Under the pieces are notes generated by a model. The model saw only the letters and a program-made list of their open reading frames with translations, was not told where the DNA came from and searched no databases. Below are positions 1-64,000 of a stretch of DNA of 64,000 nt, piece after piece; within the stretch, counting starts at the first letter, position 1, and each line of letters begins with the position of its first letter. The stretch is taken from the NCBI GenBank assembly GCA_947467605.1, contig CANIII010000011.1:54172-118171 (forward strand), in the 5' to 3' direction. Source of the DNA: Acidobacteriota bacterium (lineage in GTDB: Bacteria > Acidobacteriota > Vicinamibacteria > Vicinamibacterales > SCN-69-37). The position numbers were made by a program, and so were the translations under genes.

Positions 1-1499
1 AGACTGAAAAAAGCCGGCGTGACACCGAGCCAGTGGAACCACGTGGCGGCTGACCCGACAAGCACCAGCAGTCCGATCGTGCAGGTGGCCATGCCGTATT
101 TGAAGTTGTCGACGACGCTGTACTGATTGGTCGCGAACAGAATCACGTTCGGCTTGCCGCTGATCGGTAATCCCACGACCCAGTCGATCGTCAGCGCGGC
201 TGGCAGCGCGAAGCTGACCGGATCCCACCCCAGCGATCGCGTCAACGTGATCACGATCGGGATCATGATCATCGTCCTCACCGTTTTTGACGTCGTGAGA
301 AGGTGGCTGTACATCATCACGCCGACGATCAGCGTGTAGGCCACACCGAACGGCAATTGCTGGAGGTTGAAGCGGCCGAAGAGCATGCGCACCGCCCATT
401 CCGCTGCGCCCGTGTCATCAAGCGCGAGCCCACCGGCGTAGGCACCAGCACTGAAGATCAGCAGATGCCACGGGATGTCGGCCTCCGACCACTGGAGCAC
501 GCCCCAGCGTGGGAAGAGCACGATGAGCACACCGAGGAGCGCGGCAAAGGGCGCGCTGATTTCCACGCCGAACCAACGCATGTGGAACTTGTCCGTCATC
601 CAGAGAAAGAGCACGAGACTGAAGATCGCGATCGCCTTCTTCTCGCCGAGCGACAGCGGGCCCATCGAGTTGTATGTCTCGCGAACGACAGCGAGACCGC
701 CGGTGAGTGATGGGAGGCGATCGGCCGCGGTGATTGGGAAGATCCATTTCGGTCCGATCAGCCACATCACGATGGCGGTGAGGATGGCGACCGGTGCGCC
801 GAGACGCATCCAGTCCATGTAGTACACGCGATGTCCGCCCATCGTTTCGATGAGGCCGACCGCGATGAGATTCGCCGAACTGCCCGTCATCGAGACGGAC
901 GACAAGATCGAGATGCTGATCAGGTTGAGCAGCATCATGTTCTTGCCAAACGCATTCGGGTGTTCTTCTGTCGACCCGTAGATTGCCGCGACGACGACCA
1001 TGAGCGGCAGCGTCATCACCGCGCGTGCGGCTGTGGCTGGGATGAGCGGTGCCAGCGCGAGTTGCACGATGAGGAACGCAAACAGTGCCCACCTGGCCGT
1101 GCTGCCAAATCGCACAACGAGCCAGAGCGCCAGACGGCGCGCGAGCTTCGTTTTCACGAGCATCGCGCTCAGGATAAATGCGAGCAGATTGAGCCAGATC
1201 ACCTCGAGGCCGAGTACCGCCATGATCGTTTTGGCCGAGGCGACACCCGTCGCCAGCAGGAGGAACATCAGCGCGAGCGAGGTGACGTAGGTCGGGATGG
1301 GCTCGGTGACCCACCACACGAGCGCGAGCATGAAGCAGGCGATGCCGGCCTGTGCCGCACTGCTCAGCCCAGCGCCGAGCGGTGCGTACAGAAAGATCAG
1401 GAAGATCGCGATGCCGCCGGGGAAGCCCAGGTACCGCATCCAGAGTTCAGAGCGGCTCTGCGCGGCCCTCCCGGCGGAGGAGAGTCGCATCTGGTCCAT
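1..1499 (-). CDS. Anion:Na+ symporter of the DASS/SLC13 (CitT, ArsB/NhaD permease superfamily) type; the 3' end runs off the left edge of the window
   Basis: This gene is absent from the ORF track because no stop codon lies inside the window. My own minus-strand translation from ATG 1499 (alternative in-frame GTG at 1550) stays open to position 1. It reads MDQMRLSSAGRAAQ...IACFMLALVWWVTEPIPTYVTSLALMFLLL...SSANLIAVGLIE...LLIFSAGAYAGGLALDDTGAAEW...GKPNVILFATNQY, a polytopic membrane protein with DASS-like helices. The listed ORFs 418..1317(-) and 831..1589(+) are Arg/His-rich off-frame artefacts. Confidence 0.7.
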   Translation of the reverse strand, partial: MDQMRLSSAGRAAQSRSELWMRYLGFPGGIAIFLIFLYAPLGAGLSSAAQAGIACFMLALVWWVTEPIPTYVTSLALMFLLLATGVASAKTIMAVLGLEVIWLNLLAFILSAMLVKTKLARRLALWLVVRFGSTARWALFAFLIVQLALAPLIPATAARAVMTLPLMVVVAAIYGSTEEHPNAFGKNMMLLNLISISILSSVSMTGSSANLIAVGLIETMGGHRVYYMDWMRLGAPVAILTAIVMWLIGPKWIFPITAADRLPSLTGGLAVVRETYNSMGPLSLGEKKAIAIFSLVLFLWMTDKFHMRWFGVEISAPFAALLGVLIVLFPRWGVLQWSEADIPWHLLIFSAGAYAGGLALDDTGAAEWAVRMLFGRFNLQQLPFGVAYTLIVGVMMYSHLLTTSKTVRTMIMIPIVITLTRSLGWDPVSFALPAALTIDWVVGLPISGKPNVILFATNQYSVVDNFKYGMATCTIGLLVLVGSAATWFHWLGVTPAFFS

Positions 1500-1553
1500 C
1501 TCGAGCAGCGCCAGCAGCGTGGTGTCACTGGACGCTCGATCCGGTGTCACGGG

Positions 1554-2027
1554 TCAACTCCTGCGCCAGGTGCTGAACGGCTGCTTTAGAAGGTTGGAAT
1601 TAAAGAAGCGCGGATCCCCGGAGACCTCATCACCGGCCCACGGCGGTAATGTGATCGAGGCGTCCGCACTGGGCAGCTCCACTTCCGCCACCACGAGTCC
1701 TTCGTTGTCGCCATGGAAGACATCAACTTCCCACCGGCGCCCACCGTGCATTTCCACGAAACGGTGTTTGTCGATCAGCGGCTGTTCACACAGGTGATCG
1801 AGCATCGCGGTCGCGTCGTCAACCGGGATCGTGTACTCGAACTCTGCGCGGGTGACGCCGGTGGTCAGCCCCTTGATCGTGAGCTTGGCCGTCGCGCCCT
1901 CAATGCGGACGCGGACCACGCGCTCTTTCTCGGAGCTGAGATAGCCCTGCTTGAAGTGTGTGCCTGGGTCCGTTGGGACCCAGGCATCGGTGTTGACGCG
2001 GAATTTCCGTTCAATTTCGGTCGCCAT
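1554..2027 (-). CDS. CYTH-domain protein (triphosphate tunnel metalloenzyme; inorganic triphosphatase / class IV adenylate cyclase family)
   Basis: Based on ORF 1554..2063. The sequence MATEIERKFRV carries the ExExK signature of CYTH enzymes, so I place the start at ATG 2027, which has AGAGG upstream. About 157 aa is the usual size for this family. Confidence 0.8.
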   Translation of the reverse strand: MATEIERKFRVNTDAWVPTDPGTHFKQGYLSSEKERVVRVRIEGATAKLTIKGLTTGVTRAEFEYTIPVDDATAMLDHLCEQPLIDKHRFVEMHGGRRWEVDVFHGDNEGLVVAEVELPSADASITLPPWAGDEVSGDPRFFNSNLLKQPFSTWRRS

Positions 2028-2052
2028 ATAACCTCTGCGATCGTGCGCGCGT

Positions 2053-3423
2053 TCAGAAGGCAATCTGGTAGCGGACCGAGATGACGGTGAACTTGTCGCC
2101 GGTCAGGGACGTTTGCGTCGTGCTGGTCCCGATTGGCAACGGTGCGAATTCCTTGTTGGGTTTGCCGTTGTCGTTGTTGCTGACCCAGATCACGTTGAAC
2201 ATCAGCTTGTGGTTGGTGTTCATGAAGTACGTCGTGCCAAGCGTGACGTTCTTGGCGGTGCCGCCGAGAATCGGATCGACCGCCGTCGCATCGTCGAGCT
2301 TCAGCGTGCTGTAGCGCACGCCCACTTCCACCGCGCCGTTCTTGTGCTGCGGCACCACGCGTCCGAACTCGCCTTCCTCGACGACGTAGGGGCGGTGATC
2401 ACCCTTCGTAAGGAAGAGCATCACCTGACCGTAGTACCCGACGAACGTGTGGTCGACGTAATTGGCGACCGTGGTGGGCATGCGGATGACGTCGGTCTTT
2501 TGGTATTCACCCTGGAAGGAGACCGGGCCCATCACGCCGGCGAGTTCACCGGCGAGCTGCGTGACGTGGTCGACATACTTCATGTCGCCGGAGTTCAGGA
2601 ACTTCGCGCGACTCACATGTGATTCCGGTCGTGAGCTGAAGTTGAAGATGCGTGACGCGTTGAGGCGGTCTGGCAGGTCCGCGCCGCTCGTGGCGATCTT
2701 CGCCACGTCCGGCATGCGACGCGCGAGGGCGACGCCGAGGTGCAGCACGCGATCCGGCTTATCCATGTATGAAAGAGGTGAGACCGAGAACCGTCCATAG
2801 GTGCTGAAGCGCTGGCTCGTGCCGGCACCGCCGCCGGTCAGTGTGTCTTTGTCATCAAACGAGCCCCCGAATTGTCCGTAGACACCCGCTGACGCTTGCC
2901 ACATCGATTCCCAGTGGCTGGCGTTGACGCCGATCAGGCGATCTGGCGCCATCGCGTCGGTGTAGGCGCGCTCGATGAACATGATGTTCTTCGACGAGGT
3001 CAGGGTGTCGAAACTGAAGGGCGGTTTGTGGTTGCCGAACTTGAAGAGCGTGTTGTGTACGCCGGTGTAGCCGACCCACATGTCTTTCATCTCGATCTTG
3101 TTGTCGGCGAAGTCGAGGTCCATCTCCGACAGGAAATTGCCGAAGAGCGTGGCTTTGACGCCGATGCGTGCGCGGCGAATTTCAAAGCCGGTCGGCAGGC
3201 GGTTCTTGGCGCCCTGATAGGTGGCGAAGTCGAGGTTGATGCGGCCATCGAGCCAGTACTTGAACGCACCGTCCGCGCTTTGCGCCACGAGGTAGCCGTT
3301 GTCATAGGTGCCGGTGAGCGGCACCGGTGGCTTGGCCTGAGGGTCGGGCTTGTCCTGGGCGATGGCAGGGGTGCTCAGCATCGAGATAGCGAACGCGATG
3401 GTGACGATCCGTGGCGATTTCAT
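2053..3423 (-). CDS. Phosphate/anion-selective porin O/P (OprO/OprP) family outer-membrane protein
   Basis: Based on ORF 2053..3480. I start it at ATG 3423, which has GGAGG upstream. It has a signal peptide (MKSPRIVTIAFAISMLSTPAIAQ), alternating beta-strand composition and a C-terminal ...VRYQIAF ending in Phe. The overall motif pattern resembles the Porin_O_P family. Confidence 0.7.
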   Translation of the reverse strand: MKSPRIVTIAFAISMLSTPAIAQDKPDPQAKPPVPLTGTYDNGYLVAQSADGAFKYWLDGRINLDFATYQGAKNRLPTGFEIRRARIGVKATLFGNFLSEMDLDFADNKIEMKDMWVGYTGVHNTLFKFGNHKPPFSFDTLTSSKNIMFIERAYTDAMAPDRLIGVNASHWESMWQASAGVYGQFGGSFDDKDTLTGGGAGTSQRFSTYGRFSVSPLSYMDKPDRVLHLGVALARRMPDVAKIATSGADLPDRLNASRIFNFSSRPESHVSRAKFLNSGDMKYVDHVTQLAGELAGVMGPVSFQGEYQKTDVIRMPTTVANYVDHTFVGYYGQVMLFLTKGDHRPYVVEEGEFGRVVPQHKNGAVEVGVRYSTLKLDDATAVDPILGGTAKNVTLGTTYFMNTNHKLMFNVIWVSNNDNGKPNKEFAPLPIGTSTTQTSLTGDKFTVISVRYQIAF

Positions 3424-3667
3424 GACGTGTCCTCCAGAACGGAGGCCGGGCCGGTGTTCGGCGGGGTCTTCCAACACCATCTTTAGGAATTACCGTGCCA
3501 ACGCCCGGGTGCGCGGTACAGGCCCCAAAGACCGCACAAAGACTCGGTGTTCAGGCGGCGTCGTCGGCTTTCACGCAGGGTGCGGATGAATAGTCCGCGC
3601 TGCCAGCCGCCGGAATCCCCGCGCTATGATGGGCACAGTGTTTTTCGTCCTGGGAGGGACATCCACA

Positions 3668-4291
3668 ATGAAGCGTTTTGTACTGGCAGCAGCAATCGCG
3701 GCGTTTGCCATCGCACCGATGACCACGCACGCACAGAAGGGCTGGAAACTTCGCGCGGATCGCAGCACGAGCGCGACAGATCCGGACGCCCCGGGCGATA
3801 TCAAGTTCATGGACATGAGCGGCACGCTGCACGTGATCACGCCGCAGGCGGCCGTGTTCTGGAACCCCGCCAACACGGCGACGGGCAACTACACGCTCAA
3901 GGGCTCGTTCAAGCTGATGAAGCCCAGTGGCCACTCCAACTTCTACGGCCTCGTGTTCGGCGGCAGCAACCTCGAAGGTCCGACGCAGGCGTACACGTAC
4001 TTCCTCGTTGATCAGACCGGCACGTGGCTGATCAAGAAGCGCGATGGCGACACCGCGACGTCGAACGTCGCACCGAAGACGCCGAGCGACGCGGTGAAGA
4101 AGCCGGGCGCCGATGGCACATCGGTCAACGAGCTTGAGGTGCGTGTGGGCGCCGACAAGGTCGACTTTGTCGTCAACGGCACGGTCGTGAGCAGCATGCC
4201 GAAGGCCGGCCTCAAGACGGATGGCATCGTCGGCTTCCGTTCGAATCACTTGCTCGAAGTGCAGGTCACCGGTTTCGGCACGACCAAGTAA
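3668..4291 (+). CDS. Secreted hypothetical protein, possibly DUF1080-like / concanavalin-type lectin fold
   Basis: Based on ORF 3626..4291. I start it at ATG 3668, preceded by GGGAGGG. It has a signal peptide (MKRFVLAAAIAAFAIAPMTTHAQ). The body (NYTLKGSFKL...FYGLVFGG...ELEVRVGADKVDFVVNG) resembles DUF1080 beta-sandwich proteins, but the product call is weak. Confidence 0.6.
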   Translation: MKRFVLAAAIAAFAIAPMTTHAQKGWKLRADRSTSATDPDAPGDIKFMDMSGTLHVITPQAAVFWNPANTATGNYTLKGSFKLMKPSGHSNFYGLVFGGSNLEGPTQAYTYFLVDQTGTWLIKKRDGDTATSNVAPKTPSDAVKKPGADGTSVNELEVRVGADKVDFVVNGTVVSSMPKAGLKTDGIVGFRSNHLLEVQVTGFGTTK

Positions 4292-4299
4292 CACCGAAG

Positions 4300-5214
4300 A
4301 TGCTTCACGCCGCCGTCGTTCAAGCCGAAGTCGCACACGATCTCGCGTCCGGCCTTGAACAGACGGCGGCGCTCACCGCCGACGCCGTCCGGCGCGGCGC
4401 TCGCCTCGTCGTTTTTCCTGAAACATGGTTGCCTGGGTATCCGATCTGGCTCGATGTGTGCCGGGATGTGGCGCTGTGGAATTCGCCAGACGTCAAGCGT
4501 GTGTTCACGACCTACGCCGAGAACAGCATCGACGTTGACGGAGCCAGTGGGCGCGCGCTCAGCGAAATCGCCGCGACCCATGGCGTCACGCTTGTCGTCG
4601 GCGTCACTGAGCGGGTGACGGCCGGACCTGGTCGCGGCACGCTGTACAACTCACTGCTGACGTACGGCCCGGACGGCGCATTGCTGAATCGCCATCGCAA
4701 ATTGATGCCCACCTACACCGAGCGCATCGTGTGGGGACAGGGCGATGCGACGGGGCTTCGTGCCGTGGAGACACCCGGTGCGCGTGTTGGCGGCCTCATC
4801 TGTTGGGAGCACTGGATGCCGCTCTCGCGGCAGGCATTGCACGAATCCGGCGAAGATATCCACGTGGCGGTGTGGCCCACGGTGCACGAGATGCATCAGG
4901 TCGCGAGCCGCCACTATGCGTTCGAAGGGCGATGCTTTGTGCTGGCGGCAGGATCGTTGATGCGCGGTTCAGCATTGCCGGCGACACTGACACCGCACCC
5001 GGATCGCGTGCCATACCCTGAGGCGTGGGTGATGCGCGGCGGCAGCGCGATCTATGGCCCCGACGGCGCGTGTCTGGCCGGGCCGGTGTATGACGCGGCC
5101 CTCACACTGCACGCCGAGCTCGATCTGACGCGGGTGCGTGCCGAGAGCATGACACTCGACGTGGCCGGCCACTACGCGCGCCCCGACTGCTTCAACTTCC
5201 GCGTGACCCGCTAA
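4300..5214 (+). CDS. Nitrilase / carbon-nitrogen hydrolase family protein
   Basis: A 304-aa ORF. The Glu-Lys-Cys catalytic contexts are visible: LVVFPETW, HRKLMPT and GGLICWEHWMP. Confidence 0.9.
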   Translation: MLHAAVVQAEVAHDLASGLEQTAALTADAVRRGARLVVFPETWLPGYPIWLDVCRDVALWNSPDVKRVFTTYAENSIDVDGASGRALSEIAATHGVTLVVGVTERVTAGPGRGTLYNSLLTYGPDGALLNRHRKLMPTYTERIVWGQGDATGLRAVETPGARVGGLICWEHWMPLSRQALHESGEDIHVAVWPTVHEMHQVASRHYAFEGRCFVLAAGSLMRGSALPATLTPHPDRVPYPEAWVMRGGSAIYGPDGACLAGPVYDAALTLHAELDLTRVRAESMTLDVAGHYARPDCFNFRVTR

Positions 5215-5243
5215 GGCCGACTGGTCGCAATCGCACATCTTGA

Positions 5244-5255
5244 CTACACGTGTAG
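5244..5255. promoter_or_regulatory. Candidate BlaI/CopY-type operator 1 (perfect 12-bp palindrome CTACACGTGTAG containing TACAnnTGTA)
   Basis: Read directly from the sequence, 75 nt upstream of the BlaI-like gene. It overlaps a TTGACT (-35-like) hexamer at 5240-5245. Confidence 0.5.
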
Positions 5256-5278
5256 GCACGGGTGTATGGTGTCTGTGA

Positions 5279-5290
5279 CGACACGTGTAG
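5279..5290. promoter_or_regulatory. Candidate BlaI/CopY-type operator 2 (CGACACGTGTAG, 10/12 identical to operator 1)
   Basis: A second copy of the ACACGTGTA dyad lies 35 bp downstream of the first and 40 nt upstream of GTG 5330. Confidence 0.45.
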
Positions 5291-5329
5291 TCACGCGGCG
5301 TCCATCGGACATCACGCAGGAGAGGGCAA

Positions 5330-5722
5330 GTGGCAGACATCTCGATTGGCGAACAGGAACTGACCTTGCTCCGGCATGTGGCCGACGCCGGCGGCTGCAC
5401 GGTCGGCGAAGTGGCCGAAACGTTTGGCCGCGACCGAACCCTGGCGCGCTCGACGATCCTCACGATGATGGAGCGGCTGCGCCGCAAGGGGCACCTGGTC
5501 CGCAAGTCGGACCACGGCGTCTTCCGCTACCGCGCACGCGTGTCCTCGGCGGAATTGCTGCAAGGCGCGGTCGGCCGCTTCGTCGAACGCCACCTCGGCG
5601 GATCGGTCTCGCCGTTTGCCGCCTATCTCTCCGACGCCACCGACCTCTCTGACGACGACCTTAAGGAGCTGTCGGATGTCGTGAGCCGCCTGCGCTCGTC
5701 ACGCAAGAAGGCGCGGTCATGA
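5330..5722 (+). CDS. BlaI/MecI/CopY family transcriptional repressor
   Basis: A 130-aa ORF with a winged-helix N-terminus (LTLLRHVADAGGCTVGEVAETF...STILTMMERLRRKGHLVR). It has a GTG start with GGAGAGGG upstream and a 4-nt ATGA overlap with the downstream M56 gene. Confidence 0.85.
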   Translation: MADISIGEQELTLLRHVADAGGCTVGEVAETFGRDRTLARSTILTMMERLRRKGHLVRKSDHGVFRYRARVSSAELLQGAVGRFVERHLGGSVSPFAAYLSDATDLSDDDLKELSDVVSRLRSSRKKARS

Positions 5723-7623
5723 TCGCGCAACTCTTCAACGCATCGATCAGTGGCGCCATCGGTGTGGCCGTGGTCTGGACCCTCTGCCGTGTGATGCCGC
5801 GCCTGTCGGCGTCGGTGAAGGCCCTGCTCTGGAGTTGCGCCGCTGCGAAGTTTCTCGTTGCGCTGCTCTGGGTCTCGCCGCTGCAGATCTCTGTGCTGCC
5901 TGCCACCGTGTCTGTGCCTCTGCTGACACAGGCCGCACCATCGAGTCCGCCGCTCGCGTCATCTGTCGAGCCTCTGGTGTCTTCGGCCGTTTCCACAAAT
6001 GCAAATGCCGCAGTGGCCGCTGATGTCGTGGGATGGGCGTCGCGAGCCGCACTCGTGATCTGGAGCCTCGGCGTCATCGCGGCCGCTGGCGTCGGCGTGC
6101 GTCGTTGGCGCCGGGCACGTCAGATGATCCGACAGTCGTCACCGGCGCCAGCCCACGTCACAGACGCCATGTCGGTGGTCGCTGCGGAGATGGGCCTGCT
6201 GCGCGCACCGCGCGTCATCGTGTCTGACGATGTCGAGACGCCGCTGGTGATCGGCGTGCTGCGACCCGTCGTTATGGTGCCGACCGCGCGATTCCTTCGG
6301 CTCAGTCTTGACGAGCGACGTATGGCGCTGGCCCATGAATGCGCGCACATTCGACGCGCGGACTTGCGCATCGGCTGCGTCCCGGCCCTCTCGGAAGCGA
6401 TCTTCTTCTTTCATCCACTCGCACGCCTGGCGGCGCGCGAGTACGCACTCTGGCGCGAAGCCGCCTGTGACGCGGCCGTGATCGATGCGCTGGATACCAC
6501 ACCGGCCGACTATGGCCGGTTGCTCGTCGGCCTCGGTGTCTCGCGCCCGCGCGTGGGGCTGGCCGCCGCAGGTGCCTCCTGGTCCTCTGCCAACCTGAAA
6601 CGGAGATTGCTCATGCTGACTGATCGCCCCGTGCCTTCAACCCGCTCACGCATTGCTGCCACCTTGCTTGTGGCCGCCGCCGTCGCCGCCATCGTGCCCG
6701 TGCAACTCACCGCGCGCGCGACGACGACCGGCGAGACGCGAATCAATATCACGACCGATCAGTTCCCGCCGCCACCGCCACCGACACCCACAACGCCGCC
6801 GACCGCGCCACTGCCGCCCTCACCGCCATCGTCAATGATGCCGCCCGTGCCACCGGCACCGCCGGCGCCGCGTGATTGGGCGATGGCCGAGTTACCACCG
6901 ATGGCCCCGATGCCGCCCACGTCGCGGATGGCGCCGATTCCTCCGCTGCCGCCCATGCCGCCGATGCAGCGATGGCGGAATGGGGATCAGAACTTCGTGC
7001 TGATCGTGGACGACGGCAAGCACATCATGTCGGGCGATTCCAGTGACGTGCGTCGCGCTGAATCTCAGCGACGACCAGGTGAGCCGCTGCTGTGGTTCAA
7101 GAAGGGCGGGCAGGAATACGTCATCCGTGATCGCGCCGCCATCAATCAAGCGATGGACCTGTGGAAGCCAGTCAACGAACTCGGCGACATGCAGGGCAAG
7201 CTCGGTGCTGAGCAAGGCAAGCTCGGCCAGAAGCAAGGCGAGATCGGTGCGCGTCAAGGCGCGATCGGCGCCGAGCAGGGCCGAGTCGGCGAGAAGCAGG
7301 CGGAGATCGAACTGAAGCAGGCAGAATTGAATCTGCGCGCCATCCGTGCCAGAGACGACTCAGGTCGGCGCGAGGTGGAGCTCGAGCGTCTGAACGTTCA
7401 GAAGGAAGCGCGGCGACTGCGAGATGAGATGCAGCTCCTGAGCGCGAAACTGAACTACGCAGGCCTGCCGATGAACGAACTTGGTAAGCAGATGGAGGGC
7501 CTCAGCGCTCAGATGGAGAAACTCAGCCAGCGCATGCAGGAAGCGTCAGCCAAAGCGGAAGCCGACATGGCGAAGCTGATCGACAGGGCGATCGCGTCGG
7601 GCGCGGCGCAGGCGATTCGTTAA
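5719..7623 (+). CDS. BlaR1-like M56 family metalloprotease sensor-transducer with a proline-rich linker and a coiled-coil C-terminal domain
   Basis: A 634-aa ORF. It has N-terminal TM helices and the HEXXH motif HECAH at 6334-6348 (LAHECAHIRRADL). A further TM helix is followed by about 90 aa of Pro-rich sequence and then a heptad-repeat tail. It is translationally coupled to the BlaI-like gene. Confidence 0.85.
   Translation: MIAQLFNASISGAIGVAVVWTLCRVMPRLSASVKALLWSCAAAKFLVALLWVSPLQISVLPATVSVPLLTQAAPSSPPLASSVEPLVSSAVSTNANAAVAADVVGWASRAALVIWSLGVIAAAGVGVRRWRRARQMIRQSSPAPAHVTDAMSVVAAEMGLLRAPRVIVSDDVETPLVIGVLRPVVMVPTARFLRLSLDERRMALAHECAHIRRADLRIGCVPALSEAIFFFHPLARLAAREYALWREAACDAAVIDALDTTPADYGRLLVGLGVSRPRVGLAAAGASWSSANLKRRLLMLTDRPVPSTRSRIAATLLVAAAVAAIVPVQLTARATTTGETRINITTDQFPPPPPPTPTTPPTAPLPPSPPSSMMPPVPPAPPAPRDWAMAELPPMAPMPPTSRMAPIPPLPPMPPMQRWRNGDQNFVLIVDDGKHIMSGDSSDVRRAESQRRPGEPLLWFKKGGQEYVIRDRAAINQAMDLWKPVNELGDMQGKLGAEQGKLGQKQGEIGARQGAIGAEQGRVGEKQAEIELKQAELNLRAIRARDDSGRREVELERLNVQKEARRLRDEMQLLSAKLNYAGLPMNELGKQMEGLSAQMEKLSQRMQEASAKAEADMAKLIDRAIASGAAQAIR
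7195..7320 (+). repeat. Six tandem 21-nt (heptad) coding repeats inside the M56 sensor gene
   Basis: The encoded heptads are GKLGAEQ / GKLGQKQ / GEIGARQ / GAIGAEQ / GRVGEKQ / AEIELKQ. The DNA units GGC-nnn-nTC-GGn-nnn-nAG-CA(A/G) were read directly at 7195, 7216, 7237, 7258, 7279 and 7300. Confidence 0.85.
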
Positions 7624-7637
7624 CCGCGGAAATTCAA

Positions 7638-7673
7638 CTCGGGCCGGTGCGGGAATCCCCGCACCGGCCCGAG
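7638..7673 (+). terminator. Perfect 16-bp stem / 4-nt loop hairpin downstream of the M56 gene
   Basis: CTCGGGCCGGTGCGGG-AATC-CCCGCACCGGCCCGAG starts 15 nt after stop 7623. The following sequence TCCTGGCATTTCC is only weakly T-rich, so intrinsic termination is plausible but not certain. Confidence 0.6.
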
Positions 7674-7765
7674 TCCTGGCATTTCCCCCGCCGCAACATC
7701 AATCGCCCCGGACCATCTTCGTGGCACACGCGTTGCACCCTGAGTCCCATGGAACTGGAGGGTGT

Positions 7766-8135
7766 CATGCGTCGCCTGTGGCTGGTGGTGGTTTGGCTCC
7801 TGACCGCACTCGCGGCGATCGTGGCCGCTGATCAAAGCATCACTCACAAAAACGCGCTCGAGCCGGTCGTAAAGGTCGAGCTGGTCGTGCCCACCGACGT
7901 CGTCGTCGGCGTCTGCCTCTTGAAAGCCGGCACCTACATCGTGATGTGCGACAAGGAAGTCGTGTCGTTCACGCTCAAGTCTACGGGCGAGAGGATGTTG
8001 ACCGCGTCGTGCAACGGCCCGGTCATGAAAGAGCGGGCCAAAGAGACCCGGGCCGTCTACGAGACGCAGCCGTCAGGCTACATCGTGATGGACAGGCTCT
8101 ATCTCAAGGGCAACAACGTCGAGCACATCTTCTAG
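7766..8135 (+). CDS. Small secreted hypothetical protein (122 aa, 3 Cys)
   Basis: Based on ORF 7647..8135. I start it at ATG 7766, which has GGAGGG upstream. It has a signal peptide (MRRLWLVVVWLLTALAAIVAADQ). I recognise no family. Confidence 0.55.
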
Positions 8136-9574
8136 ACGCTCGGGTGAGCGAGGCTGCCGGAGCCCTTGATCGTGCTCACGAGCAGTGCGACTGCCGCGGT
8201 CACTGCGGCGCCGACCAGTGCAAACCATGTGAAGCCGGCGGCGCTCGTCCACCAGATCCATCCCACCGTGACGGTGCCGACGAACATGCCCACGAGCATG
8301 GCGCCCGACTGCACGCGTGTTGTCAGCACGCCAATGAGGAAGGCACCGAGGACTGGGCCTGATGTGAGCGAGAGCACAGAGAGACCGGAATCGAGCAAGC
8401 TGCGATCGAGATACTGCGCGCCGATCGCAACGATGAGCTGCACGATGCCCCAGAACACGGTGAGCTGTTTCGAGAGGCGCAGCAGGCTCGCGTCGGTCGC
8501 GTCTTTCTTCCAGTACTTCACGTAGAAGTCGTTGACCGTGGTCGATGCCATGGCGTTGATCGATGGCGACAGCGCGGCCGCCACAATCGCGGCGATGATG
8601 AAGCCGATCAATCCGTGTGGCAGGTGATCCACGATGAAGCGCGGGAGGATGGCGTCGTTGCGCGGCAGGGCCGTGGCGAGCGGAAAGTGCTGGTGATAGG
8701 CGAATAGCATGGCGCCGATCATCAGGAAGAGCACGAACTGCGCAAAGACGATGAAGCCGCTCAGTACGAGGCCGCGCGCCGCGCCTTTGGGTGAGTCGGC
8801 CGAGAGCAGTCGCTGCACGAGGAATTGATCCGTGCCGTGTGTGGCGAGCGTCAGCGCGATGCCGCCGATCACCCCAGCCCAGAGCGTGTACGTGGTCTTG
8901 GGGTCGAATGACAGATCGATGACGGTGAACTTGCCGGCAGCGCTGCCGAGGCGGATCACTTCGCCGAGGCCGCCCGGGATCTGCCAGAGCAGGGCGAAGA
9001 AGACGATCAGCGCACCGCCGATGTAGATGAACATCTGCACCACGTCCGTCCAGATCACGGCGGCGGAGCCGCCACGCACGGTGTAAATGATCATCGCGAT
9101 GCCGAGCACGAGCACCGCCACGTTCACGGGCACACCGGTGACGATGGAAATGGCCAGCGCCGTCACGTAGAGGCGAATGCCGTCGGCCAGCGAGCGCGTC
9201 ACCAGAAATAGACCGGCCGAAATGGAATTAACCGACGAGCCGAATCGCTGCTGCAGCAACTGGTAGGACGTGACCATCGCGCCGCGGAAATACCGCGGCA
9301 GAAACAACGTGCTCACGATCATTCGACCGATGACGTATCCGGCAGCCAATTGCAGAAACGTCCAATTGCCTGCGTAGGCTGACGCGGGTACGCCAATGAA
9401 CGTCAGCGTGCTCGTCTCCGTGGCGACGACCGTGAAGCAGATCGCCCACCACGGCACCGATTGATCCGTCAGGAAGTAGCTCTTGGTGTTCTTTTGAAAC
9501 TTCGCAAAGTACGACCCGAACGCCGTCACTGCGAGCAGATAGACCACAACGACGGCGTAGTCGAGCGCGTTCAT
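8132..9574 (-). CDS. Sodium:solute symporter family (SSF) transporter
   Basis: Based on ORF 8132..9718. I start it at ATG 9574 (MNALDYAVVVVYLLAVTAFGSYFAKFQK..., a typical SSF N-terminus). This gives an ATGA overlap with the upstream SSF gene. The protein is polytopic. Confidence 0.85.
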   Translation of the reverse strand: MNALDYAVVVVYLLAVTAFGSYFAKFQKNTKSYFLTDQSVPWWAICFTVVATETSTLTFIGVPASAYAGNWTFLQLAAGYVIGRMIVSTLFLPRYFRGAMVTSYQLLQQRFGSSVNSISAGLFLVTRSLADGIRLYVTALAISIVTGVPVNVAVLVLGIAMIIYTVRGGSAAVIWTDVVQMFIYIGGALIVFFALLWQIPGGLGEVIRLGSAAGKFTVIDLSFDPKTTYTLWAGVIGGIALTLATHGTDQFLVQRLLSADSPKGAARGLVLSGFIVFAQFVLFLMIGAMLFAYHQHFPLATALPRNDAILPRFIVDHLPHGLIGFIIAAIVAAALSPSINAMASTTVNDFYVKYWKKDATDASLLRLSKQLTVFWGIVQLIVAIGAQYLDRSLLDSGLSVLSLTSGPVLGAFLIGVLTTRVQSGAMLVGMFVGTVTVGWIWWTSAAGFTWFALVGAAVTAAVALLVSTIKGSGSLAHPSV

Positions 9575-11376
9575 GCCTGATCCGGTGCTGTCTTGCGCAG
9601 CGCGATCGCCACGATGCTGGCACTGACGAGGAAGACCACCGACAAGATCAGCGCCTGCGATGTGCGGCCGTACAGATAGGCGCCGGTCGCAAAGAGCGAC
9701 GACCAGATCATGGCGCAACCGGCCGACCAGCCCAGCAAGGCCATCGGCATGTTGAAGTACGTGGTCGCTTCTTCAGCCGGCGTCAGATTCGCTTCACGCC
9801 GAACACTCGCCCAGCCAGGGCCCGCGGGCCGCACTTTCTTGTAGAAGGCCACCAACGTCTGTCGATCCGTTTGCGGCGCCAGATACGCCGCCGCGACCCA
9901 GCAGACGGTGGTGACGGCGACGGTCAGCGGCAGCGCGGTGTGCGGGCTGAAGTGCACGCCGTTCTTGGCCATGACGAGCAGCACGATCGACACGACGAGC
10001 GAACTCGACATCGCCACGATTTCACACCACGCATTCACGCGCCACCAGAACCAGCGCGCGAGGTAGATCAGGCCCGTGCCGGCGCCCACTTGCAGAATGA
10101 TGTCGAACGTGTCTTTCGCCGAATCGAGGAGGTACACCGTGCCAGACGAGGCGACGAAGAGGCCGATGGTGGCGATGCGGCCGGCAAAGACGTAGTGCTT
10201 CTCGGTGGCGTCGACCTTGATGAAGCGGCGGTAGAAGTCGTGCACGAGGTACGACGCGCCCCAGTTGAGGTGCGTGAGGATCGTCGATGAGTTGGCGGCG
10301 ATCAGGCCACCGATCATCAGGCCGAAGAAGCCGGCCGGCAGGAACTTCAGCATCGCGGGATAGGCGATGTCGTGGCCGAGCAGATGCGGATCCAGATTCG
10401 GAAACGCGGTCTGAATGTCTGAGAGATTCGGGAAGACGACCAGCGACGCGAGCGCGACAAGGATCCACGGCCACGGTCGCAACACGTAGTGCGCCACGTT
10501 GAAGAACAGCACGGCCTTGAGCGCGTCGTTCTCCGATTTTGATGCGAGCATGCGCTGCGCGATGTAGCTGCCGCCACCGGGCTCGCTGCCCGGATACCAG
10601 ACGGCCCACCACTGCACGGCAATCGGCATGATGAACACGGCCACCGCCAGGTCCCAGTTGCTCGAGAAGTCGGGCAGGAAGTTCATGTAGTTCAGTCCGC
10701 CCGGCCCGGTCATCGCCGAGACCTTGGTAATCAGCGAGGTGAGTCCGCCCACTTCGGGCGTCATCACGGCGAAGTACGCCGCGGCCACGATCGCCGACAT
10801 CATGATGAAGAACTGAATCATGTCGATGACGAGCACGCCCCAGAGCCCAGCGTGCGTGGCAAAGACCACGTTGAGCACGCCGACGCCCAGAAGCGTCTGC
10901 CAGCGCGGTAATCCGAACAGAATGCCGCCGATCTTGACGGCGGCCAGATTGACCGTCGCCATGATCATGCAGTTGAAGAAGAGGCCCAGATAGAGCGCAC
11001 GAAACCCGCGAACGGCTTTCGCCGCCGTGCCCGAATAGCGCAGCTCGTAGAACTCAAGATCGGTGAGGACGCCGGATCGGCGCCACAGACGGGCGTAGAA
11101 GAATACGGTGGCCACACCCATGAGCGCGAACGCCCACCAGACCCAGTTGCCGGCCACACCCGTGCGTCGAACGATGTCGGTGACAAGATTGGGAGTATCG
11201 CTGCTGAAGGTGGTCGCGACCATTGAGATGCCGGCCAGCCACCACGGCACGGAGCGGCCGGAGCCGAAGAACTCGGCAGTGTTCTGGCCCGCGCGCTTGG
11301 CAAAAAACAGCGCAGGGATGAAGCAAACCAGGATGCTGCCGATGATGATGACCCAGTCGAGCGCCTGCAGGTGCAT
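9571..11376 (-). CDS. Sodium:solute symporter family (SSF) transporter, long form (601 aa)
   Basis: The N-terminus MHLQALDWVIIIGSILVCFIPALFFAKRAGQNTAEFFGSGRSVPWWLAGISMVATTFSSDTP is typical of the SSF family. There are at least 13 hydrophobic segments. Confidence 0.85.
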   Translation of the reverse strand: MHLQALDWVIIIGSILVCFIPALFFAKRAGQNTAEFFGSGRSVPWWLAGISMVATTFSSDTPNLVTDIVRRTGVAGNWVWWAFALMGVATVFFYARLWRRSGVLTDLEFYELRYSGTAAKAVRGFRALYLGLFFNCMIMATVNLAAVKIGGILFGLPRWQTLLGVGVLNVVFATHAGLWGVLVIDMIQFFIMMSAIVAAAYFAVMTPEVGGLTSLITKVSAMTGPGGLNYMNFLPDFSSNWDLAVAVFIMPIAVQWWAVWYPGSEPGGGSYIAQRMLASKSENDALKAVLFFNVAHYVLRPWPWILVALASLVVFPNLSDIQTAFPNLDPHLLGHDIAYPAMLKFLPAGFFGLMIGGLIAANSSTILTHLNWGASYLVHDFYRRFIKVDATEKHYVFAGRIATIGLFVASSGTVYLLDSAKDTFDIILQVGAGTGLIYLARWFWWRVNAWCEIVAMSSSLVVSIVLLVMAKNGVHFSPHTALPLTVAVTTVCWVAAAYLAPQTDRQTLVAFYKKVRPAGPGWASVRREANLTPAEEATTYFNMPMALLGWSAGCAMIWSSLFATGAYLYGRTSQALILSVVFLVSASIVAIALRKTAPDQA

Positions 11377-11422
11377 TCGGCAGAGTCTATGCGATTCCGG
11401 GCCATAATCGAGGGTTCACACT

Positions 11423-13339
11423 GTGCCGCTGATCTCACTCGACAACGTCTCTATCGCTTTTAGTCACCTGCCGCTCCTCGACAAGGCCAACCTGCTTGTT
11501 GAGCCGGGCGAGCGCGTCGCCATCATTGGCCGCAATGGCACGGGCAAATCCACGCTGCTCCAGATCGTGTCGGGCGAATTGCCGCCTGACAGCGGCAATG
11601 TGTGGCGCCAGCCTGGGGCCACCGCCGCACGACTGGTGCAGGATGTCGCCCTCACCAGTGAGAAATCTGTCTTCGACGTCGTCGCCGAGGGCCTCGGCGA
11701 TCTGCAGGACATCGTCACCGCCTATCACCACGCTGCGCATGAAGTGGCCGAGCACGGCACCGACGCCGCGCTGGCGGCGCTGGGTCGTGCGCAGCAAGCG
11801 CTCGATGAAGCCAACGGGTGGACGCTCGAGCAGCGTATTGAGCTCGTGCTCGAGAAGCTGGGGCTTGACGCCGACGTGCATGCCGACACGCTCTCGGGCG
11901 GATGGCGTCGCCGTGTGCTGCTCGCACGTGCACTTGTCTCTGAGCCGTCGGTGTTGCTGCTCGACGAGCCGACCAATCACCTTGACGTGGAAGCGATCGA
12001 GTGGCTTGAGCAGTTTCTGCGCGACTACAAGGGCGCCATCATCTTCGTCACGCACGACCGTACGTTCCTGCAGAATCTGGCCACGCGCATCGTGGAGCTT
12101 GATCGTGGCGAGTTGACGTCGTGGCCGGGTGACTACCTCACGTTCCTCGAGAAGAAGGAAGCGTGGCTGGCCAATGAGGCGCTCGCCAATCAGAAGTTCG
12201 ACAAGCTGATGGCGCAGGAGGAAGTGTGGTTGCGTCGCGGCGTCAAGGCGCGACGGACGCGTGATGAAGGCCGCGTCAAGAAACTGATGGCGATGCGTCA
12301 GGAGCGCGCGGCCCGCCGCGCGATGGTCGGCAACGTGCGCATGCAGATCGACACCGGCGAGCGTTCCGGACAGATGATCTACGAACTCGAAGGCGTGTCG
12401 AAGTCGTACGGGGCCAAGAACGTCATCCGCGAGTTCAGCACGCGCGTGATGCGTGGCGATCGCATCGGTCTGATCGGCCCGAACGGCGCTGGAAAGACCA
12501 CGCTCCTGAAGATGATGCTGGGCGAGCTCGCGTCGGATACCGGCGAAGTGCGGCACGGCGCGAACATTCAGGTCGCCTACTACGACCAGCAGCGCGAACA
12601 ACTCGATCCGGACTCGACCGTCGTCGATGCCGTGGCCGACGGCAGCGACACGGTGATGGTGGCGGGGCAACCGCGCCACGTGCACGGCTACCTCGAAGAC
12701 TTCCTGTTTCCTCCGGAGCGCGCGCGATCACCGGTGAAGGCGTTGTCGGGCGGAGAGCGCAATCGACTGCTGCTCGCGCGGCTCTTCACGCGCACGGCGA
12801 ATGTGCTTGTGCTCGACGAGCCGACCAACGACCTCGATATCGAGACACTCGAGTTGCTCGAAGAGCTGCTCACCGATTTCCCCGGCACGATTCTGATGGT
12901 CAGTCACGATCGACAGTTTCTCAACAACGTCGTCACCTCGACCCTGTCGTTCGAAGGCGATGGCGTCGTGCGTGAGAACGTCGGCGACTACGACGACTGG
13001 AAGCAACAGGGGCAGGCGGCGCCGATGCCCATCGTGGTCACTGCACCCGTGGCCGCGCCGGCCAAGTCGGTGAAAGGCGCGTCAACGAAAGCCCCGGAGC
13101 CAGCCAAAGAGAAGAAGAAACGCTCCTATAAAGAACAGCGCGAACATGCCGCGTTGCCCGCGAAAATCGAAGTACTCGAGCACGAAGAGAAAGTGCTGCA
13201 GGCACGCATTAACTCGCCAGAGTTCTTCAAGGCGGGGTCGGAGAACATCCGCACGGCTCTCGAACGCGTCGAGACCTTGAAGTCGGAGCTCGAGACGCTC
13301 TACTCACGCTGGGCTGAGCTTGAAGAAAAGAGTGAGTAG
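11423..13339 (+). CDS. uup: ABC-F family ATPase, Uup-like (two ABC domains plus a C-terminal coiled coil)
   Basis: Walker A motifs GRNGTGKST and GPNGAGKTT. Signature motifs LSGGWRRR and LSGGERNR. There are no TM segments. The Lys/Glu-rich C-terminal tail resembles that of Uup. The start codon is GTG. Confidence 0.85.
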   Translation: MPLISLDNVSIAFSHLPLLDKANLLVEPGERVAIIGRNGTGKSTLLQIVSGELPPDSGNVWRQPGATAARLVQDVALTSEKSVFDVVAEGLGDLQDIVTAYHHAAHEVAEHGTDAALAALGRAQQALDEANGWTLEQRIELVLEKLGLDADVHADTLSGGWRRRVLLARALVSEPSVLLLDEPTNHLDVEAIEWLEQFLRDYKGAIIFVTHDRTFLQNLATRIVELDRGELTSWPGDYLTFLEKKEAWLANEALANQKFDKLMAQEEVWLRRGVKARRTRDEGRVKKLMAMRQERAARRAMVGNVRMQIDTGERSGQMIYELEGVSKSYGAKNVIREFSTRVMRGDRIGLIGPNGAGKTTLLKMMLGELASDTGEVRHGANIQVAYYDQQREQLDPDSTVVDAVADGSDTVMVAGQPRHVHGYLEDFLFPPERARSPVKALSGGERNRLLLARLFTRTANVLVLDEPTNDLDIETLELLEELLTDFPGTILMVSHDRQFLNNVVTSTLSFEGDGVVRENVGDYDDWKQQGQAAPMPIVVTAPVAAPAKSVKGASTKAPEPAKEKKKRSYKEQREHAALPAKIEVLEHEEKVLQARINSPEFFKAGSENIRTALERVETLKSELETLYSRWAELEEKSE

Positions 13340-13348
13340 AATCACGCC

Positions 13349-14044
13349 ATGCTGAGCCATCGCGAGTATCACCGCACCACGCGCATCGGCTGGATGCGCG
13401 CCTCGGTGCTGGGCGCCAATGACGGTCTGATCTCGACCAGCTCCATCATCGTCGGCGTCGCGGCTTCGGCGATGGCGTCGCGGCATGACGTGTTGCTGGC
13501 CGGCATCGCCGGCGGTGTGGCCGGCGCGCTGTCGATGGCGGCCGGTGAGTATGTCAGCGTGAGTTCGCAGTCCGACACGGAGACCGCCGACCTGGCGCGC
13601 GAGCGCCGCGAGCTGAAGGAAGACCCGATCGGCGAACACGCCGAGCTCGCAGGGATCTACGTGCAGCGCGGGTTAACACCAGAGCTCGCCGATCAGGTGG
13701 CCGCACAGCTGGAGGCGCATGATGCGCTCGGTGCGCATGCGCGTGATGAGCTGGGCATCAACGAAATCACGCGCGCGCGGCCGTTGCAGGCGGCCTTCGC
13801 GTCCGCGTGCGCATTTGCCGTCGGTGCCGCGCTGCCGGTGGTGCTGGCCGGTCTCGCGCCCCTCGCGTGGATGAACACGATGGTGATGAGCTCCACGCTG
13901 ATCCTCCTCGGTGCACTCGGCAGTGTGGCCGGCCACCTCGGCGGCGCGTCGCTGATCACTGGCGCCGTGCGCGTGATGTTCTGGGGCGCCGTGGCGATGG
14001 GGGCCACGGCACTCGTTGGTCATCTGTTCGGCGCGGTGGTCTAG
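13349..14044 (+). CDS. VIT1/CCC1 family iron/manganese transporter
   Basis: The sequence WMRASVLGANDGLISTSSIIVGVAA...SMAAGEYVSVSSQSDTE, together with C-terminal TM helices, is the typical VIT family pattern. Confidence 0.85.
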   Translation: MLSHREYHRTTRIGWMRASVLGANDGLISTSSIIVGVAASAMASRHDVLLAGIAGGVAGALSMAAGEYVSVSSQSDTETADLARERRELKEDPIGEHAELAGIYVQRGLTPELADQVAAQLEAHDALGAHARDELGINEITRARPLQAAFASACAFAVGAALPVVLAGLAPLAWMNTMVMSSTLILLGALGSVAGHLGGASLITGAVRVMFWGAVAMGATALVGHLFGAVV

Positions 14045-14047
14045 CGG

Positions 14048-15277
14048 TTACTTGCTGGCCGCTCTGAACTTCGCAAACCACTGCAGGGCCTTGCCGTAGG
14101 CCAAGGGCACGGCGCGCGGTTCGATCCCGACGCTGGCCGAGAGCGCCATGCAGCCATCCCAGTCGCCCTGTTCATAGGCCGTCACCGCATCCAGCAGCGT
14201 GCGCGATTTGTTCTGCTGCCCGCGCAACGCGGCGTCCGCGTCTTCAGGCAGCGGCAGGTGCGCAAGGATCGTCGGCATCGGCATTTCGAGAATCGCGTCG
14301 AGCAGCGAACACGCACCGAGCAGGAAGCCGTCGCCGAAGGCGCCGGAATCATCCGCGTTGGCGACCAGTTCGCAGGTGCGTCCCCGCAGGCTCGACATCG
14401 CGACGAGTTCATCGGGCGCGCCGGCGTGGAAGGCGCCCATCGCCCAGAGTGATGCCCACTGGCGCACGGTGCCGCACCCGAGCAGCACGAGCGCTTGCCG
14501 CAGCGATTCCACGCGGCTGTGCTGGGCGAATGCCGCAGAGTTCACCGCGCGTAGCACGCGATACACGAGCGACGCATCCGGTTTGATCAGTTCTTCGAGA
14601 TCCTTGGGCGAGAGGTCCGGGTTCTGCAGCGCGCGGAACAGCCGCATGTACACGAGGCGGTTGGCCGGGATGTCTTTCGTGCTCTTCATCACCGGACGGC
14701 CAATGAAGTTGCCCTGAAAGGTCGAACAGCCGAGTTTGGCCGCTGCCGCAAAATCCGCCGCCGTTTCCACATGCGTCGCGACGAGGACGGGCGGTTTGAT
14801 CGGCCGAATCTCGGGCTGCCGGCGGTGGGCGACCGCTTCGAAATTGGTGACGTCAGTTTTCAGGTAGTCCGCGTATTTCACGAGCGACGCTGTGTCGGAT
14901 GTCGTCGAGTAGTGGTCGAGCGCGATGCGATAGCCCTTGCGCCGCAGGTCGGCGCAGGCGTCGCGCACCTCAGGCGCGCCGTCGATGTCGTCCGGCAACT
15001 CGATCACCACCTGGTTGGCCGGCAGCGCCGACGGCAAGCCTGCGAGCAGTAGCTCGCGTGACACTTTTACAAAGGTGGGCCGGCCGTGGGTCAGCGTGTC
15101 GAGGCCGAACGACAGCACCGCCTCACTGAACACCGTGGCGCTCTTCTCATTGACGGACGTCATGCCGGTCTGTGCCCCCTGGGGCGGGCAGAACAGCAGC
15201 TCGTACCCAAAGACCTTCCGCTGACGGTCGAAGATTGCCTGGCGCGCGAGAAACACCTGCTCGTTGGCTGATTCCAT
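14048..15277 (-). CDS. EAL-like plus HDOD domain signalling protein (YuxH-like architecture)
   Basis: The N-terminal half matches an EAL domain (FLARQAIFDRQRKVFGYELLF...VIELPD...LKTDV...FQGNFIGRP). The C-terminal half matches HDOD (LVYRVLRAVNSAAF...ESLRQALVLLG). Confidence 0.75.
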   Translation of the reverse strand: MESANEQVFLARQAIFDRQRKVFGYELLFCPPQGAQTGMTSVNEKSATVFSEAVLSFGLDTLTHGRPTFVKVSRELLLAGLPSALPANQVVIELPDDIDGAPEVRDACADLRRKGYRIALDHYSTTSDTASLVKYADYLKTDVTNFEAVAHRRQPEIRPIKPPVLVATHVETAADFAAAAKLGCSTFQGNFIGRPVMKSTKDIPANRLVYMRLFRALQNPDLSPKDLEELIKPDASLVYRVLRAVNSAAFAQHSRVESLRQALVLLGCGTVRQWASLWAMGAFHAGAPDELVAMSSLRGRTCELVANADDSGAFGDGFLLGACSLLDAILEMPMPTILAHLPLPEDADAALRGQQNKSRTLLDAVTAYEQGDWDGCMALSASVGIEPRAVPLAYGKALQWFAKFRAASK

Positions 15278-15392
15278 GACCTACCTCTGCTCACCCAATC
15301 GGAGGTACCGTCAATTTCTTGAATGGGAGCGGTCTCGGTTACCGTGAGAGCGGCCGAACGGCACCGGTGAGGGCCAGCAAAGGGAGTGACTG

Positions 15393-15989
15393 ATGATTGA
15401 TCCTCGTCCCGTGACGCTCGAAGGTCGCAGCATCCGGCTCGAGCCCATGACGCTCGAACACCGCGATGACATCGCCGCCGCAGCCACAGACGGCAAGCTG
15501 TGGGAATTGTGGTTCACCGCGGTGCCGAGTGCGGATCAGGCGGAGGCCTACATTGCCAAAGCGCTGGCCGGTCTTCGTGAAGGGCACATGCTGCCGTGGG
15601 TCGTCCGCGAACTGACCACGGGCCGCGTCGTCGGGAGCAAGCGATTTCACGACATCGTGCCGGCCATTGATCGGGTGGAGATTGGCTACACGTTCTATGG
15701 CGCGAGCTGGCATCGCAGCCACGTCAACAGCACGTGCAAGCTCCTGCTGCTCTCGCATGCCTTCGACACCCTCGGGTGCCAGGTCGTCGGGTTGCGTACC
15801 GACAATTTCAACTTCCGATCGCAGCGCGCGATCGAGGCGCTCGGCGCGAAGAAGGACGGCGTGCTGCGGCATCATCAGGCCCGTCGCGACGGCACCGTGC
15901 GTGATTCGGTGCTGTACTCCATCCTCCGACACGAATGGCCCGATGTGCGGCGCCATCTGGAACTGCGGTTAGACAGAACCAGGGACTGA
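15393..15989 (+). CDS. GNAT family N-acetyltransferase (RimJ/RimL-like)
   Basis: The ORF is 198 aa. The sequence VTLEGRSIRLEPMTLEHRDDI...VEIGYTFYGASWHRSHVNSTCKLLLLSHAFDTLG...FRSQRAIEALGAKKDGVLR follows the typical acetyltransferase pattern. Confidence 0.75.
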   Translation: MIDPRPVTLEGRSIRLEPMTLEHRDDIAAAATDGKLWELWFTAVPSADQAEAYIAKALAGLREGHMLPWVVRELTTGRVVGSKRFHDIVPAIDRVEIGYTFYGASWHRSHVNSTCKLLLLSHAFDTLGCQVVGLRTDNFNFRSQRAIEALGAKKDGVLRHHQARRDGTVRDSVLYSILRHEWPDVRRHLELRLDRTRD

Positions 15990-16048
15990 TCACGGTTTGA
16001 TCAGGTCCCGATCAGGACTCTGTTCGCGGTGACCCGTAGTCTGCGGTC

Positions 16049-16936
16049 ATGGATACACGACGCGATCAAACCATTCTCGCCCTGGCACTCACCACACTGA
16101 TGTCACTGGGTGCGGCCCAACCGGCTCACGCGCAGCAACCGCCCGCAATCGCGGTGGCCGAGGCAGGTCAACTGCAGGAGTTGGTACTGCGCGATGGCAC
16201 TCGAGCGGTGGGGCGCGTCGAGAAAGTTGCGAACGAGCACGTGATCTTCCGGACGGACGCCGGCGCCGTGATTGACGTGGAGGTGTCGCAGGTCCTCACG
16301 GTGGGCCTCGCCAAGGGGGAGATGCACGAAGGCGAGTACTGGCCAGAGGATTCGAATCCCACGCGGCTCTTCTTCGGCCCGACCGCGCGCTCACTCAAGA
16401 AATCGCAGTCGTACTTCGGGGTCTATGAGTTCGTCATGCCACTCGTGCAGGTGGGCATCACTGATCGGGTGTCGATCGGAGGCGGCGCGTTTCCGTTCTT
16501 CTGCAGTGATTGCGGCCTGAACGCCTGGTTTACGCCCAAGGTGCAGGTGCTCAGCACCGAGAAGACGCAGGCGGCCGTGGGAATGATGCACTTCACGTTC
16601 GACGGAAACTTCGGCATCGCGTACGCAGTGGCCACGCACGGCGACGCGAATGCGGCGGTGACCGTTGGTCTGGGCGTGCCCTACAGCCATGGCGGCAAGA
16701 AGACCGGCGACGGCGTAGTGATGATCGGCGGCGAACGACGCGTGTCGCGCCGCGTCAAGCTCATCACCGAAAACTACCTCTTTCATGGCGGCGACTTCAG
16801 CCTCGCCAGCTTCGGCGTGCGCGTGCTGGGTGACAGGCTCTCCGCCGACTTTGCGCTGGGGACGGCCATCAGCGGGAATAGCGGCGGAATATTCCCGGTG
16901 GTCAACGCGGTCTGGACTTTCGGCACGCGTCGCTGA
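16049..16936 (+). CDS. Secreted hypothetical protein, possibly an outer-membrane beta-barrel
   Basis: It has a signal peptide ending AHAQQ, a Gly/aromatic alternating composition and a C-terminal ...VNAVWTFGTRR. I recognise no family. Confidence 0.6.
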   Translation: MDTRRDQTILALALTTLMSLGAAQPAHAQQPPAIAVAEAGQLQELVLRDGTRAVGRVEKVANEHVIFRTDAGAVIDVEVSQVLTVGLAKGEMHEGEYWPEDSNPTRLFFGPTARSLKKSQSYFGVYEFVMPLVQVGITDRVSIGGGAFPFFCSDCGLNAWFTPKVQVLSTEKTQAAVGMMHFTFDGNFGIAYAVATHGDANAAVTVGLGVPYSHGGKKTGDGVVMIGGERRVSRRVKLITENYLFHGGDFSLASFGVRVLGDRLSADFALGTAISGNSGGIFPVVNAVWTFGTRR

Positions 16937-16983
16937 TCCTTTCCCAAACAGACTCTGACCGCTGCGCTACACTTCTCCTCCGA

Positions 16984-17895
16984 GTGGCGCGCCTTCGCAA
17001 GATCACAACCTGGACGGCAGGCGTGGCGCTGACAGCCGCGCTTGGCGGCAGCGGCTACGTCACACACTCCGAAGCGCATCGGCTGCTCACCAATCCCGTC
17101 TCGACGCGTCGCGTCTCGCAGAAGACTCCCGGCGATGACCCGTGGCGACTGCCGTTTGTGGACGCCACTGTCACGGCTGCCGACGGGACGAAGCTCCGAG
17201 GCTGGTTCGTCCCGGCCGACAGCCCGAAGCTGATCCTTGTTCAGCACGGCTATAAGGATCGGCTTCAGTCGATGATCGGCGTCGCCCAGGTGCTGCATCG
17301 CCACGGTTATCAGGTGCTGTTGATGTGCGTGCGTGCGCATGATCGCAGCGACGGCGAGATGCTGTCGCTCGGCCAGCGCGGTGAGATCGCCGACATGGAA
17401 GCCTGGGCCGCCTATGGCGAGTCGCGACCCGGCGTGGATCCCACGAAAGTCGGTATGTTCGGCGTGTCGATGGGTGGATCGCTGGCGATTCAATACACCG
17501 CGTCGCATCAGGATGTGCGCGCACTCGTCGCCGACAGCGCGTTTTCGTCGCTCGGCGACACGATCGACACCAGCGTGCGGTTCTTCACCGGTCTGCCGCC
17601 GTTCCCCTTTGGTCCGATGATCCGATTCTGGGCCGAACGCGAAGGCGGCTTCTCGACGTCGTCAGTGGACGCCAAGCAATGGGTTGGGAAGGTGAGTCCT
17701 CGACCGGTCCTCATCATGCAGGGCGGCGCCGATGTCGTCGTGTCGAAGACGAGCGGCCAGAAGCTCTTTGATGCCGCGCGCGAGCCCAAGCAGCTGTGGT
17801 ACGAGGATGCGGTCGGGCACGGGGAATTCCTGAAGATGATGCCCGCCGAGTTCGAGCAGCGTGTCGTGGGCTTCTTTGACGCGAACATCAAGTAA
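16984..17895 (+). CDS. Alpha/beta hydrolase fold protein
   Basis: It has the nucleophile elbow GVSMGGS, an HG oxyanion context (LVQHGY) and a C-terminal GHGEF His. There is one N-terminal TM or signal segment. The start codon is GTG. Confidence 0.8.
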   Translation: MARLRKITTWTAGVALTAALGGSGYVTHSEAHRLLTNPVSTRRVSQKTPGDDPWRLPFVDATVTAADGTKLRGWFVPADSPKLILVQHGYKDRLQSMIGVAQVLHRHGYQVLLMCVRAHDRSDGEMLSLGQRGEIADMEAWAAYGESRPGVDPTKVGMFGVSMGGSLAIQYTASHQDVRALVADSAFSSLGDTIDTSVRFFTGLPPFPFGPMIRFWAEREGGFSTSSVDAKQWVGKVSPRPVLIMQGGADVVVSKTSGQKLFDAAREPKQLWYEDAVGHGEFLKMMPAEFEQRVVGFFDANIK

Positions 17896-19273
17896 GTACC
17901 TCGTCGCGCTGGCGTTCGCGGCGATCTACGCAGCGATCGGCCTGATGCGCCACGCGCACTTCGGCTCGAACGCCTACGACCTCGGCATCTTTGATCAGAT
18001 GGTGTGGCACCTCAGCCGATTCGAGACGCCGGCCAGCACGATTCATGGTCTCGCGAACATGTTCGGCGACCACTTCTCGCCAATTCACGTGTTCTATGTG
18101 CCACTGTCCTGGTTGTGGCCGTCGGCATCGTCACTCATCGCGACGCAGGCCATCGCCTTTGGTCTGTCTATTGTTCCCGTATGGATCTTTCTCGAGCGCA
18201 AGCTGCCCCAGCGCGCCGCGGCGCTGATGGCGATCGCCTACGGATGCTTCTGGGGCCTGCAGCGAGCCGCGCAGTTTGATGTGCACGAACTCGCGTTCGC
18301 GCCGCTGCTGATCGCGCTCGCGCTACTCTCGCTCGACCGCATATTGAGCGTCGAGCGTGCGACGTCGGCGCACGTGGTTTTCGGGCTCTCGCTCGCGCTG
18401 CTGTGCTTTGTGAAGGAAGATCAGATTCCCCTAGTCGTGGCGATCTGTGGTCTCTGGGCGCTCCGTGCGCCGAGCGTGCGCGAGCGCATCACGGCCGCAT
18501 CACTGGCCGTGGCTGCGCTCGGCGTCTTTGTCCTCATCGTCCGCGTGGTGATTCCCGCGCTGAACGATGGCGGTGCCTGGGCTGTCGGCAGCGCCTTTGG
18601 CGATGTGCAGTCGGATCCACTCTCGCTCTTCTCGCGTCTGGTCTCGCCAGCCGTGAAGCTGAAGACGCTCTCGATGTGGCTGCTGCCATTCGCCCTGCTG
18701 CCGCTGGCATCGCCGTACGGCCTGCTGCTGGTGCCGCTCGTCCTCGAGCGCTTTCTCTCGGCCAGCCCGAATCACTGGGGCACGTCGTTCCACTACACCG
18801 CGCCGCTCGCACCGATTCTCGCCATGGCCGCCGGTGACGCATTGGCGCGCTGGCGTCAACACGCCACACCCATTGCCAGTATCTGTTTGCTACTCTCGGC
18901 CGTGCTGCCTGGCCACGAGCCCATGTGGAAACTGCTGTCGCCATCGTTTTACACCGCGCCGCCGTTTGCGACGACGGCAGCGCGCGCGCTCACACATATT
19001 CCGCCTCAGGCCTCGGTCGTTGCGCAATCTGCGATCGTGCCGCACCTCAGCCGGCGTCAGGATATCTACATGATGCGTGCTGAAGGTGCCTGCGCTGGCG
19101 TTGACGCGGACTTCGTCATCGCCGCTGCGGGCGATCTACCCCCGTGGCCATTCATCGCTGCAGACCAGGTGCGTGCCCAGCTCGCCATGTACCTGCAGCG
19201 CGGCTACGCGACGGTCTTTCAAGAGAATGGCTGGGTCGTGCTGGCGCGTGGGGGAGCGGAGCCACAACGATGA
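17861..19273 (+). CDS. DUF2079-like integral membrane protein
   Basis: The N-terminal pattern HAHFGSNAYDLGIFDQMVWHLSRFETP...FGDHFSPI and many TM helices resemble DUF2079. The start is uncertain because the ORF overlaps the upstream gene by 35 nt. Confidence 0.65.
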   Translation: MSWASLTRTSSKYLVALAFAAIYAAIGLMRHAHFGSNAYDLGIFDQMVWHLSRFETPASTIHGLANMFGDHFSPIHVFYVPLSWLWPSASSLIATQAIAFGLSIVPVWIFLERKLPQRAAALMAIAYGCFWGLQRAAQFDVHELAFAPLLIALALLSLDRILSVERATSAHVVFGLSLALLCFVKEDQIPLVVAICGLWALRAPSVRERITAASLAVAALGVFVLIVRVVIPALNDGGAWAVGSAFGDVQSDPLSLFSRLVSPAVKLKTLSMWLLPFALLPLASPYGLLLVPLVLERFLSASPNHWGTSFHYTAPLAPILAMAAGDALARWRQHATPIASICLLLSAVLPGHEPMWKLLSPSFYTAPPFATTAARALTHIPPQASVVAQSAIVPHLSRRQDIYMMRAEGACAGVDADFVIAAAGDLPPWPFIAADQVRAQLAMYLQRGYATVFQENGWVVLARGGAEPQR

Positions 19274-20115
19274 TCGGCGGCGATCCGATTGGAATGGGAC
19301 CCGAGCTGTCACCTGAAGTGGCGCGCGCCATTCAGCGCGATGAAGTTGTGCTGGCCCAGTCGCGCGCTCGCTTCAATCTCATCCTGACGCTGGTCATCAG
19401 TGCCGCGCTGGCATTTGTGAGCTGGGGCTCGATGATCCCCGGTGTCCAAGTGCCACTGATGAGCGCCGCCGTTAGCTTCCGGCTGATGATCGCCATGCTG
19501 TGCGGTATTGCCCTCACGGTCCAGTCTTGGCGCGAGTACCGAAAGGCACGAGCGATCCTCGAGAGCGTCGAATTCACATCGTCCGAAACACCTCATCGTC
19601 CGAGCGTTGTGGTCCGATACGGCAGTCGTTTTCTTGTGCTGCTGTTGCTGGCCTTTGCCGGCCATTCCTGGTGGGTGGCACGCGGGTCATCCACAGGCCC
19701 GATCGTCTTTCGCAACGCGACGCTCATGACCAGCACAGGATTTCTGCAGGAGCACATGACGATTGCTATCGCGGATGGCCGCATCGCTTTCGTTGGTGCC
19801 GCCGGCGATGAGGAGCCGCGCAGTATCTCGGGGGCGCGACGCATCGATGCGCTTGAGGCCCAGGTATCGGCCGCGACATTTGATCGCAGCGTCGCGGCCC
19901 CTCTCGAGGGCCTCCGCCACATCTGGGCCGGCCAGCTCTTTGCAGGTGCGCCCGGCGATGTCGTGATTACGCCTGTGCCTGTACGAGGCCGCGGCGGCCG
20001 AGGCGGACGTGGCGGTGGCGGCGGTGGTGGCTTTGGTGGCGGTGCACCGCGCGAGATCCTCGGCGCCGTTGTCAGTGGCCGGTATTACAGTGCGGCTGAA
20101 CTGCGCGCGAAGTAG
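19270..20115 (+). CDS. Membrane protein with amidohydrolase-like end segments and an RGG/Gly-rich tract
   Basis: Based on ORF 19144..20115. I start it at ATG 19270, which gives an ATGA overlap with the DUF2079 stop. It has three hydrophobic segments, then IVFRNATLM...IAIADGRIAFVG, and later PGDVVITPVPVRGRGGRGGRGGGGGGGFGGG...VVSGRYY. Confidence 0.55.
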   Translation: MIGGDPIGMGPELSPEVARAIQRDEVVLAQSRARFNLILTLVISAALAFVSWGSMIPGVQVPLMSAAVSFRLMIAMLCGIALTVQSWREYRKARAILESVEFTSSETPHRPSVVVRYGSRFLVLLLLAFAGHSWWVARGSSTGPIVFRNATLMTSTGFLQEHMTIAIADGRIAFVGAAGDEEPRSISGARRIDALEAQVSAATFDRSVAAPLEGLRHIWAGQLFAGAPGDVVITPVPVRGRGGRGGRGGGGGGGFGGGAPREILGAVVSGRYYSAAELRAK

Positions 20116-20116
20116 G

Positions 20117-21118
20117 CTAGGAACGCGGCCGCTTCGCGAGCCACGCATTGAGTCGCGCCGCCGCGTCAGCGTCTCGAGTGTTCGCGGAATCAATCCACTC
20201 CCGATAGAGCGGCAGTGTTTTGAGATATGTCAGATAGCGCGGATACGTCGACGGATCTTTGCCGTCCAGAATCTCAACGGCCGTCTTCACCGTCGCCGCT
20301 GAGAAGCCATTCCAGATCCGTTTGCCAAACGCGGCCGTCGCCAGTTGCGGCGCACCGAGGTAGCCGGGCCAGCCGTCCTTGCGCGCGGTCGCAAACGCCT
20401 CGTCATAGTTCGCGCCGTTCACAGACTTCGCCTGCTTGAAATCCTTCGCCACCAGATCCGGCCGCAGATACAGCATCAGGCTGTGTTCGTCCATGCCGCC
20501 ATGCAACGACAAACCATCCGCGGCCTTCTCAGTCGGCGTCATGTTCGACATCGCACCGCCCCAGCCGCCGAGCACGGGCATCAGTCCCCACAGATTCACC
20601 ATCGTGCCGCCGTACGTGTCATGAAAGAAATCACCCGCATCGTCTAGCGCGCCAATGTGCAGCGGCGATCCATGCACGTGCACGACCATGATGTGGCGAA
20701 AGCCCTGCTCGCCCAGTTCGCTCGCGAGATCAACAAATGCGGCGCGTAGCGTCGATGGTCGCATGGCGTATGTGCCGGGAAACACGAACTGACGTCCGAT
20801 TTCGTTTGAACCACTCGCGCCGGCAGAAACGGGCGGAAAGACCAATGCGGTCCAACCGGGCCGCTGCTTGACGATCCCAGCGGCGAGTTCCTTCGTCAAC
20901 CGATCGCTCAACACCCCGTCGGTGAACGCCGGCAGGTACGGTCCATGTTCTTCGAGCATCCCGCCTTGCAGAATGACGACGGTGTGCGCGCGATCGAGCG
21001 TCTGAATCTGCCGGGTATTGAGGTCCGCTACGTTGAGCACGTGCGACGTCTGCGCCGGGGCCGCAGCGAGGGAAAGCACAACCAGCAGGCCCAAGGGGAG
21101 CTTCATTCCACGCGTCAT
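20117..21118 (-). CDS. Creatininase (creatinine amidohydrolase) family protein with a signal peptide
   Basis: The sequence LQGGMLEEHGPYLPAFTDG matches the family's xEQHGPHLPxxTD motif region. The N-terminus MTRGMKLPLGLLVVLSLAAAPAQT looks like a signal peptide. Confidence 0.75.
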   Translation of the reverse strand: MTRGMKLPLGLLVVLSLAAAPAQTSHVLNVADLNTRQIQTLDRAHTVVILQGGMLEEHGPYLPAFTDGVLSDRLTKELAAGIVKQRPGWTALVFPPVSAGASGSNEIGRQFVFPGTYAMRPSTLRAAFVDLASELGEQGFRHIMVVHVHGSPLHIGALDDAGDFFHDTYGGTMVNLWGLMPVLGGWGGAMSNMTPTEKAADGLSLHGGMDEHSLMLYLRPDLVAKDFKQAKSVNGANYDEAFATARKDGWPGYLGAPQLATAAFGKRIWNGFSAATVKTAVEILDGKDPSTYPRYLTYLKTLPLYREWIDSANTRDADAAARLNAWLAKRPRS

Positions 21119-21138
21119 GGGTGTACTAATATCAGATC

Positions 21139-23058
21139 GTGTCGTCCTATACCGCCAAAGACATCACCGTTCTAGAGGGCCTCGAGCCCGTTCGCCGCCG
21201 GCCGGGCATGTACATCGGCGGCGTCGGCGCCTCCGGCCTGCATCACCTCGTGTGGGAAATCGTCGACAACGCGATCGACGAGGCGATGAACGGTCACGCG
21301 TCACACATTCAAGTGACGCTGCACAAAGACGGCTCGTCGATCACGGTCGAAGACGACGGCCGAGGCATTCCGGTCGATAAGCATCCGACGACGAAGACAA
21401 GCGCGCTGGAAGTGATCTTCACGACGCTGCACGCGGGCGGAAAATTTGAAGGGCAGAACTACAAGACGGCTGGCGGTTTGCACGGCGTCGGTGCCTCTGT
21501 TGTGAACGCGCTCTCGCGCGAACTGATCGCAACAGTGAAACGCGACGGCTCCACGTGGGAACAGCGCTACAAGCAGGGCACGCCGCTCGGCGGCGTGAAG
21601 AAGCTTGGCCCTGCGCGCGGCACCGGCACGACCGTGTTCTTCAAGCCCGACTCCACGATCTTTCCGAAGGTGCTCTTCGACGCGCGCACGATTCGCGATC
21701 GCCTGGAAGTCGCGAGCTACCTGCACAAGGGCCTCAAGGTCGTCTTCGAGAACGAGGCGGCCGAAGGCGAAGAGCTCAAGCGCGAAACCTTCGAACACAC
21801 CGAAGGCATCGCCGACTACCTGAAGAAGATTCTCGTCGAGCGCAACAGCAAGCCCGTACACGATGCGCCGTTCGCGACAACCAAGGAACACGAAGAGAGC
21901 GGTCTCAAACTCGACGTCGTGCTGCAGTGGACGGAGAGCACAGACGAGCATCTCCGCAGCTACGTGAACGGCATCCCGACAGCCTCCGGCGGCACACACG
22001 AGAACGGCCTCCGTTCGGGCCTCGGCAAGGCGATGCGCAACTTCATCGATACACACAGCCTCAGCCCGAAGGGCGTCACGATCAGCGCCGAAGACATTCG
22101 CGAAGGCCTGACGGGCGTGCTCAGCATCTTCATCACGGAGCCACAGTTTCAGGGACAAACGAAGGACCGGCTCAACAACCCCGAGATCACCAACATCGTC
22201 GACTCAATGGTGCGGCCGGCGATCGAACACTGGCTGAACCACAACACCACAGTGGCCAATGCGATCGTCGCGCGCATCATTCTGTCGGCACGCGCGCGCG
22301 AAGCCAGCCGCGCGGCCAAAGACGAAGTGACCCGCAAGAGCGCCACCTCGTCACGACTCACGCTGCCCGGCAAGCTCAGCGACTGCAACTCCAGCGGCCG
22401 CGAAGACAGCGAGATCTTCATCGTCGAAGGCGACTCGGCCGGTGGTTCCGCCAAGCAGGGCCGCGATCGCGCGCGACAGGCGATTCTGCCGCTACGCGGC
22501 AAAGTGCTGAACGCCGAGAGCGCATCGATTTCGAAAGTGCTCGAGAACAAAGAGCTGTCGGACCTGGTGACCGCGCTCGGCTGCGGAATCGGCAAGGGCT
22601 TCGAGCTGAGCAAGCTGCGCTACGGCCGGATCATCATCCTCGCCGACGCCGACTCAGACGGGCACCACATCGCCACGCTTCTGATGACGTTCATCTATCG
22701 GCACATGCCCGGGCTCATCACCGCCGGCCGGTTGTATCTTGCGCAGCCGCCGCTCTATCGCATCGACATCGGCAAGGAATCGCACTGGGCACTCGACGAG
22801 AAACAGAAGACCGACATCCTCGCGCGCGCCGGCAAGAGCAAAGTCGATATCACGCGCTTCAAAGGCCTCGGCGAGATGATGCCGAAAGTGTTGTGGGAGA
22901 CGACGCTCAATCCGCGCACGCGACGCCTGCTGCGCGTCACGATCGACGATCAGATCGCGACCGACCGCATCATCAACGAACTGATGGGCAAAGACCCGTC
23001 GGCGCGATTCCGCTTCATCATGGATCACGCCGAAGCGGCCGAAGAGCTCGACGTCTAG
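21139..23058 (+). CDS. Type IIA DNA topoisomerase subunit B (GyrB/ParE family, 639 aa)
   Basis: It has a GHKL ATPase N-terminus (LEGLEPVRRRPGMYIGG, HHLVWEIVDNAIDEA, GGLHGVGASVVNALS) and a Toprim region (EIFIVEGDSAGGSAKQGRDR, IIILADADSDGHHI). GyrB and ParE cannot be told apart by eye, and no gyrA or parC gene is adjacent. Confidence 0.9.
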   Translation: MSSYTAKDITVLEGLEPVRRRPGMYIGGVGASGLHHLVWEIVDNAIDEAMNGHASHIQVTLHKDGSSITVEDDGRGIPVDKHPTTKTSALEVIFTTLHAGGKFEGQNYKTAGGLHGVGASVVNALSRELIATVKRDGSTWEQRYKQGTPLGGVKKLGPARGTGTTVFFKPDSTIFPKVLFDARTIRDRLEVASYLHKGLKVVFENEAAEGEELKRETFEHTEGIADYLKKILVERNSKPVHDAPFATTKEHEESGLKLDVVLQWTESTDEHLRSYVNGIPTASGGTHENGLRSGLGKAMRNFIDTHSLSPKGVTISAEDIREGLTGVLSIFITEPQFQGQTKDRLNNPEITNIVDSMVRPAIEHWLNHNTTVANAIVARIILSARAREASRAAKDEVTRKSATSSRLTLPGKLSDCNSSGREDSEIFIVEGDSAGGSAKQGRDRARQAILPLRGKVLNAESASISKVLENKELSDLVTALGCGIGKGFELSKLRYGRIIILADADSDGHHIATLLMTFIYRHMPGLITAGRLYLAQPPLYRIDIGKESHWALDEKQKTDILARAGKSKVDITRFKGLGEMMPKVLWETTLNPRTRRLLRVTIDDQIATDRIINELMGKDPSARFRFIMDHAEAAEELDV

Positions 23059-23062
23059 CGTC

Positions 23063-24082
23063 TTACTTGAGCGCCTTGATCTTGGCCGGATCGAGTCGCA
23101 TCAACTGTCCGCCCTCGATGTCGCTGAGCCAGACGGAGCCGTGACCGAATCGAACTGAGTCGCCGCCCTTGCCGACAAACTGCTGCGCCACCTTGTTGGT
23201 GGCTACGTCGATGCGCGTGAGTGGGATCTCCATCATCGTCACCCACACGGATCCAGCGCCGACCGTGATTTCACCGCCACCGCCGGGGAGGCCCGCTTCG
23301 ATGTTTGCGACGAGCTGGTTGGTCCGCATGTCGACGCGCGAGATCGTGCCGTCGCCCTGATTGAGCGTCCAGACCGCACCTTCGCCGACGGCGAGGAAGC
23401 GTGGCTTCTGGCCGACCGGGATCGTGGCCTCAACCGTATTGGTCTTTGGATTCACGCGCGTGAGCAGGTTTTGTTCGGTACTCGTGACCCACACCTCGTC
23501 GACGCCAAACGCGACAGCGAATGATCCGGGCGCGACTTGAATCGTCGCGACGACCGCGTTGGTGACTGGATCGATGCGCACGAGTGCGCCCTTCGCATCA
23601 GCCATCATCCAGAAACTGCCCGCGCCTACAGCGATGCCGCCTTCGCTGTTGCCAATGGTCTGCGGCCAGGTGGCGGTAACCTTCCCGGTCTTCAGATCGA
23701 TGCGCGACACTGTCTTGTCGCCGCAGTTGGGCACCCACACACTGCCGAAACCCGCCGCGAGTCCTGAGCAGGGCCGCTGGCCCGTCGAGATGTTGTCAAC
23801 GATGCGGTTGGTGGCCGGATCGATACGCGTGACGTTGCCCTTCGGCGCGTTCGAGATCCAGACATGCTCGTCGATTGCCATCCAGTCGGGCGCGCCGGGA
23901 ATGTCGAACGTGGCGATCGGTACGAGCTTGGCGGCGTCGATCTTCAACTTGGCGTCCGCGACGCCTGGGCGTGGCGCTCGCGGAGACTGCGAAGGCGCTG
24001 TTTGGCCGGAGAGAATGGCGTGGCCATACACCGAACACACGAAGAAAAATCCCGCAGCGCCCACTCGAAATGACATGGACAT
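23063..24082 (-). CDS. Secreted beta-propeller repeat protein (YncE / Vgb-lyase-like blades)
   Basis: It has a signal peptide and 6-7 repeats of the pattern VWV....xxVxRIDPxTNxV. It is a paralog of 26017..27021. Confidence 0.75.
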   Translation of the reverse strand: MSMSFRVGAAGFFFVCSVYGHAILSGQTAPSQSPRAPRPGVADAKLKIDAAKLVPIATFDIPGAPDWMAIDEHVWISNAPKGNVTRIDPATNRIVDNISTGQRPCSGLAAGFGSVWVPNCGDKTVSRIDLKTGKVTATWPQTIGNSEGGIAVGAGSFWMMADAKGALVRIDPVTNAVVATIQVAPGSFAVAFGVDEVWVTSTEQNLLTRVNPKTNTVEATIPVGQKPRFLAVGEGAVWTLNQGDGTISRVDMRTNQLVANIEAGLPGGGGEITVGAGSVWVTMMEIPLTRIDVATNKVAQQFVGKGGDSVRFGHGSVWLSDIEGGQLMRLDPAKIKALK

Positions 24083-24107
24083 ATCCTACGTCGAGGATGC
24101 GCCGTCG

Positions 24108-24674
24108 CTACCGCCACGTGATCGAGCCGCCGATGCCGACGCGCTTTGAACCGACCAGCTCCACTTGAGGTGCGATCTTCACGGCCACGCGTGCCGTGCC
24201 GGCTTGATAGAGCACGTCACGTCCCTCAATCAGGCTGTCGATCCAGGCGCCGATGCCGCCAAAGATCAGACCACTCGTCACGCAGAATCCCGCCGATGAG
24301 AAGGTGCTCTCCTTCTCGTAGTTCTTTTGCGGTGTGGCGAACGCAGCAATGTCATTGACGCCCTGAGCCACAACGCTTCCAACCACACATCCAACCGCTG
24401 CTCCGATCCAGAAGCCCTGCTTATTCGAGTCTTTCTTTGAGATTGCCGCGACGTCTGACATCGCGATTCGTTTAATTCCGGCTGCTGTCGCCAACTCGAT
24501 GAAGACCGGGGAGAGCTCTGAAACGTTCCCGAGCACCTCGCCGTTGGCCGTCGTTACCCAGACCTTTTGGCCAGTCTCGACTGCGGGAATCGTTGCTGAC
24601 GACGTCTGCGCCAGAGCGAGGGTGGGCCCGGCGGAGACGAGAATAAAGACGAGTGCGAGGCGTCGGAGTGTCAT
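24108..24674 (-). CDS. Secreted glycine-zipper hypothetical protein
   Basis: Based on ORF 24108..24689. I start it at ATG 24674 (MTLRRLALVFILVSAGPTLALAQ). It has Gly-zipper segments GFWIGAAVGCVVGSVVAQG and GLIFGGIGAWIDS, and the tail is VGIGGSITWR. Confidence 0.65.
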   Translation of the reverse strand: MTLRRLALVFILVSAGPTLALAQTSSATIPAVETGQKVWVTTANGEVLGNVSELSPVFIELATAAGIKRIAMSDVAAISKKDSNKQGFWIGAAVGCVVGSVVAQGVNDIAAFATPQKNYEKESTFSSAGFCVTSGLIFGGIGAWIDSLIEGRDVLYQAGTARVAVKIAPQVELVGSKRVGIGGSITWR

Positions 24675-24679
24675 GGCAG

Positions 24680-24871
24680 CTACCTCCACGTGATCGAGCC
24701 GCCGATGCCGACCCGCTTCGTGCCGACGAGCGCCACTTGAGGGGCGATGCGCACCGTGGTCTTCGGATCAGATTTCCGATACACGATCTCCTGCCCCTCG
24801 ATGCGGCTGTCAATCCAGGCGCCAATGCCACCCCAGATCAGCCCGCCACCCACACACATGAGTGCGAGTGC
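24680..24871 (-). pseudogene. Orphan duplicated 3' fragment of the adjacent glycine-zipper gene
   Basis: ORF 24680..24991 is homologous to 24108..24674 only over its last ~64 aa (ALALMCVGGGLIWGGIGAWIDSRIEGQEIVY...VALVGTKRVGIGGSITWR versus GFCVTSGLIFGGIGAWIDSLIEGRDVLY...VELVGSKRVGIGGSITWR). The first ~34 nt of the two 3' ends are nearly identical at the DNA level. The fragment has no signal peptide or N-terminal half. Confidence 0.55.
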
Positions 24872-25185
24872 CGGAACAGCTCCGCCCCGGCCGGGACGAT
24901 CGACGGACCCGATTCGCCGCCCGCGAGCAATGCCGCGCGTGAATCGACTCGCAGGCCGCCATTCTGTTTCTCGGTGTGGCATTCGTAACACTGCGCGACC
25001 AGCAGTGGACGGACGCGCGATTCAAAGAACTCTGCGGAGCCGGCGCCGGTGCCGGGCGTCTGCGCATCGAGCCTGGTCTGTCGCACAGCAATCGAGACCA
25101 GCAGCGTCGCTGCGAGCGCAGCGTACGAGCCGCGAGTCCACCAGACGGAGAGGGAGGTTGAGGAGTGCGACGAGGTCAGGGGCAC
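24838..25185 (-). pseudogene. N-terminal remnant of a PSCyt1 (planctomycete-type cytochrome c) / DUF1549-DUF1553 family protein
   Basis: The ORF encodes a signal/TM segment followed by FFESRVRPLLVAQCYECHTEKQNGGLRVDSRAALLAGGESGPSIVP. This contains the CxxCH-bearing PSCyt1 motif that normally opens proteins of about 900-1000 aa. Homology stops near 24892, after which the frame runs into the duplicated fragment. Confidence 0.6.
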
Positions 25186-25200
25186 GGCCGTAGGCCGCTA

Positions 25201-25995
25201 TTATGACGGCGTTGGCGCCAGAGAAAACACCCGTGCGGTCTCGTATTCCTGCTGCAGAACCACCTGCATCCCTGCAGCAGCCGCCTCGCCCTCGATTTCG
25301 TCGGGCCGGAAGGCATGCTGAAAGGTGAAATGAGACGACCCGCCGACACGCCTCAAGTGGAGATAATCGCCCGGCTCCGGTCGCCAGTCCGATCTCGACA
25401 TCCAGCTCGTGGCCCGCGCGATGCGGAGCATCCACGGCCTGGGCCGGGGCATGTGTTCGTAGCTCAGAATGACTTGTCCGCCCGGCCGGAGATGAGTGGC
25501 AACGTTGCGCAAGGCCCTGATTCGCGTGGCCGACTCCGGAATATATGCGTAGCATCCAAGCCCAGCGAAGAATACGGTGTCGAACTCGCCCATGAGCTCC
25601 GTCGCTTCGACAAACCCTTCGACCAACTCCGCCGACATTCCGCGCTGACTCAATGCGTGTCGCGCGGTCGCCAGCGCTGATGGTGATGGATCCACACCAA
25701 CGACGTGGCATCCGCGGGCGATCAGCGGAAGGAGCACGCGGCCGTTGCTGGATCCAACCACTAACACGGAGCTGCCGTCCGCGATCAGCGGATCCACAAG
25801 CTGTTGCTCCCACGGCACGAGTCCCTCGTCAGGATCCACTTCCTGTTGGTTGATCTCGTCCCACACGGCCTGCATGTCGCGCACGAGTTCGTCACGCACG
25901 AGCGTCACGGCGGCAAGGCTCCACCCGAACCGCACCGCGCCGACGCCCAAGCGTCGGAGGGCAAGTAGTTCAGCTGTGAGGTGGGTGAGAGGCAT
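25201..25995 (-). CDS. Class I SAM-dependent methyltransferase
   Basis: Motif I context VLVVGSSNGRVLLPLIARGCHVVGVDPS, followed by FDTVFFAG and LRPGGQVILS. The start is uncertain; ATG 25875 is an alternative. Confidence 0.7.
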   Translation of the reverse strand: MPLTHLTAELLALRRLGVGAVRFGWSLAAVTLVRDELVRDMQAVWDEINQQEVDPDEGLVPWEQQLVDPLIADGSSVLVVGSSNGRVLLPLIARGCHVVGVDPSPSALATARHALSQRGMSAELVEGFVEATELMGEFDTVFFAGLGCYAYIPESATRIRALRNVATHLRPGGQVILSYEHMPRPRPWMLRIARATSWMSRSDWRPEPGDYLHLRRVGGSSHFTFQHAFRPDEIEGEAAAAGMQVVLQQEYETARVFSLAPTPS

Positions 25996-26016
25996 CGCGA
26001 TCAGTTCACCGTTAAG

Positions 26017-27021
26017 ATGACCACCATGCTCTCCGGTCAGCAGGTCCTACTACTAACACTCGTATTGGCGCGGCTCCCTCTACAGACGCCCGCCAGTACT
26101 CCCACTGAGACTGCCCCAAAGGAGAAGCCCGCGCCCGCCATCCGCGTGTTGCTCGACCGACTGAAGCCGGAAGTTGCGCTCGACCTGGCCGGCACACGCG
26201 GGCTCGCCAGCGGCGACGGCAGCATCTGGGTCTCACTCACAGACACGAGCCGCGTCGTGCGCGTGGATCCCAAGACCAACAAGATCACGCAGACGATCAC
26301 GCTGCCGAAACCGCCGTGCCCGGGCATGACATTCGGATTCGGCGCGATGTGGGTGCCCCTCTGTGGTGGTGCCGGCGTGGCGCGCATCGACAGCAAGACC
26401 AACACCGTGACGATGACCGTGACGAAGGGACTGGCTGCCGTCGTAGGAACGATGTGGACCGGCGCCGGCAGCGTCTGGGCGATGACCGACGACAAGGGCA
26501 CACTCGCGCGCATCGACCCGGTCGCGGGCGTCGTTGTGGCAGAGGTCTACACGGGGATCGGCGTGAGCGGCATGGCGTCAGGCCAGGACGCGCTGTGGAT
26601 CGCCAACGCGACGACCAACCAGCTCATTCGCGTCACCATGCAGACGAACCTCATCGCCGAATCCATCAAGGTCGGCAAGTCGCCCGTCGCGGCCGCGTAC
26701 GGTGAAGGCGCCGCGTGGACGTTGAACGCCGCCGACGCCACCGTGTCGCGTATCGATCCGAAGACCAACAAAGTGACCGAGACCATCAAGCTCGGTGTGG
26801 CCGTCACGAGCGGACAGCTGGCCGTGGGCGAAGGCGCTCTCTGGGTGAGCGCGCCGGGTGTGCCTTTGCTGCGCATTGATCCGCGCACAAATCAGGTCGC
26901 GCAGATCTTCACCGGCGCAGGCGGTGGTTTCGTCGCGCTGGCCGAAGGATCGGTGTGGATCGCCGCAGACGCGAAGACGCTCTGGCGTCTCGACCCCAAG
27001 CGGATCGAAGCCACGCGATAG
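26017..27021 (+). CDS. Secreted beta-propeller repeat protein, paralog of 23063..24082
   Basis: Based on ORF 25981..27021. I start it at ATG 26017. It shows the same blade pattern (IWVS...VVRVDPKTNKI, MWVP...VARIDSKTNTV, ...LLRIDPRTNQV). I estimate 40-45 percent identity to the paralog by eye. Confidence 0.75.
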   Translation: MTTMLSGQQVLLLTLVLARLPLQTPASTPTETAPKEKPAPAIRVLLDRLKPEVALDLAGTRGLASGDGSIWVSLTDTSRVVRVDPKTNKITQTITLPKPPCPGMTFGFGAMWVPLCGGAGVARIDSKTNTVTMTVTKGLAAVVGTMWTGAGSVWAMTDDKGTLARIDPVAGVVVAEVYTGIGVSGMASGQDALWIANATTNQLIRVTMQTNLIAESIKVGKSPVAAAYGEGAAWTLNAADATVSRIDPKTNKVTETIKLGVAVTSGQLAVGEGALWVSAPGVPLLRIDPRTNQVAQIFTGAGGGFVALAEGSVWIAADAKTLWRLDPKRIEATR

Positions 27022-29655
27022 CTATTTCACAGTCAGAATGCCGCGCAGCCGAATGTCTTTCGACGATGCGCCGATCATGAGGCGGAATTCGCCGGGCTCG
27101 ACCGTCCACTCCATCTTGTCGTCGAGCATCTTGAGCTGATCCGGACCGATCGCGAACGATACCTCGCGCGATTCGCCGGGCGCGAGCGCGATCCGCTGAA
27201 ACCCCTGCAGTTCGATCACCGGTCTTGCGAGTGACGCAATGACATCGCGCACGTACAGCTGCACGATTTCATCGCCGGACCGGCTGCCCGTATTCTTCAC
27301 CGTGCACGTCACCGTCGTTGTGCCCGTCGGCGTGATCGTCGGATCAGCGATGCGCAGACTCGAGTAGTCGAACGCGGTGTAGCTCAGCCCGTGACCGAAC
27401 GGGAACAGCGCCATCCCCGTGAGGTCGAGGTAGTCGTCGCCACGACCCGTCGGCTTGTGGTTGTAGCTCAGCGGCAGTTGCCCTTCGCTCATCGCAAACG
27501 TGATCGGCAGCCGGCCCGACGGGTTGTGATCACCGAACAGCACATCCGCGACCGCATGACCGCCTTGCTCACCGGGATACCAGACATCGAGCACCGCGTC
27601 GACTGAGTCAATCCAACGCGACATTCCGATCGCGCTGCCGCCAACAAGCATGACGACGACGGGCTTGCCCGTGGCGGCCACAGCGGCAATCAGTTCTTCC
27701 TGCAGGCCGGGCAACGTGATGAACGCGCGGTCGCGGAACTCGCCTTCTTCGAGGCCGGCAACGATCACGGTGGCGTCGCTCTCGCGCGACAGCGCCACGG
27801 CCTCGTCGATGCGGCGTCGCGCTGCAGTCGCGTTGTTGATCGCGCCAGCGTCCCACAGGAGTTTCAGCCGCGCATTGCCGGTGCTCTCGAAGTATTCGAG
27901 CTTCACGTCATGCGCGCTACCCGGCGCGAAGTTCACGGGCGCGGTGCGAGAGCCGTACGACGTCTTGATCCAGTTGTCGATCACGAGCGCGCCGTCCACC
28001 CAAAGGCGATAGCCGTCGTTCCCCTCGATCGTCAGCTGTCGCACCGTCTCGTTGGGTGCCGTGAGCATGCCGGTCCATCGCGCCGAGAACCAATCGAACG
28101 GAATCCCGCGGCCGGGCGAGTTCAGCGTCCATCGAAAATCTGCGCGCGAGTCGACGCGCGTGAGGCGCGGTGCGCCTTCCAGTCGGTTGTTGTCGAAATA
28201 CTGCGCGGTGAGTCCGCGCATCGTTTGGCCGTTCGACTGCGTTGACCAACGCTCCGCGGGGATGGCCACCGCGTTCTCGATCACGCGGCCTGGCCCGGGG
28301 GCGTGACGCACCATCGTGGTGCGGCTGACCGCGAGGCGGATCCCGTCGAGGATCGACACCACGCTGTTGCCGGGGCCGCTATAGCCGCCGAGTCGCGCCT
28401 CTGTGGCGTCGGTGCCGATGACGGTCAGTGATCCCAGCGACTTCGACAGCGGCAGTCGGCGGCGCTCGTTCTTGAGCAGCACGATCGAGGCGCGCGCGGC
28501 CGCGCGGGCGAGCGCCACGTGTTCAGCCGAGCCATTTGTGAGCGCGGCCTTCGACGCATCGACGTACGGTTGCTCGAAGAGACCGAGCTCGAACTTGGCG
28601 CGCAACACGCGCCACACGGCGGCGTCGATGACGTCAGACGGGATGAGTCCCTGCTGAAACGCTGACCAGTACGGGCGGTACTGCGCATACGCGCTCTGAA
28701 AGATCACATCGAGGCCCGACTTCAGCGCGTGGGCCGTGGCGCCCGGCGTGTTGGCCTCGGTCATGTGCAGCACGGTGGCGCCACCGGTGGCCGCCGCATC
28801 GGAAATGACAAACCCGCCGAAGTGCCAATCCCGTTTGAGCACGCCGTTCAGGAGGCCGGGATTCTGTGTGGCCGGCGCGCCGTCCACCGAGTTGTAGGCG
28901 GTCATGACCGAGCGCGCGCCCGCGTCGAGCGCGGCGAGGAACGGCGGGAAGTACCGCTCGCGCAACAGCCGCTCGTTGTGAAACACCGGATAGCTGTCGC
29001 GTCCGCCCTCGCCGTTGTTGACAACGAAATGCTTCGGTGTGGCGATGACGCCGGCAAATTCGAAGCCACCGACAAACGCCCGCGCCATTTCCGAGGTCAG
29101 CAGCGGGTCTTCGCCGAACGTCTCTTCAACCCGTCCCCAGCGCACATCGTCGGCAATGTTGATGACCGGCGAGAGCGCGTCGCGAATGCCGCGCGTGCGA
29201 GCCTCGGCAGCGGCGGCGCTGGCGACTGACCGCATCAGTGAGGTGTCCCAGGTGGCGGCCAGGCCGATCGCCTGCGGAAACATCGTCGCGCCCGGAGCTT
29301 TCAGCCCGTGCAGCGCTTCTTCAAACGGGATGATCGGAATGCCGAGACGGGTGCGCTCGACGAAGTACTTCTGGATCGCGTTGACGCGCTCCGCGTGCTG
29401 GCGCGCGTCCGTGCCGGAAATTTGCAGGCCGAAGATCCCATGGGAGTAATCGTTGGCCGCGTCATCCAGATCGCCGGGAATCATAAAGAGTTGCCAGAAC
29501 TTTTCTTCGAGCGTCATCCGACTGATCAGATCTTTCACGCGGTCGGCGATTGGCAACGCGGCGTTCTTGTACGGAGGTGGCTCCGGTGCTTGCGCGATCA
29601 ATCCCCCAACAGAGAGCACGAGGATCGCGGCTGCGAGGCGAACAGTGCGCATCAC
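27022..29655 (-). CDS. Glycoside hydrolase family 3 beta-glucosidase with an inserted PA14 domain
   Basis: An 877-aa ORF with a signal peptide. The GH3 N-terminal domain shows GIRDALSPVINIADDVRWGRVEETFGEDP and KHFVVNNGEGGRD. The nucleophile region is GFVISDAAA. A PA14-like segment is present (LTAQYFDNNRLEGAPRLTRVDSRADFRW...GYRLWVDG). The C-terminus has an Fn3-like domain. Confidence 0.9.
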   Translation of the reverse strand: MMRTVRLAAAILVLSVGGLIAQAPEPPPYKNAALPIADRVKDLISRMTLEEKFWQLFMIPGDLDDAANDYSHGIFGLQISGTDARQHAERVNAIQKYFVERTRLGIPIIPFEEALHGLKAPGATMFPQAIGLAATWDTSLMRSVASAAAAEARTRGIRDALSPVINIADDVRWGRVEETFGEDPLLTSEMARAFVGGFEFAGVIATPKHFVVNNGEGGRDSYPVFHNERLLRERYFPPFLAALDAGARSVMTAYNSVDGAPATQNPGLLNGVLKRDWHFGGFVISDAAATGGATVLHMTEANTPGATAHALKSGLDVIFQSAYAQYRPYWSAFQQGLIPSDVIDAAVWRVLRAKFELGLFEQPYVDASKAALTNGSAEHVALARAAARASIVLLKNERRRLPLSKSLGSLTVIGTDATEARLGGYSGPGNSVVSILDGIRLAVSRTTMVRHAPGPGRVIENAVAIPAERWSTQSNGQTMRGLTAQYFDNNRLEGAPRLTRVDSRADFRWTLNSPGRGIPFDWFSARWTGMLTAPNETVRQLTIEGNDGYRLWVDGALVIDNWIKTSYGSRTAPVNFAPGSAHDVKLEYFESTGNARLKLLWDAGAINNATAARRRIDEAVALSRESDATVIVAGLEEGEFRDRAFITLPGLQEELIAAVAATGKPVVVMLVGGSAIGMSRWIDSVDAVLDVWYPGEQGGHAVADVLFGDHNPSGRLPITFAMSEGQLPLSYNHKPTGRGDDYLDLTGMALFPFGHGLSYTAFDYSSLRIADPTITPTGTTTVTCTVKNTGSRSGDEIVQLYVRDVIASLARPVIELQGFQRIALAPGESREVSFAIGPDQLKMLDDKMEWTVEPGEFRLMIGASSKDIRLRGILTVK

Positions 29656-29669
29656 GCGATCGTATCGCG

Positions 29670-30413
29670 TCAGTGGCGTGACGCTCGCAGCACCGTCGCC
29701 ACGGATGTTCGGGCCACGACAGTAAATGGCGCGCTGACGCCGATGGTCTTCCGCGTGCCAACCGCCAGAAGCTCTGCCGCATAGGCGCCGGGCCAGACCG
29801 CTTCGAACCGAAACTCACCGTTGGCACCCGTCGTGGTCGTGCCCACGATGACCATGCTGACCGCATCGCGCAACTGCACTTCTGCGCCAGCGATCGGGCC
29901 GTCGGTATCGGCGAGTGCGACGCCGACGACGATGCCGCGTGGGGCGAGTGACACGAGGACCGTGCGCTCCTCGTTGCGGTGGATCAGATATGGGGGACTC
30001 GCAGCCAGGACCTGACGAACGTCCGCCGACACGTACTCGACCACGTATTGACCCGGCGGCACGTCTTTGAACACAAACTCGCCGACCCGGTCGGTGACGC
30101 CAATCATCACGACGCCCGCGCTCCCGGTGTCGCGCAACTCCACGCGCGCACGTGCAATCGGCCGATTGTCGACGCCCCAGACGAGGCCCGTGAAGCTGCC
30201 GAGCGTGTCGCGATCTGGAGCGTCGCTATCGAGAAACACCCGCGCGCTCACGCGCGCGGCAGACACGACCGTGACGGGCGCGCTCGTGCCGAGCACTCGA
30301 CCGGTCTTGAAGTCGACGCACTCGACGAAGTACGTGCCGGGTGTGACGCGATCGAAGGAGAATCCGCCGGTCTTGCCAACTTCGCTGCGTTTGCGCCTGA
30401 CGGTTGCACGTCC
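29670..30413 (-). pseudogene. 5'-truncated gene of tandem carboxypeptidase-regulatory-like (CarboxypepD_reg) domains
   Basis: Only the C-terminal ~248 aa of ORF 29670..30803 look real: three repeats of the pattern G.V.d....PiagA.V.L.d......tTd..GeF.F..v.PG.Y.v. Everything upstream of ~30413 is Arg-rich antisense of the hydrolase fragment. No signal peptide or credible start is present. Confidence 0.6.
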
Positions 30414-30416
30414 GTG

Positions 30417-30890
30417 GGTGGCTTTACCAATGATGAAGAAGGCGCCGTGAAGTTCCGGCAGGTCGACGGCCCGAAGATGTTCGAGGACTTCGTCGCGTCG
30501 TACGACTGGTTGAAAGCGCGGCCCGAGAGCACCGGCAAGATGGGCGCTGTCGGTTTCTGTTTCGGTGGCGGCGTCGTTAATCACCTGGCGTGGTTGAAGA
30601 CCGATATGTCGGCTGGCGTGCCGTTCTACGGCGCGGTACCGAGCCCCGCCGACATTGCGAAGATCAAGGCTGCGATGCAGATTCATCACGGCGAGGCCGA
30701 CACGCGAATGGCCGCAAGCTGGCCCGACTACGACAAGGCGCTGACGGCCGCTGGCGTGCCGCACGAAGGCTTCATCTATGCGGGCGCGCAGCACGGCTTC
30801 CATAACGACACGACGCCGCGCTACGACGAGAAAGCCGCCAAGCAGGCGTGGGAACGCACGATCGGCTGGTTCAATAAGTACCTGCGCTGA
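30417..30890 (+). pseudogene. 5'-truncated dienelactone hydrolase family gene (C-terminal ~157 aa only)
   Basis: Only the tail of ORF 29979..30890 is DLH-like. It reads NDEEGAVKFRQVDGPKMFEDFVASYDWLKARPESTGKMGAVGFCFGGG...HHGEAD...GAQHGFHNDTTPRYDEKAAKQAWERTIGWFNKYL. The Cys and His catalytic contexts are present. The N-terminal half of the fold is missing, because the upstream DNA encodes the opposite-strand CarboxypepD_reg repeats. Confidence 0.6.
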
Positions 30891-30904
30891 CCTATCATCC
30901 CCGC

Positions 30905-32656
30905 ATGTGGAGCAAACTGACGGAGCTGCGGTGGAAAGCCTTCCCGTTCATTGTGCTCACGGCGATTGCCGCCGTGGGCGTGCAGCGATACTGCGGGATC
31001 CACGCGCAAGACCCGACGCCCGCCGCGCCGAAACTCATGGTCGGACGCTCCAAAGTCATGACCAAGTACGGCATCGTCGCCGCCAGCCAACCGCTGGCGG
31101 CGCTGGCCGGCACGCACATCCTGGAACGCGGTGGCAACGCGATCGATGCGGCCATTGCTGCGAACGCTGTCATGGGACTCGTCGAGCCGTACTACAACGG
31201 CATCGGCGGCGACCTGTTCGTCACCTACTACGAAGCCAAGACCAAGAAGCTGTACGGACTCAACGCCGGCGGATGGGCGCCGAGCGGATTTACGCCCGCG
31301 TACCTGCGCTCAAAAGGCGTGACGCGCGGCATCAGCGGCGCGTTCTCAGTCACCGTGCCCGGCGCGGTCAAGGGCTGGGAGATGATGCGCGCGCGCTTCG
31401 GCACACTACCCATGTCGGATCTGCTGCAGTCCGCGATCTTCTATGCCGACGATGGGTTTCCCGTGACGGATGTCATCGCCGACGAGTGGTCGGCGCCGGC
31501 GCAGGTGCGCAAACTCGCCGCCGATCCCGGATCGACACAAACATTCCTGTTCAATGGCAAGGGACCGAACGCCGGACAGATCGTGAAGAACCCCGACCTC
31601 GCAAACACGTTTCGGTTAATCGCGGCGAAAGGTCCTGCCGGTTTCTACGAAGGCAAGACCGCCGACGCGATCCTGTCCGTGCTGAACGCGAAGGGCAACA
31701 CGATGACCGCCGCGGACCTGAAGGACTACCAGCCGGAATGGGTCGAGCCGATCTCGACGACGTACCGAGGGTGGACGGTGTACGAACTGCCGCCGAACAC
31801 GCAGGGCATTGCCGCGCTGATGATGCTCAACATGATGGAGCAGTACCCGATCACGGAGTACGGCCTCACGAGCACCAAGGCGATGCACGTGATGATCGAG
31901 TCGAAGAAACTCGCGTACGCCGACATGCTGCGGTATGTGGCCGATCCGAAATTCGCCACGGTGCCGGTCCTGCCGATGCTGAGCAAGGAGACGGGCAAGT
32001 CGCGCGCGGCATTGATCAATCCGGCGAAGGCTGCGTGCACGGTCGAGCCGTCGAAGTTTGCGGGCCTGACCGAATCCGGCGGTGGCGACACGATCTACCT
32101 CTCCGTCATTGATCAGGACGGCAACATCGTCTCGCTCATTCAGAGTTTGTATTCTGCGTTCGGCAGCGGCATCACGGCGCCAGGCACCGGCGTGATGCTC
32201 CACAACCGCGGCGGTCTGTTCACGATGGAAGACGGTCATCCGAATCAGATCGCGCCGCGCAAACGTCCGCTGCACACGATCATTCCGGCGTTCATGGAAA
32301 AGGGCGACGTAAAGATCGGCTTCGGCATCATGGGCGGCTTCAATCAGGCCCAGGCCCACGCGCAATTCGTGTCGGACGTCGTCGACTTCGGTCTCGACGT
32401 GCAGCAAGCGCTCGAAGTCGGCCGGTTCACGAAGGGCTCATTCACTGGCTGCGATGTCGACGTCGAATCGCTCGTACCCGACGCGACGCGCAAAGCACTG
32501 CAGGCCATGGGCCACATCGTGCGCACGATCCCGCCACGATCAGGGACATTTGGTTACGGACAAGACGTGATGAGCGACGGCACCGGCGTGCACTACGCAG
32601 GGTCAGAGCCGAGACACGACGGCGCCGCGATCCCGCAGCAGCCCAGGATCAAATAA
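30905..32656 (+). CDS. ggt: Gamma-glutamyltransferase
   Basis: A 583-aa ORF with an N-terminal signal/TM segment. It contains GGNAIDAAIAANAVMGLVEPYYNGIGGD, the autoprocessing/nucleophile site GGDTIYLSVIDQDGN and the GFGIMGG motif. Confidence 0.9.
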   Translation: MWSKLTELRWKAFPFIVLTAIAAVGVQRYCGIHAQDPTPAAPKLMVGRSKVMTKYGIVAASQPLAALAGTHILERGGNAIDAAIAANAVMGLVEPYYNGIGGDLFVTYYEAKTKKLYGLNAGGWAPSGFTPAYLRSKGVTRGISGAFSVTVPGAVKGWEMMRARFGTLPMSDLLQSAIFYADDGFPVTDVIADEWSAPAQVRKLAADPGSTQTFLFNGKGPNAGQIVKNPDLANTFRLIAAKGPAGFYEGKTADAILSVLNAKGNTMTAADLKDYQPEWVEPISTTYRGWTVYELPPNTQGIAALMMLNMMEQYPITEYGLTSTKAMHVMIESKKLAYADMLRYVADPKFATVPVLPMLSKETGKSRAALINPAKAACTVEPSKFAGLTESGGGDTIYLSVIDQDGNIVSLIQSLYSAFGSGITAPGTGVMLHNRGGLFTMEDGHPNQIAPRKRPLHTIIPAFMEKGDVKIGFGIMGGFNQAQAHAQFVSDVVDFGLDVQQALEVGRFTKGSFTGCDVDVESLVPDATRKALQAMGHIVRTIPPRSGTFGYGQDVMSDGTGVHYAGSEPRHDGAAIPQQPRIK

Positions 32657-32784
32657 CAAACCCTTCAACATGGGGGGCCATGAAGGGCCATGGGGAAGAT
32701 TTTCAAAGAGCTCTTCGAAAATCTGTCGATGTTGGTGTTGATCTTCCCTATGGCCCTCCATGGCCCTCCATGTTGAAGGGTTTG
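32657..32784. repeat. Long-palindrome intergenic repeat, copy A (128 bp)
   Basis: The 44-nt arms at 32657-32700 and 32741-32784 pair at 41/44 positions (aligned by hand). They flank the 28-nt core TTTCAAAGAGCTCTTCGAAAATCTGTCG at 32701-32728. The element exactly fills the gap between the ggt stop (32656) and the convergent gene's stop (32785). Confidence 0.9.
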
Positions 32785-34893
32785 TCATCTGCCGACCATG
32801 CGGCGCACGGCGGCGATGTCGGCTTGCATCGATGGCGGCGCGGTGCGGATGAACTGATCGGCATACACGCGCGCTTCGTCGATGCGGCCCGATTGGGCGA
32901 GGGCGCCGATCAGGTTGTACATCGCATCGAATGACGAGCCGTCGATGGTGACGGCGCGCTTCCAGCTGTCGATCGCGTCGTTCGGACGCTTCGTTTGTGC
33001 GAAAAGCGCACCGAGCGCGTTGAACGCATCTGGGAGCGACCCGTCCACCGCGAGCGCCTTGCGCAGTGACGCTTCCGCATTCACGAAGTCTTTGGCCTGC
33101 AACTGCGACACGCCGATGTTCTGGTATCCAACGGCGCTCTTGGGATCTACGGCAATCAGATGCTGGAACGTCCTGATGGCGTCGGCTGATCGCCCCGACA
33201 TTTGATACGCGTTGCCGAGCGCGATCAGCGCGTCTGGATCATCGCCGGCGAACGACGAGAGCAGTTGAATGGCTTTCGCCGGCTGTCCCGACTGCGCAAG
33301 ATATTCACCGAGTTTGATCTTCACTTCGCTCTGCGTGACGCCTGCGCGCAGCGCCGCTTCGAGTGTGCTGATCGCATCGGCGGGCCGGCCCGTACGCCAG
33401 TAGACGAGTGCGAGCTTGCGATACGCATCCTCCGTATCTGCGCGTCGTGCGATCACACTCTTGTACATGGCGATCGCCTCGTCCACCTTGCCTCCCCGAA
33501 AGGCGGTCATGGCGCTGGTCATGGTCTGTTCCAGTTCAATCAGCTTCTTGGGATCGTCGGCTTCGGTGTATTTCTCACGCAACGCGGCGGCACCGCCGCC
33601 GATGTAGCCGAGGGACCGCAACGCTTCCACGGTATCTGCCGTCTCGGCCTGCGGTTTACCTGGAGGCGCCACGTTGAAGCTCTTGAGCGTGTTCAGCAGC
33701 ACCTGCCCGCGCGTGTTCTCGGTCGCGACAATGTTGCGGAGTTCCTTGGTGTCAGCCTGCAGATCGTAGAGTTCCGCGATGGGCAGATCGATGAACTTGT
33801 CGCGGCCGACGAGCACGCCGCGCAGTGGTGCCCAGCCGCGCGCGAGGTTCGCGCTCATCGCTTCGAAGTACGACGGCCGATCCGCGCCGGTGCGTGATGC
33901 AATCAACTCTCGCAGGGACGCGCCGGCAATGCCGGTCGCAGCCGGTGCCGTCACCGCTTCGAGCACCGTCGGCAGAATATCGACATGACGGACGGGCGAT
34001 GTCACCGTCACGCCGCCGGGCACGGCCGTCTGTGAGCCGCCGACTTCCGCGATGATCATCGGCACATGCAGCGTCGACTCGTACGCGAAGAGGCTGTGCG
34101 TCAGCTCGCCATGATCGCCGAGGCCCTCGCCGTGATCGGCTGTAACGATGACCAGTGTGGAGCGGGGAAGTGTGGCGAGTCGGTCGAACAGCACGCCGAG
34201 CGCGAAGTCGGTGTACGAGACCTCCGCGAGATAGGGATCCGACGGAAACTTCGCGGCCCACTCCGGAGGGGCGGCGTACGGCGCGTGTGGGTCATACACA
34301 TGTGCCCACGTAAACCACTTGCCCGGTTGCTGGCCGATCCAGCTGAGCGCTGATGCCACGACAGCGTCCGCGCGTCGTTCCCGCTCGCCCGCCTCCGCCA
34401 AGGCTACGGCGGACAGGCCCGGTGTCCCTGGCACTGCGAGGTTGTCGTCGTAGGTGTCGAAGCCGACGTTGAGGCCGAAGCGATGATCGAGTGGAAAGCC
34501 GCCGACAAACGCGCCGGTGGCAAACCCCTGCGCTTTCAACAGCGTGGCGATCGTGGGTGTCGTCTGCGGAAAGCGATAGCCCGTGTTGTCGCGGATGCCG
34601 TGCTCGTACGGATAGCGGCCACTGAGAATCGATGCGTGTGACGCGAGCGTCACGACGGCGTGGGCGTGCGCGAAGTCAAACTTCGCCCCGCGCGCGGCCA
34701 ATCGGTCGAGATTCGGCGTCGTGGCACGTCCCCCGTACGCGCCGAGAGCGTCGGCGCGCAGCGTGTCGATGGTAACGAGCAGAACGTTACGATCGACGTT
34801 GGGCACGAGGGCAAATTCAGGTGTTCGCGTGAACCACCAGGCCGCCCCCGAGAGAGCCGCCAGCGCCAGAACGATCAGGGCTTTTCGAGCCAT
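32785..34893 (-). CDS. Sulfatase-fold (alkaline-phosphatase superfamily) domain protein with a C-terminal TPR array
   Basis: A 702-aa ORF with an N-terminal TM segment. The sulfatase-type N-terminus reads LLVTIDTLRADALGAYGG...NLDRLAARGAKF. The nucleophile position reads TLASH rather than CxPxR. The motif VTADHGEGLGDHGE is present. The C-terminal ~280 aa contain TPR repeats (e.g. AIAMYKSVIARRADTEDAYRKLALVYW). Confidence 0.85.
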   Translation of the reverse strand: MARKALIVLALAALSGAAWWFTRTPEFALVPNVDRNVLLVTIDTLRADALGAYGGRATTPNLDRLAARGAKFDFAHAHAVVTLASHASILSGRYPYEHGIRDNTGYRFPQTTPTIATLLKAQGFATGAFVGGFPLDHRFGLNVGFDTYDDNLAVPGTPGLSAVALAEAGERERRADAVVASALSWIGQQPGKWFTWAHVYDPHAPYAAPPEWAAKFPSDPYLAEVSYTDFALGVLFDRLATLPRSTLVIVTADHGEGLGDHGELTHSLFAYESTLHVPMIIAEVGGSQTAVPGGVTVTSPVRHVDILPTVLEAVTAPAATGIAGASLRELIASRTGADRPSYFEAMSANLARGWAPLRGVLVGRDKFIDLPIAELYDLQADTKELRNIVATENTRGQVLLNTLKSFNVAPPGKPQAETADTVEALRSLGYIGGGAAALREKYTEADDPKKLIELEQTMTSAMTAFRGGKVDEAIAMYKSVIARRADTEDAYRKLALVYWRTGRPADAISTLEAALRAGVTQSEVKIKLGEYLAQSGQPAKAIQLLSSFAGDDPDALIALGNAYQMSGRSADAIRTFQHLIAVDPKSAVGYQNIGVSQLQAKDFVNAEASLRKALAVDGSLPDAFNALGALFAQTKRPNDAIDSWKRAVTIDGSSFDAMYNLIGALAQSGRIDEARVYADQFIRTAPPSMQADIAAVRRMVGR

Positions 34894-34952
34894 TGGGAGA
34901 CAAGCTTAGAACAATTGCCCGGGCGACCTGCTTGCTCCTACACTGCAGAGGC

Positions 34953-37211
34953 ATGAAGACACTGTCGTCGTTCATTGCGACTCTCGTCATCGGAACTCTT
35001 GGCGTTGCCGTGGTGGCGCAGCAAACCACGCCGCCGACCTTTCGCAGCGGCGTGTCACTGGTCACCGTGGACGTCACCGTGCTCGACCGGGACGGCAAAC
35101 CCGTGCCTGGTCTCACTGCGGATGACATCGAAATCAAACTGAACGGCAAGGTGCAGCCCGTGCGCGCGTTGGCGTATGTACAAGCCGCAGCCACCCCTGT
35201 CGCGCCAGTACCCGACGCACCAAGGGCGGTCGCGGCTGTGCCGCCCGCGCCAAGTCCAATCGCCGCGCCGTCTGCGTCTGCGCCGAGACACACCATCAGC
35301 AACGCCGGCGCCGGATCGTCGCGCGCACTCGCGCCTGCAGCCGCGCCACCACCGGCGGTCGTGGCCGCACCACCCGCCGAGTCGCGCGTGTTCATTCTGC
35401 TTGTCGATGACTTGTCGTTCGCGCCAATGCGCGGCAAAGCCATGTTCAATGCGGCGACCCGGTTTCTCGATCGCATTCCGCCCTCGGATCTGGTCGGCTT
35501 CACGACGACGAGTGGCGTGGGGGCCGTCAATCCGACGCGCGATCGCGCGCTACTGCGCACGGCGTTGTCGAAAGTCGTCGGCGCATTCAACGATCCGCGG
35601 GGCATTGGCAAGACGGGTGCGGCCGCGCCAGGCAAAGCCGGCGCGGCGACGATGGACCAGCCCCTTGGGATCAGCGAATCCATCGACATCGAACGCGGGG
35701 ACGACTCGCTGTTGAAGGACGTGATTACCCGCGAGTGCTACAACGGCGATCGCAGCCAGACCAATGGCATCAGCGTCGCCGCGATGATGATCGAGGTGCC
35801 CTGCGCGGCCGAAGTAAGCCGGGATGCGCGCCGCGTGGCGGCGCTCTCGCGCCAGAACAAGGGACGCCAGATCGATGGCGTGCTGTCGGTGATCAACGCG
35901 ATGAAAATCGCCGGCGGCATTCGCCACCTCGTGCTGCTCACGGAAGGCCTCCCGGTGTCTCGCGAGGTGAATGACCTGACCCCGCTCGTGAAAGCGGCCG
36001 CGCTGGCCGGCGTGCAGCTCAGCGTGTTGCTCGAAGAGCCCGACATCAGCCTGACGGATGAAGGGCGACGCCAACAGGACGCCGGCGTCGTCCCCCAAGC
36101 CGACACGGGCATGTCCCGTCGTCGTCGCGACGACGACATGCTGCTCGTGAACGGCGCACAGACGCTCACCGACATGCTCGGCGGTACGTTCTATCGCGTG
36201 ATCGGCAATGCGGATCCGTCCTTCGACCGGGTCATCGTCGCGAGTTCTGCGGTGTATCGCCTCGGTGTTGAATTGCCCGCTGGTGCCGCGCCGGGAAAAG
36301 AATTCACCGTCACCGCATCGGTGAAACGGCCCGGCGTCACAGCAAAAGCCAACAAGTTGGCTATGGTGGCGCCACCCGAAAACGCCGCCGCACCGACGGC
36401 GGCTATAAAACCGACGGCCACGGATGCGAACGGCAACCCCATCGATCCCTCGAAGATTGCGACGGGCTCAACGCTCGCGACGACCGGGTCGATTGACGAC
36501 GTGCTGAAGGCCGCGCTGAACTCGAGCGTCAACACCGGTGATGTGCCGATCCGGATGGGAGCCACGCTTCGTCGAAGCACCAACGTGGCTGGTCAGGTCG
36601 ACGTCAGCGTGAATATCGTGATCCCGGCATCGGTGAAAGGGCCGATCACGACATTCATCGGGCTTATCGATTCGACCAACGCGCTTCGCAGCAATCGCCG
36701 CGTGCTGGATCCATCGCCTGGTGCCGACTATGCCGTGCCGTTCCTGTTTCCGTTGCCGACTGGTGACTACCGGATCCGTTTTGTGGCGTCGGACACCACC
36801 GGTGCCGTTGGCACGATTGACCTTCCCGTGCACGCGGCGCTGTCAACATTTGGCGAGTTCACGTCGAGTGACGTGCTGACGTGGGTCGTCGATAGCGCCA
36901 ACAGAGCGCAACTGTTCGCGATCGAAGACGTGCCGGCCGGCGCCGACACGCTCAACGCGTCGATTGAGCTCTATCCCAAGGGCGACATGCCGGGCGAGTC
37001 GCCGACTATTCGATGGACGCTGTTGAAAGACGGCGAGGCCAACCCGATTGCCGAAGACGAAACGCCGGCGCGCCCAGCAGCCACGCTGATGCGCGCCGAT
37101 GTGGAGTTCCCGTTCGCGGCGTTGCCGGCGGGGATGTACACCGTTCGCGCCGAACTGATCGTGAACGACAAGGTCGCCGGCACGCGCGCGGCCATTGTGC
37201 GCAAACGCTAG
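34953..37211 (+). CDS. Secreted VWA-type protein of the VWFA-related Acidobacterial domain family (large form)
   Basis: Based on ORF 34893..37211. I start it at ATG 34953 (signal peptide MKTLSSFIATLVIGTLGVAVVAQQ). It has the family N-terminal motif PTFRSGVSLVTVDVTVLDRDGKPVPGLTADDIEI and a VWA-like core (VFILLVDDLSF...). The C-terminus is beta-rich. Confidence 0.8.
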   Translation: MKTLSSFIATLVIGTLGVAVVAQQTTPPTFRSGVSLVTVDVTVLDRDGKPVPGLTADDIEIKLNGKVQPVRALAYVQAAATPVAPVPDAPRAVAAVPPAPSPIAAPSASAPRHTISNAGAGSSRALAPAAAPPPAVVAAPPAESRVFILLVDDLSFAPMRGKAMFNAATRFLDRIPPSDLVGFTTTSGVGAVNPTRDRALLRTALSKVVGAFNDPRGIGKTGAAAPGKAGAATMDQPLGISESIDIERGDDSLLKDVITRECYNGDRSQTNGISVAAMMIEVPCAAEVSRDARRVAALSRQNKGRQIDGVLSVINAMKIAGGIRHLVLLTEGLPVSREVNDLTPLVKAAALAGVQLSVLLEEPDISLTDEGRRQQDAGVVPQADTGMSRRRRDDDMLLVNGAQTLTDMLGGTFYRVIGNADPSFDRVIVASSAVYRLGVELPAGAAPGKEFTVTASVKRPGVTAKANKLAMVAPPENAAAPTAAIKPTATDANGNPIDPSKIATGSTLATTGSIDDVLKAALNSSVNTGDVPIRMGATLRRSTNVAGQVDVSVNIVIPASVKGPITTFIGLIDSTNALRSNRRVLDPSPGADYAVPFLFPLPTGDYRIRFVASDTTGAVGTIDLPVHAALSTFGEFTSSDVLTWVVDSANRAQLFAIEDVPAGADTLNASIELYPKGDMPGESPTIRWTLLKDGEANPIAEDETPARPAATLMRADVEFPFAALPAGMYTVRAELIVNDKVAGTRAAIVRKR

Positions 37212-37241
37212 TTTCTCGCCGTTCTGCCCTACACTGCGTGC

Positions 37242-39278
37242 ATGCGACGCGTGTGGGTTGGGATGTTCGCGCTGTGCCTCACGGCGCTGCTCGGTCGTGT
37301 CGCGGCCCAACAGCCGGCGCCGCCCACATTTCGTAGCGGGGTCACGCTCGTCACGATCGATGTCGTGGTGCTCGACCGCGATGGCAAGCCAGTGTCGGGC
37401 CTGACGGCTGACGATTTCCAGATCAAGTTGAACGGCAAGCCGCAACCGGTCCGGGCGCTGTCGTACGTGCAGGTCGCGCAGCAGGCGGCCCCGATGGTGG
37501 TCAGCGATGTTGCCGCCGAGGAACCAGTTGGTCGCCGTGTGGTGACCAACTCGACGCCCGTTGGTGAGGCCAGACTCTTCGTGTTGATGGTGGACGATCT
37601 GTCGTATTCACCGGGTGGCGGCAAGTCGCTGTTTGCCGCGGCCTCACGCTTCATTGATCGGCAACCGGTCGCCGACTACGTCGGCGTGACCACAAGCTCG
37701 GGCACCCGCGTCGTCAATCCCACCCTCGATCGCGTCTTCGTCAAGCAAACGCTGTCGCGAGTCGTCGGCGAATTCATCGACCCGCGCCGGCCGTTCACGC
37801 CGACGAGTCCAACGTTGAGCATTCAGGAGGCGCTCGACATCGTGGACTTCAATGACCAAGGCGTGCTGCGGCAGGTCATCACGCGCGAGTGCTTCGGCGG
37901 CAATGCCAACGAAACGGCCTCACTGCGCGCTGACCAGCTCGTGTCGCGCACCCAGTGCGGCGGGTCAACCGAGAGCACGGCGCGAATGATTGCAAGCACC
38001 ACGCGGTCCACGAAAGAGCGACAACTTGCCGCCGTGATTGCCGCGATCAACGCGATGAAGCCGGCGAAAGGATTGAAGCAGCTCGTGCTGATGTCGCAGG
38101 GCATCGGCGTCACGCGCAACGCCATGCTGGATCTCGAGCCGGTGGCTCGCGCCGCAGCCGAGGCTGGCGTGCAGATCAGCGTGCTCGTCGATGAAGGTGA
38201 CGATGTGGACGCCGGCGACGGCGGACACACGAGAGACGACACGCGCGGCGACTCCATCGGTGCGCCCGACGCCGGGATGACTGCTCGGCGCCGCGATGAT
38301 CAACGCATGTTCAGGTCAGCGATGCAGACGCTGGCTGATGCCAGTGGCGGGTTCTTTCAGACCGTGATCGGCAATGGCGATCGCGCGTTTGATCGGGCCG
38401 CCGTGGCGGGCTCAGCACTGTACCGTCTCGGCGTCGAGCCGCCCGCTGATGCGCCTGTGGGTCGGGCGTTCACGGTGGCCACAACGGTCAAACGCTCCGG
38501 TGTCACCGTGCAGGCGAATCGTCAGGCCGTGATTCCCGGTCCGCCGCCGTCAGTATCCGCCGACGAACAGGTGAAAGCCGCCATCAACGAAGGGCAGCCA
38601 CTCTTCAACGTGCCGATCCGCATGGCGGTCGCACTGCGACGCGCATCGGCAGGGCAGGTGGAACTCGGCGTCGGCCTCGATGTCCCCGCGTCGGTGGCCG
38701 GGCCGTTGACGATGACGTTTGGGCTCGTGAGTGAGAAGGGGGAGCTGCGCAGCGGCAAACGTCAGCTGGTAGCGCCCGCAGACACGTCGAACTATCGACT
38801 CACGTTTCCACTGCCGGTCGCGCCCGGAAAATACCAGTTGCGGTTTGCCATCTCCGACGCAACCGGTAGCGTTGGCAGCATCGACGTGCCGGTGGATGCG
38901 CATCTGGCCACGCTCGGCACACTCACGGCCAGCGACGTGCTCACGTGGTGGACAGATGCGAGCGGTCGCGCGCAGTTTCTGGCGCTCGATGAAGTGCCTG
39001 CCGGTGTTACCGCGCTTGGCGCCGGCATCGAGCTATATCCCGCTCCCGGCGCGGCGTTTCCGGCTGACGTGAAAGTGAAGATGTCACTGATCCCAACCGG
39101 CAAGACCGCCGCTGTTGTTGAACGCGAAGTCACGCCTCTGTCTGGCGGCGACCTGCTCCGCGCCGAAGCGCAGTTACCGCTGACCGATGTCCCCGCCGGC
39201 AGCTACACGCTACGCGCGACGGTCACTGTTGAAGGCAAAGTCATCGGCACGGCCGCAGCGATCATCCGCAAGCGCTGA
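37242..39278 (+). CDS. Secreted VWA-type protein (large form), tandem paralog of 34953..37211
   Basis: It has a signal peptide and the motif PTFRSGVTLVTIDVVVLDRDGKPVSGLTADDFQI. The VWA core carries an intact DxSxS (DLSYS, 37596-37610). It is collinear with the upstream paralog throughout. Confidence 0.8.
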   Translation: MRRVWVGMFALCLTALLGRVAAQQPAPPTFRSGVTLVTIDVVVLDRDGKPVSGLTADDFQIKLNGKPQPVRALSYVQVAQQAAPMVVSDVAAEEPVGRRVVTNSTPVGEARLFVLMVDDLSYSPGGGKSLFAAASRFIDRQPVADYVGVTTSSGTRVVNPTLDRVFVKQTLSRVVGEFIDPRRPFTPTSPTLSIQEALDIVDFNDQGVLRQVITRECFGGNANETASLRADQLVSRTQCGGSTESTARMIASTTRSTKERQLAAVIAAINAMKPAKGLKQLVLMSQGIGVTRNAMLDLEPVARAAAEAGVQISVLVDEGDDVDAGDGGHTRDDTRGDSIGAPDAGMTARRRDDQRMFRSAMQTLADASGGFFQTVIGNGDRAFDRAAVAGSALYRLGVEPPADAPVGRAFTVATTVKRSGVTVQANRQAVIPGPPPSVSADEQVKAAINEGQPLFNVPIRMAVALRRASAGQVELGVGLDVPASVAGPLTMTFGLVSEKGELRSGKRQLVAPADTSNYRLTFPLPVAPGKYQLRFAISDATGSVGSIDVPVDAHLATLGTLTASDVLTWWTDASGRAQFLALDEVPAGVTALGAGIELYPAPGAAFPADVKVKMSLIPTGKTAAVVEREVTPLSGGDLLRAEAQLPLTDVPAGSYTLRATVTVEGKVIGTAAAIIRKR

Positions 39279-39284
39279 CGCGCC

Positions 39285-39438
39285 AGATCAAAAGCATTCA
39301 ACATGGGGGGCCATGGGGAGCCGTAGGGAAAACAAAATCAAAAGACAGGCTTTCAAAGAGCTCTTCGAAAATCTGTCGGTGTTGGGTTTGATCTTCCCTA
39401 TGGCTCCCCATGGCCCCCCATGTTGAGTGTTGTGATCT
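39285..39438. repeat. Long-palindrome intergenic repeat, copy B (~154 bp)
   Basis: The arms at 39296-39330 and 39394-39428 pair at 33/35 positions. The identical 28-nt core lies at 39351-39378. The outer termini are AGATCA...TGATCT. The element sits between the convergent stops at 39278 and 39449. Confidence 0.9.
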
Positions 39439-39448
39439 TGGCAGCGCG

Positions 39449-41620
39449 CTACCGTCCGCTGATGTACCGCGCGATCTCCGCGCGTTCCTGTGGCTGTGCA
39501 TTGGGCGGCGTGTTGGCGAGGAACTGCTGACCGTACCTGACGGCGTCGTCGCGGCGACCGGCCTTCGCGAGTTCGAGCCACAGGTTGTAGAGCGTGTCGG
39601 TGTCGGTGGGATCGATTTCGACGGCTCTTTTCCAGGCATCAATCGCGTCGGTCTTGCGATTCATGTACGACATCGTCACGCCAAACGCCGTGTAAGCCCC
39701 CGCCAGGGTGGGGTCGGCTGTGAGCGCCTTGCGAAGGTAGTCTTCTGATTCACTGAGCAGAGCCGTGTTTCTTTTGCCGCCGTCTTCGTACGCATGTAGC
39801 GCGATCGCGGAGAGATTCTGGAACGCGAGGCCGTTCGTCGGATCGAGTGCGAGGAGCTTTATGAACGTGCGCTTGGCGTCCGCGTAGCGCTTGGCCTCGA
39901 GGTACGCAATGCCCAGGCCGTTGAGCGCTTCCACATCGCTGTCGGGCAAACCTTCGAGCACCGTGATCGCGGCCTGCGCGTTCGTGTGACTTTCCGAGAG
40001 GTAGATGCCCAATCGAATGCGGATGTCACGATCGGGCGCGCCCGCCTTGATGCCGCTCTCGAGCGTGCTGATCGCGTCGCCCACCTGTCCGAGTTGCCAG
40101 TACAAGTAAGAGAGCGACATGTACGCGTCGGCGGTGTCTGGTCTGAGGCCGATCACCTTTTTCAGCAGCGCGATGGCCTCCTGCGGGCGGCCGCTTTGAC
40201 TGAACTCGGTGGCGCTGTGCATGTCGCGGTCGAGTGATGCGAGATTCTTCGGATCGTCGGCCTCCGTGTAGCGATCGCGCGCAGGCGCGCTGCCAGAGAT
40301 GTAGCCGAGCGATCTGAGGTTGGCTGCCGCGTCTGCCGATTCGCGCATCGGGCGATTCGGCGGCGCAAGGTTGAAGGTCTTCAGCGTCGCAAAGAGCACG
40401 CCGGTGCGATCGGCTTTCGATGTCGCCAGATTCTGCAGTTCCTTGGCATCGGTTCCGAGATCGTAGAGTTCCGGCACCGGCAGGTCGATGTACTTGTCTT
40501 TCGCCACGAGCACGCCCCGCAGCGGCGCCCAGCCGCGCACGAGGTTGTAGGTCATCGACTCGAAGTAGGACGGACGATCGGGACCGCTGCCGGATCGAAT
40601 CAACTCACGCAGTGACGACCCGGCCATCGTGGAATCGGCCGGGGCACCGATCGCGTCGAGGACAGTCGGTGCAATGTCGACGTGCCGCGCCGGCGCGTTG
40701 ATCACGACGCCGCGCGAGGCTGTGTGATTCGGTTGCACCGTCGCGATGATCAGCGGCACATGCAGTGTCGATTCGTACGCGAACATGCCGTGCGTCGCCT
40801 CGCCATGTTCACCCAGGCTTTCGCCGTGGTCCGCCGTGACGATGACGGTCGTCGCGCGCGGGAGTGTGGCGAGCCGGTCGAAGAGCGGTTGCAGCGTGCT
40901 GTCGATCCACGCGACCTCGCCGTAGTACGGCTGCGCGCTGTAGTCGGTGGCGAATGCACCTGGCGGACGATACGGCGAGTGCGCATCGAAGACATGCACC
41001 CACGAGAAGAACTTGCCCGGTTGCTGACCGATCCACGCGACCGCGCGCGACACCACTTCGTCTGCGCGGCGCTCCGGCATTGAGAACGTGGCGTCGCCCT
41101 TCATCTCCGGCATCTGATCGTCGTAAACATCGAATCCGGGTGTGAGCCCGAAGCGTTTCGTCAGAGGAAATCCGCCGACAAACGCGCCCGTCGAAAATCC
41201 GCGCGATTTGAGCCGCGTCGCCAGTGTGGCCGTGCCGTCTTTGACGCGATATCCGCTGTTGTCGCGCATGCCGTGCTCATACGGCAGTTGTCCCGTCAGG
41301 ATCGACGTGTGCGACACCAGCGTGACGACCGCGTGCGCGTGCGCAAACGTGAACCGCGCGCCGTGTGCCGCCAGTGCGTCAAGATGCGGCGTCTTCGCCG
41401 GCCCACCGTAGGAAGACAACGCATCACCACGCAGCGTGTCGATCGTGACGAGGAGTACGTTCTGCTCGCCATTGGGCTCAAGCGTGTAGGCCGGGCCGCG
41501 CCCCCACCAGAAAAATGCCGCCGATGCTCCGGCAATCACGAGCAAACCCAATCCCAGCAACGGTCCGATGCGGGTACTCCGAGTGGGTGTCTTCGTCGTG
41601 GGCTTCCGCGGCGCGCTCAA
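39449..41620 (-). CDS. Sulfatase-fold domain plus C-terminal TPR protein, paralog of 32785..34893
   Basis: A 723-aa ORF with the same architecture as the paralog. It contains LLVTIDTLRGDALSSYGG, the nucleophile position TLVSH (41309-41323), VTADHGESLGEHGE and a TPR tail. The track gives a TTG start, so the start is uncertain. Confidence 0.85.
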   Translation of the reverse strand: MSAPRKPTTKTPTRSTRIGPLLGLGLLVIAGASAAFFWWGRGPAYTLEPNGEQNVLLVTIDTLRGDALSSYGGPAKTPHLDALAAHGARFTFAHAHAVVTLVSHTSILTGQLPYEHGMRDNSGYRVKDGTATLATRLKSRGFSTGAFVGGFPLTKRFGLTPGFDVYDDQMPEMKGDATFSMPERRADEVVSRAVAWIGQQPGKFFSWVHVFDAHSPYRPPGAFATDYSAQPYYGEVAWIDSTLQPLFDRLATLPRATTVIVTADHGESLGEHGEATHGMFAYESTLHVPLIIATVQPNHTASRGVVINAPARHVDIAPTVLDAIGAPADSTMAGSSLRELIRSGSGPDRPSYFESMTYNLVRGWAPLRGVLVAKDKYIDLPVPELYDLGTDAKELQNLATSKADRTGVLFATLKTFNLAPPNRPMRESADAAANLRSLGYISGSAPARDRYTEADDPKNLASLDRDMHSATEFSQSGRPQEAIALLKKVIGLRPDTADAYMSLSYLYWQLGQVGDAISTLESGIKAGAPDRDIRIRLGIYLSESHTNAQAAITVLEGLPDSDVEALNGLGIAYLEAKRYADAKRTFIKLLALDPTNGLAFQNLSAIALHAYEDGGKRNTALLSESEDYLRKALTADPTLAGAYTAFGVTMSYMNRKTDAIDAWKRAVEIDPTDTDTLYNLWLELAKAGRRDDAVRYGQQFLANTPPNAQPQERAEIARYISGR

Positions 41621-41649
41621 GGCTTCCTAGATGTAGCACACAACCTGCT

Positions 41650-41697
41650 CCAAAGCATTCAACACCATCGCCCCCCATGTTGAATGGCCTTTGATCT
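41650..41697. repeat. Collapsed / internally deleted copy (D) of the long-palindrome repeat
   Basis: The sequence CCAAAGCATTCAACA-CCATCG-CCCCCCATGTTGAATGGCCTTTGATCT retains both terminal segments of the family. The left end resembles copy B and the right end resembles the reverse complement of copy C's left end. The inner arms and core are missing. Confidence 0.65.
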
Positions 41698-41701
41698 TGG
41701 T

Positions 41702-43807
41702 CTATCTGACGATGATCCCTGTCTCTGTCGTCGCCACCGTGTGTGAGTCAGTGGCGGTGATGCGGAGGCGGAAGGCGCCGGGGCCGAGTGGGGCGAGCGG
41801 GACGCGGAAGTCGATGCGGCCTGAGGCATTCGGCGCGACCGACTTGTCGATCGCCAGCATCGGCCGGTTGTTGCTGTCGACGATCATCACCGTCAGTGCG
41901 ACGGTGGAGTTCATGTCTTTGCGCGCCACTTCGAAATAGGCGCGAAGCGTGTCGGTCGTCTCGAATGTGCGCAGCAGCGTGGGCTCGAAGGGCAAGCGGT
42001 CCGGTACGGCCACGCGCGGTCCGGGACCGACGTTGCGCGCCGGCGCTGTTGGCGGCACGCGCCCAACCGGTACGCGCGCGCCGTCAGCAAAGCCGAGCGC
42101 GATGCCGCTCAGCGCCAGCGCTGTCTTCGAGTAATCCGGCACGGTGATGTCGAGGTAGACGCTGCCGCCCGTGCCCAGCTTCGCGCTCATCGCCGACGCG
42201 CGCAGTTGATAGCGGCCCGGATCGAGATCGAGCGTCAGCGGAATCTGATACGTGACGCTGTCGGGCATGTCGGCGCCGCCATTGCGACCACTCAGCGACA
42301 GCTTCGCGGCCCGCCCCGTTCGCGACGTGACCTTGGCCTTCTTGTCGTCCACCACCAACACCGAGTACGTCACATCGTCGCTCAGCTTGTTGTTGGCGTC
42401 GCGCATCGAAGAGGTCGGCGCCGTGACTTCCAGTGCGATGGCCACGTTGGAAGTCTTGCCTTTGCCGACCAGCGGCAATGCCGTCAGCCGCAGCGGCAAG
42501 TCACTCTTCGGCATCACCCCGGCGACCAGCGCGACCAGTGGATCCTTGTTCTTCGGCGGCGCCGGTGGCGCCCCGGGCGTGTAGCCGTGCCGGAATCGCA
42601 GCGTGTATTCGGGATGGCCCGTCACCGTGACAACGAGCGGTCGATACTTGTCGCCACCACTCGGGTCCGTCGGGTAGAAGCCGAGCAGATAGTAGTGATC
42701 CAGGTCTTCCACGATGTGCTGCAAGCCGCCCGTGAGGTCGTCCGTGTCGGTGACGGCGAAGCCACCCGAGGCCTCCGTCATGAATCCAAGCCCGTCCTGC
42801 GCGCGCCGAATGGGATTGTCCCAGCGGAAGACCGCGTCGCCGCCGAGTGGCGCGGGGTGGAGTTCCTGTTGCATGTCTTCAGGCTTCACCTTGCCGCGCG
42901 GGTCGAGCGCGTAGGTGGCGACGTTCGACCGCCGCATCGACTCCATCATGTCCTTCAGCGCACGGTCGTGGTAACACGCGGCGCTCATGGACATCTCACA
43001 CGGTGTCATCGCACTGTCGAAGATCCCGTTCAGTTCTTTGTTGATGCCTTCCGAGATCAGCACGAACGCTTTGCGCCGGTTGTCTTCGCTCCCGAGCATC
43101 CGCGCCGCATCCTGCATCGTCTGAAACTGCTGCATGTTCTCTTCGAAGTCCTGGAGGGAGGTTTCCTGCGACTTGCCAACCGCGTCGAGTGCCGAGAGCG
43201 AATCGCCGTCGGCGGAAATCGCTCCAGCGCGCTGCGTGTCGATGGCCTGGTGCGGTCGCCGCCAGCTTTGTCGCGCCTGCATCGTGTTGAGCGCAGCCAG
43301 CAGCTCCGATCGATCTTGCGTCACCTGTGTGCTGTGCTCGCCGCTCGTGAAGAGCAGAGCCATGGATGCCTGATCGCCGAGTTTCGTGATGACGTCGCGC
43401 GCGAGGTCTTTGGCTTTGTTGGTGCGGCCCTTCCAGATGTGCAGGTCGTCGACCACGATCATGATCAGCCGATCGGCTTGCGTCGACTGGTTGCTCATCA
43501 CGTCCATGCGGAGTGTTGGTGGCAGCACGGGCGCGGGCGTCGAAGCTGCATCCGGCTCCGGGAGGACATGCGAGACTTCGTCGAATGTGGCGACGGTCTG
43601 CGGCTTCTTGCGATCGGTGAGGCTGAAGTCGCTTTGTTTCAGGCCGCGAATAGCGTTGCCGTCCTTGTCAACAACGACGACGTCGACGTTGATCAGTTCG
43701 ATGTTGGACTTGAAGGTTGTTTGCGGAGTCTTGCTGGGAGGCTGTTGTGCTGCGAGTGAAGCGGCGCAGCATGCGACGAAGGTGAAGACGAGTCGCATGC
43801 TGCGCAT
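41702..43807 (-). CDS. Secreted VWA-type protein (large form)
   Basis: It has a signal peptide and the motif TTFKSNIELINVDVVVVDKDGNAIRGLKQSDFSL. The VWA-like core is LIMIVVDDLHIW. The C-terminal domains are beta-rich. Confidence 0.8.
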   Translation of the reverse strand: MRSMRLVFTFVACCAASLAAQQPPSKTPQTTFKSNIELINVDVVVVDKDGNAIRGLKQSDFSLTDRKKPQTVATFDEVSHVLPEPDAASTPAPVLPPTLRMDVMSNQSTQADRLIMIVVDDLHIWKGRTNKAKDLARDVITKLGDQASMALLFTSGEHSTQVTQDRSELLAALNTMQARQSWRRPHQAIDTQRAGAISADGDSLSALDAVGKSQETSLQDFEENMQQFQTMQDAARMLGSEDNRRKAFVLISEGINKELNGIFDSAMTPCEMSMSAACYHDRALKDMMESMRRSNVATYALDPRGKVKPEDMQQELHPAPLGGDAVFRWDNPIRRAQDGLGFMTEASGGFAVTDTDDLTGGLQHIVEDLDHYYLLGFYPTDPSGGDKYRPLVVTVTGHPEYTLRFRHGYTPGAPPAPPKNKDPLVALVAGVMPKSDLPLRLTALPLVGKGKTSNVAIALEVTAPTSSMRDANNKLSDDVTYSVLVVDDKKAKVTSRTGRAAKLSLSGRNGGADMPDSVTYQIPLTLDLDPGRYQLRASAMSAKLGTGGSVYLDITVPDYSKTALALSGIALGFADGARVPVGRVPPTAPARNVGPGPRVAVPDRLPFEPTLLRTFETTDTLRAYFEVARKDMNSTVALTVMIVDSNNRPMLAIDKSVAPNASGRIDFRVPLAPLGPGAFRLRITATDSHTVATTETGIIVR

Positions 43808-43838
43808 AACTTTCTACTTTCCTCTTCCCACTTTCAAC

Positions 43839-44774
43839 TTACTTGGGTGGGAATTTTGACTGATAGATCTTCACATCCGGGCGCGAGGTGGCCCACTGAA
43901 TGAGCTGCGGCGGCGCACCGACGGGACGCGTATAGGTGACTTCGTACTGTGCGTTGATGATGTCGCCATACGACTTCAACAAGCCGACCAAGGCCGACTG
44001 GCCCACGATGACGTCGCGTTTGCCGCCGGTCCTGTCGGCAAACCCTTCGAGCATGGGCCCGCGCACGGAGTTCTTCAGGTCGCCCTTCTGCAGCGAGGCA
44101 GAGAAGAACGTCGCGCCGTCTTTGGCGATCTCTTTCATGATGTTGTTGGCCGGTTCGCTGCTCTTCTCGGAGTCGGGCAGCACGTTCACGGAGATGATGG
44201 CGCGGCGCGCATTCGGGCGCTTCCCGATCTCCTTCGAGCTTTCCATGATGCCCTCGAGCAGCACCGAGTCGGCGTTGGGTTTGACGACGAGCCGCGTGAG
44301 GGCCTTGATGATGTCGTCGCCGTTCGACGTGAAGGGCACCATCATGATCGAGGCCTGACCGAACTCCATCAGCGCCACTTCGTTCTTCGGATTGGCCGCC
44401 ATCATCTGCTTGGTGAATTCCGTGAACGCCGCGCGGATATCGTTGATCACGTCGCCGGCCGCTGTGGCGGTCGCACTACTGCGCGTGGCACCGATGCCGC
44501 CGCCGCCAACGGCCGCCGACGAGTCGGCGAGCAGCACGATCGAGATCGGCTCGGTCGCCTTCTGTACGCTTGTGGGCGGACGCTGTTTGTTGTCCTCAAC
44601 GATCATGACCTCGTTGGGACCCATGTCCGTGATCAGCTTGCCGCTGCTCTTCTCCACGAACGTGCCGTAGACCTTCTTGGTGGTGTCCTGCTCGAGCGCG
44701 ATCAGCTGTGGTGCGACCAGCAGCAACACGGCCGCCGGAATCAGTAGGAATGAAATTTTATGCAGGTGTTTCAT
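43839..44774 (-). CDS. Secreted VWA-type protein (small form, 311 aa)
   Basis: It has a signal peptide (MKHLHKISFLLIPAAVLLLVAP). The body reads ...GKLITDMGPNEVMIVEDNKQRP...PISIVLLADSSAA...FTSNGDDIIKAL, which is collinear with 55141..55992. Confidence 0.75.
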   Translation of the reverse strand: MKHLHKISFLLIPAAVLLLVAPQLIALEQDTTKKVYGTFVEKSSGKLITDMGPNEVMIVEDNKQRPPTSVQKATEPISIVLLADSSAAVGGGGIGATRSSATATAAGDVINDIRAAFTEFTKQMMAANPKNEVALMEFGQASIMMVPFTSNGDDIIKALTRLVVKPNADSVLLEGIMESSKEIGKRPNARRAIISVNVLPDSEKSSEPANNIMKEIAKDGATFFSASLQKGDLKNSVRGPMLEGFADRTGGKRDVIVGQSALVGLLKSYGDIINAQYEVTYTRPVGAPPQLIQWATSRPDVKIYQSKFPPK

Positions 44775-44810
44775 CGGGTGGTCTCCAGCCGGAAGTATAG
44801 CCGTACGTTG

Positions 44811-46748
44811 CTATTTCAACACCGCGGCCAGCTGCCGCGCCATCCGGTCATTCGGGTCGATGGCCAGCGCCGCGGCCAGATGCTGGCGCGCCTCCGGCAG
44901 CCGGCCGAGCTTGGCTTCGCAGTAGGCCAGATGGGAGAGCGATCCGGCATTCTGCGGGTCAATCGCGACGGCGGCCGCCAGCTCTCGCGACGCCTCGTCA
45001 AAGCGGTTGAGCACGAGGAGGTTCAGCCCATACTGCTGGCGGGCATCGGCCTTCTGCGGATCCATCTCCACCGCGTGGCGAAAGTACGACTCCGCCGCGT
45101 CGGCCGTCGTCAACTCGGCAGTGAGGCGGCCGGTCGTCAGCCAATCGTCTTGCGAAGATCTGCTGCCAAGGCTCTTCGTCAAGTGCGCCAGCGCGCGCTC
45201 CGGTTGCTGCGCTTGCAGATACTGCCGGGCCACGCTCGCGTGCACTGTGCCCTTGAGCGGCGTGGCGGCCTCGAGTCGATCGACCCAGCCTTCCGTCTCA
45301 TCGAACCGGCCGATGAGCACGAGCTGATGCGCCATGCGCACGCCCTCGGCAAATCGACCGTCGTTTGCGGAGGTGCGTGTATTGACGAGCACGCCGATGA
45401 CGACGGCGACGACGACGGGTACAGCGAGCGCGCGGAGTTGGCGCGACGTGACGTGTTGAATGAGCGCGTCGATGGCTCCGCCCGCGCCGACCACCAGCGG
45501 TACGAGCAGTGGTAGACGATAGCGTTCGCTCATGAAGAACAGCGCCACGGCGGCCGCGTAGCAGGGGACGAATGCCGCCCACACGAGAAAGTCGCGGCGC
45601 CCGCGACGCGGCGCGAAGAAGACGAGGCCAACGAGACCGAGTGGCACGAGGAGCCAGGGACCGATGACGTAGAAGCGCAGCCAGGTCGGCACGTCGTACT
45701 GATAGAAGGGGTAGCTGTAGGGAAGCGCGATGTGCTGCGCGTGAAACACGAGCCCGAACTTCCTGACCATCAGCAAGAGCGCATCGCCCGGATGCGCCGC
45801 CATCCAGCTCACCGAGAGATTCACGAAGTAGTCGGACGCCTGCGCGTCGGTGACCGCATGTCCGAGTGCGCGCTCGGCGACGCGGCGCGTGTCTTCCTGC
45901 TGGCCTTTGATGCTGGGCGTAATGCCGGGCACGATCTGGTAAAACCCGTCGGCGCCCTCGTGGTTGCCGATGTAGAAATTCAGACCGCCATGTGACGACA
46001 GCAGCGAAAACTGGTGCGACACCACGATGTTGCGCGCGACGGCGGGCGAGAGGCCCAACAACATGCCGGCCGTCAGCATCAATGCCGGTCGCCATCGTCG
46101 CCGTGCCAGCATCACGACCACGAGGCCGGCCGCCGCGATCGCGATGTTCGGCCGATTCATCGTCTGAATCCCGAAGATGAGGCCGGTGGCGAGCATCCAG
46201 CGCTGATCGTGCCGTTTGAGTGCGAGGGTCAGGCACAACAGGGCGGAAGCGGTGAGAAAGACGTCGAGCGACGTCTGGAGGATCAAGGCCTCATAGAACG
46301 TGAAGAGGCCGGTGAAGGCGGCGAGTATCCCGGCGATCCACGCGGCGCGTCGGCCGAACCACTCGCGGGTGGTCCAAACGATAGCGGCGATGCCGACGGT
46401 GCCGAGGACGGCCTGAATCAGGCGAACGGCCGTGTAGGACCCGGTCAGGCCCCGGCATGCGGCCAGCACATATATATATAAAGGAGAGACGTAGTACAAA
46501 CCGGGTCCCAGACCCCAGTCCCCTCCAATAACCCGTTCGGCCAATTCCGCGTAGGCGGTTGTGTCCAGGCCGGCCCCGGTCTGGACGAGGGGGTGGTGCC
46601 TCAGTTGGAAGATAACGACAATTTTTTGGATGAGGCAAAATCCAAAAAAACAGACGAGTAACAGTATTGGAACTGTACCTTGACGCTCCTGGGACCCGGC
46701 AGTAACATCCGATACCCCTGCGCTAACTGCGGCTGATTTTTTTGGCAT
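44811..46748 (-). CDS. GT-C-fold (GT39/ArnT/PMT-like) polytopic membrane protein with a C-terminal TPR array
   Basis: A 645-aa ORF. The first ~430 aa contain at least 10 TM segments (YYVSPLYIYVLAACRG...). The last ~200 aa are TPR repeats (AESYFRHAVEMDPQKADARQQYGLNLL...). Confidence 0.75.
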   Translation of the reverse strand: MPKKSAAVSAGVSDVTAGSQERQGTVPILLLVCFFGFCLIQKIVVIFQLRHHPLVQTGAGLDTTAYAELAERVIGGDWGLGPGLYYVSPLYIYVLAACRGLTGSYTAVRLIQAVLGTVGIAAIVWTTREWFGRRAAWIAGILAAFTGLFTFYEALILQTSLDVFLTASALLCLTLALKRHDQRWMLATGLIFGIQTMNRPNIAIAAAGLVVVMLARRRWRPALMLTAGMLLGLSPAVARNIVVSHQFSLLSSHGGLNFYIGNHEGADGFYQIVPGITPSIKGQQEDTRRVAERALGHAVTDAQASDYFVNLSVSWMAAHPGDALLLMVRKFGLVFHAQHIALPYSYPFYQYDVPTWLRFYVIGPWLLVPLGLVGLVFFAPRRGRRDFLVWAAFVPCYAAAVALFFMSERYRLPLLVPLVVGAGGAIDALIQHVTSRQLRALAVPVVVAVVIGVLVNTRTSANDGRFAEGVRMAHQLVLIGRFDETEGWVDRLEAATPLKGTVHASVARQYLQAQQPERALAHLTKSLGSRSSQDDWLTTGRLTAELTTADAAESYFRHAVEMDPQKADARQQYGLNLLVLNRFDEASRELAAAVAIDPQNAGSLSHLAYCEAKLGRLPEARQHLAAALAIDPNDRMARQLAAVLK

Positions 46749-46819
46749 CCGTTGGTAGCTAAGTCCGGCTCTATCGTGGTTCGCAGTACGTAGACAGTCA
46801 AGTCTAGGAGGAAGTAAAG

Positions 46820-49800
46820 ATGATTCGAGGCGTGCGAGGGTTCCTGCTGGTTGCAGGCATTCTTTTGTTGTCTGCCGTGTCGGCCAACGCTCAGGCGATT
46901 GGTACGATCTTCGGCAAGGTTACCGACTCGACCGGCGGTGTGATGCCGGGCGTAACGGTTACGGTTGCGGGAACCGGGTTGCAGCAGCCCCTGGTCGCCG
47001 TAACGGGCTCAACGGGTACCTACCAGTTCGGCAACGTGCCGATCGGCACCTACAGCGTGGCGTTCGAACTGGAAGGCTTCAAGAAGGCCCTCCGCAACGT
47101 CATCATCACGTCGGGCTTCCAGGCCGGTATCGACCAGAAGCTGGAAGTCGGTAACCGCTCGGAAGAAGTGCTGGTCTCGGCGGCGCCGCCGGTCGTTGAC
47201 ACGAAGAAGACGACGACGGGTCAGACGTTCGACAAGGCCATTCTCGAGAACATCCCGTCGGCTCGCGATCCGTGGCAGATCATCAACATGACGCCTGGCG
47301 TTCAGGCCGGTCTCAACGTTGGTGGTTCGTCGTCTGGTCAGCAGGTGGGTCTCGCGTCGCGCGGCACGTCCGCGAACGTGCAGTGGAACCTCGAAGGCGG
47401 TTCGGTGACGGACCTGTCGTCGAACTCCTCGCCGTCCTACTTCAACTTCGATTCGTTTGAGCAGATTCAGGTGGTGAACGGCGGCGGCGACGTCTCCGTG
47501 CAGAGCTCGGGTCTGGCGATCAACCTCGTGACCAAGAGCGGTTCGAACGTGTTCAAGGGCACGGCCGTCTCGACGTTTGAAAACGACGCGATGCAGCAGA
47601 ACAACGTCACGCGCGAACTCTTCAACGCCGGCTCGAATGGTTTCATCTCGGGCGCGCCGCTGCAGAAGATCTGGGTCTACTCCGGTGAGTACGGTGGTCC
47701 GATCAAGAAGAACCGCCTCTGGTTCTGGGCCGCGGCTGACAAGCAGGACATCAACGCCGGCGTGTTGAACTTCTTCGACGGCACGAAGGGCGATCTGTGC
47801 GCCACGCTCCTCGCCGCGCAGAAGGCCGGCACGCTCGCGGGCACGGTCACCTACGACCAGCTCGACAGCGTGGTGAAGTGCTTGAACAACGACAAGACGG
47901 TCATCAAGGACTTGCAGTGGAAGTTCAACTATCAGATGAACTCGTCCAACAAGTTCCAGTACCTGTTCCAGTCGGACAACAAGTACCGCAACCGTCGCGG
48001 CGCCACGGCGAACACGGCCGTCGAAGCGACCACGCAGCAGACGTCGGATGAACCGAAGGGCATTGGCTACTGGGGTCTTCCGCTGCCGACGCACTCGCTG
48101 ACGCACACGTTGATCGCCACGGACCGCCTGGTGTTCAACTCGATGTTCACCTACGTGCACGGTGGTTTCTACCTCGACTACCAGGACGTTCCGCCGCAGG
48201 GTTCCTGCGCGCAGACCAAGTACCTCGGCTCGACCAACCCGGCCGACTACGCGCGCGACGCTTCCTGCTTGTGGATGATCCAGTCGCGCACGAACCGCAC
48301 GACGGCGTTCTCGGATCGTTCGCTCGCCGGCAACTACAACACGACGCGTCACTCGTGGGAAGCCAAGACGGACGGCACCTACTTCCTGACCAACACGCTC
48401 GGCGGCGACCACTCGCTGAAGTTCGGTGTCGGCTGGCGGCGTAACCCGATCCAGACGTTCTCGCACTACTCCGGTGGCGCGCGCGCCACAGTGCAGTGTG
48501 TCGGCAACAACTCCTCGCTCTGCGGTGGCGGCGTGATCGCGTCGGCTGGCGCGACGGCGGGCCTCGTGCCGTATCAGGCGGTGCTGTATCGCGACCAGCT
48601 CCAGAACAACGACTGGTGGACCTACAACGGTTACATCCAGGACTCATACAGCCGTGGCAAGTTCCGCGTGAACGCGGGCGTTCGCTACGACTGGCAGACG
48701 TCCAAGTGGCTCGGTGGTTGCGTGGCAGCCAACGTGCTCCGTCCGGATGCGCTCCCGTCACAGTGTGAAAATGCAACGGACACCGATGTCTCCACGGGCA
48801 AGAAGATTCAGGCGTTCTCGAACTGGGCGCCCCGTCTCTCGGTGACCTACGACATCTTCGGCAACGGCAAGACGTCGGTGCACGTGAGCGGTTCCTACTA
48901 CTACGCGACGAAGATCACGCTGGCGAACTCGCTCGGCGGTCTCTTCGCGCAGACCACGCTGACCTGGGGCCCGAACCAGTCGAGCGGTGCCTGCAGCACC
49001 ACCGCTGGTGCTCCGTGCTGGAACGACGCCAACAAAGACAGCGTCATCCAGATCGGTGAGCTGATCGGCACGCCGACGGCATCGAACACGCGTTTCAACA
49101 CGACCACGGGCGTTTTGGCCCCGGCCGGCAACATCGTTGATGCGGATGCCAAGATCGGCCGTACGCGTGAATTGGTGGCAGGTGTGCAGCACGAACTGAT
49201 CGCGAACCTCGCGGTCGGTGTCGACTACATCTACCGCAAGTACGATCGCGGCACGGCGACCTACTCGGTTGGCTACCAGCCGGGCTCGGGCAACAATCTG
49301 GCGTCGCTCTACAACCCGGCGGTACAGACGTGGACGGACCCGACCACGGGTCTGACGGCGCCGTACTACATCACCTGCACGGGGTGCGTTCGCCCGTCGG
49401 GCCTCGGCAGCACCACGGTGACCAACACGGCCTACCAGGTGTACAACGGTGTGGACTTCACGCTGAACAAGCGCTTCTCGAGCAAGTGGCAGGCGCAGAT
49501 CGCCGTGACGATTCAGAACAACCCGAGCTACCTGCCGGATTACACGTTCACCAACCCGACGGGTATCAACTTCGCGGATGGCAAGACCACGAACGCCCGT
49601 TACCTGATCAAGGCCAACGGCGCGTATCAGCTGCCCTGGGACATCATGCTGGCGGCGAACCTGAACATCAACGACGGCGGCACGCGCGTCCTCTCGATCA
49701 CGGGGCCGGGCTCGGTCTACGGCGGCGTCACCACCACAGGCGCGGCGTCCACGATTTCCTACGGCACGCTGGCGTTCGAAGACCAGGGCACCACCCGCTT

Positions 49801-50017
49801 CAAGCCCACGCAGTTGCTCGACCTGAGCGTGCAGAAGGTGATCCAGTTCCGCGGTGGCAAGAACCGTCTCAAGCTCATGTTGGATGGGTTCAACATGTTC
49901 AACGCCAACACGATCTTGGGCTACACCAGCAACAACCGCAGCTCGACGTCGTTCACGTCACCGAGCTCGATTGTTCCGCCGCGCGTGTTCCGTATCGGTG
50001 GCAGCATTTCGTTCTAA
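46820..50017 (+). CDS. TonB-dependent-receptor-like outer-membrane protein with an N-terminal CarboxypepD_reg domain
   Basis: A 1065-aa ORF with a strong RBS (TAGGAGGAAG) and a signal peptide ending ANAQA. The N-terminal domain reads GKVTDSTGGVMPGVTVTVAG...TGTYQFGNVPIGTYSV. It has a plug-like region, a long beta-barrel composition and a C-terminal ...FRIGGSISF ending in Phe. Confidence 0.85.
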   Translation: MIRGVRGFLLVAGILLLSAVSANAQAIGTIFGKVTDSTGGVMPGVTVTVAGTGLQQPLVAVTGSTGTYQFGNVPIGTYSVAFELEGFKKALRNVIITSGFQAGIDQKLEVGNRSEEVLVSAAPPVVDTKKTTTGQTFDKAILENIPSARDPWQIINMTPGVQAGLNVGGSSSGQQVGLASRGTSANVQWNLEGGSVTDLSSNSSPSYFNFDSFEQIQVVNGGGDVSVQSSGLAINLVTKSGSNVFKGTAVSTFENDAMQQNNVTRELFNAGSNGFISGAPLQKIWVYSGEYGGPIKKNRLWFWAAADKQDINAGVLNFFDGTKGDLCATLLAAQKAGTLAGTVTYDQLDSVVKCLNNDKTVIKDLQWKFNYQMNSSNKFQYLFQSDNKYRNRRGATANTAVEATTQQTSDEPKGIGYWGLPLPTHSLTHTLIATDRLVFNSMFTYVHGGFYLDYQDVPPQGSCAQTKYLGSTNPADYARDASCLWMIQSRTNRTTAFSDRSLAGNYNTTRHSWEAKTDGTYFLTNTLGGDHSLKFGVGWRRNPIQTFSHYSGGARATVQCVGNNSSLCGGGVIASAGATAGLVPYQAVLYRDQLQNNDWWTYNGYIQDSYSRGKFRVNAGVRYDWQTSKWLGGCVAANVLRPDALPSQCENATDTDVSTGKKIQAFSNWAPRLSVTYDIFGNGKTSVHVSGSYYYATKITLANSLGGLFAQTTLTWGPNQSSGACSTTAGAPCWNDANKDSVIQIGELIGTPTASNTRFNTTTGVLAPAGNIVDADAKIGRTRELVAGVQHELIANLAVGVDYIYRKYDRGTATYSVGYQPGSGNNLASLYNPAVQTWTDPTTGLTAPYYITCTGCVRPSGLGSTTVTNTAYQVYNGVDFTLNKRFSSKWQAQIAVTIQNNPSYLPDYTFTNPTGINFADGKTTNARYLIKANGAYQLPWDIMLAANLNINDGGTRVLSITGPGSVYGGVTTTGAASTISYGTLAFEDQGTTRFKPTQLLDLSVQKVIQFRGGKNRLKLMLDGFNMFNANTILGYTSNNRSSTSFTSPSSIVPPRVFRIGGSISF

Positions 50018-50018
50018 G

Positions 50019-50086
50019 TCCACTTCATCACCGGAGGAGCTTCTCCTCCGGTGAGTCAGACCAGACGGCTCCGGAGCAATCCGGAG
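50019..50086 (+). terminator. Double hairpin; the second is a canonical rho-independent terminator
   Basis: Hairpin 1 is CACCGGAGGAG-CTT-CTCCTCCGGTG (50019-50043). Hairpin 2 is CGGCTCCGGA-GCAA-TCCGGAGCCG (50056-50079), followed by TTTTTTT (50080-50086). Confidence 0.8.
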
Positions 50087-50140
50087 CCGTTTTTTTGTAC
50101 TCGGTTCGCTTCCCTCCGTGGATGATAGACACCCACGCAC

Positions 50141-51961
50141 ATGACCACCGCGCGCGCGAAGACGCTGACGCCCTTGTGGCTATTTCTCGGGTTCCTGCTG
50201 GTGACCCTCGTCATCTACGCGCCCGCCTGGCACGGCGGCATGCTGTGGGATGACGATGCGCACCTGACGCGCACGGATCTGCGGCCGCTGACCGGTCTGT
50301 GGCGGATCTGGTTTGAGGTGGGCGCGACGCAGCAGTACTACCCGGTGGCGCATTCGGCGTTCTGGGTCATGCATGCGCTCTGGGGCGACGCCACGCTCGG
50401 CTACCACCTCGTGAATATCGCGTTGCATGCCGCATCAGCCGGGCTGCTGGTGGCGTTGCTGCGCCGACTGCAGGTGCCAGGGGCGGTGCTGGCAGGACTG
50501 ATCTTCGCCGTGCACCCGGTCCACGTCGAGTCGGTGGCGTGGATGACCGAACTGAAGAACACGCTGTCGGGCGTGTTGTACCTCGGCGCCGCGCTCGTAT
50601 ATTTGCGGTTTGATGTCGAACGGCGTTCGCGGCTGTATGTGGTCGCGCTGGCGCTCTTCGTGCTCGCGCTCTTGACCAAGAGCGTCACCGCGTCATTGCC
50701 GGCCGCACTGCTCGTGGTCTTCTGGTGGCAACGCGGCCGTCTGCGCTGGCAGCGCGACGTGACACCACTGTTGCCATTCTTTGCGACGGGCATCGCCGCG
50801 GGTTTCTTCACCGCGTTTGTTGAACGCACGCAGATTGGTGCCGAGGGCGCGGCGTTTCAAATGTCGCTTCTGGAGCGCGTCGTGATCGCCGGTCATGCGA
50901 TCTGGTTCTACATTGCCAAACTCGTGTGGCCCGCCGAGCTGATCTTCGTGTATCCGCGGTGGACGGTCAGCGCGGCGCCGATGGATCTGTTGTACCCGGC
51001 CGCGGCCCTGGCGCTCGTCGCCGGGCTGTGGGCGATCCGCGGCCGCTCACGCGCGCCGCTGGCGGCATTCCTGCTTTTCGCCGGCACGCTCGTGCCCGCG
51101 CTCGGCTTCGTGAACGTCTATCCGTTCATCTACTCATTTGTCGCCGACCACTTCCAGTACCTCGCCAGCATTGGTCTGATTACCCTCGCAGCGGCCGGTT
51201 GGACGGTTCTGTCGCGCCGCTGGATGGCGGAGAACTACTCCCTGGTCGCCGCCGCGCTCGTCGTCTGTGTCCCTTTGGCGGGGCTCTCATTCCGCCAGAG
51301 TCGCCAGTATGCGGACGCCGAGACGCTGTATCGCACCACGCTCGCGCACAATTCCGCCGCCTGGATGGCGCACATCAACCTCGGCTATGTGTACCTCGGT
51401 CAGCAGCGGCCGGAGCTGGCGATCTCGGAGACGCGTGAGGCGCTGCGGATCAAACCCGACCTGCCGCAGGCCCAGAACAATCTCGGAACGGCGCTGCTCG
51501 ATCTCGGCCGCGTCGATGAGGCCACCACCGCGTTTAGCGAGGCGCATCGGCTCAAACCTTCCGATGCAGAAGTGACCCGCAATCTCGCGGTGGCTCTCCA
51601 ACGTGGCGGCGATGCGCTTCAGGATCGCGGCGATGTGGCGGGGGCGATTCAGCGTTACACCGAATCGATCGCGCTCAATCCGAACAACCCGGAGGCGCAT
51701 CACAACCTCGGGAGTGCGCTGGCACGCGCGGGTCAGTGGACCGAGGCGATCACAGAATACGTGGAGACATTGCGTCTCAATCCCAGATCCGTGCGCGCGT
51801 TGCGAAACATTGCGCGCGCCTACAACTCGCGCGGAATCGACCTGGCCGAAGCGCGTGATTTCACCGGTGCCGTCAAAGATTTCGCCGAGGCCGCGCGGCT
51901 TGACCCGGACCTGGTGGACGCACGCGCCAACCTCGCGCGCGCGCAAGCGATGATCAAGTAG
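50141..51961 (+). CDS. TMTC/PMT-like GT-C-fold membrane protein with a C-terminal TPR array
   Basis: A 606-aa ORF. The first-loop acidic motif is GGMLWDDDAHL. It continues with YYPVAHSAFW...GYHLVNIALHA. There are about 11 TM segments, then TPR repeats (AWMAHINLGYVYLGQQRPELAISETREALRIKPD...). Confidence 0.75.
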   Translation: MTTARAKTLTPLWLFLGFLLVTLVIYAPAWHGGMLWDDDAHLTRTDLRPLTGLWRIWFEVGATQQYYPVAHSAFWVMHALWGDATLGYHLVNIALHAASAGLLVALLRRLQVPGAVLAGLIFAVHPVHVESVAWMTELKNTLSGVLYLGAALVYLRFDVERRSRLYVVALALFVLALLTKSVTASLPAALLVVFWWQRGRLRWQRDVTPLLPFFATGIAAGFFTAFVERTQIGAEGAAFQMSLLERVVIAGHAIWFYIAKLVWPAELIFVYPRWTVSAAPMDLLYPAAALALVAGLWAIRGRSRAPLAAFLLFAGTLVPALGFVNVYPFIYSFVADHFQYLASIGLITLAAAGWTVLSRRWMAENYSLVAAALVVCVPLAGLSFRQSRQYADAETLYRTTLAHNSAAWMAHINLGYVYLGQQRPELAISETREALRIKPDLPQAQNNLGTALLDLGRVDEATTAFSEAHRLKPSDAEVTRNLAVALQRGGDALQDRGDVAGAIQRYTESIALNPNNPEAHHNLGSALARAGQWTEAITEYVETLRLNPRSVRALRNIARAYNSRGIDLAEARDFTGAVKDFAEAARLDPDLVDARANLARAQAMIK

Positions 51962-51962
51962 A

Positions 51963-53756
51963 TCAGCGCGCCCTGAGCTGCTTGAGCGCTTCACGTGCCG
52001 GGCCATTGCTCGGGTCAATGGCCAACGCGCGTTCGAACGCCGTGCGGGCCTCAGGTAGGCGATCCGTCATGGCCAACGCGAGGCCAAGCTTCGACCACAC
52101 CGTGATGCTGCCAGGATTGGCCGCAAGGTACGCCTGGTAGTGGGGCACGGCGTCCGTAAAATTCTTCTGAGCCGTGAGCGCCTCTCCGATCAGGCCGTGG
52201 GCTTCAGCGTGGTTGGGGTCAAGCACAAGCACGCGCTTGAGGTGCTCGATCGCTTCCGGCATTTGACCCGTCGAGCCGTACGCCTTGGCAATCATCAGTC
52301 GCGTACGTACCGGCGCCAGCGAGGGTTCTTCGCGGGTGAATCGCTCGAGCTCTGCAATGGCCTCCGCATGCTTGCCCGCGCCGAGGAGTGCCTCGCCGAG
52401 GAAGTAGCGCGCCGGCGGATACGCCTTCACCGCGGCCTGCAGGTGGGGCACGGCTTCTTCATGCCGGCCCGCGACGACCAGCTCCGTGCCCACCATCTGC
52501 TCGGCATTGGCCGTCGGCCATCGCTCGAGCACGGTGCGCGCCATGCCGAGCGACGTGGCGTACTCGGCGTTGCGCGCAAAGGTCGTGGCGCCGAACGCCA
52601 CCGTGGCAATGGCGACCACGGCGGCCGGCCATGCACTCCACGTCTCGTCGCGATGAAAGGGCGCCGTGCGTCTGGCGAGTGCCGCCAGACCCACCACGCC
52701 GAGCGTGAGCACGCCGACGAGTGGCAGATACATCCGTCGCTCGGCGCCGACTTCCGTCGCGATCGGCAACAGACTTGACGTCGGTCCCAGGAACAGAAAC
52801 ACCCAGACGGCCGCGACGCCGATGGGCCGCCACTTCGCGAGCGCCACGATCGACAGCGTGACGAGTGCGGCGACCACGATGAACGGGAGCCAGACATCGC
52901 TGAAGTGCAGCGCGCGTGGCCAGCCGTAGTAGAGCACCAGGTCGCTCGGCCACAGTGCGAGTCGCAGGTAGCGCAGGATCATCGCCGGCTGATTCAGGAG
53001 ATACGTCCACGGGCTCACGTGCGCTGTTGCGAAACCTGCACTCAGCGTCTGCCCGCGCGTGGCCAGCATCACGGCCGGCACGATCCATGTCGCAGACAGC
53101 GCGGCATAGAGCGGCCAGCGTGTGCGCCACAGCGCTCGGAAGGACACGACATCGCTGGCTGCCCAGTCGTACAGCACAACCGCGACCGGTGCCATCGCCA
53201 TCGTCTCTTTGCAGAGCATGCCCAGCGAACACACGACGACGGCCGCGACGCGCCATTGGCGCGCGACGCAGTAGAGCGTGAGCAGCAGGCACAGCGCCAT
53301 CATCGACTCGGTGCGTTGTGTAAGGTAGTTCACCACTTCACTGTTGAGCGGGTGCACCGTCCAGAGCAGTGCGACCGCGAAGGCCAGTCCCTGCGGTGCC
53401 ACCCGGCGGATGAGTGCGTATATCAGGCACGTGCAGCCCACATGGAATGCGAGATTGACGAGGTGGTAGCCCCATACGTCGAGACCGCCGAGTGCGTAGT
53501 TGATGGCGAACGAGAGCTGAACGAGGGGGCGGCCAGCGAGGGCCGTATCAGCCGGCGGGAGCAGCACCTGCCCGAGGTGCGTGAGCTGGCGGATCTCAGT
53601 GTTGCGGACGATGGTGCCGAGGTCGTCGAAGAGGAAGACGCCGGAGAAGCTGTTCCAGTACACCGCGAGGCCGCCGAGGGCGAGCGCGACGGGCGCCCAC
53701 CACGCGGGGAGCCGAGCAGGCGCCGGCGTGGCCGTTCTGGCGGGCCGACGCTTCAA
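51963..53756 (-). CDS. TMTC/PMT-like GT-C-fold membrane protein with a C-terminal TPR array (paralog of 50141..51961)
   Basis: A 597-aa ORF. It contains GVFLFDDLGTIVRN...GRPLVQLSFAINYALGGLDVWGYHLVNLAFH, multiple TM segments and a TPR tail. It starts 4 nt after the upstream VWA gene's stop. Confidence 0.75.
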   Translation of the reverse strand: MKRRPARTATPAPARLPAWWAPVALALGGLAVYWNSFSGVFLFDDLGTIVRNTEIRQLTHLGQVLLPPADTALAGRPLVQLSFAINYALGGLDVWGYHLVNLAFHVGCTCLIYALIRRVAPQGLAFAVALLWTVHPLNSEVVNYLTQRTESMMALCLLLTLYCVARQWRVAAVVVCSLGMLCKETMAMAPVAVVLYDWAASDVVSFRALWRTRWPLYAALSATWIVPAVMLATRGQTLSAGFATAHVSPWTYLLNQPAMILRYLRLALWPSDLVLYYGWPRALHFSDVWLPFIVVAALVTLSIVALAKWRPIGVAAVWVFLFLGPTSSLLPIATEVGAERRMYLPLVGVLTLGVVGLAALARRTAPFHRDETWSAWPAAVVAIATVAFGATTFARNAEYATSLGMARTVLERWPTANAEQMVGTELVVAGRHEEAVPHLQAAVKAYPPARYFLGEALLGAGKHAEAIAELERFTREEPSLAPVRTRLMIAKAYGSTGQMPEAIEHLKRVLVLDPNHAEAHGLIGEALTAQKNFTDAVPHYQAYLAANPGSITVWSKLGLALAMTDRLPEARTAFERALAIDPSNGPAREALKQLRAR

Positions 53757-53760
53757 CGCT

Positions 53761-55056
53761 TCAACGCTGACCGAACGCGACCGCGCGACGCACGAGTTCC
53801 TGCGGCGGCAGGTCCACGGCCGCGTAGCCCTTGCGCGCGCGGATGTCGAGGCCCTTCGCCTGCGTCTTGACGTCGATGCTGCGGTACTTGCCGTCCATCA
53901 CGCCGTTCTCGGGCTGATAGCCGATGACGTAGTAGCTGCTCGTATCGCTCGCGACCATGCCAATGGCGCGGCCGATGTCGTCGATGCCGTGCACCATCAT
54001 GCCGCCGGTGCCGGCCGTCAGGATCGACGGACCTTCATCGCCGTTGTCGAACGCCAACGAGCGCGCCGCCGATGCCATCGTGACATCTGGGTTCCGGCCG
54101 ATCGTGTTGAAGAGGCCGCGGCCGTCGATCGTGTAGATCGTGGTGCCGCCCCTCGCGGTTTGGGCCGCGATGGTCTGCAACTGCTGACGCGATTCTTCCG
54201 TGAAGAAGCCCTCGGTCATGAGCACGAACGTCTTGCGACCGAGGAGGCGTGTGAGGTTGGCCGAGACGTAGCGAATGTTCTGCAGCGTCGTGTCGGTCAG
54301 CACGCGGGCAGAGCGCACGTAGAGCCGCGCTTTCTGCTGCATCAGGTTTTCGACCTGCTGCACACCGCCCTGCAGCTGGCACTGGAATGGATCGTCGCTG
54401 CAGGCTTTGGCGCCGAGCCGGTCGAGCAGTTCTCGCGCGCCTTCGGTGATGCGGAGCGCGTCATTCTCTGAAGGAATGCCGGGGAACTCGCGGAACGGCG
54501 CGAGCAGCGCCTGTCGGTTGTCGATGGCCGGCGAGGCCGAACGGATCGCCGCGAGCAGCTCGACTTTGTCGTCCGTCATGCGGCTCTTGTTCATCTGGCC
54601 GTTGGCGAAGACGCCGGCCATGTCGCCCGGCATCATCTGATTGCGGATGAAGTCTTCGGCGCCCTTCTTCACGCGCATCAGCGATTCGGCGGAGAGGTGG
54701 CCCTCGTCGAACATGAAGATGAAGAAGCGGCGCGCGCGCTCTTCGGCCTCGCTGCGCGACGCGGCGAGGTTGATCACGCCTTTGGTCGGGTCGTGTGTCA
54801 CGAGGTAGAACTGCTGAATCTTCTGGGGCTTGCCGTCTTCAAAGAGGCTGAGGTCTTCGGGGAGCAGGCCCGGCACGAAGCGGCCTTGCTTGTCGAGGAC
54901 GGTCACGTCCACTTCGACCAAGGCCGTCGACGACTTGAACATTGGCTGCTGCACGCCGGCCGGCGAAGGCGTTTGGCCGTGAAGCGAGAGCGGGCGGACC
55001 GATCCAAGCAGCAGGAAGACGGCGACGCCACCACACACAACGCGAGAAAAGCGCAT
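53761..55056 (-). CDS. Secreted VWA-type protein (medium form, 431 aa)
   Basis: It has a signal peptide and the motif PMFKSSTALVEVDVTVLDKQGRFVPGLLPEDLSL. The VWA-like core is FFIFMFDEGHLS. Confidence 0.8.
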   Translation of the reverse strand: MRFSRVVCGGVAVFLLLGSVRPLSLHGQTPSPAGVQQPMFKSSTALVEVDVTVLDKQGRFVPGLLPEDLSLFEDGKPQKIQQFYLVTHDPTKGVINLAASRSEAEERARRFFIFMFDEGHLSAESLMRVKKGAEDFIRNQMMPGDMAGVFANGQMNKSRMTDDKVELLAAIRSASPAIDNRQALLAPFREFPGIPSENDALRITEGARELLDRLGAKACSDDPFQCQLQGGVQQVENLMQQKARLYVRSARVLTDTTLQNIRYVSANLTRLLGRKTFVLMTEGFFTEESRQQLQTIAAQTARGGTTIYTIDGRGLFNTIGRNPDVTMASAARSLAFDNGDEGPSILTAGTGGMMVHGIDDIGRAIGMVASDTSSYYVIGYQPENGVMDGKYRSIDVKTQAKGLDIRARKGYAAVDLPPQELVRRAVAFGQR

Positions 55057-55140
55057 AAGGACTCCCGAGGTGAATTTTCAGTACTTTAGTCCGGCCGGCG
55101 GTCAACCACCAGCGTCCAATTCGCCGGGGGATAATCAGAT

Positions 55141-55992
55141 ATGCGGCTTCGCATCTCGCTGTGCGTGTTGGCGGTGTGTATGGCGGTGGGGCTCGTGGCT
55201 GCGCAGTCTGCCACGCGGTCCATCATGGTGACCGTACTTGGCAAGGACGGCGTGGCGCTCAGGGATCTCCTGCCGGGCGACTTCATCGTGCAGGAAGACG
55301 GCCAGCGGCGCGAGGTACAGAGCGCGACGCTCTCAACCGAGCCGATGGCGGTAACACTGATGATCGATATGTCCCGGATGGGCGGCGTCGATTTGCCGCT
55401 CAGAGACATCCGGGCCGGCATGACCGCGCTCGCCAAGGCCATTTACGCCGACAATCCCGAATCCAAAGTGGCGCTGATGGATTTCTCCGGTGCGGCCGTC
55501 ACCACCGTGAGTCTGACCTCCAACGGCGATGAGTTGATGAAGGCGACCAACCGCCTCACGACCAGCCAGCGCGCTTACGGCGTGATGCTCGAAGGTCTCG
55601 TGGATGTCGCGAAAGACATGGCCAAGGTGGCGATCCAGCGACGCGCCATTGTGGCCGTCAGTTTTGACGCCCCGGAGTCGAGCCGGAATCAGCCGCGCGA
55701 CGTGGCGATGGCCGTGCAAAAAACTGGTGCCGCGTTCTGGGCAGTGTCGATTGGACAGAACACCGCGCCACTTCGCGACGTCGTGCTCGAGAACCTGCCG
55801 CCGGCCACCGGTGGCATGCGCCTGACCGCGCTCTCGCCGACTGGCCTTGAGAAGATGCTGACCGACATCGGCACCGCGCTGACCTCGCAGTTCGTCGTCA
55901 CCTACAAAGTGCCCGACGGCAGCTCGGCCACCGTGATTCAAGCCGGCGCCAAGAAGGGCGACAAAGTGCTGCGAGCCTCATGGATGAAGTAG
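55141..55992 (+). CDS. Secreted VWA-type protein (small form, 283 aa)
   Basis: It has a signal peptide (MRLRISLCVLAVCMAVGLVAAQS). The body reads IMVTVLGKDGVALRDLLPGDFIVQEDGQRREV...MAVTLMIDMSRMGG...LTSNGDELMKAT, collinear with 43839..44774. Confidence 0.75.
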   Translation: MRLRISLCVLAVCMAVGLVAAQSATRSIMVTVLGKDGVALRDLLPGDFIVQEDGQRREVQSATLSTEPMAVTLMIDMSRMGGVDLPLRDIRAGMTALAKAIYADNPESKVALMDFSGAAVTTVSLTSNGDELMKATNRLTTSQRAYGVMLEGLVDVAKDMAKVAIQRRAIVAVSFDAPESSRNQPRDVAMAVQKTGAAFWAVSIGQNTAPLRDVVLENLPPATGGMRLTALSPTGLEKMLTDIGTALTSQFVVTYKVPDGSSATVIQAGAKKGDKVLRASWMK

Positions 55993-56014
55993 CACCCGCT
56001 TGATATCCTAGAGG

Positions 56015-57121
56015 GTGATGCTCAGAGCTGGAATCGTCGGACTGCCGAACGTCGGCAAGTCCACCCTCTTTAACGCCGTCACTCGCACCCGCAAGGCCGA
56101 GGCGGCCAACTATCCCTTCTGCACCATCGATCCCAACGTTGGGATTGTCGTGGTGCCCGATGCAAGGCTGTACGAACTGCAGAAGATCGCGAAGACGAAT
56201 GTCGTGATTCCTGCCGCGGTGGAGTTTGTCGACATCGCCGGGCTCGTGAAGGGCGCGAGCCAGGGCGAAGGCCTCGGCAACAAGTTCCTCACGCACATCC
56301 GCGAAGTGGATGCGATCGTGCAGGTGGTGCGCTGCTTCGAAGACGAAGACGTGCATCACGTGTCGGGCACGGTCGATCCGGTGCGCGACATCGAAGTGAT
56401 CAACACCGAGCTGATCCTCTCGGATCTCGACTCGGTCAAGAAGCGTCGCGACAAGCTCGCCAAAGACATCAAGCGCGGCGACAAGGCCGCGGCGGCCGAA
56501 GAGGCCGTGCTCGCCAAGATCGAGCCCGTGCTCGACAGCGGCAAGCCGGCACTGTTGACCGAGCTGACGCCGGAAGAACATGCGCTGTCGGCCGGCGCGT
56601 TTCTGCTCACCGACAAGCCCACCATCTTTGCGTGCAACGTGAAGGACTCCGACCTGGCCGGCGCGGCGACCAACGCGCACGTGCTGAAAGTGCGCGAGTA
56701 CGTGAAGACGCATCTGGCCTGCGAAGCCGTCGTGATCAGCGCGCAGATCGAATCGGATCTGACGGACCTCTCGCCCGAAGAGGCCGATGCGTTCCTGAAG
56801 GAACTCGGCGTCGACGAGAGCGGGCTCGGCGCGCTCATTCGCTCCACCTATCACTTGCTCGGCCTGCGGACGTACTTCACCGCCGGTGAAAAAGAAGTGC
56901 GCGCGTGGACGATCCATGCGGGCGACACCGCGCCGAAGGCCGCCGGTGTCATCCACAGCGACTTCGAGCGCGGTTTCATCAAAGCCGAAACCGTGGCCTA
57001 TGCGGACCTCGTCGCCTGCGGCTCGGTCGCCGCGGCCCGCGAAAAAGGTCTCTACCGCATGGAAGGCAAGGAATACGTCGTCGCCGACGGCGACGTGTTG
57101 CTGTTCAAATTCAACGTGTAG
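56015..57121 (+). CDS. ychF: Redox-regulated ribosome-binding ATPase YchF (Obg-like)
   Basis: The N-terminus is [18 protein letters not shown]. The C-terminal TGS-like region reads [30 protein letters not shown]...[19 protein letters not shown]. The start is either GTG 56015 or ATG 56018. Confidence 0.95.
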
Positions 57122-57136
57122 CACTATCCTCACGCC

Positions 57137-59917
57137 ATGCTGAGAGCCATTGCCGCGAGTCTTGTCGTGATCGCCGCCGTCGCCGCCTATGCGCAACAGG
57201 ACGTGAAGCGGGAAGAGGCGGAGTACTCCCCGCTCGGTTACTACGACCTCCGTGCCTACGAGCAGGCGTATCCGGGCGTGCCGGGCAGCACCATCGTCAT
57301 GCAGGCCACCGCAGGTCGCTACTGGGCGTATCGCGGCATCGCGTACCGCGGCGCCGATCCACTCGGCAATGTGTGGATGAGCCTCGGGCCCGAGACGAGC
57401 ATCGTGGACGCGGCCGGGACCCGCAACGTGTCGGGCCGCGTGGCGGCGATCGCGATTTCACCGACCTGCGAGGAACACGGCGCGTGCCGTGTGTGGGTGG
57501 GTGCCGGCGGCGGCGGCGTGTGGCGCTCCGACGATGGCATGAACACGACGGATCCGAAGTGGCGATGGGTCTCGAGAGGGCTGGGCACGAACAGCATCGG
57601 CAGCCTGGCGCTCGATCCGAGCGATCGCACCGGCAACACGATTTACGTGGGCACCGGTGAGACCAACACGCCGCAGAACTCCGGCGCCGGCACGGGTCTC
57701 TACAAATCAACTGACGGCGGTGACAACTGGTCGCGCGTGTCGACGATGGTGCTCGACACCTCCGTGTCTCCCACAGAAATCGATTTCACGGCCACGCGCG
57801 GCATCAGCACCGTGATCGTTGAGCCCACACATCCGCAGACGTTGTACGTCGCCACGACGACCGCGATGCTCGGCATGACGGCGGTGCGCGGCGGTCAAAC
57901 ACAGGTGACCGGGTACCCGCAGCCGCGTCCCGGTCTCTACAAGACCGAGAACGGCGGCCTCACATGGACGCTGATCTGGACGCCTCCGCTCGAGACGCTG
58001 TTCGTGCAGAGCACCAATCTCGGGCAGGGCGTGCGCGACACGATGTCCGGCGTGCGCCACGTGAAACTCGATCCCAGAGATCCGTCCATCATCTACGCGA
58101 CGGCATGGAACAACGCGATCCACCGCTCCGCCTCGTCGCTCGAAGGTGGCGACGCGTCCTTCAAGCCGGTGTTTACGATCGTCGGCGCCCAGCGCCAGCG
58201 TGACCTGGCGATGTTTGACCTCGTCGTCAAGGATGGCCACACACGTATCTATGTCTACAACGGCACGGAATCACTGACCGATCAGGGGCTGTATCGCGTC
58301 GACAATGCCGACACACCAGCGTCCTCGTTGGTGGTGGTGAACAACGGCCTGTTGTCCAACACGGGCGCCTGGATGAAACTTACGGTGAATTCGACGAGCG
58401 AACCGGGCGGCACCAGCCGCCAGCTCTGCGGAACGCAGTGTTTTTACGACCTGGTTGTGGCCAGTCCGCCGGACCAGCCCGATACTGTCTTGATCGCGGG
58501 TCAGCTCATTCCGACGTTTAGTGCGCCGACGCTCCGGTCCACCAACGCCGGCGGCAGTTTCTCGGATTTCGGATCCGACGCCGCCACGCCGCGCAACAAC
58601 AGCCACGTGGACGTGCGCGTCGTGGCGTTTCATCCGAAGAACTCCGACATTGCGTTTGTCGGTTCGGATGGCGGCGTCGTCCGAAACGACGGCACGTTCG
58701 TGAGCATCGCAAGTCGATGCTCGGCACTGTTCGGCACGGCGCCGTTGTGCAGCACGATGCTCGCGTCGGTGCCGTCGCGGATCTATTTCCTGAACAAGGG
58801 GCTGCAGACGTTGCAGTTCTACAACATCGCCCTCGATCCGAAGGCGCCGCTCAAGCGATTGATCGGTGGCCTTCAGGACAACAGCACCATCTGGCAGGAT
58901 GGCACCGGCGACGGTCGCACGTGGCGCACGCTGTTTGGATCGGGCGACGGCACATCGGCGTCCGGGTTTCATCCCACACGGTCGGAAGTGACGTTCGCGA
59001 GTTTTCAGAGCACGAACTTCTTCACCAACTTCCGCAACGGCGACACGAGCTTCTGGACGTTCACGGGCGGCCCGATCTCGGCCAGCAACGAGCTCGCCAC
59101 CGTGACAGCCTCGACCGGTCGGCAGTTCATTTCGTTCGACAGCGTTAATCCGAACACGCAGTTCACCGGGTTTCAGCACCTCTGGAGAACACAGAACAAC
59201 GGCGGCAGTCAGGCCACGCTCGAGGCGAGTTGCCGATCGTCCAGCAGCGCGACGTGCGGAGATTGGGTCCCGCTCGGCGTCACCTATCCGTTTGTGTCGG
59301 GATCCACACCGGCGACGGCCAGCCGGCTGCCGGGCGACCTGACGAGCGCGTTCTACGGCGCTGATCGCTCAGGCGGCATCATCGTGGCGGCAGAGCGCTC
59401 GGCCACTGACGGCGGCACGCTGTGGGCGGCGACGAGCTTCGGGCGGTTGTTCGTCTCGAAGAGCGCCGATGCTGCCGCGGCGTCCGTGCAGTTCAACCGG
59501 GTCGACACGGCGCTGATGCCCAACAGATTTGTGACGCGCATCCTCGTGGATCGCACGAATCCGAACGCGGCGATCATCGCGTACACGGGCTTCAACCAGA
59601 TCACGCCAACGACGCCCGGCCACATCTTCCGCGCCGTGTACGACCCGGCGACCGGCCGCGCGACGTTCACGCGCATTGACGCGGATCTGGGCGACATTCC
59701 GATCAACACCATCGCCTACGACGACCTCCGCGGTGACCTCTACGCGGGCACCGACTACGGCCCCATCATCCTCAAACGCGGCGCCACGAAGTGGGAAGGC
59801 GCCGGCCTCGGCTTCCCGGAAGCGCTGATCGTCGACTTGAAAATTGTGCCGGAGCAACGCACGCTCGTCGTTGCGACGCACGGGCTGGGGATCTTCTATC
59901 TCACGCTGCCGAAATAG
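57137..59917 (+). CDS. Secreted BNR/Asp-box repeat beta-propeller protein (sialidase/VPS10-like fold)
   Basis: A 926-aa ORF with a signal peptide. It carries several SxDxGxxW-type boxes: RSDDGMN, KSTDGGDNWSRV, KTENGGLTWTLI and STNAGGSF. Confidence 0.7.
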   Translation: MLRAIAASLVVIAAVAAYAQQDVKREEAEYSPLGYYDLRAYEQAYPGVPGSTIVMQATAGRYWAYRGIAYRGADPLGNVWMSLGPETSIVDAAGTRNVSGRVAAIAISPTCEEHGACRVWVGAGGGGVWRSDDGMNTTDPKWRWVSRGLGTNSIGSLALDPSDRTGNTIYVGTGETNTPQNSGAGTGLYKSTDGGDNWSRVSTMVLDTSVSPTEIDFTATRGISTVIVEPTHPQTLYVATTTAMLGMTAVRGGQTQVTGYPQPRPGLYKTENGGLTWTLIWTPPLETLFVQSTNLGQGVRDTMSGVRHVKLDPRDPSIIYATAWNNAIHRSASSLEGGDASFKPVFTIVGAQRQRDLAMFDLVVKDGHTRIYVYNGTESLTDQGLYRVDNADTPASSLVVVNNGLLSNTGAWMKLTVNSTSEPGGTSRQLCGTQCFYDLVVASPPDQPDTVLIAGQLIPTFSAPTLRSTNAGGSFSDFGSDAATPRNNSHVDVRVVAFHPKNSDIAFVGSDGGVVRNDGTFVSIASRCSALFGTAPLCSTMLASVPSRIYFLNKGLQTLQFYNIALDPKAPLKRLIGGLQDNSTIWQDGTGDGRTWRTLFGSGDGTSASGFHPTRSEVTFASFQSTNFFTNFRNGDTSFWTFTGGPISASNELATVTASTGRQFISFDSVNPNTQFTGFQHLWRTQNNGGSQATLEASCRSSSSATCGDWVPLGVTYPFVSGSTPATASRLPGDLTSAFYGADRSGGIIVAAERSATDGGTLWAATSFGRLFVSKSADAAAASVQFNRVDTALMPNRFVTRILVDRTNPNAAIIAYTGFNQITPTTPGHIFRAVYDPATGRATFTRIDADLGDIPINTIAYDDLRGDLYAGTDYGPIILKRGATKWEGAGLGFPEALIVDLKIVPEQRTLVVATHGLGIFYLTLPK

Positions 59918-60079
59918 ATCAAAGGCCATCAACATGGGGGGCCATGGGGGGCCGTAGGGAAGAACAAGATCAAACCCGACAGGCTTTCAAAGAGCTCTTC
60001 GAAAATCTGTCGGTTTTGGGGTTGTTCTTGACCTTCCCTATGGCCCCCCATGGCCCCCCATGTTGATGGGTGTTGATCT
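59916..60079. repeat. Long-palindrome intergenic repeat, copy C (~164 bp)
   Basis: The arms at 59927-59962 and 60033-60068 pair at 35/36 positions. The identical 28-nt core lies at 59985-60012. The outer termini TAGATCA...TGATCTA contain the stop codons of both convergent genes (59915-59917 and 60078-60080). Confidence 0.9.
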
Positions 60080-61175
60080 AGAATCGCAGCGCGATGCCGA
60101 ACGTGACGACGACGCGCGCCTGGAGGCGCGTGCTGCGGGCGACTTCGAGGTGGTCGAAGGTGTCACCGCTGAGGGATGAGCGGCGGCCAGTCGAGGCGTT
60201 GTTGCTGAACTGAATCGACGGGTTCGTGAACGACTCGATGAAGTCCGCAGGCGTGCCTGATGCCACAAGCGGCGATGCGTCGAGGTTGGTGGCGATCGTC
60301 CGGTTTGTGGCCAACATTCGCGCGTCGAGCCGAAAGCTCAATCGGTCAGCAAGCGTTCGCGTCAGTGCGCCGCCGATGACCACGACAGGCGCGGCGTTGG
60401 CGACGCTGCGAACGGTGACGCGATCGGTCTCGTCGATCGGCACGACACCGAGGATCTTCGTGCGATAGCGGCCTTCGAGCGACATCTCGGGTTCGGCGCC
60501 GGTGCGCGTGACCATGCCGGCGCCGAGCGTGATCGACGGCGTGATGCCCGCGACGCGGTCGAGTTCGACGTTGGCGGAAAGCGTCGTGGTGACGTCGCGC
60601 CAGCGGGCTTTCGGGAACGATGCCGTTGCGGTGACGTTCGTGCCGCTGAATGGGCCCGATGCGAAGAGGGCCGTCATCGCCTCGATGTAGCTCGCGCGAG
60701 TTTCGAGCGCGGTGTTCAGGAGGTCGTCAGGCACGCCGGTCGTGATGCCGGTGATGTCGATCGCGAGTTCTGTCCAGACATGCGGGGCCGTGCGGACGCG
60801 CAGTCGGCCGCCCATCCCGTTGTCGGCCTTCCCCAGGCGGCCGAGGCTTGCGATCGCGGTGTCGAGGGGCGTGATTCGCGCGGACAGGCCGAGTTGCGCA
60901 CTGACGTCATTGAGGAGCGCGGCGCCGTCACCGAAGAACCACGACGAGACGCGTCGGCTGGGGAACAGCGGGCTTGACGTCGTGATCGGCGCGCCGGCTG
61001 ATGGCAGCGACAGCGTCGCTTCACCGGCGCTCAGCAGAGTGCCGATCGAACTGTAGCCCTCAATTTCAATGCGTCGTCCGGCATTCGGCGACGGCGTTGC
61101 GGTCTGCGCGGCGGCGACTGCTGGCGCTGCGGCGAACAGGAGGGCGACGATCCAGCCGCTGATTCGTTTTGTCAT
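60078..61175 (-). CDS. Hypothetical outer-membrane beta-barrel protein
   Basis: It has a signal peptide (MTKRISGWIVALLFAAAPAVAAAQ), an alternating composition and a C-terminal ...VVVTFGIALRF ending in Phe. It starts 7 nt after the upstream MATE gene's stop. Confidence 0.6.
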   Translation of the reverse strand: MTKRISGWIVALLFAAAPAVAAAQTATPSPNAGRRIEIEGYSSIGTLLSAGEATLSLPSAGAPITTSSPLFPSRRVSSWFFGDGAALLNDVSAQLGLSARITPLDTAIASLGRLGKADNGMGGRLRVRTAPHVWTELAIDITGITTGVPDDLLNTALETRASYIEAMTALFASGPFSGTNVTATASFPKARWRDVTTTLSANVELDRVAGITPSITLGAGMVTRTGAEPEMSLEGRYRTKILGVVPIDETDRVTVRSVANAAPVVVIGGALTRTLADRLSFRLDARMLATNRTIATNLDASPLVASGTPADFIESFTNPSIQFSNNASTGRRSSLSGDTFDHLEVARSTRLQARVVVTFGIALRF

Positions 61176-61182
61176 CGTGCAC

Positions 61183-62577
61183 CTAGGCTGGCGCTTTGAC
61201 CGCGATGTTCTTCCACGCGCCTTGTCGAAACCTGAGTACGCTCAGCGTGGCGCGTGTCGCGTGACCGCACACAATCGCGAGCCAGATGTCGCTCGCCTGC
61301 AGGCCCCGCGTTCCGGTGAATGTTTGCGCGAATGTGCAGATGCCGATCGGCACAAGAACTTGCGACACGACCGAGATGTAGAGCGGGCTCTTGGTGTCGC
61401 CCGTGCCCTGCAGCGCTCCGGTGAACGACAGCGCGACCGTGACGAAGAGGCCCGAGACGGCCAGATACGCGAGCAGCTGACGACCGATGTCGCCAGCCAC
61501 GCCGTCGTTCAAATTGAAGATGCCCAGGAGTGGGCCCGGGATCAGGATGAAGGCGAGACCGACCACCGTGGCGACGCCGAGACCGATCTTTGCGGCCGCC
61601 GCTGCCGCCTGCGCGGCGCGTTCCGGCTGGCCGGCGCCGAGGTTCTGTCCGGCGGTGGCCGAGGCCGCTCCCATCAGACCGACCGACGTCCACGTGATCA
61701 TGGAAAACAACTGGGTGTAGCCAACTGCGTATGCGGCCTGCGCCTCGGCGCTGGTCGGCAGCGACCCGATGAATCGCACGAGCATCACGCCGGCGATGTT
61801 CATGGCGATGCCCTGCACACCGGCGGGTAAGCCAAAGCGGAACAGCTCGCGGATCACGGCCCAATCCGGCTTGAACGACATCGTCCGCGTGAATTTCACG
61901 ACGAGCCGGTCGGTGAAGAGCATCCAGAGCGCGACGATCGCCGTGATGCCGCTGGCCATCGCGGTGCCGATCGCGGCGCCCGATGCGCCGAACGCCGGAA
62001 TCGGTCCGAGCCCGCCGATGAGGACGATGTTGAAGCCGATGTTGAGCACCGTCAGCATGATGCCGAGGCGTAATGGCGTCTTGGCATCACCGGCGGCGCG
62101 CAAGGCGCCGCTCATCATGAAGAAGATCAGCATGCCGAAGCTGCAGACAAGCATGATGCGCAGAAATGGCAACGCGACGTGCTGTACCTCCGGTGCGGTG
62201 TGCACCATCGTGAGAAGCCACGGCGCCGCGAAGTACCCGACGGGCGCCATGACGAACATCGCCATGATCACCGCCGCGAGAAATGCCTGATACACCGTGC
62301 GGTTCACCGCTTCGGTGTTGCCTGCCCCGGCAAATCGCGACACCAGCACGCCCATGCCGGTGAACATCGAGCTCACGAACACGATCATCAGAATCCAGAG
62401 CTGCACACTGACGCCGATGGCGGCGTTGCCGGCGTGGCCGACGTAGTGGCCGACCATCGCGTGATCCACGACGCCTTGCATGCCGCCGATGATGTTCTGC
62501 AGCATCGTGGGCCAGGCGAGTTTCCAGACGGCGTTCTGCAGCGGACCGTCGACGATACTGCGGTCAAATGTCTTCAA
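61183..62577 (-). CDS. MATE family efflux transporter
   Basis: A 464-aa ORF with 12 hydrophobic segments. The N-terminus ...LAWPTMLQNIIGGMQGVVDHAMVGHYVG is the typical MatE pattern. Confidence 0.9.
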   Translation of the reverse strand: MKTFDRSIVDGPLQNAVWKLAWPTMLQNIIGGMQGVVDHAMVGHYVGHAGNAAIGVSVQLWILMIVFVSSMFTGMGVLVSRFAGAGNTEAVNRTVYQAFLAAVIMAMFVMAPVGYFAAPWLLTMVHTAPEVQHVALPFLRIMLVCSFGMLIFFMMSGALRAAGDAKTPLRLGIMLTVLNIGFNIVLIGGLGPIPAFGASGAAIGTAMASGITAIVALWMLFTDRLVVKFTRTMSFKPDWAVIRELFRFGLPAGVQGIAMNIAGVMLVRFIGSLPTSAEAQAAYAVGYTQLFSMITWTSVGLMGAASATAGQNLGAGQPERAAQAAAAAAKIGLGVATVVGLAFILIPGPLLGIFNLNDGVAGDIGRQLLAYLAVSGLFVTVALSFTGALQGTGDTKSPLYISVVSQVLVPIGICTFAQTFTGTRGLQASDIWLAIVCGHATRATLSVLRFRQGAWKNIAVKAPA

Positions 62578-62682
62578 GCGGCTGACACTGTATCAGGTAG
62601 GTCTGCCGGGTGGCAGCCGTTCCCACCTGCGGCCGTTGCCACATGGTGCGCCTCTGGTAGACTTCGCGCCGGAGCTCCCTGA

Positions 62683-63123
62683 ATGCCCGACATTGTGCAC
62701 CGTGTAGGTATCGCGGCCCCGGTTGACGCCGTCTATGAAGCGCTCTCCACGACCGAGGGCCTGTCGCATTGGTGGATTACCGGCGCATCCGGTAGCCCAA
62801 GACTCGGCGGCATCATGCACTTCCGCAACGGGGGCAGTCACTTCGACATGCAGGTCGCGGACTTCCAAGTGCACAAGATGGTGCAGTGGAAATGCATCGG
62901 TGGTCCGCCCGAGTGGATCGGTACCGAGATCACCTTTCGCCTCGACACGCGCCCCGAACAGACCATGGTGATGTTCTCGCACGCGGGATGGAAAGAACCG
63001 GTTGAGTTCATGCACCACTGCAGCACGAAGTGGGCGACGTTCCTCCTCAGCCTCAAAGGCTGGCTCGAGCGCAGCGAAGGCCGCCCGGTGCCGTACGACA
63101 TGAAGATTCATGTCGGTGACTAG
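62683..63123 (+). CDS. SRPBCC superfamily protein (Aha1/START-like)
   Basis: A 146-aa ORF. The sequence IVHRVGIAAPVDAVYEALSTTEGLSHWW... is typical of AHSA1-domain bacterial proteins. Confidence 0.8.
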   Translation: MPDIVHRVGIAAPVDAVYEALSTTEGLSHWWITGASGSPRLGGIMHFRNGGSHFDMQVADFQVHKMVQWKCIGGPPEWIGTEITFRLDTRPEQTMVMFSHAGWKEPVEFMHHCSTKWATFLLSLKGWLERSEGRPVPYDMKIHVGD

Positions 63124-63244
63124 CGAGGCTGCGCGTCGCAGAAATTGCCACATTTGACAATCCGCCATATCGCAAAAACTGCGACTGTTGGATTGCTCGC
63201 TCTATGAGCGTCGGCTGGCATGGATCTTTCATTGGAACGGGGCG

Positions 63245-63454
63245 ATGGCCAGCGCCTCTGAAGTCAAGACGCCTAAGGAGCGCATCGAGGATGCTCTTCG
63301 AGAGATCGGCACGCTGCTGATGACATTTGCTCCCCTCGACGCAGCTCTCAATCGAGACGCCAACGTGTTGAGTCTCTTGATTTTCTTCGCTATTGGCGTC
63401 ATCGTCTTTCTCATAGCGCTCAGACTGGAGAGGAGTCGACGTGAGAGTAAATGA
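63245..63454 (+). CDS. Small single-pass membrane protein (69 aa), hypothetical
   Basis: Based on ORF 63188..63454 (TTG start in the track). I prefer ATG 63245. It has one TM segment (VLSLLIFFAIGVIVFLIAL) followed by basic residues. It lies in a lower-GC patch. Confidence 0.4.
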   Translation: MASASEVKTPKERIEDALREIGTLLMTFAPLDAALNRDANVLSLLIFFAIGVIVFLIALRLERSRRESK

Positions 63455-63455
63455 A

Positions 63456-63536
63456 ATGGTTGGCTTCGGCGGGATTCTGGTTATTGCCTTGATCGGCTAC
63501 CTGTACGCTCGCTACTCGAAAGACGCCCAGAAGTAG
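63456..63536 (+). CDS. Possible 26-aa membrane micro-ORF
   Basis: My own translation gives MVGFGGILVIALIGYLYARYSKDAQK. It starts 2 nt after the stop of the preceding small ORF and is too short to appear in the ORF track. Confidence 0.2.
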   Translation: MVGFGGILVIALIGYLYARYSKDAQK

Positions 63537-63713
63537 TGTCTCTGCGCGCTGAGCAACTCATCCGAGACCTCGGCCTCCAGCCGCATCCAGAAGGCGGCTG
63601 GTACTCGGAGCGGGCCAGGATTCGAATTCGCCGACTTCGCAATGCTGAGCGACGACGGCGCGCTCGCTGAAGCGTTCCTAGAGAAGTGCCCTCAGCGCAT
63701 GGAACTCGTCTAG
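63536..63713 (+). pseudogene. Internally deleted remnant of a DUF985 cupin gene
   Basis: The frame from GTG 63536 encodes SLRAEQLIRDLGLQPHPEGGWYSE, the characteristic DUF985 N-terminus. From 63615, in a different frame, the sequence encodes PGFEFADFAMLSDDGALAEAFLEKCPQRMELV-stop, the characteristic DUF985 C-terminus. About 100 codons between the two parts are missing. Confidence 0.5.
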
Positions 63714-63715
63714 AC

Positions 63716-64000
63716 ATGACCTCCGACCTCGTTGCCCTGCGCAACCGGCTTCGCGCATTTGCCGCCGAACGTGACTGGGACCAGTTTCATTCGCCCAAGA
63801 ATCTGTCGGCCGCGTTGAGCGTTGAAGCGGCAGAGTTGCTCGAACACTTTCAGTGGTTGAAGGAAGACGAGTCGTTCGCGCTCTCGCCGGAGAAACGCGC
63901 GAAGGTCGCCGAAGAGATCGCCGATGTGCTGCTGTACCTCGTGCGCATCGCCGACAAACTCGACATCGACGTGCTCGACGCCGCGCTGAAGAAGATCGAG
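63716..64000 (+). CDS. MazG-like nucleotide pyrophosphohydrolase; the 3' end runs off the window
   Basis: My own translation from ATG 63716 gives MTSDLVALRNRLRAFAAERDWDQFHSPKNLSAALSVEAAELLEHFQW...AEEIADVLLYLVRIADKLDIDV. This carries the EExxE...EIADV MazG motifs. The frame stays open to the window edge. Confidence 0.8.
   Translation, partial: MTSDLVALRNRLRAFAAERDWDQFHSPKNLSAALSVEAAELLEHFQWLKEDESFALSPEKRAKVAEEIADVLLYLVRIADKLDIDVLDAALKKIE

Follow-up and report, generated by a model that had tools for sequence, protein, structure and literature searches.

The window, by which we mean the whole stretch of 64,000 nucleotides analysed here, contains four copies of a long palindromic repeat. Copies A, B, and C are full and occupy gaps between convergent genes, and copy D is a collapsed remnant. 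These copies, their parts, and the flanking genes are as follows:

32647..32794, + strand: copy A, full, filling the gap between two convergent genes (GGT gene 30905-32656, + strand; sulfatase-TPR gene 32785-34893, - strand)
32701..32728, + strand: 28-nt quasi-palindromic core of copy A
32650-32700 with 32741-32791: inverted arms of copy A, 51 nt, 90% complementary
39285..39441, + strand: copy B, full, in the gap between two convergent genes (678-aa VWFA-related gene 37242-39278, + strand; sulfatase-TPR gene 39449-41620, - strand)
39344..39378, + strand: extended central palindrome of copy B, GACAG..core..CTGTC, with the core at 39351-39378
39295-39342 with 39382-39429: inverted arms of copy B, 48 nt, 85% complementary
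41652..41698, - strand: copy D, collapsed remnant, 3 bp from the stop of a 701-aa gene (41702-43807, - strand) and upstream of the next - strand gene
59916..60081, + strand: copy C, full, in the gap between two convergent genes (926-aa gene 57137-59917, + strand; 365-aa gene 60078-61175, - strand)
59961..60033, no strand assigned: central segment of copy C, ~70 bp, comprising the inner AACAAGATCAAACCC / GGTTTTGGGGTTGTTCTTGAC tracts and the core (59985-60012)
59901-59977 with 60018-60094: inverted arms of copy C, 77 nt, 82% complementary

The core TTTCAAAGAGCTCTTCGAAAATCTGTCG has three exact matches in the window, all on the + strand (at 32701, 39351, and 59985), and 100 out of 100 shuffled sequences contain none, in agreement with an earlier note on this DNA that had reported three identical cores. 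Its description as nearly palindromic around GAGCTC is likewise accurate (18/20 palindrome). The core had also been called invariant, which is true within the window; in relatives, by contrast, there are substitutions, a perfectly symmetrised version, and a split core. The arm unit CAACATGGGGGGCCATGG, allowing up to 3 mismatches, occurs 7 times in the window against 0.04 expected, twice in each full copy and once in D (41665-41682). Searches with nhmmer, with degenerate-core and alternative-arm patterns, and with a short-range inverted-repeat scan identified A to D as the only copies in the window; the 9 kb past its right end contain none, giving a visible count of 3 full copies and 1 remnant in ~73 kb of genome. 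The spacing between A and B (6,650 bp) resembles that of the sulfatase paralogues next to them (6,673-6,700 bp). The paired region of copy A holds the stop codons of both flanking genes (TAA at 32654-32656 and TCA at 32785-32787), and both stop codons flanking copy C come from its termini, TAGATCAA / TTGATCTA.

Members of this family are hairpin-forming elements of 130-170 bp bounded by the outer inverted termini AGATCAARAGC ... GCTYTTGATCT. Each arm consists of three direct 10-nt purine-rich units, CC(A/G)TG(G/A)(G/A)G(G/A)(G/A), which are phased at one helical turn (10 bp); inward of these units lie a variable CAACAC-like tract and then the centre, GACAGGCTTTCAAAGAGCTCTTCGAAAATCTGTC, followed by the mirror image. 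The full copies fold to a single long hairpin on both strands (dG -93 to -121 kcal/mol, z -11 to -16), and the hairpin or cruciform potential that was proposed previously thus amounts to ~60-70 bp for each full copy on either strand; single arms fold weakly on their own (z -1.0 to -2.1). It had further been suggested that A, B, and C share the same G-opposite-T position, readable as a G-U wobble in + strand RNA. The right arm indeed carries CCCTATGG in all three copies, but the left arms differ, with CCATGGGG and a mismatch at unit position 5 in A, and CCGTAGGG and a mismatch at unit position 3 in B and C. Neither strand is favoured over 13 copies, since the + strand fold is more stable in 6 of them and the - strand fold in 7, with 54 and 50 G-U pairs, respectively; a strand-specific RNA was therefore rejected. 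Because the strands fold equally, the symmetry is maintained either in the DNA palindrome itself or in both transcripts. The excess of G-T over A-C pairs in the alifold structure (30 vs 3) is an artefact of deriving this structure from the + strand.

The repeat evolves as a DNA palindrome in which changes in either arm are mirrored in the other. Of the alignment cells, 97% are paired, and both-sided changes affect 8 pairs, a number matched by 0 of 500 shuffles (slid controls give 1-4); pairing is thus conserved among copies. The double change between B and C described in the earlier note was recovered (GGGGAGCC/GGCTCCCC vs GGGGGGCC/GGCCCCCC) and corresponds to columns 41/168 of the 12-copy alignment, with GC in 5 copies, AU in 4, and GU in 2. 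At site A, the arm units change from the CCATGGGGGG type to the CGTGAAGAA type in related metagenome contigs, and in L014 the 30-nt centre is fully symmetrised. Such compensatory changes alone are no proof of selection on RNA, because templated correction from one arm to the other yields a like pattern.

The repeat has dispersed to unrelated loci and several organisms. Near-identical copies (core identical, arms mostly >85% alike) adjoin unrelated genes at A, B, and C of the window, in a Solibacteraceae MAG (L001), and in the lake metagenome loci L003/L006, L005, and L014; the L009 copy combines the core of the window with different arms. Translations of further copies, as spurious ORFs of 34-91 aa, form 8 clusters in a set of 1.84 billion representative proteins, and the collection of species-representative genomes contains a single true match. 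Contigs L011 and L019 end at the palindrome centre; such ends were not counted for multicopy status, because palindromes alone can break de Bruijn assemblies. An origin of A and B by local duplication of the sulfatase gene was rejected, since the paralogues are ~72% identical and A vs B ~90%, and since L026 has both paralogues and an empty site B. The boundaries of 10 copies display no target-site duplication, conserved target sequence, or transposition intermediate, and no duplication is seen between filled and empty B sites, the latter being from diverged relatives. A Pfam scan of the ~49 window ORFs detected no transposase, integrase, or reverse transcriptase, as expected from the initial remark that no transposase is nearby. 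Likewise, there is no candidate mobilising enzyme in the window, and neither its ORFs nor the gene tables retrieved for the other loci include a RAYT.

Comparison of orthologous junctions demonstrates that the repeat is gained or lost. The window and L015 both carry an element at site B, but L027 (79% aa identity, stops 10 bp apart) and L026 (73% aa identity, stops 0 bp apart) have none there, although precise insertion or excision boundaries at B are unreadable at the 73-79% protein identity of these relatives. In the reverse case, a 31-bp junction in the window holds half an element in L026. Copy D, of which the two outer termini and one right-arm unit are left in the window, is a collapsed copy, as the earlier note had it; L015 shares it, and at the same site L026 has a full-length element. 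At site C, the centre (~70 bp) is inverted in the orthologous copy of L008, from a strain 97% identical, and the arms are unflipped: the left and right arms each have 3/45 differences in the same orientation, and the centre has 3/70 differences after reverse-complementing vs 16/66 when compared directly. The orientation of the element, formerly taken as fixed, is thus variable, and the centre flips via exchange between the inverted arms. Centres also gain nested palindromes, and copies collapse through arm-to-arm deletion. Split or nested centres are found in L018, L026-A, and L026-D, and the core half-sites of L018 are separated by 21 nt with the arms retained. The core is wholly replaced in L020 and L026; L009 and site A of L015 keep it between arms of a quite different kind.

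The repeat survives mainly in tight convergent gaps, where it persists for long and even supplies stop codons. All 3 full copies in the window lie at convergent junctions, vs ~8 convergent among ~48 window junctions (p ~0.003), consistent with the suggested preference for intergenic convergent sites; the 9 independent sites comprise 5 convergent, 3 tandem, and 1 divergent. Element B shows 5.8% divergence between the window and L015, less than the 12-14% seen in the flanking genes at third codon positions, and the arms at site C are ~9% divergent between L018 and copy C, compared with 37% at third positions of the flanking gene. A role as restriction-site decoys or in site avoidance was discarded, as CCATGG, GAGCTC, TTCGAA, and GATC occur at the expected frequencies in the window.

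We consider it probable that these elements represent a non-autonomous foldback-type palindromic repeat of uncultured Acidobacteriota with REPIN- or MITE-like behaviour, a small non-coding DNA of mobile or selfish character that is tolerated at convergent 3' ends. The repeat would be spread by a putative enzyme whose gene lies at another place in the genome. That no target-site duplications accompany the copies speaks for an enzyme that recognises hairpins or single strands, or for a recombination route, and not for a cut-and-paste DDE transposase; the arms and core would be conserved far beyond silent codon positions because their sequence is read by the putative enzyme or during conversion between copies. 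A possible alternative route of dispersal is gene conversion into hairpins that already existed. A transcript entering from either flanking gene would carry the hairpin of 60-70 bp, which could block 3' exonucleases, hinder read-through, or draw RNase III; such an RNA effect would be a side effect or a later co-option and not the raison d'etre of the element.

It is rather unlikely that the repeats are instead host-functional hairpins, acting as bidirectional transcription barriers, as 3'-end protection, or as RNase III sites, that are selected on both transcripts and homogenised by gene conversion. The strong enrichment at convergent junctions, the compensatory changes, and the equal foldability of both strands agree with such a function, as do the presence of the element at site A in three lineages, the long persistence at A, C, and D with divergence under the level of third codon positions, and the finding that all relatives with protein identities down to 65% have some hairpin at site C, even L020, whose hairpin is unrelated in sequence. 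Moreover, like bidirectional terminators, the elements place between convergent genes a hairpin that can form on either strand, and their A-rich 5' and T-rich 3' outer termini (GATCAAAAGC / GCTCTTGATCT) resemble the A-tract and U-tract. However, the two relatives with stops 0 and 10 bp apart at site B lack a hairpin, and so do the remaining well-defined convergent junctions in the window (n=4, gaps 0-4 bp). Ordinary intrinsic terminators exist in the genome, for example at 50030-50100 of the window, where a short GC stem is followed by a T7 tail (likewise in L020), whereas a consensus scan of 30-45 kb called none at A or B. The stem of the repeat is ~5x longer than that of a bidirectional terminator, and its tails are moderately T-rich (TTGAATGCTCTTGATCTT) with no uninterrupted run of U after the stem. 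In addition, D has collapsed, one copy lies in a divergent promoter region, and the conserved loop sequence would be needless for a pure terminator.

Double-stranded DNA protein-binding modules, with the core half-site TTTC(A/G)AAGAG as a dimer operator-like site and the arms as a nucleoid-, gyrase-, or partition-type array, offer an improbable explanation. No part of the element is better conserved within the window than the core, which L009 and site A of L015 combine with different arms and which tolerates inversion, as expected of a symmetric site, and the arm units are spaced by one helical turn; nevertheless, the sites are at 3' ends and not at promoters, the half-sites of L018 stand 21 nt apart although its arms are kept, the core is entirely replaced in L020 and L026, no candidate binding protein was found, and binding to a duplex does not need the extensive compensatory pairing.

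Coding for a small protein of about 28-44 aa (..RQAFKELFENLSVLGLIFPMAPHGPPC) is a very doubtful explanation of the elements. In A, B, C, L015-B, L014, L001, and L003, an ATG within the arm begins an uninterrupted frame through the core, the indels between B and C add up to multiples of three, gene callers predicted such ORFs, and L015-B has one synonymous core substitution (AAA to AAG). However, an equally good mirror ORF runs on the opposite strand (..RQIFEELFESLSG..), as expected of such a palindrome, and some ATG is always in frame because the arms repeat ATG every 10 nt. In L009, a TAA four codons before the core interrupts the frame, the C-termini diverge after 1-nt indels (P0002, L001), no Shine-Dalgarno sequence or promoter is evident, and only 8 ORF clusters exist among the 1.84 billion representatives. 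The small protein was thus rejected as a by-product of the palindrome. The assertion that the elements contain no credible ORF stands to this extent; it needs qualifying as regards the frame of 28-40 codons via the core (..FKELFENLS..), which stays open in most copies, on both strands. Finally, integron-type attC sites marking gene cassettes are scarcely credible: the elements are imperfect palindromes at 3' gene ends with lengths that fall within the range of attC, all 10 copies with ATGGGG-type arms share an unvarying inner ..TCAAC / GTTGA.., and RYYYAAC / GTTRRRY is fully matched in B, L003, and L015-B, but the full 7-mers occur in only 3/10 copies, the conserved centre and variable ends are the opposite of attC, and this candidate is ruled out by the gene context (elements 6.6 and 20.6 kb apart between convergent multi-kb genes, with no short co-oriented cassettes) and by the missing integrase, no tyrosine recombinase being encoded in the window.

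Searches for known families returned no named match to the repeat. Rfam gave no hit over the window at gathering thresholds, and its E-value search retrieved generic long-hairpin microRNA-precursor models only (13-62 bits vs thresholds of 45-184). A literature search with the sequence string yielded nothing, and plasmids, phages, viral contigs, and 5,426 complete E. coli genomes (blastn word size 11) contain no match. The repeats are genuine and without a named counterpart in these resources, as had been surmised, and they are a real, unnamed family from uncultured freshwater Acidobacteriota; this is a new family of a familiar kind and not a new kind of system.

In Drosophila FB elements, long inverted arms made of short tandem subrepeats form nearly the whole element, and the centre and length are variable. 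Eukaryotic foldback (FB-type) elements thus have the closest architecture to the repeat described here, as an analogy of form without homology; they differ in being eukaryotic and of kilobase scale, and known transposases mobilise some of them. REPINs are REP doublets that form hairpins and are mobilised by RAYT transposases (Bertels and Rainey, 2011, PMC3116915). The family resembles them as a set of non-coding extragenic repeats (~100 nt in REPINs) that fold, as RNA or as single-stranded DNA, to one long hairpin, with common compensatory changes, no target-site duplication, decayed remnants, and persistence at orthologous sites. The absence of an enzyme from the window is expected by this comparison, because the REPIN enzyme is encoded elsewhere as a single copy. 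However, the arm of a REPIN is itself a REP, an imperfect palindrome of 20-40 nt, and its spacer is the least conserved part (PMC3116915), whereas the arms described here are three direct 10-nt units without significant self-folding and the centre is best conserved in the window. The GTAG/CGTC tag of REPs (PMC3733652) is inconsistent here: GTAG is found only in the third unit of the B, C, and L008 copies (CCGTAGGG), and other copies have CCATGGGG or CCATAGGG. As in MITEs, there are terminal inverted repeats (AGATCAARAGC / GCTYTTGATCT), together with fully inverted arms; however, the termini of 10 copies are not bordered by direct repeats of the kind left by target-site duplication.

A TA target duplication, an IHF site, and defined terminal repeats of 26 bp characterise Correia elements. 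In contrast, there is no TA or other duplication here, the whole element is palindromic, and no sequence similarity to the Correia consensus was noticed. Correia elements (CREE/NEMIS, Neisseria) are similar in having 100-155 bp, inverted repeats, a conserved core, a position at gene ends, and co-transcription; RNase III binds or cleaves their hairpins and the expression of neighbouring genes is altered (PMC2649163). Functionally, they are the best analogy for what RNA stems of 60-70 bp at 3' ends could do. The intergenic imperfect palindromes ERIC/IRU and YPAL (PMC2759123) are also comparable: they measure 127-170 bp, have a central inverted repeat that is conserved, vary in length via internal insertions, and are located in transcribed regions beside stops. 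ERIC elements belong to a different phylum, however, and their arms have no tandem subrepeats; no blastn match to the present repeat was found in E. coli.

Beyond a non-autonomous palindromic repeat tolerated at gene ends, we tentatively offer a bolder proposal, which we consider unlikely as it stands, namely that the repeats are the visible population of a novel hairpin-based mobile system of Acidobacteriota, with a putative single-copy enzyme, tip-targeted insertion, and possible host co-option. The enzyme would act on cruciform or folded single-stranded DNA, where it would recognise the conserved palindromic tip together with the arms of decamer repeats, and new palindromes would insert preferentially into the tips of older ones, which would account for the nested or split centres of L018 and L026 and for the window core inside GACAG...CTGTC. 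The same inverted arms would drive the flipping of the centre, and the host may use copies as bidirectional RNA-end modules for packed convergent genes. The cognate enzyme, if one exists, could be a new hairpin-recognising recombinase or nuclease.

In practical terms, some metagenome contigs terminate inside these elements. The elements also change the C-termini predicted for the genes beside them and are a source of small spurious ORFs in protein databases. Acidobacteriota are abundant and mostly uncultured, and little is known of their mobile DNA. The family adds to the bacterial interspersed palindromes a foldback-like one with tandem-decamer arms, a conserved palindromic tip, and no target duplication, which misfits the defining features of REPIN, Correia, ERIC, attC, and classical MITEs. 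The lake populations provide an unusually clear natural series for the evolution of a long palindrome in a bacterial chromosome, with stages that range from insertion between zero-gap convergent genes and stop-codon capture through arm-to-arm correction, centre inversion, and nesting to collapse.

The three full copies of the palindromic repeat in the window (A, B, and C) share the 28-nt quasi-palindromic core TTTCAAAGAGCTCTTCGAAAATCTGTCG, which occurs exactly three times, always on the plus strand (positions 32701, 39351, and 59985), as the earlier note had claimed; none of 100 shuffles contains it. The arm unit CAACATGGGGGGCCATGG (up to three mismatches) occurs seven times against 0.04 expected in the window, that is, two units per full copy and one, at 41665-41682, in the collapsed copy D. 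The window gene map, built from GC3 content and in agreement with Pfam, and an inverted-repeat search place the copies as follows.

32647-32794, core on the plus strand: copy A, inverted arms of 51 nt, 90% complementary; occupies the entire interval from a gamma-glutamyltranspeptidase gene (+) to a sulfatase-TPR gene (-), with both stop codons in the paired region.
39285-39441, core on the plus strand: copy B, arms of 48 nt, 85% complementary; located between a VWFA-related gene of 678 aa (+) and another sulfatase-TPR gene (-).
59916-60081, core on the plus strand: copy C, arms of 77 nt, 82% complementary; lies between 926-aa and 365-aa genes, with TAG and CTA in its termini acting as both stop codons.
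41652-41698: collapsed copy D, 3 bp past the stop of a minus-strand gene, at a tandem junction.

The outermost termini of the element (AGATCAARAGC / GCTYTTGATCT) enclose ..TCAAC and then three direct 10-nt purine-rich units, CC(A/G)TG(G/A)(G/A)G(G/A)(G/A); a variable tract with CAACAC-like hexamers separates these units from the centre, GACAGG-CTTTCAAAGAG|CTCTTCGAAAA-TCTGTC, beyond which the mirror image of the left half continues outward. Since the element is a palindrome, purines predominate in its 5' arm whichever strand is read. Arms that are 82-90% complementary bear out the hairpin-forming units described previously: one long hairpin per copy is predicted on either strand (dG -93 to -121 kcal/mol; z -11 to -16 against dinucleotide shuffles), and single arms show no significant self-fold. 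The G-opposite-T position said to be shared by all three copies is not in fact shared: every copy has CCCTATGG on the opposite side, but the left arm facing it is CCGTAGGG in B and C and CCATGGGG in A, which shifts the mismatch in A by two positions. The statement that the elements hold no credible ORF needs qualifying, because in most copies a short reading frame runs open through the core. No further copies were detected in the window by nhmmer, degenerate patterns, or a short-range inverted-repeat scan.

All three full copies occupy convergent junctions, which make up ~8 of the ~48 junctions (p ~0.003, by hand arithmetic), and the other well-defined convergent junctions of the window have gene gaps of only 0-4 bp. 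The nine independent sites comprise five convergent, three tandem, and one divergent junction. The region is ordinary chromosome carrying gyrB and ychF; among its ~49 ORFs there is no match to a transposase, integrase, reverse transcriptase, or HUH enzyme, and the reported absence of a nearby transposase thus stands. Copies A, B, and D each adjoin a gene of the cluster at 32785-43807, a local gene-family expansion with two sulfatase-TPR paralogues (~72% DNA identity, ~6.7 kb spacing) and two VWFA-related paralogues (34893-37211 and 37242-39278). Elsewhere, the adjacent segments 24107-24272 and 24679-24844 (75-89% identical, 572 bp spacing), in or beside small minus-strand ORFs, resemble a short gene that has been duplicated in tandem. 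A 19-bp inverted repeat at 5241-5293 (TGACTACACGTGTAGGCAC / GTGACGACACGTGTAGTCA), just 5' of a gene for a BlaI-type (Penicillinase_R) repressor (5330-5722) that is followed by a BlaR1-type M56 peptidase gene (5719-7623), is probably the operator of this predicted BlaI/BlaR1-type operon; directly 3' of the BlaR1-like gene lies a perfectly paired 17-bp stem closed by a 4-nt loop (7637-7674; ACTCGGGCCGGTGCGGG AATC CCCGCACCGGCCCGAGT) and no subsequent T-run.

The window sequence sits within a 270-kb freshwater metagenome scaffold (ENA ERZ28613009) and is found again in many assemblies from lakes; where homologues of the flanking proteins are named, they come from Acidobacteriota MAGs (Vicinamibacterales, 'Acidobacteria bacterium'). 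A 22-mer from the core, searched against 185,579 species-representative genomes, found one true copy, in an uncultured Solibacteraceae MAG (L001), and one chance coding match; a core 20-mer identified the JGI metagenome contigs L003 (identical to L006), L005, L008, and L009, plus two chance matches. Two further contigs, L014 and the syntenic L015, were located through spurious ORFs translated from the element, and when 1.84 billion representative proteins were searched with a profile, only eight clusters of element-derived ORFs emerged. Such ORFs (34-91 aa) are present in protein databases as P0001, P0002, and P0123-P0128. Short metagenome contigs stop at the palindrome centre (L011, 16538-16625; L019, 2423-2491), indicating that the elements break assemblies. 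Viral contigs, plasmids, phages, E. coli genomes, Rfam, and paper texts contained no match; as the earlier note held, the repeat family is real and apparently without a known name.

The orthologous junctions are the most informative evidence of the analysis. Site B is filled in the window and L015 (copies 94% identical, one core substitution) and empty in two relatives, L027 (79% protein identity; CGAACGTAAT between the stops) and L026 (73%; stops abut). At site C, L008 (flanking proteins 96-97% identical) has arms that face the flanks as they do in the window, with 3/45 differences each, and a centre of ~70 bp that shows 3/70 differences after reverse-complementing versus 16/66 directly. L018 (86% identity) retains the arms, with the core halves split by a 21-nt palindromic insert; L020 (65%) carries an unrelated 105-bp hairpin with arms of 8-nt units (AAAGRGSC / GCCCCTTT), and L022 (59%) has a spacer of just 29 bp, containing a 6-bp hairpin. 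The core is invariant within the window but not outside it. At site A, L015 has arm units of the CGTGAAGAA type and a core that has diverged to TTTTCAAAAAGATTTTCGAAAAGCTGTC, and L026 has ATGGGG-type arms with an enlarged centre; window copy A, with one CCATGAAGGG unit, is intermediate in arm type, and the exact core is combined with CGTGAAGGA-type arms at an unrelated site (L009). Site D is collapsed in the window and L015; in L026 it holds an element of ~230 bp whose centre harbours another, different hairpin. A further junction spans 31 bp in the window and contains half an element in L026. Between window positions 30905-41620 and L015, third-codon-position differences drop within a few kb from 27-35% near site A to 12-14% near site B, a mosaic that suggests recombination between diverged lineages.

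In an alignment of 12 copies, 97.2% of cells form standard pairs and eight pairs are changed on both sides, a count reached in 0/500 shuffles, whereas sliding the partner by 1-3 columns leaves 1-4 double-changed pairs and 33-57% pairing; thus, pairing is kept, as had been proposed. The plus-strand RNA suggested from the G-U position is not supported: across 13 copies there is no strand asymmetry, the more stable fold being on the plus strand in six and on the minus strand in seven, with 54 versus 50 G-U pairs in total. The flipped centre at site C shows exchange between arms. Together with the perfectly symmetrised 30-nt centre of L014, it points to the DNA palindrome, rather than a single functional RNA strand, as the level of maintenance. 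The palindrome would likely be maintained by template switching within the molecule or conversion of one arm by the other, by inter-arm recombination, and by selection that removes hairpins with mismatches. The window and L015 versions of copy B are 5.8% divergent (flanking third codon positions, 12-14%), and the L018 arms differ from C by ~9% (hand count) versus 37% at third positions of the flanking gene; by these comparisons, constraint acts on the element sequence, not on structure alone.

By analogy with Correia elements (PMC2649163), the 60-70 bp RNA hairpins could plausibly serve the host by blocking read-through, protecting 3' ends, or offering a site to RNase III. A consensus terminator scan made no call at copy A or B, and the lineage uses ordinary intrinsic terminators, as judged from two canonical ones at 50030-50100, 3' of a 1065-aa outer-membrane protein gene (CACCGGAGGAGCTTCTCCTCCGGTG and ACGGCTCCGGAGCAATCCGGAGCCG then T7; one has a short GC stem and T7 tail). 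We rank such a host role, argued by analogy, as a rival or secondary effect. Between convergent genes in L020 (20553-20720), 8-nt tandem repeats (CCGATTCC)n precede a textbook bidirectional terminator, AAAACGGCCCCGGAGC GTGA GCTCCGGGGCCGTTTT. Unrelated long hairpins also occur in relatives (L026 13010-13100 and 10300-10430; L020 11081-11185), e.g., GGTGAGAAGGCGAAGGCCAGAACGAGAAAGCCC with its complement; 5' arms are purine-rich and quasi-repetitive, with the same polarity, in all four hairpin types, including the repeat family of the window.

A classical DDE MITE is argued against by the lack of target duplications at the copies, and a REPIN by the lack of REP-like sub-palindromes in the arms, although the behaviour is REPIN-like; in form, the repeat resembles a miniature foldback element. 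We consider it fairly probable that the elements are selfish or neutral non-autonomous mobile palindromes, because they are dispersed to unrelated loci and several organisms, are gained and lost at orthologous junctions, have collapsed at D, and occasionally lie in a promoter region, and because junctions without an element show no need for one. Copies would be kept where insertion harms least, at zero-gap junctions of convergent genes, and the enzyme moving them, if any, would be encoded outside the window. On present evidence this is not a new kind of system: the family fits within a class already known, the bacterial interspersed palindromic elements, where its architecture is unusual and its dynamics are instructive.

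Follow-up and report, generated by a model that had tools for sequence, protein, structure and literature searches.

A conserved acidobacterial gene cluster joining a TonB-type outer-membrane barrel, exported VWA proteins and putatively periplasm-facing TPR-tailed enzymes

In this study, twelve consecutive genes (g1-g12), all from four families, were found by an ORF check and profile scans to occupy 23 kb (32785-55992) of a window of 64,000 nucleotides of acidobacterial DNA, and a scan of the remaining 40 kb found no member of these families. Twelve ORFs with these coordinates and family assignments had been claimed in an earlier note on this DNA, and the ORF list, Pfam and TIGR03436 bear out all of them, as well as the tight spacing described there: on the minus strand 36 nt separate g7 from g6, 31 nt g6 from g5 and 81 nt g5 from g4, the tandem VWA genes g2 and g3 lie 30 nt apart, and the gap of 4 nt between g11 and g10 is true for the longest ORF of g10, which starts with TTG. 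Public gene calls place the g10 start 31 codons downstream, but as this later start would cost the conserved first transmembrane helix, the long form appears to be the more likely one. Paralogues inside the block are old, sharing 25-53% identity with each other.

Six of the genes encode VWA-family proteins, each with the N-terminal signal peptide claimed for it, and sequence inspection found no lipobox in any of the six. The large forms are g2 (34953..37211, plus strand; the ORF opens at 34893, with the ATG at 34953 as likely start), which has a long Pro/Ala-rich linker, is 42% identical to g3 and scores 70.6 bits with TIGR03436, below the cut-off of 81 bits; g3 (37242..39278, plus strand, 678 aa, 98.8 bits), in tandem with g2; and g5 (41702..43807, minus strand, 701 aa, 171 bits). 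The medium form is g11 (53761..55056, minus strand, 431 aa, 174.5 bits), and the small forms g6 (43839..44774, minus strand, 311 aa, VWA_2 33.9 bits) and g12 (55141..55992, plus strand, 283 aa, VWA_2 29.7 bits, VWA 24.1 bits), 29% identical to each other, pass the VWA_2 cut-off and match TIGR03436 weakly. The N-terminal motif proposed earlier is indeed common to the four larger proteins (g2, g3, g5, g11) as TF[RK]S..LV.VDV.V.D..G. An AlphaFold2 model of g5 (pLDDT 80.5) consists of an N-terminal beta-sandwich, a VWA domain and two C-terminal Ig/macroglobulin-like beta-sandwich regions, has tandem beta-sandwich proteins as its Foldseek matches, and places this motif in a segment of the first two strands, and the model of g11 (pLDDT 78) has a VWA fold with ITIH1, BatA/BatB and vWF A3 as nearest Foldseek matches. 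In the large and medium forms the VWA metal site departs from the canonical one, reading DDLHI in g5 and DEGHL in g11. Given the signal peptides without lipobox, the combination of VWA with Ig/macroglobulin-like sandwiches, and the linkers rich in Pro/Ala/Thr in the larger forms, the VWA proteins resemble exported proteins of an adhesin or matrix type. Full-length orthologues of g5 (48-76% identity) and orthologues of g11 (56-87% identity) each occur in at least 120 clusters.

The single barrel gene, g8 (46820..50017, plus strand, 1065 aa), encodes an Oar-class TonB-dependent-type outer-membrane protein with a signal peptide, a C-terminal Phe and matches to CarboxypepD_reg (51.6 bits) and OMP_b-brl_4 (86.9 bits), the Plug match (20.1 bits) being under its cut-off of 23.9 bits. 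Upstream lies a predicted sigma-70-like promoter, TTGACG-17-TAACAT (46680..46708, plus strand), the sole such site in 20 kb scanned, positioned within the first 23 codons of g7; a TTGAC-N17-TA..AT element precedes g8 orthologues at all 15 of the other loci examined. A predicted intrinsic terminator (50063..50092, plus strand; a 13-bp stem with 8 GC pairs, then a T-run) follows the gene, thus g8 would be monocistronic and not co-transcribed with the other block genes.

Three genes encode putative GT-C membrane glycosyltransferases with TPRs. The ArnT/PMT-like g7 (44811..46748, minus strand, 645 aa, PMT_2 51 bits) has about 10 hydrophobic segments and an ArnT-like first-loop segment, LDTTAYAELAERV. 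The other two, g9 (50141..51961, plus strand, 606 aa) and g10 (51963..53756, minus strand, 597 aa, PMT_2 36-37 bits), share 26% identity over their full length and are TMTC-like; g9, whose orthologues are 62-72% identical, clears the PMT_2 cut-off of 26.1 bits (29.7 bits) only with its N-domain scanned by itself. Like eukaryotic TMTC1-4 and TMEM260, both place TPRs after a GT-C membrane domain and carry a DD motif after TM1 (LWDDD in g9) together with ..RP, K-E and [DE]RxxY-type motifs; the DD and other TMTC-type motifs are invariant among their relatives. In g10, D44-D45, P77, K183 and the DRRMY region (A338, Y343) are invariant across 17 relatives, in agreement with the motifs described for TMTC proteins (PMC7801869). 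Unlike the eukaryotic enzymes, g9 and g10 are bacterial and putatively face the periplasm, and their Pfam placement is PMT_2 only, with no match to DUF1736. Full-length prokaryotic TMTC homologues have been noted before and left uncharacterised (PMC7801869).

The two remaining genes, g1 (32785..34893, minus strand, 702 aa, Pfam Sulfatase 145 bits) and g4 (39449..41620, minus strand, 723 aa, 129 bits), are 53% identical and encode a sulfatase-fold (alkaline-phosphatase superfamily) domain anchored by one N-terminal membrane segment, with matches to TPR families that form a C-terminal array in g1. The fold and the TPR tail claimed for these proteins stand, but sulfatase chemistry is improbable: where sulfatases have C-x-P-x-R, g1 has T-L-A-S-H, and alignment to PDB 4upi puts T-L-V-S-H at the formylglycine site of g4. 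Residues invariant in 52 sulfatase-fold relatives include D61, T100, H104, H209, D212, H214, D264, H265 and H277. Because the formylglycine motif is absent and T-L-x-S-H and the invariant Asp/His clusters are present, g1 and g4 are probably phospho-ester enzymes rather than formylglycine sulfatases, which fits an earlier guess of phospho-modification. A periplasm-facing orientation of the TPR-tailed enzymes, in line with the periplasmic pathway hypothesised earlier, is likewise supported, and with their invariant catalytic-type residues retained the enzymes look active.

In order to compare loci, the neighbourhood of the g11 orthologue was inspected in 35 species-level Vicinamibacterales genomes. 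Among the neighbours were a sulfatase-fold+TPR gene (34 genomes), a small VWA gene (30), the g8 orthologue (28) and a large VWA gene (20); GT-C genes of g7 type were found in 19 genomes and of g9/g10 type in 15 (about 27 with either type). Of these loci, 24 had all three partner classes, 7 had two, 4 had one, and none lacked all of them. Orthologues of g1, g4, g6, g7, g8, g10, g11 and g12 fit into 21 kb, in shuffled order, in genomes only about 60% identical; g8 is the best-conserved member (56-85% identity), and g1 orthologues (63-75% identity) occur in most related loci. Gene order is reshuffled between loci, yet some sub-units are retained: the g6 orthologue immediately precedes that of g4 in 19 of 26 loci, g7 is divergent from the g8 orthologue in 15-16 of 22, and the g12 orthologue often adjoins the g1 orthologue, so that small VWA genes seem to pair with sulfatase-fold genes like subunits. 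The earlier note had proposed checking co-occurrence against copy number, and the specific orthologues co-cluster (at least two partner classes in 31 of the 35 genomes) beyond copy-number expectation, which supports the block genes being a selected, conserved functional unit. Judged from these genome comparisons, the cluster is conserved across many soil Acidobacteria. A second type of Vicinamibacterales cluster has a separate barrel lineage and VWA genes too. On the other hand, paralogous clusters encode VWA+TPR fusions, contradicting the idea of TPR tails as an enzyme-only trait that reads out VWA partners.

Outside Vicinamibacterales, the Terriglobia have an Oar-class TonB-type barrel gene immediately followed, on the same strand, by a VWA-family gene at 57 of 57 metagenome loci that were informative, having enough upstream sequence, and at 4 genome loci the two genes likewise adjoin or overlap; the VWA proteins of these loci share 50% to 94% identity. 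The barrel, earlier described as located mid-block, is thus not an incidental gene, being both the best-conserved member of the cluster and strictly paired with VWA in Terriglobia. No TPR enzymes occur nearby at the Terriglobia loci, and since the pair is strictly conserved without them, barrel and VWA protein would form the core and the TPR enzymes a lineage-specific layer, modification then not being intrinsic to VWA function. The divergence between g8 and the Terriglobia barrels exceeds what BLASTP can align, so the pairing could have arisen more than once.

On sequence evidence, therefore, the block is a real gene cluster joining an outer-membrane TonB-type barrel, exported VWA proteins and periplasmic TPR-tailed enzymes, to which only a putative function can be given. 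Our search of the literature found no paper describing such a cluster, and the cluster suggests a so far undescribed machine of a barrel and its partners in a phylum dominant in soil. The reading we favour, tentatively and at somewhat under an even chance, is a module of a barrel and exported VWA partners to which Vicinamibacterales added periplasmic TMTC/ArnT-like glycosyltransferases and phospho-ester enzymes, probably maturing those proteins. Its core would be g8 working with the Sec-exported VWA/beta-sandwich proteins g2, g3, g5, g6, g11 and g12, and the gain in Vicinamibacterales five inner-membrane-anchored, periplasm-facing TPR-tailed enzymes (g7; g9 and g10; g1 and g4), the formylglycine site of the last two putatively swapped for a Thr/His phospho-ester-type site. 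Sec would carry the VWA proteins into the periplasm, where the TPR-tailed enzymes would catch them, add sugars from polyprenyl-phosphate donors, and modify them with phospho-groups or trim them; the VWA proteins might then be cargo handed by the barrel to the cell surface, as PopC is by Myxococcus Oar, or ligand-capturing partners of an importer, as are SusD or HasA. We infer that the VWA proteins are the substrates of the enzymes, and likewise the modification chemistry and the direction of transport. Substrates of TMTC and TMEM260 are beta-sandwich domains (cadherin, IPT) (PMC7801869; bioRxiv 10.64898/2026.03.17.711096), and the VWA proteins likewise appear to begin and end with beta-sandwiches. 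In TMEM260, also a GT-C enzyme, the TPR domain grips the opening beta-strand of an Ig-like domain, and the strand after it is mannosylated (bioRxiv 10.64898/2026.03.17.711096), a precedent that we count in favour because the VWA N-terminal motif is such a first-two-strands segment. Alternatively, as VWA+TPR fusions exist, the TPRs may bind a shared third partner or a polymer. Polyprenyl-phosphate sugar synthase, TonB/ExbBD and inner-membrane transporter genes were not found in the window, and we count this against the favoured reading, together with the Terriglobia pairs that have no TPR enzyme, the divergence of their barrels from g8, the VWA+TPR fusions, the promoter and terminator of g8 and the non-canonical VWA metal site.

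For an outward direction, Oar of Myxococcus xanthus is the precedent of a TonB-type barrel that moves a protein out of the cell, being needed for secretion of the protease PopC (PMC6434023). By domain make-up, g8 is of the same subclass (CarboxypepD_reg extension, plug, large barrel); the cargo class differs, Ton-system genes are absent near g8, and export here is putative. Apart from the barrel, no route over the outer membrane is evident for the VWA proteins.

For an inward direction, the block may be a nutrient-acquisition locus with PUL-like logic, a serious but rather unlikely alternative, in which the barrel would import a scarce phosphorylated or polymeric substrate captured by the VWA/Ig-like proteins outside the cell or in the periplasm, with Thr-nucleophile enzymes hydrolysing phospho-esters in the periplasm. 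TonB-dependent barrels canonically serve import, a strong predicted promoter and a terminator of its own are typical of an abundant receptor, and the active site of the sulfatase-fold enzymes, which belong to a very large family (6969 matches at E<=1e-10), is still phospho-esterase-like. The order of barrel and then partner in Terriglobia mirrors SusC-SusD of Bacteroidota, with which the system also shares a barrel with a CarboxypepD_reg N-terminal extension, a non-enzymatic partner gene strictly kept directly downstream on the same strand, and sulfatase-fold enzymes as common neighbours. However, SusD is a TPR-like lipoprotein, while the partner here is a VWA and beta-sandwich protein with an ordinary signal peptide and no match to the SusD family in our scans; the VWA proteins are not lipoproteins, their sequences make no surface route evident, and up to six of them per barrel misfit a 1:1 co-receptor. 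The Pfam scan found no periplasmic binding protein, ABC/MFS importer, glycoside hydrolase or regulator in the block, and the three GT-C glycosyltransferases are biosynthetic, without a catabolic role, yet conserved in the cluster.

It is more doubtful that the enzymes decorate envelope glycoconjugates by ArnT/EptA logic, adding sugars and phospho-groups to lipopolysaccharide, periplasmic glucans or exopolysaccharide, with TPR tails binding polymer like those of BcsC, PgaA and AlgK and VWA proteins as structural accessories. Both superfamilies are shared with ArnT/EptA (PMT_2-type GT-C; Thr-nucleophile sulfatase-fold), as is putative action at the periplasmic face, and the first-loop segment and PMT_2 match of g7 fit; Pfam Sulfatase includes lipid A phosphoethanolamine transferases, weak EptA/MCR matches were seen, the TPR parts weakly match PgaA/BcsC-type TPRs, and VWA+TPR fusions fit a common non-VWA ligand. 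On the other hand, EptA, LtaS, OpgB and BcsG have a five-helix lipid-donor domain, whereas g1 and g4 have a single N-terminal membrane segment, carry TPR tails, and have soluble S1 sulfatases as closest solved relatives. The window offers no LPS gene context and no polysaccharide synthase, flippase, Wzx/Wzy or GT2 gene, and the co-conservation of six VWA genes with the barrel is left unexplained. That four high-copy paralogue families of Acidobacteria came to lie side by side by chance, although all four are very large (the VWA family has 13,530 representatives at E<=1e-10, besides the sulfatase-fold+TPR matches above) and the within-block paralogues are old, is refuted as far as such comparisons go and most improbable, given the co-clustering of specific Vicinamibacterales orthologues despite reshuffling, the absence of these families from the other 40 kb of the window, and the invariable barrel-VWA pairing in Terriglobia.

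Two further systems resemble the barrel-plus-VWA module that we favour. The likeness to the Myxococcus CglB/Glt gliding adhesion complex is thematic only: CglB is described as a VWA-domain surface protein handled by outer-membrane beta-barrels and periplasmic TPR proteins and powered by a Tol/Ton-like motor (PMC9946355), but it is a lipoprotein, and Glt or Agl homologues are absent here. The earlier note had also set the block apart from Bat/MoxR-type operons, rightly so: a Pfam scan of the twelve block genes and about 25 window ORFs outside the block found no MoxR AAA+ ATPase or DUF58, and BatD is likewise absent from the scanned ORFs; the VWA proteins here are not membrane-anchored and have a non-canonical metal site, and enzymes and a barrel are present. 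Nevertheless, TPR proteins accompany exported or membrane VWA proteins in Bat/MoxR operons as well, and g11 has the VWA domains of BatA/BatB (PDB 4jdu, 3ibs) among its closest solved folds.

The twelve back-to-back open reading frames at 32785-55992 are flanked by a gamma-glutamyltransferase gene (left) and YchF (right), in a window of ~63% G+C and uniform composition. The other 40 kb holds unrelated genes, including GyrB/ParE-like, GH3, ABC-F, SSF transporter and MATE transporter genes, and contains no homologues of the four block families. Profile searches with Pfam and TIGR03436 bore out the family assignments that the earlier note had given to the twelve genes, and its remark that the block is unlike a Bat/MoxR operon also stood: neither MoxR AAA+ nor DUF58 was matched among the Pfam-scanned window ORFs or the called genes of related loci, which rules such an operon out. 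Block paralogues are only 25-53% identical to each other and hence old, so a recent amplification in place does not explain the block. What the data support best is that the TonB-type barrel and the exported VWA proteins probably work together. More tentatively, we consider it possible that they belong to an undescribed, phylum-wide two-part machine of the outer membrane, in which an Oar-class barrel and a dedicated exported VWA/beta-sandwich partner would function much as SusC/SusD or Oar/PopC do. In Vicinamibacterales this machine would be fed by protein maturation in the periplasm, carried out by TMTC-like O-glycosyltransferases and by sulfatase-fold phospho-enzymes with reprogrammed chemistry.

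The six VWA proteins of the block all carry a signal peptide, and none has a lipobox. By whole-protein HMM score against TIGR03436 (VWFA-related acidobacterial domain; curated cut-off 81.25 bits), the medium form g11 (174.5 bits) and the large forms g5 (171.5) and g3 (98.8) were above the cut-off, and the large form g2 (70.6) and the small forms g12 (45.8) and g6 (36.7) were below it. The protein g2 was assigned to the family on its 42% identity to g3, and g6 and g12, small VWA_2 proteins of 29% mutual identity, are better placed in a related small-VWA subfamily. A TF[RK]S..LV.VDV.V.D..G segment is common to the four larger proteins, and the large forms have Pro/Ala/Thr-rich linkers. In its AlphaFold2 model (pLDDT 78), g11 folds as a VWA domain containing a long helical insertion, and it matches the VWA domains of ITIH1, BatA/BatB, vWF A3 and ANTXR at a Foldseek probability of 1.0, with ITIH1, BatA/BatB and vWF A3 as the nearest folds; the g11 family profile found no match among solved-structure sequences. 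In the g5 model (pLDDT 80.5), a small N-terminal beta-sandwich is followed by a disordered Pro-rich linker, the VWA domain and, at the C-terminus, two beta-sandwich regions. By Foldseek the g5 sandwiches resemble macroglobulin, FnIII and RbmA-type domains, and Pfam gave only sub-threshold matches (Big_1, bMG6, Wzt_C) for the N- and C-terminal beta-sandwiches of the VWA proteins. One g5 orthologue (P0122) has an isolated precomputed Pfam CopC match (PF04234), probably on a C-terminal beta-sandwich, which was not reproduced for g5 itself. The canonical MIDAS motif D-x-S-x-S occurs in none of the six; its position reads DDLHI in g5 (D119, L121 and H122 invariant), DEGHL in g11 (D116 and E117 invariant), DDLS[FY] in g2 and g3, DSSAA in g6 and DMSRM in g12. 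Domain fusions as a clue to function yielded nothing new, the long VWA-family proteins being fused only to tandem VWA repeats or TPRs.

The barrel gene g8 (46820-50017, + strand) encodes a protein with a signal peptide, a C-terminal Phe, and the CarboxypepD_reg extension (51.6 bits, cut-off 32.3) and large beta-barrel (OMP_b-brl_4, 86.9 bits, cut-off 30) that define the Oar subclass. Plug scored 20.1 bits, under its 23.9 cut-off, a candidate TonB-box-like EVLVSAAPPVVDT segment lies between extension and plug, and no match was found among PDB sequences. A predicted promoter, TTGACG-17-TAACAT (46680-46708, +), was the sole sigma-70-like site found in 20 kb; a promoter of this type is present upstream of the g8 orthologues in 15/15 other loci examined, and a terminator with a 13-bp stem follows g8 at 50063-50092 (+). 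With its own conserved promoter and its own terminator, g8 appears to be a self-contained transcription unit. The promoter falls within codons 1-23 of the divergent g7 ORF (ATG 46748; window 46680-46748), and since g7 offers no in-frame alternative start ahead of its first membrane helix, the two units overlap head to head, which could cause antisense interference. A riboswitch or leader RNA upstream of g8 was rejected, as Rfam had no match in the window and g8 leader and 13 orthologous leaders show no conserved structure. Just upstream of the -35 element of g8-orthologue promoters, a perfect palindrome ATACCCC-N4-GGGGTAT was found in three neighbourhood loci from other genomes (L026 6460-6477, L031 15375-15392, L035 16675-16692), with a variant in L037. 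We take it to resemble operators of CsoR/RcnR-family metal repressors, and a PF02583 repressor gene lies at 20740-21015 of L002, another such locus; the palindrome is confined to few loci and absent from the window, so metal regulation was rejected as a general feature of g8. Two tandem TGTGA-N6-TCACA palindromes (CRP/FNR-like), not seen in the window, occur in the leader of a close relative's g8 orthologue (L004 ~18620-18680).

Such a barrel, together with the esterases, would also be accounted for by a nutrient-uptake locus. This reading is rather doubtful, as it leaves three conserved GT-C enzymes unexplained and there is no inner-membrane transporter. A SusC/SusD locus is ruled out, no SusD-family Pfam match having been found in the block or related loci.

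The three GT-C enzymes each have 8-10 hydrophobic segments, with TPRs C-terminal of the polytopic domain. Against a PMT_2 cut-off of 26.1 bits, g7 scored 51.9, g10 37.4 and g9 29.7 bits, the last only with the N-domain scanned alone. The proteins g9 and g10 are 26% identical end to end; a DD (D44-D45) directly after the first helix is invariant in these two and 15 relatives (n=17), which also keep P77 (..GRP), K183 (SKE) and a DRRMY segment. Human TMTC1-4 are described by the motifs M1 DD, M2 ..YRP, M4 KE.. and M7 ERxxY, and full-length prokaryotic homologues have been mentioned as uncharacterised (PMC7801869). Judged by sequence and compared with these published motif descriptions, the conserved motifs of g9 and g10 seem to correspond to those of TMTC, and g7, which has D-T in place of the DD, is by the same kind of evidence a separate ArnT/PMT-like type. 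The g10 membrane domain had no significant match among solved-structure sequences. Public gene calls start g10 31 codons later than the longest ORF (window 53663-53760; 566 aa, 97-nt gap after g11); the TTG at 53756, only 4 nt from g11, is the more likely start, because orthologues conserve the first transmembrane helix and the later start would remove it. Nine loci, among them L010 (11312-13258, - strand), encode an extra GT-C-like membrane protein of ~595 aa between the g11 orthologue and the barrel; it shows no obvious TPR tail and has no counterpart in the window.

The other two TPR-tailed enzymes, g1 and g4, each have one N-terminal membrane segment and a Pfam Sulfatase domain (145 and 129 bits; Phosphodiest ~50 bits) followed by TPR arrays. 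The conserved metal-ligand Asp and Asp-His place this domain in the alkaline-phosphatase superfamily, with S1 sulfatases as the nearest solved relatives. Alignment to PDB 4upi showed no formylglycine motif C/S-x-P-x-R in either protein: at its C-x-P-S-R motif, g4 has T-L-V-S-H and g1 T-L-A-S-H. Across 52 orthologues and paralogues, D61, T100, S103, H104, H209, D212, H214, D264-H265, H272 and H277 are invariant. A Thr nucleophile with Asp/His clusters is typical of phosphoryl-transfer members (NPP, EptA, LtaS), not of sulfatases, and the T-L-x-S-H-x-S-I-L-T-G segment of g1 and g4 presumably resembles the NPP motif T-F-P-N-H-Y-S-I-V-T-G, which is a lead. Without the formylglycine motif a sulfatase locus is ruled out; judging from these residues, g1 and g4 should not be named sulfatases, and the cluster would present a sulfatase scaffold converted to Thr/His chemistry. 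ArnT/EptA-style decoration of a glycolipid or exopolysaccharide would account for the enzyme pair and for the TPR fusions. This reading is quite unlikely, given that polysaccharide genes are absent and that it explains neither the single-helix anchor of the sulfatase-fold enzymes nor the VWA genes. No donor-sugar synthase or Ton-system gene was found among window ORFs near the block. PADLOC anti-phage models matched none of ten block proteins, and an anti-phage defence system was rejected.

Full-length orthologues of g11 and g5 occur in at least 120 protein clusters each, with 48-87% identity among the matches listed, and the named sources are Vicinamibacterales or Acidobacteriota MAGs. Neighbourhoods of g11 orthologues at only ~60% identity hold the same gene families, and BLAST identified the neighbours as orthologues of genes in the window (g8 64-74% identity, g1 65%, g4 63%, g12 48%, g7 47-49%, g10 46% and g6 37-41%). 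A one-genome-per-species scan gave 56 loci, of which 35 were kept (at least 14 kb and a g11 orthologue); most genomes are MAGs, with a few doubtful taxonomic labels (Solibacteraceae, Acidimicrobiia, Betaproteobacteria). A sulfatase-fold+TPR orthologue was present in 34/35 loci, a small VWA in 30, a g8 orthologue in 28, a large VWA in 20, a g7-type GT-C in 19 and a g9/g10-type GT-C in 15. Every locus had at least one partner class: all three were found in 24 loci, two classes in 7 and a single class in 4. Gene order is reshuffled between loci and some sub-units are retained, such as the small VWA gene directly upstream of the g4 orthologue (19/26 loci) and the divergent g7-g8 pair (15-16/22 loci). 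The earlier note would have given up its finding had the families co-occurred no more than their copy number predicts; by the counts over these 35 loci, in tests anchored on orthologue groups and not on a random family sample, the clustering stands, and chance juxtaposition of the block genes is excluded.

The pairing of barrel and VWA gene extends to distant TIGR03436 members of Terriglobales, where TPR enzymes are missing and an Oar-class barrel precedes the VWA gene on the same strand, abutting or overlapping it; in one locus (L060) the barrel has CarboxypepD_reg and scores 623 bits with OMP_b-brl_4. A metagenome scan gave 80 orthologues of the Terriglobia VWA protein at 50-94% identity, the alignment being narrow, so that only this orthologue group was returned (a diverse alignment of 10 sequences had no sufficiently conserved stretch). 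In 57/57 Terriglobia loci with enough upstream sequence the barrel lies directly before the VWA gene, and in 0/57 is a TPR enzyme nearby. This gene order is similar to that of SusC-SusD. Six loci (L120, L122, L126, L133, L136 and L144) have a second VWA-family gene upstream, in the order VWA - barrel - VWA.

With a query from L051, a different sulfatase-fold+TPR paralogue group (6969 hits for the family) revealed a second Vicinamibacterales cluster type, in which TIGR03436 genes and barrels were again found in 2/3 contexts examined. The Terriglobia barrels are too diverged from g8 to align by BLASTP, and the second cluster type has a third barrel lineage; VWA-family genes thus have barrels of at least three lineages beside them, all sharing one architecture, a link which covers three lineages and not a random family sample. 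TIGR03436 VWA proteins fused to C-terminal TPRs (L063 14671-17304, 17357-19405 and 19453-21645; L062 14454-16940) lie in this second, paralogous cluster type, which contains tandem sulfatase-fold+TPR genes and a barrel lineage of its own. The suggestion that the TPR array is an enzyme-only module reading VWA partners did not survive these fusions, which indicate that TPR tails are shared by all soluble and anchored components.

In the proposed two-part machine, periplasm-facing TPR-tailed transferases or esterases would have been recruited to the barrel-VWA unit in Vicinamibacterales, where we favour that they mature the VWA proteins. The enzymes look catalytically intact from their conserved residues, the best-studied GT-C enzymes of this kind (PMT, TMTC, TMEM260) have proteins as their acceptors, and the large VWA forms offer Pro/Ala/Thr-rich stretches. 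The TPR domain of TMEM260 is reported to clasp the first strand of an Ig-like domain, of which the next strand is mannosylated (bioRxiv 10.64898/2026.03.17.711096), and by analogy the N-terminal motif of the VWA proteins, conserved across the family and forming such a strand pair in the g5 model, may be handled likewise. As to traffic through the barrel, the VWA proteins might be outward cargo, as suggested by the Oar/PopC precedent, by the lack of another route or anchor for these adhesin-like proteins and by the six VWA genes that accompany a single barrel; or they might be capture partners in import, consistent with the canonical role of such barrels and the SusC-SusD-like gene order.

Few soil bacteria are more abundant than Acidobacteriota, in which Oar-type TonB barrels, the VWA family (13,530 representatives at E<=1e-10) and TPR-tailed sulfatase-fold proteins have all undergone very large expansions that lack an explanation; the Terriglobia pair and the Vicinamibacterales cluster offer a testable organising principle for them. 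Protein export via a TonB-type barrel is known so far from a single case, to which VWA proteins as cargo would add a second; as co-receptors they would make an acidobacterial counterpart of SusCD. To our knowledge, bacterial TMTC-like glycosyltransferases have no substrates assigned so far, and the VWA proteins are natural candidates; should the proposed machine prove real, domain-specific glycosylation of the TMTC/TMEM260 type would have its first counterpart in bacteria. The constituent superfamilies are known; the literature searched describes neither their association nor the strict barrel-then-VWA pair, and it returned no match for TIGR03436 or its domain name and no link of VWA proteins with TonB barrels in Acidobacteria. 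The system most resembles barrel-plus-partner envelope systems and TPR-guided GT-C modification, and there is a reasonable chance that it will prove more distinct than that.

Several minor observations concern neighbouring genes. A ~805-aa fusion of a beta-lactamase-like domain with NamZ_N/NamZ_C (exo-muramidase) is a recurrent neighbour of the second cluster type with its barrel (L062 6383-8797, L064 6559-8991; 12 loci in a separate listing), which hints at an adjacent peptidoglycan-salvage unit. Directly upstream of the sulfatase-fold+TPR gene, the same two loci have small CarboxypepD_reg+TPR proteins (L062 8939-9883, L064 9155-9892), in the position taken by the small VWA gene in the window's cluster type. 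The window itself encodes a phosphate-selective porin O/P near its start (2053-3480, - strand) and, beyond the gamma-glutamyltransferase gene ~2 kb left of the block, a 377-aa protein of repeated CarboxypepD_reg/transthyretin-like sandwiches (29670-30803, - strand).
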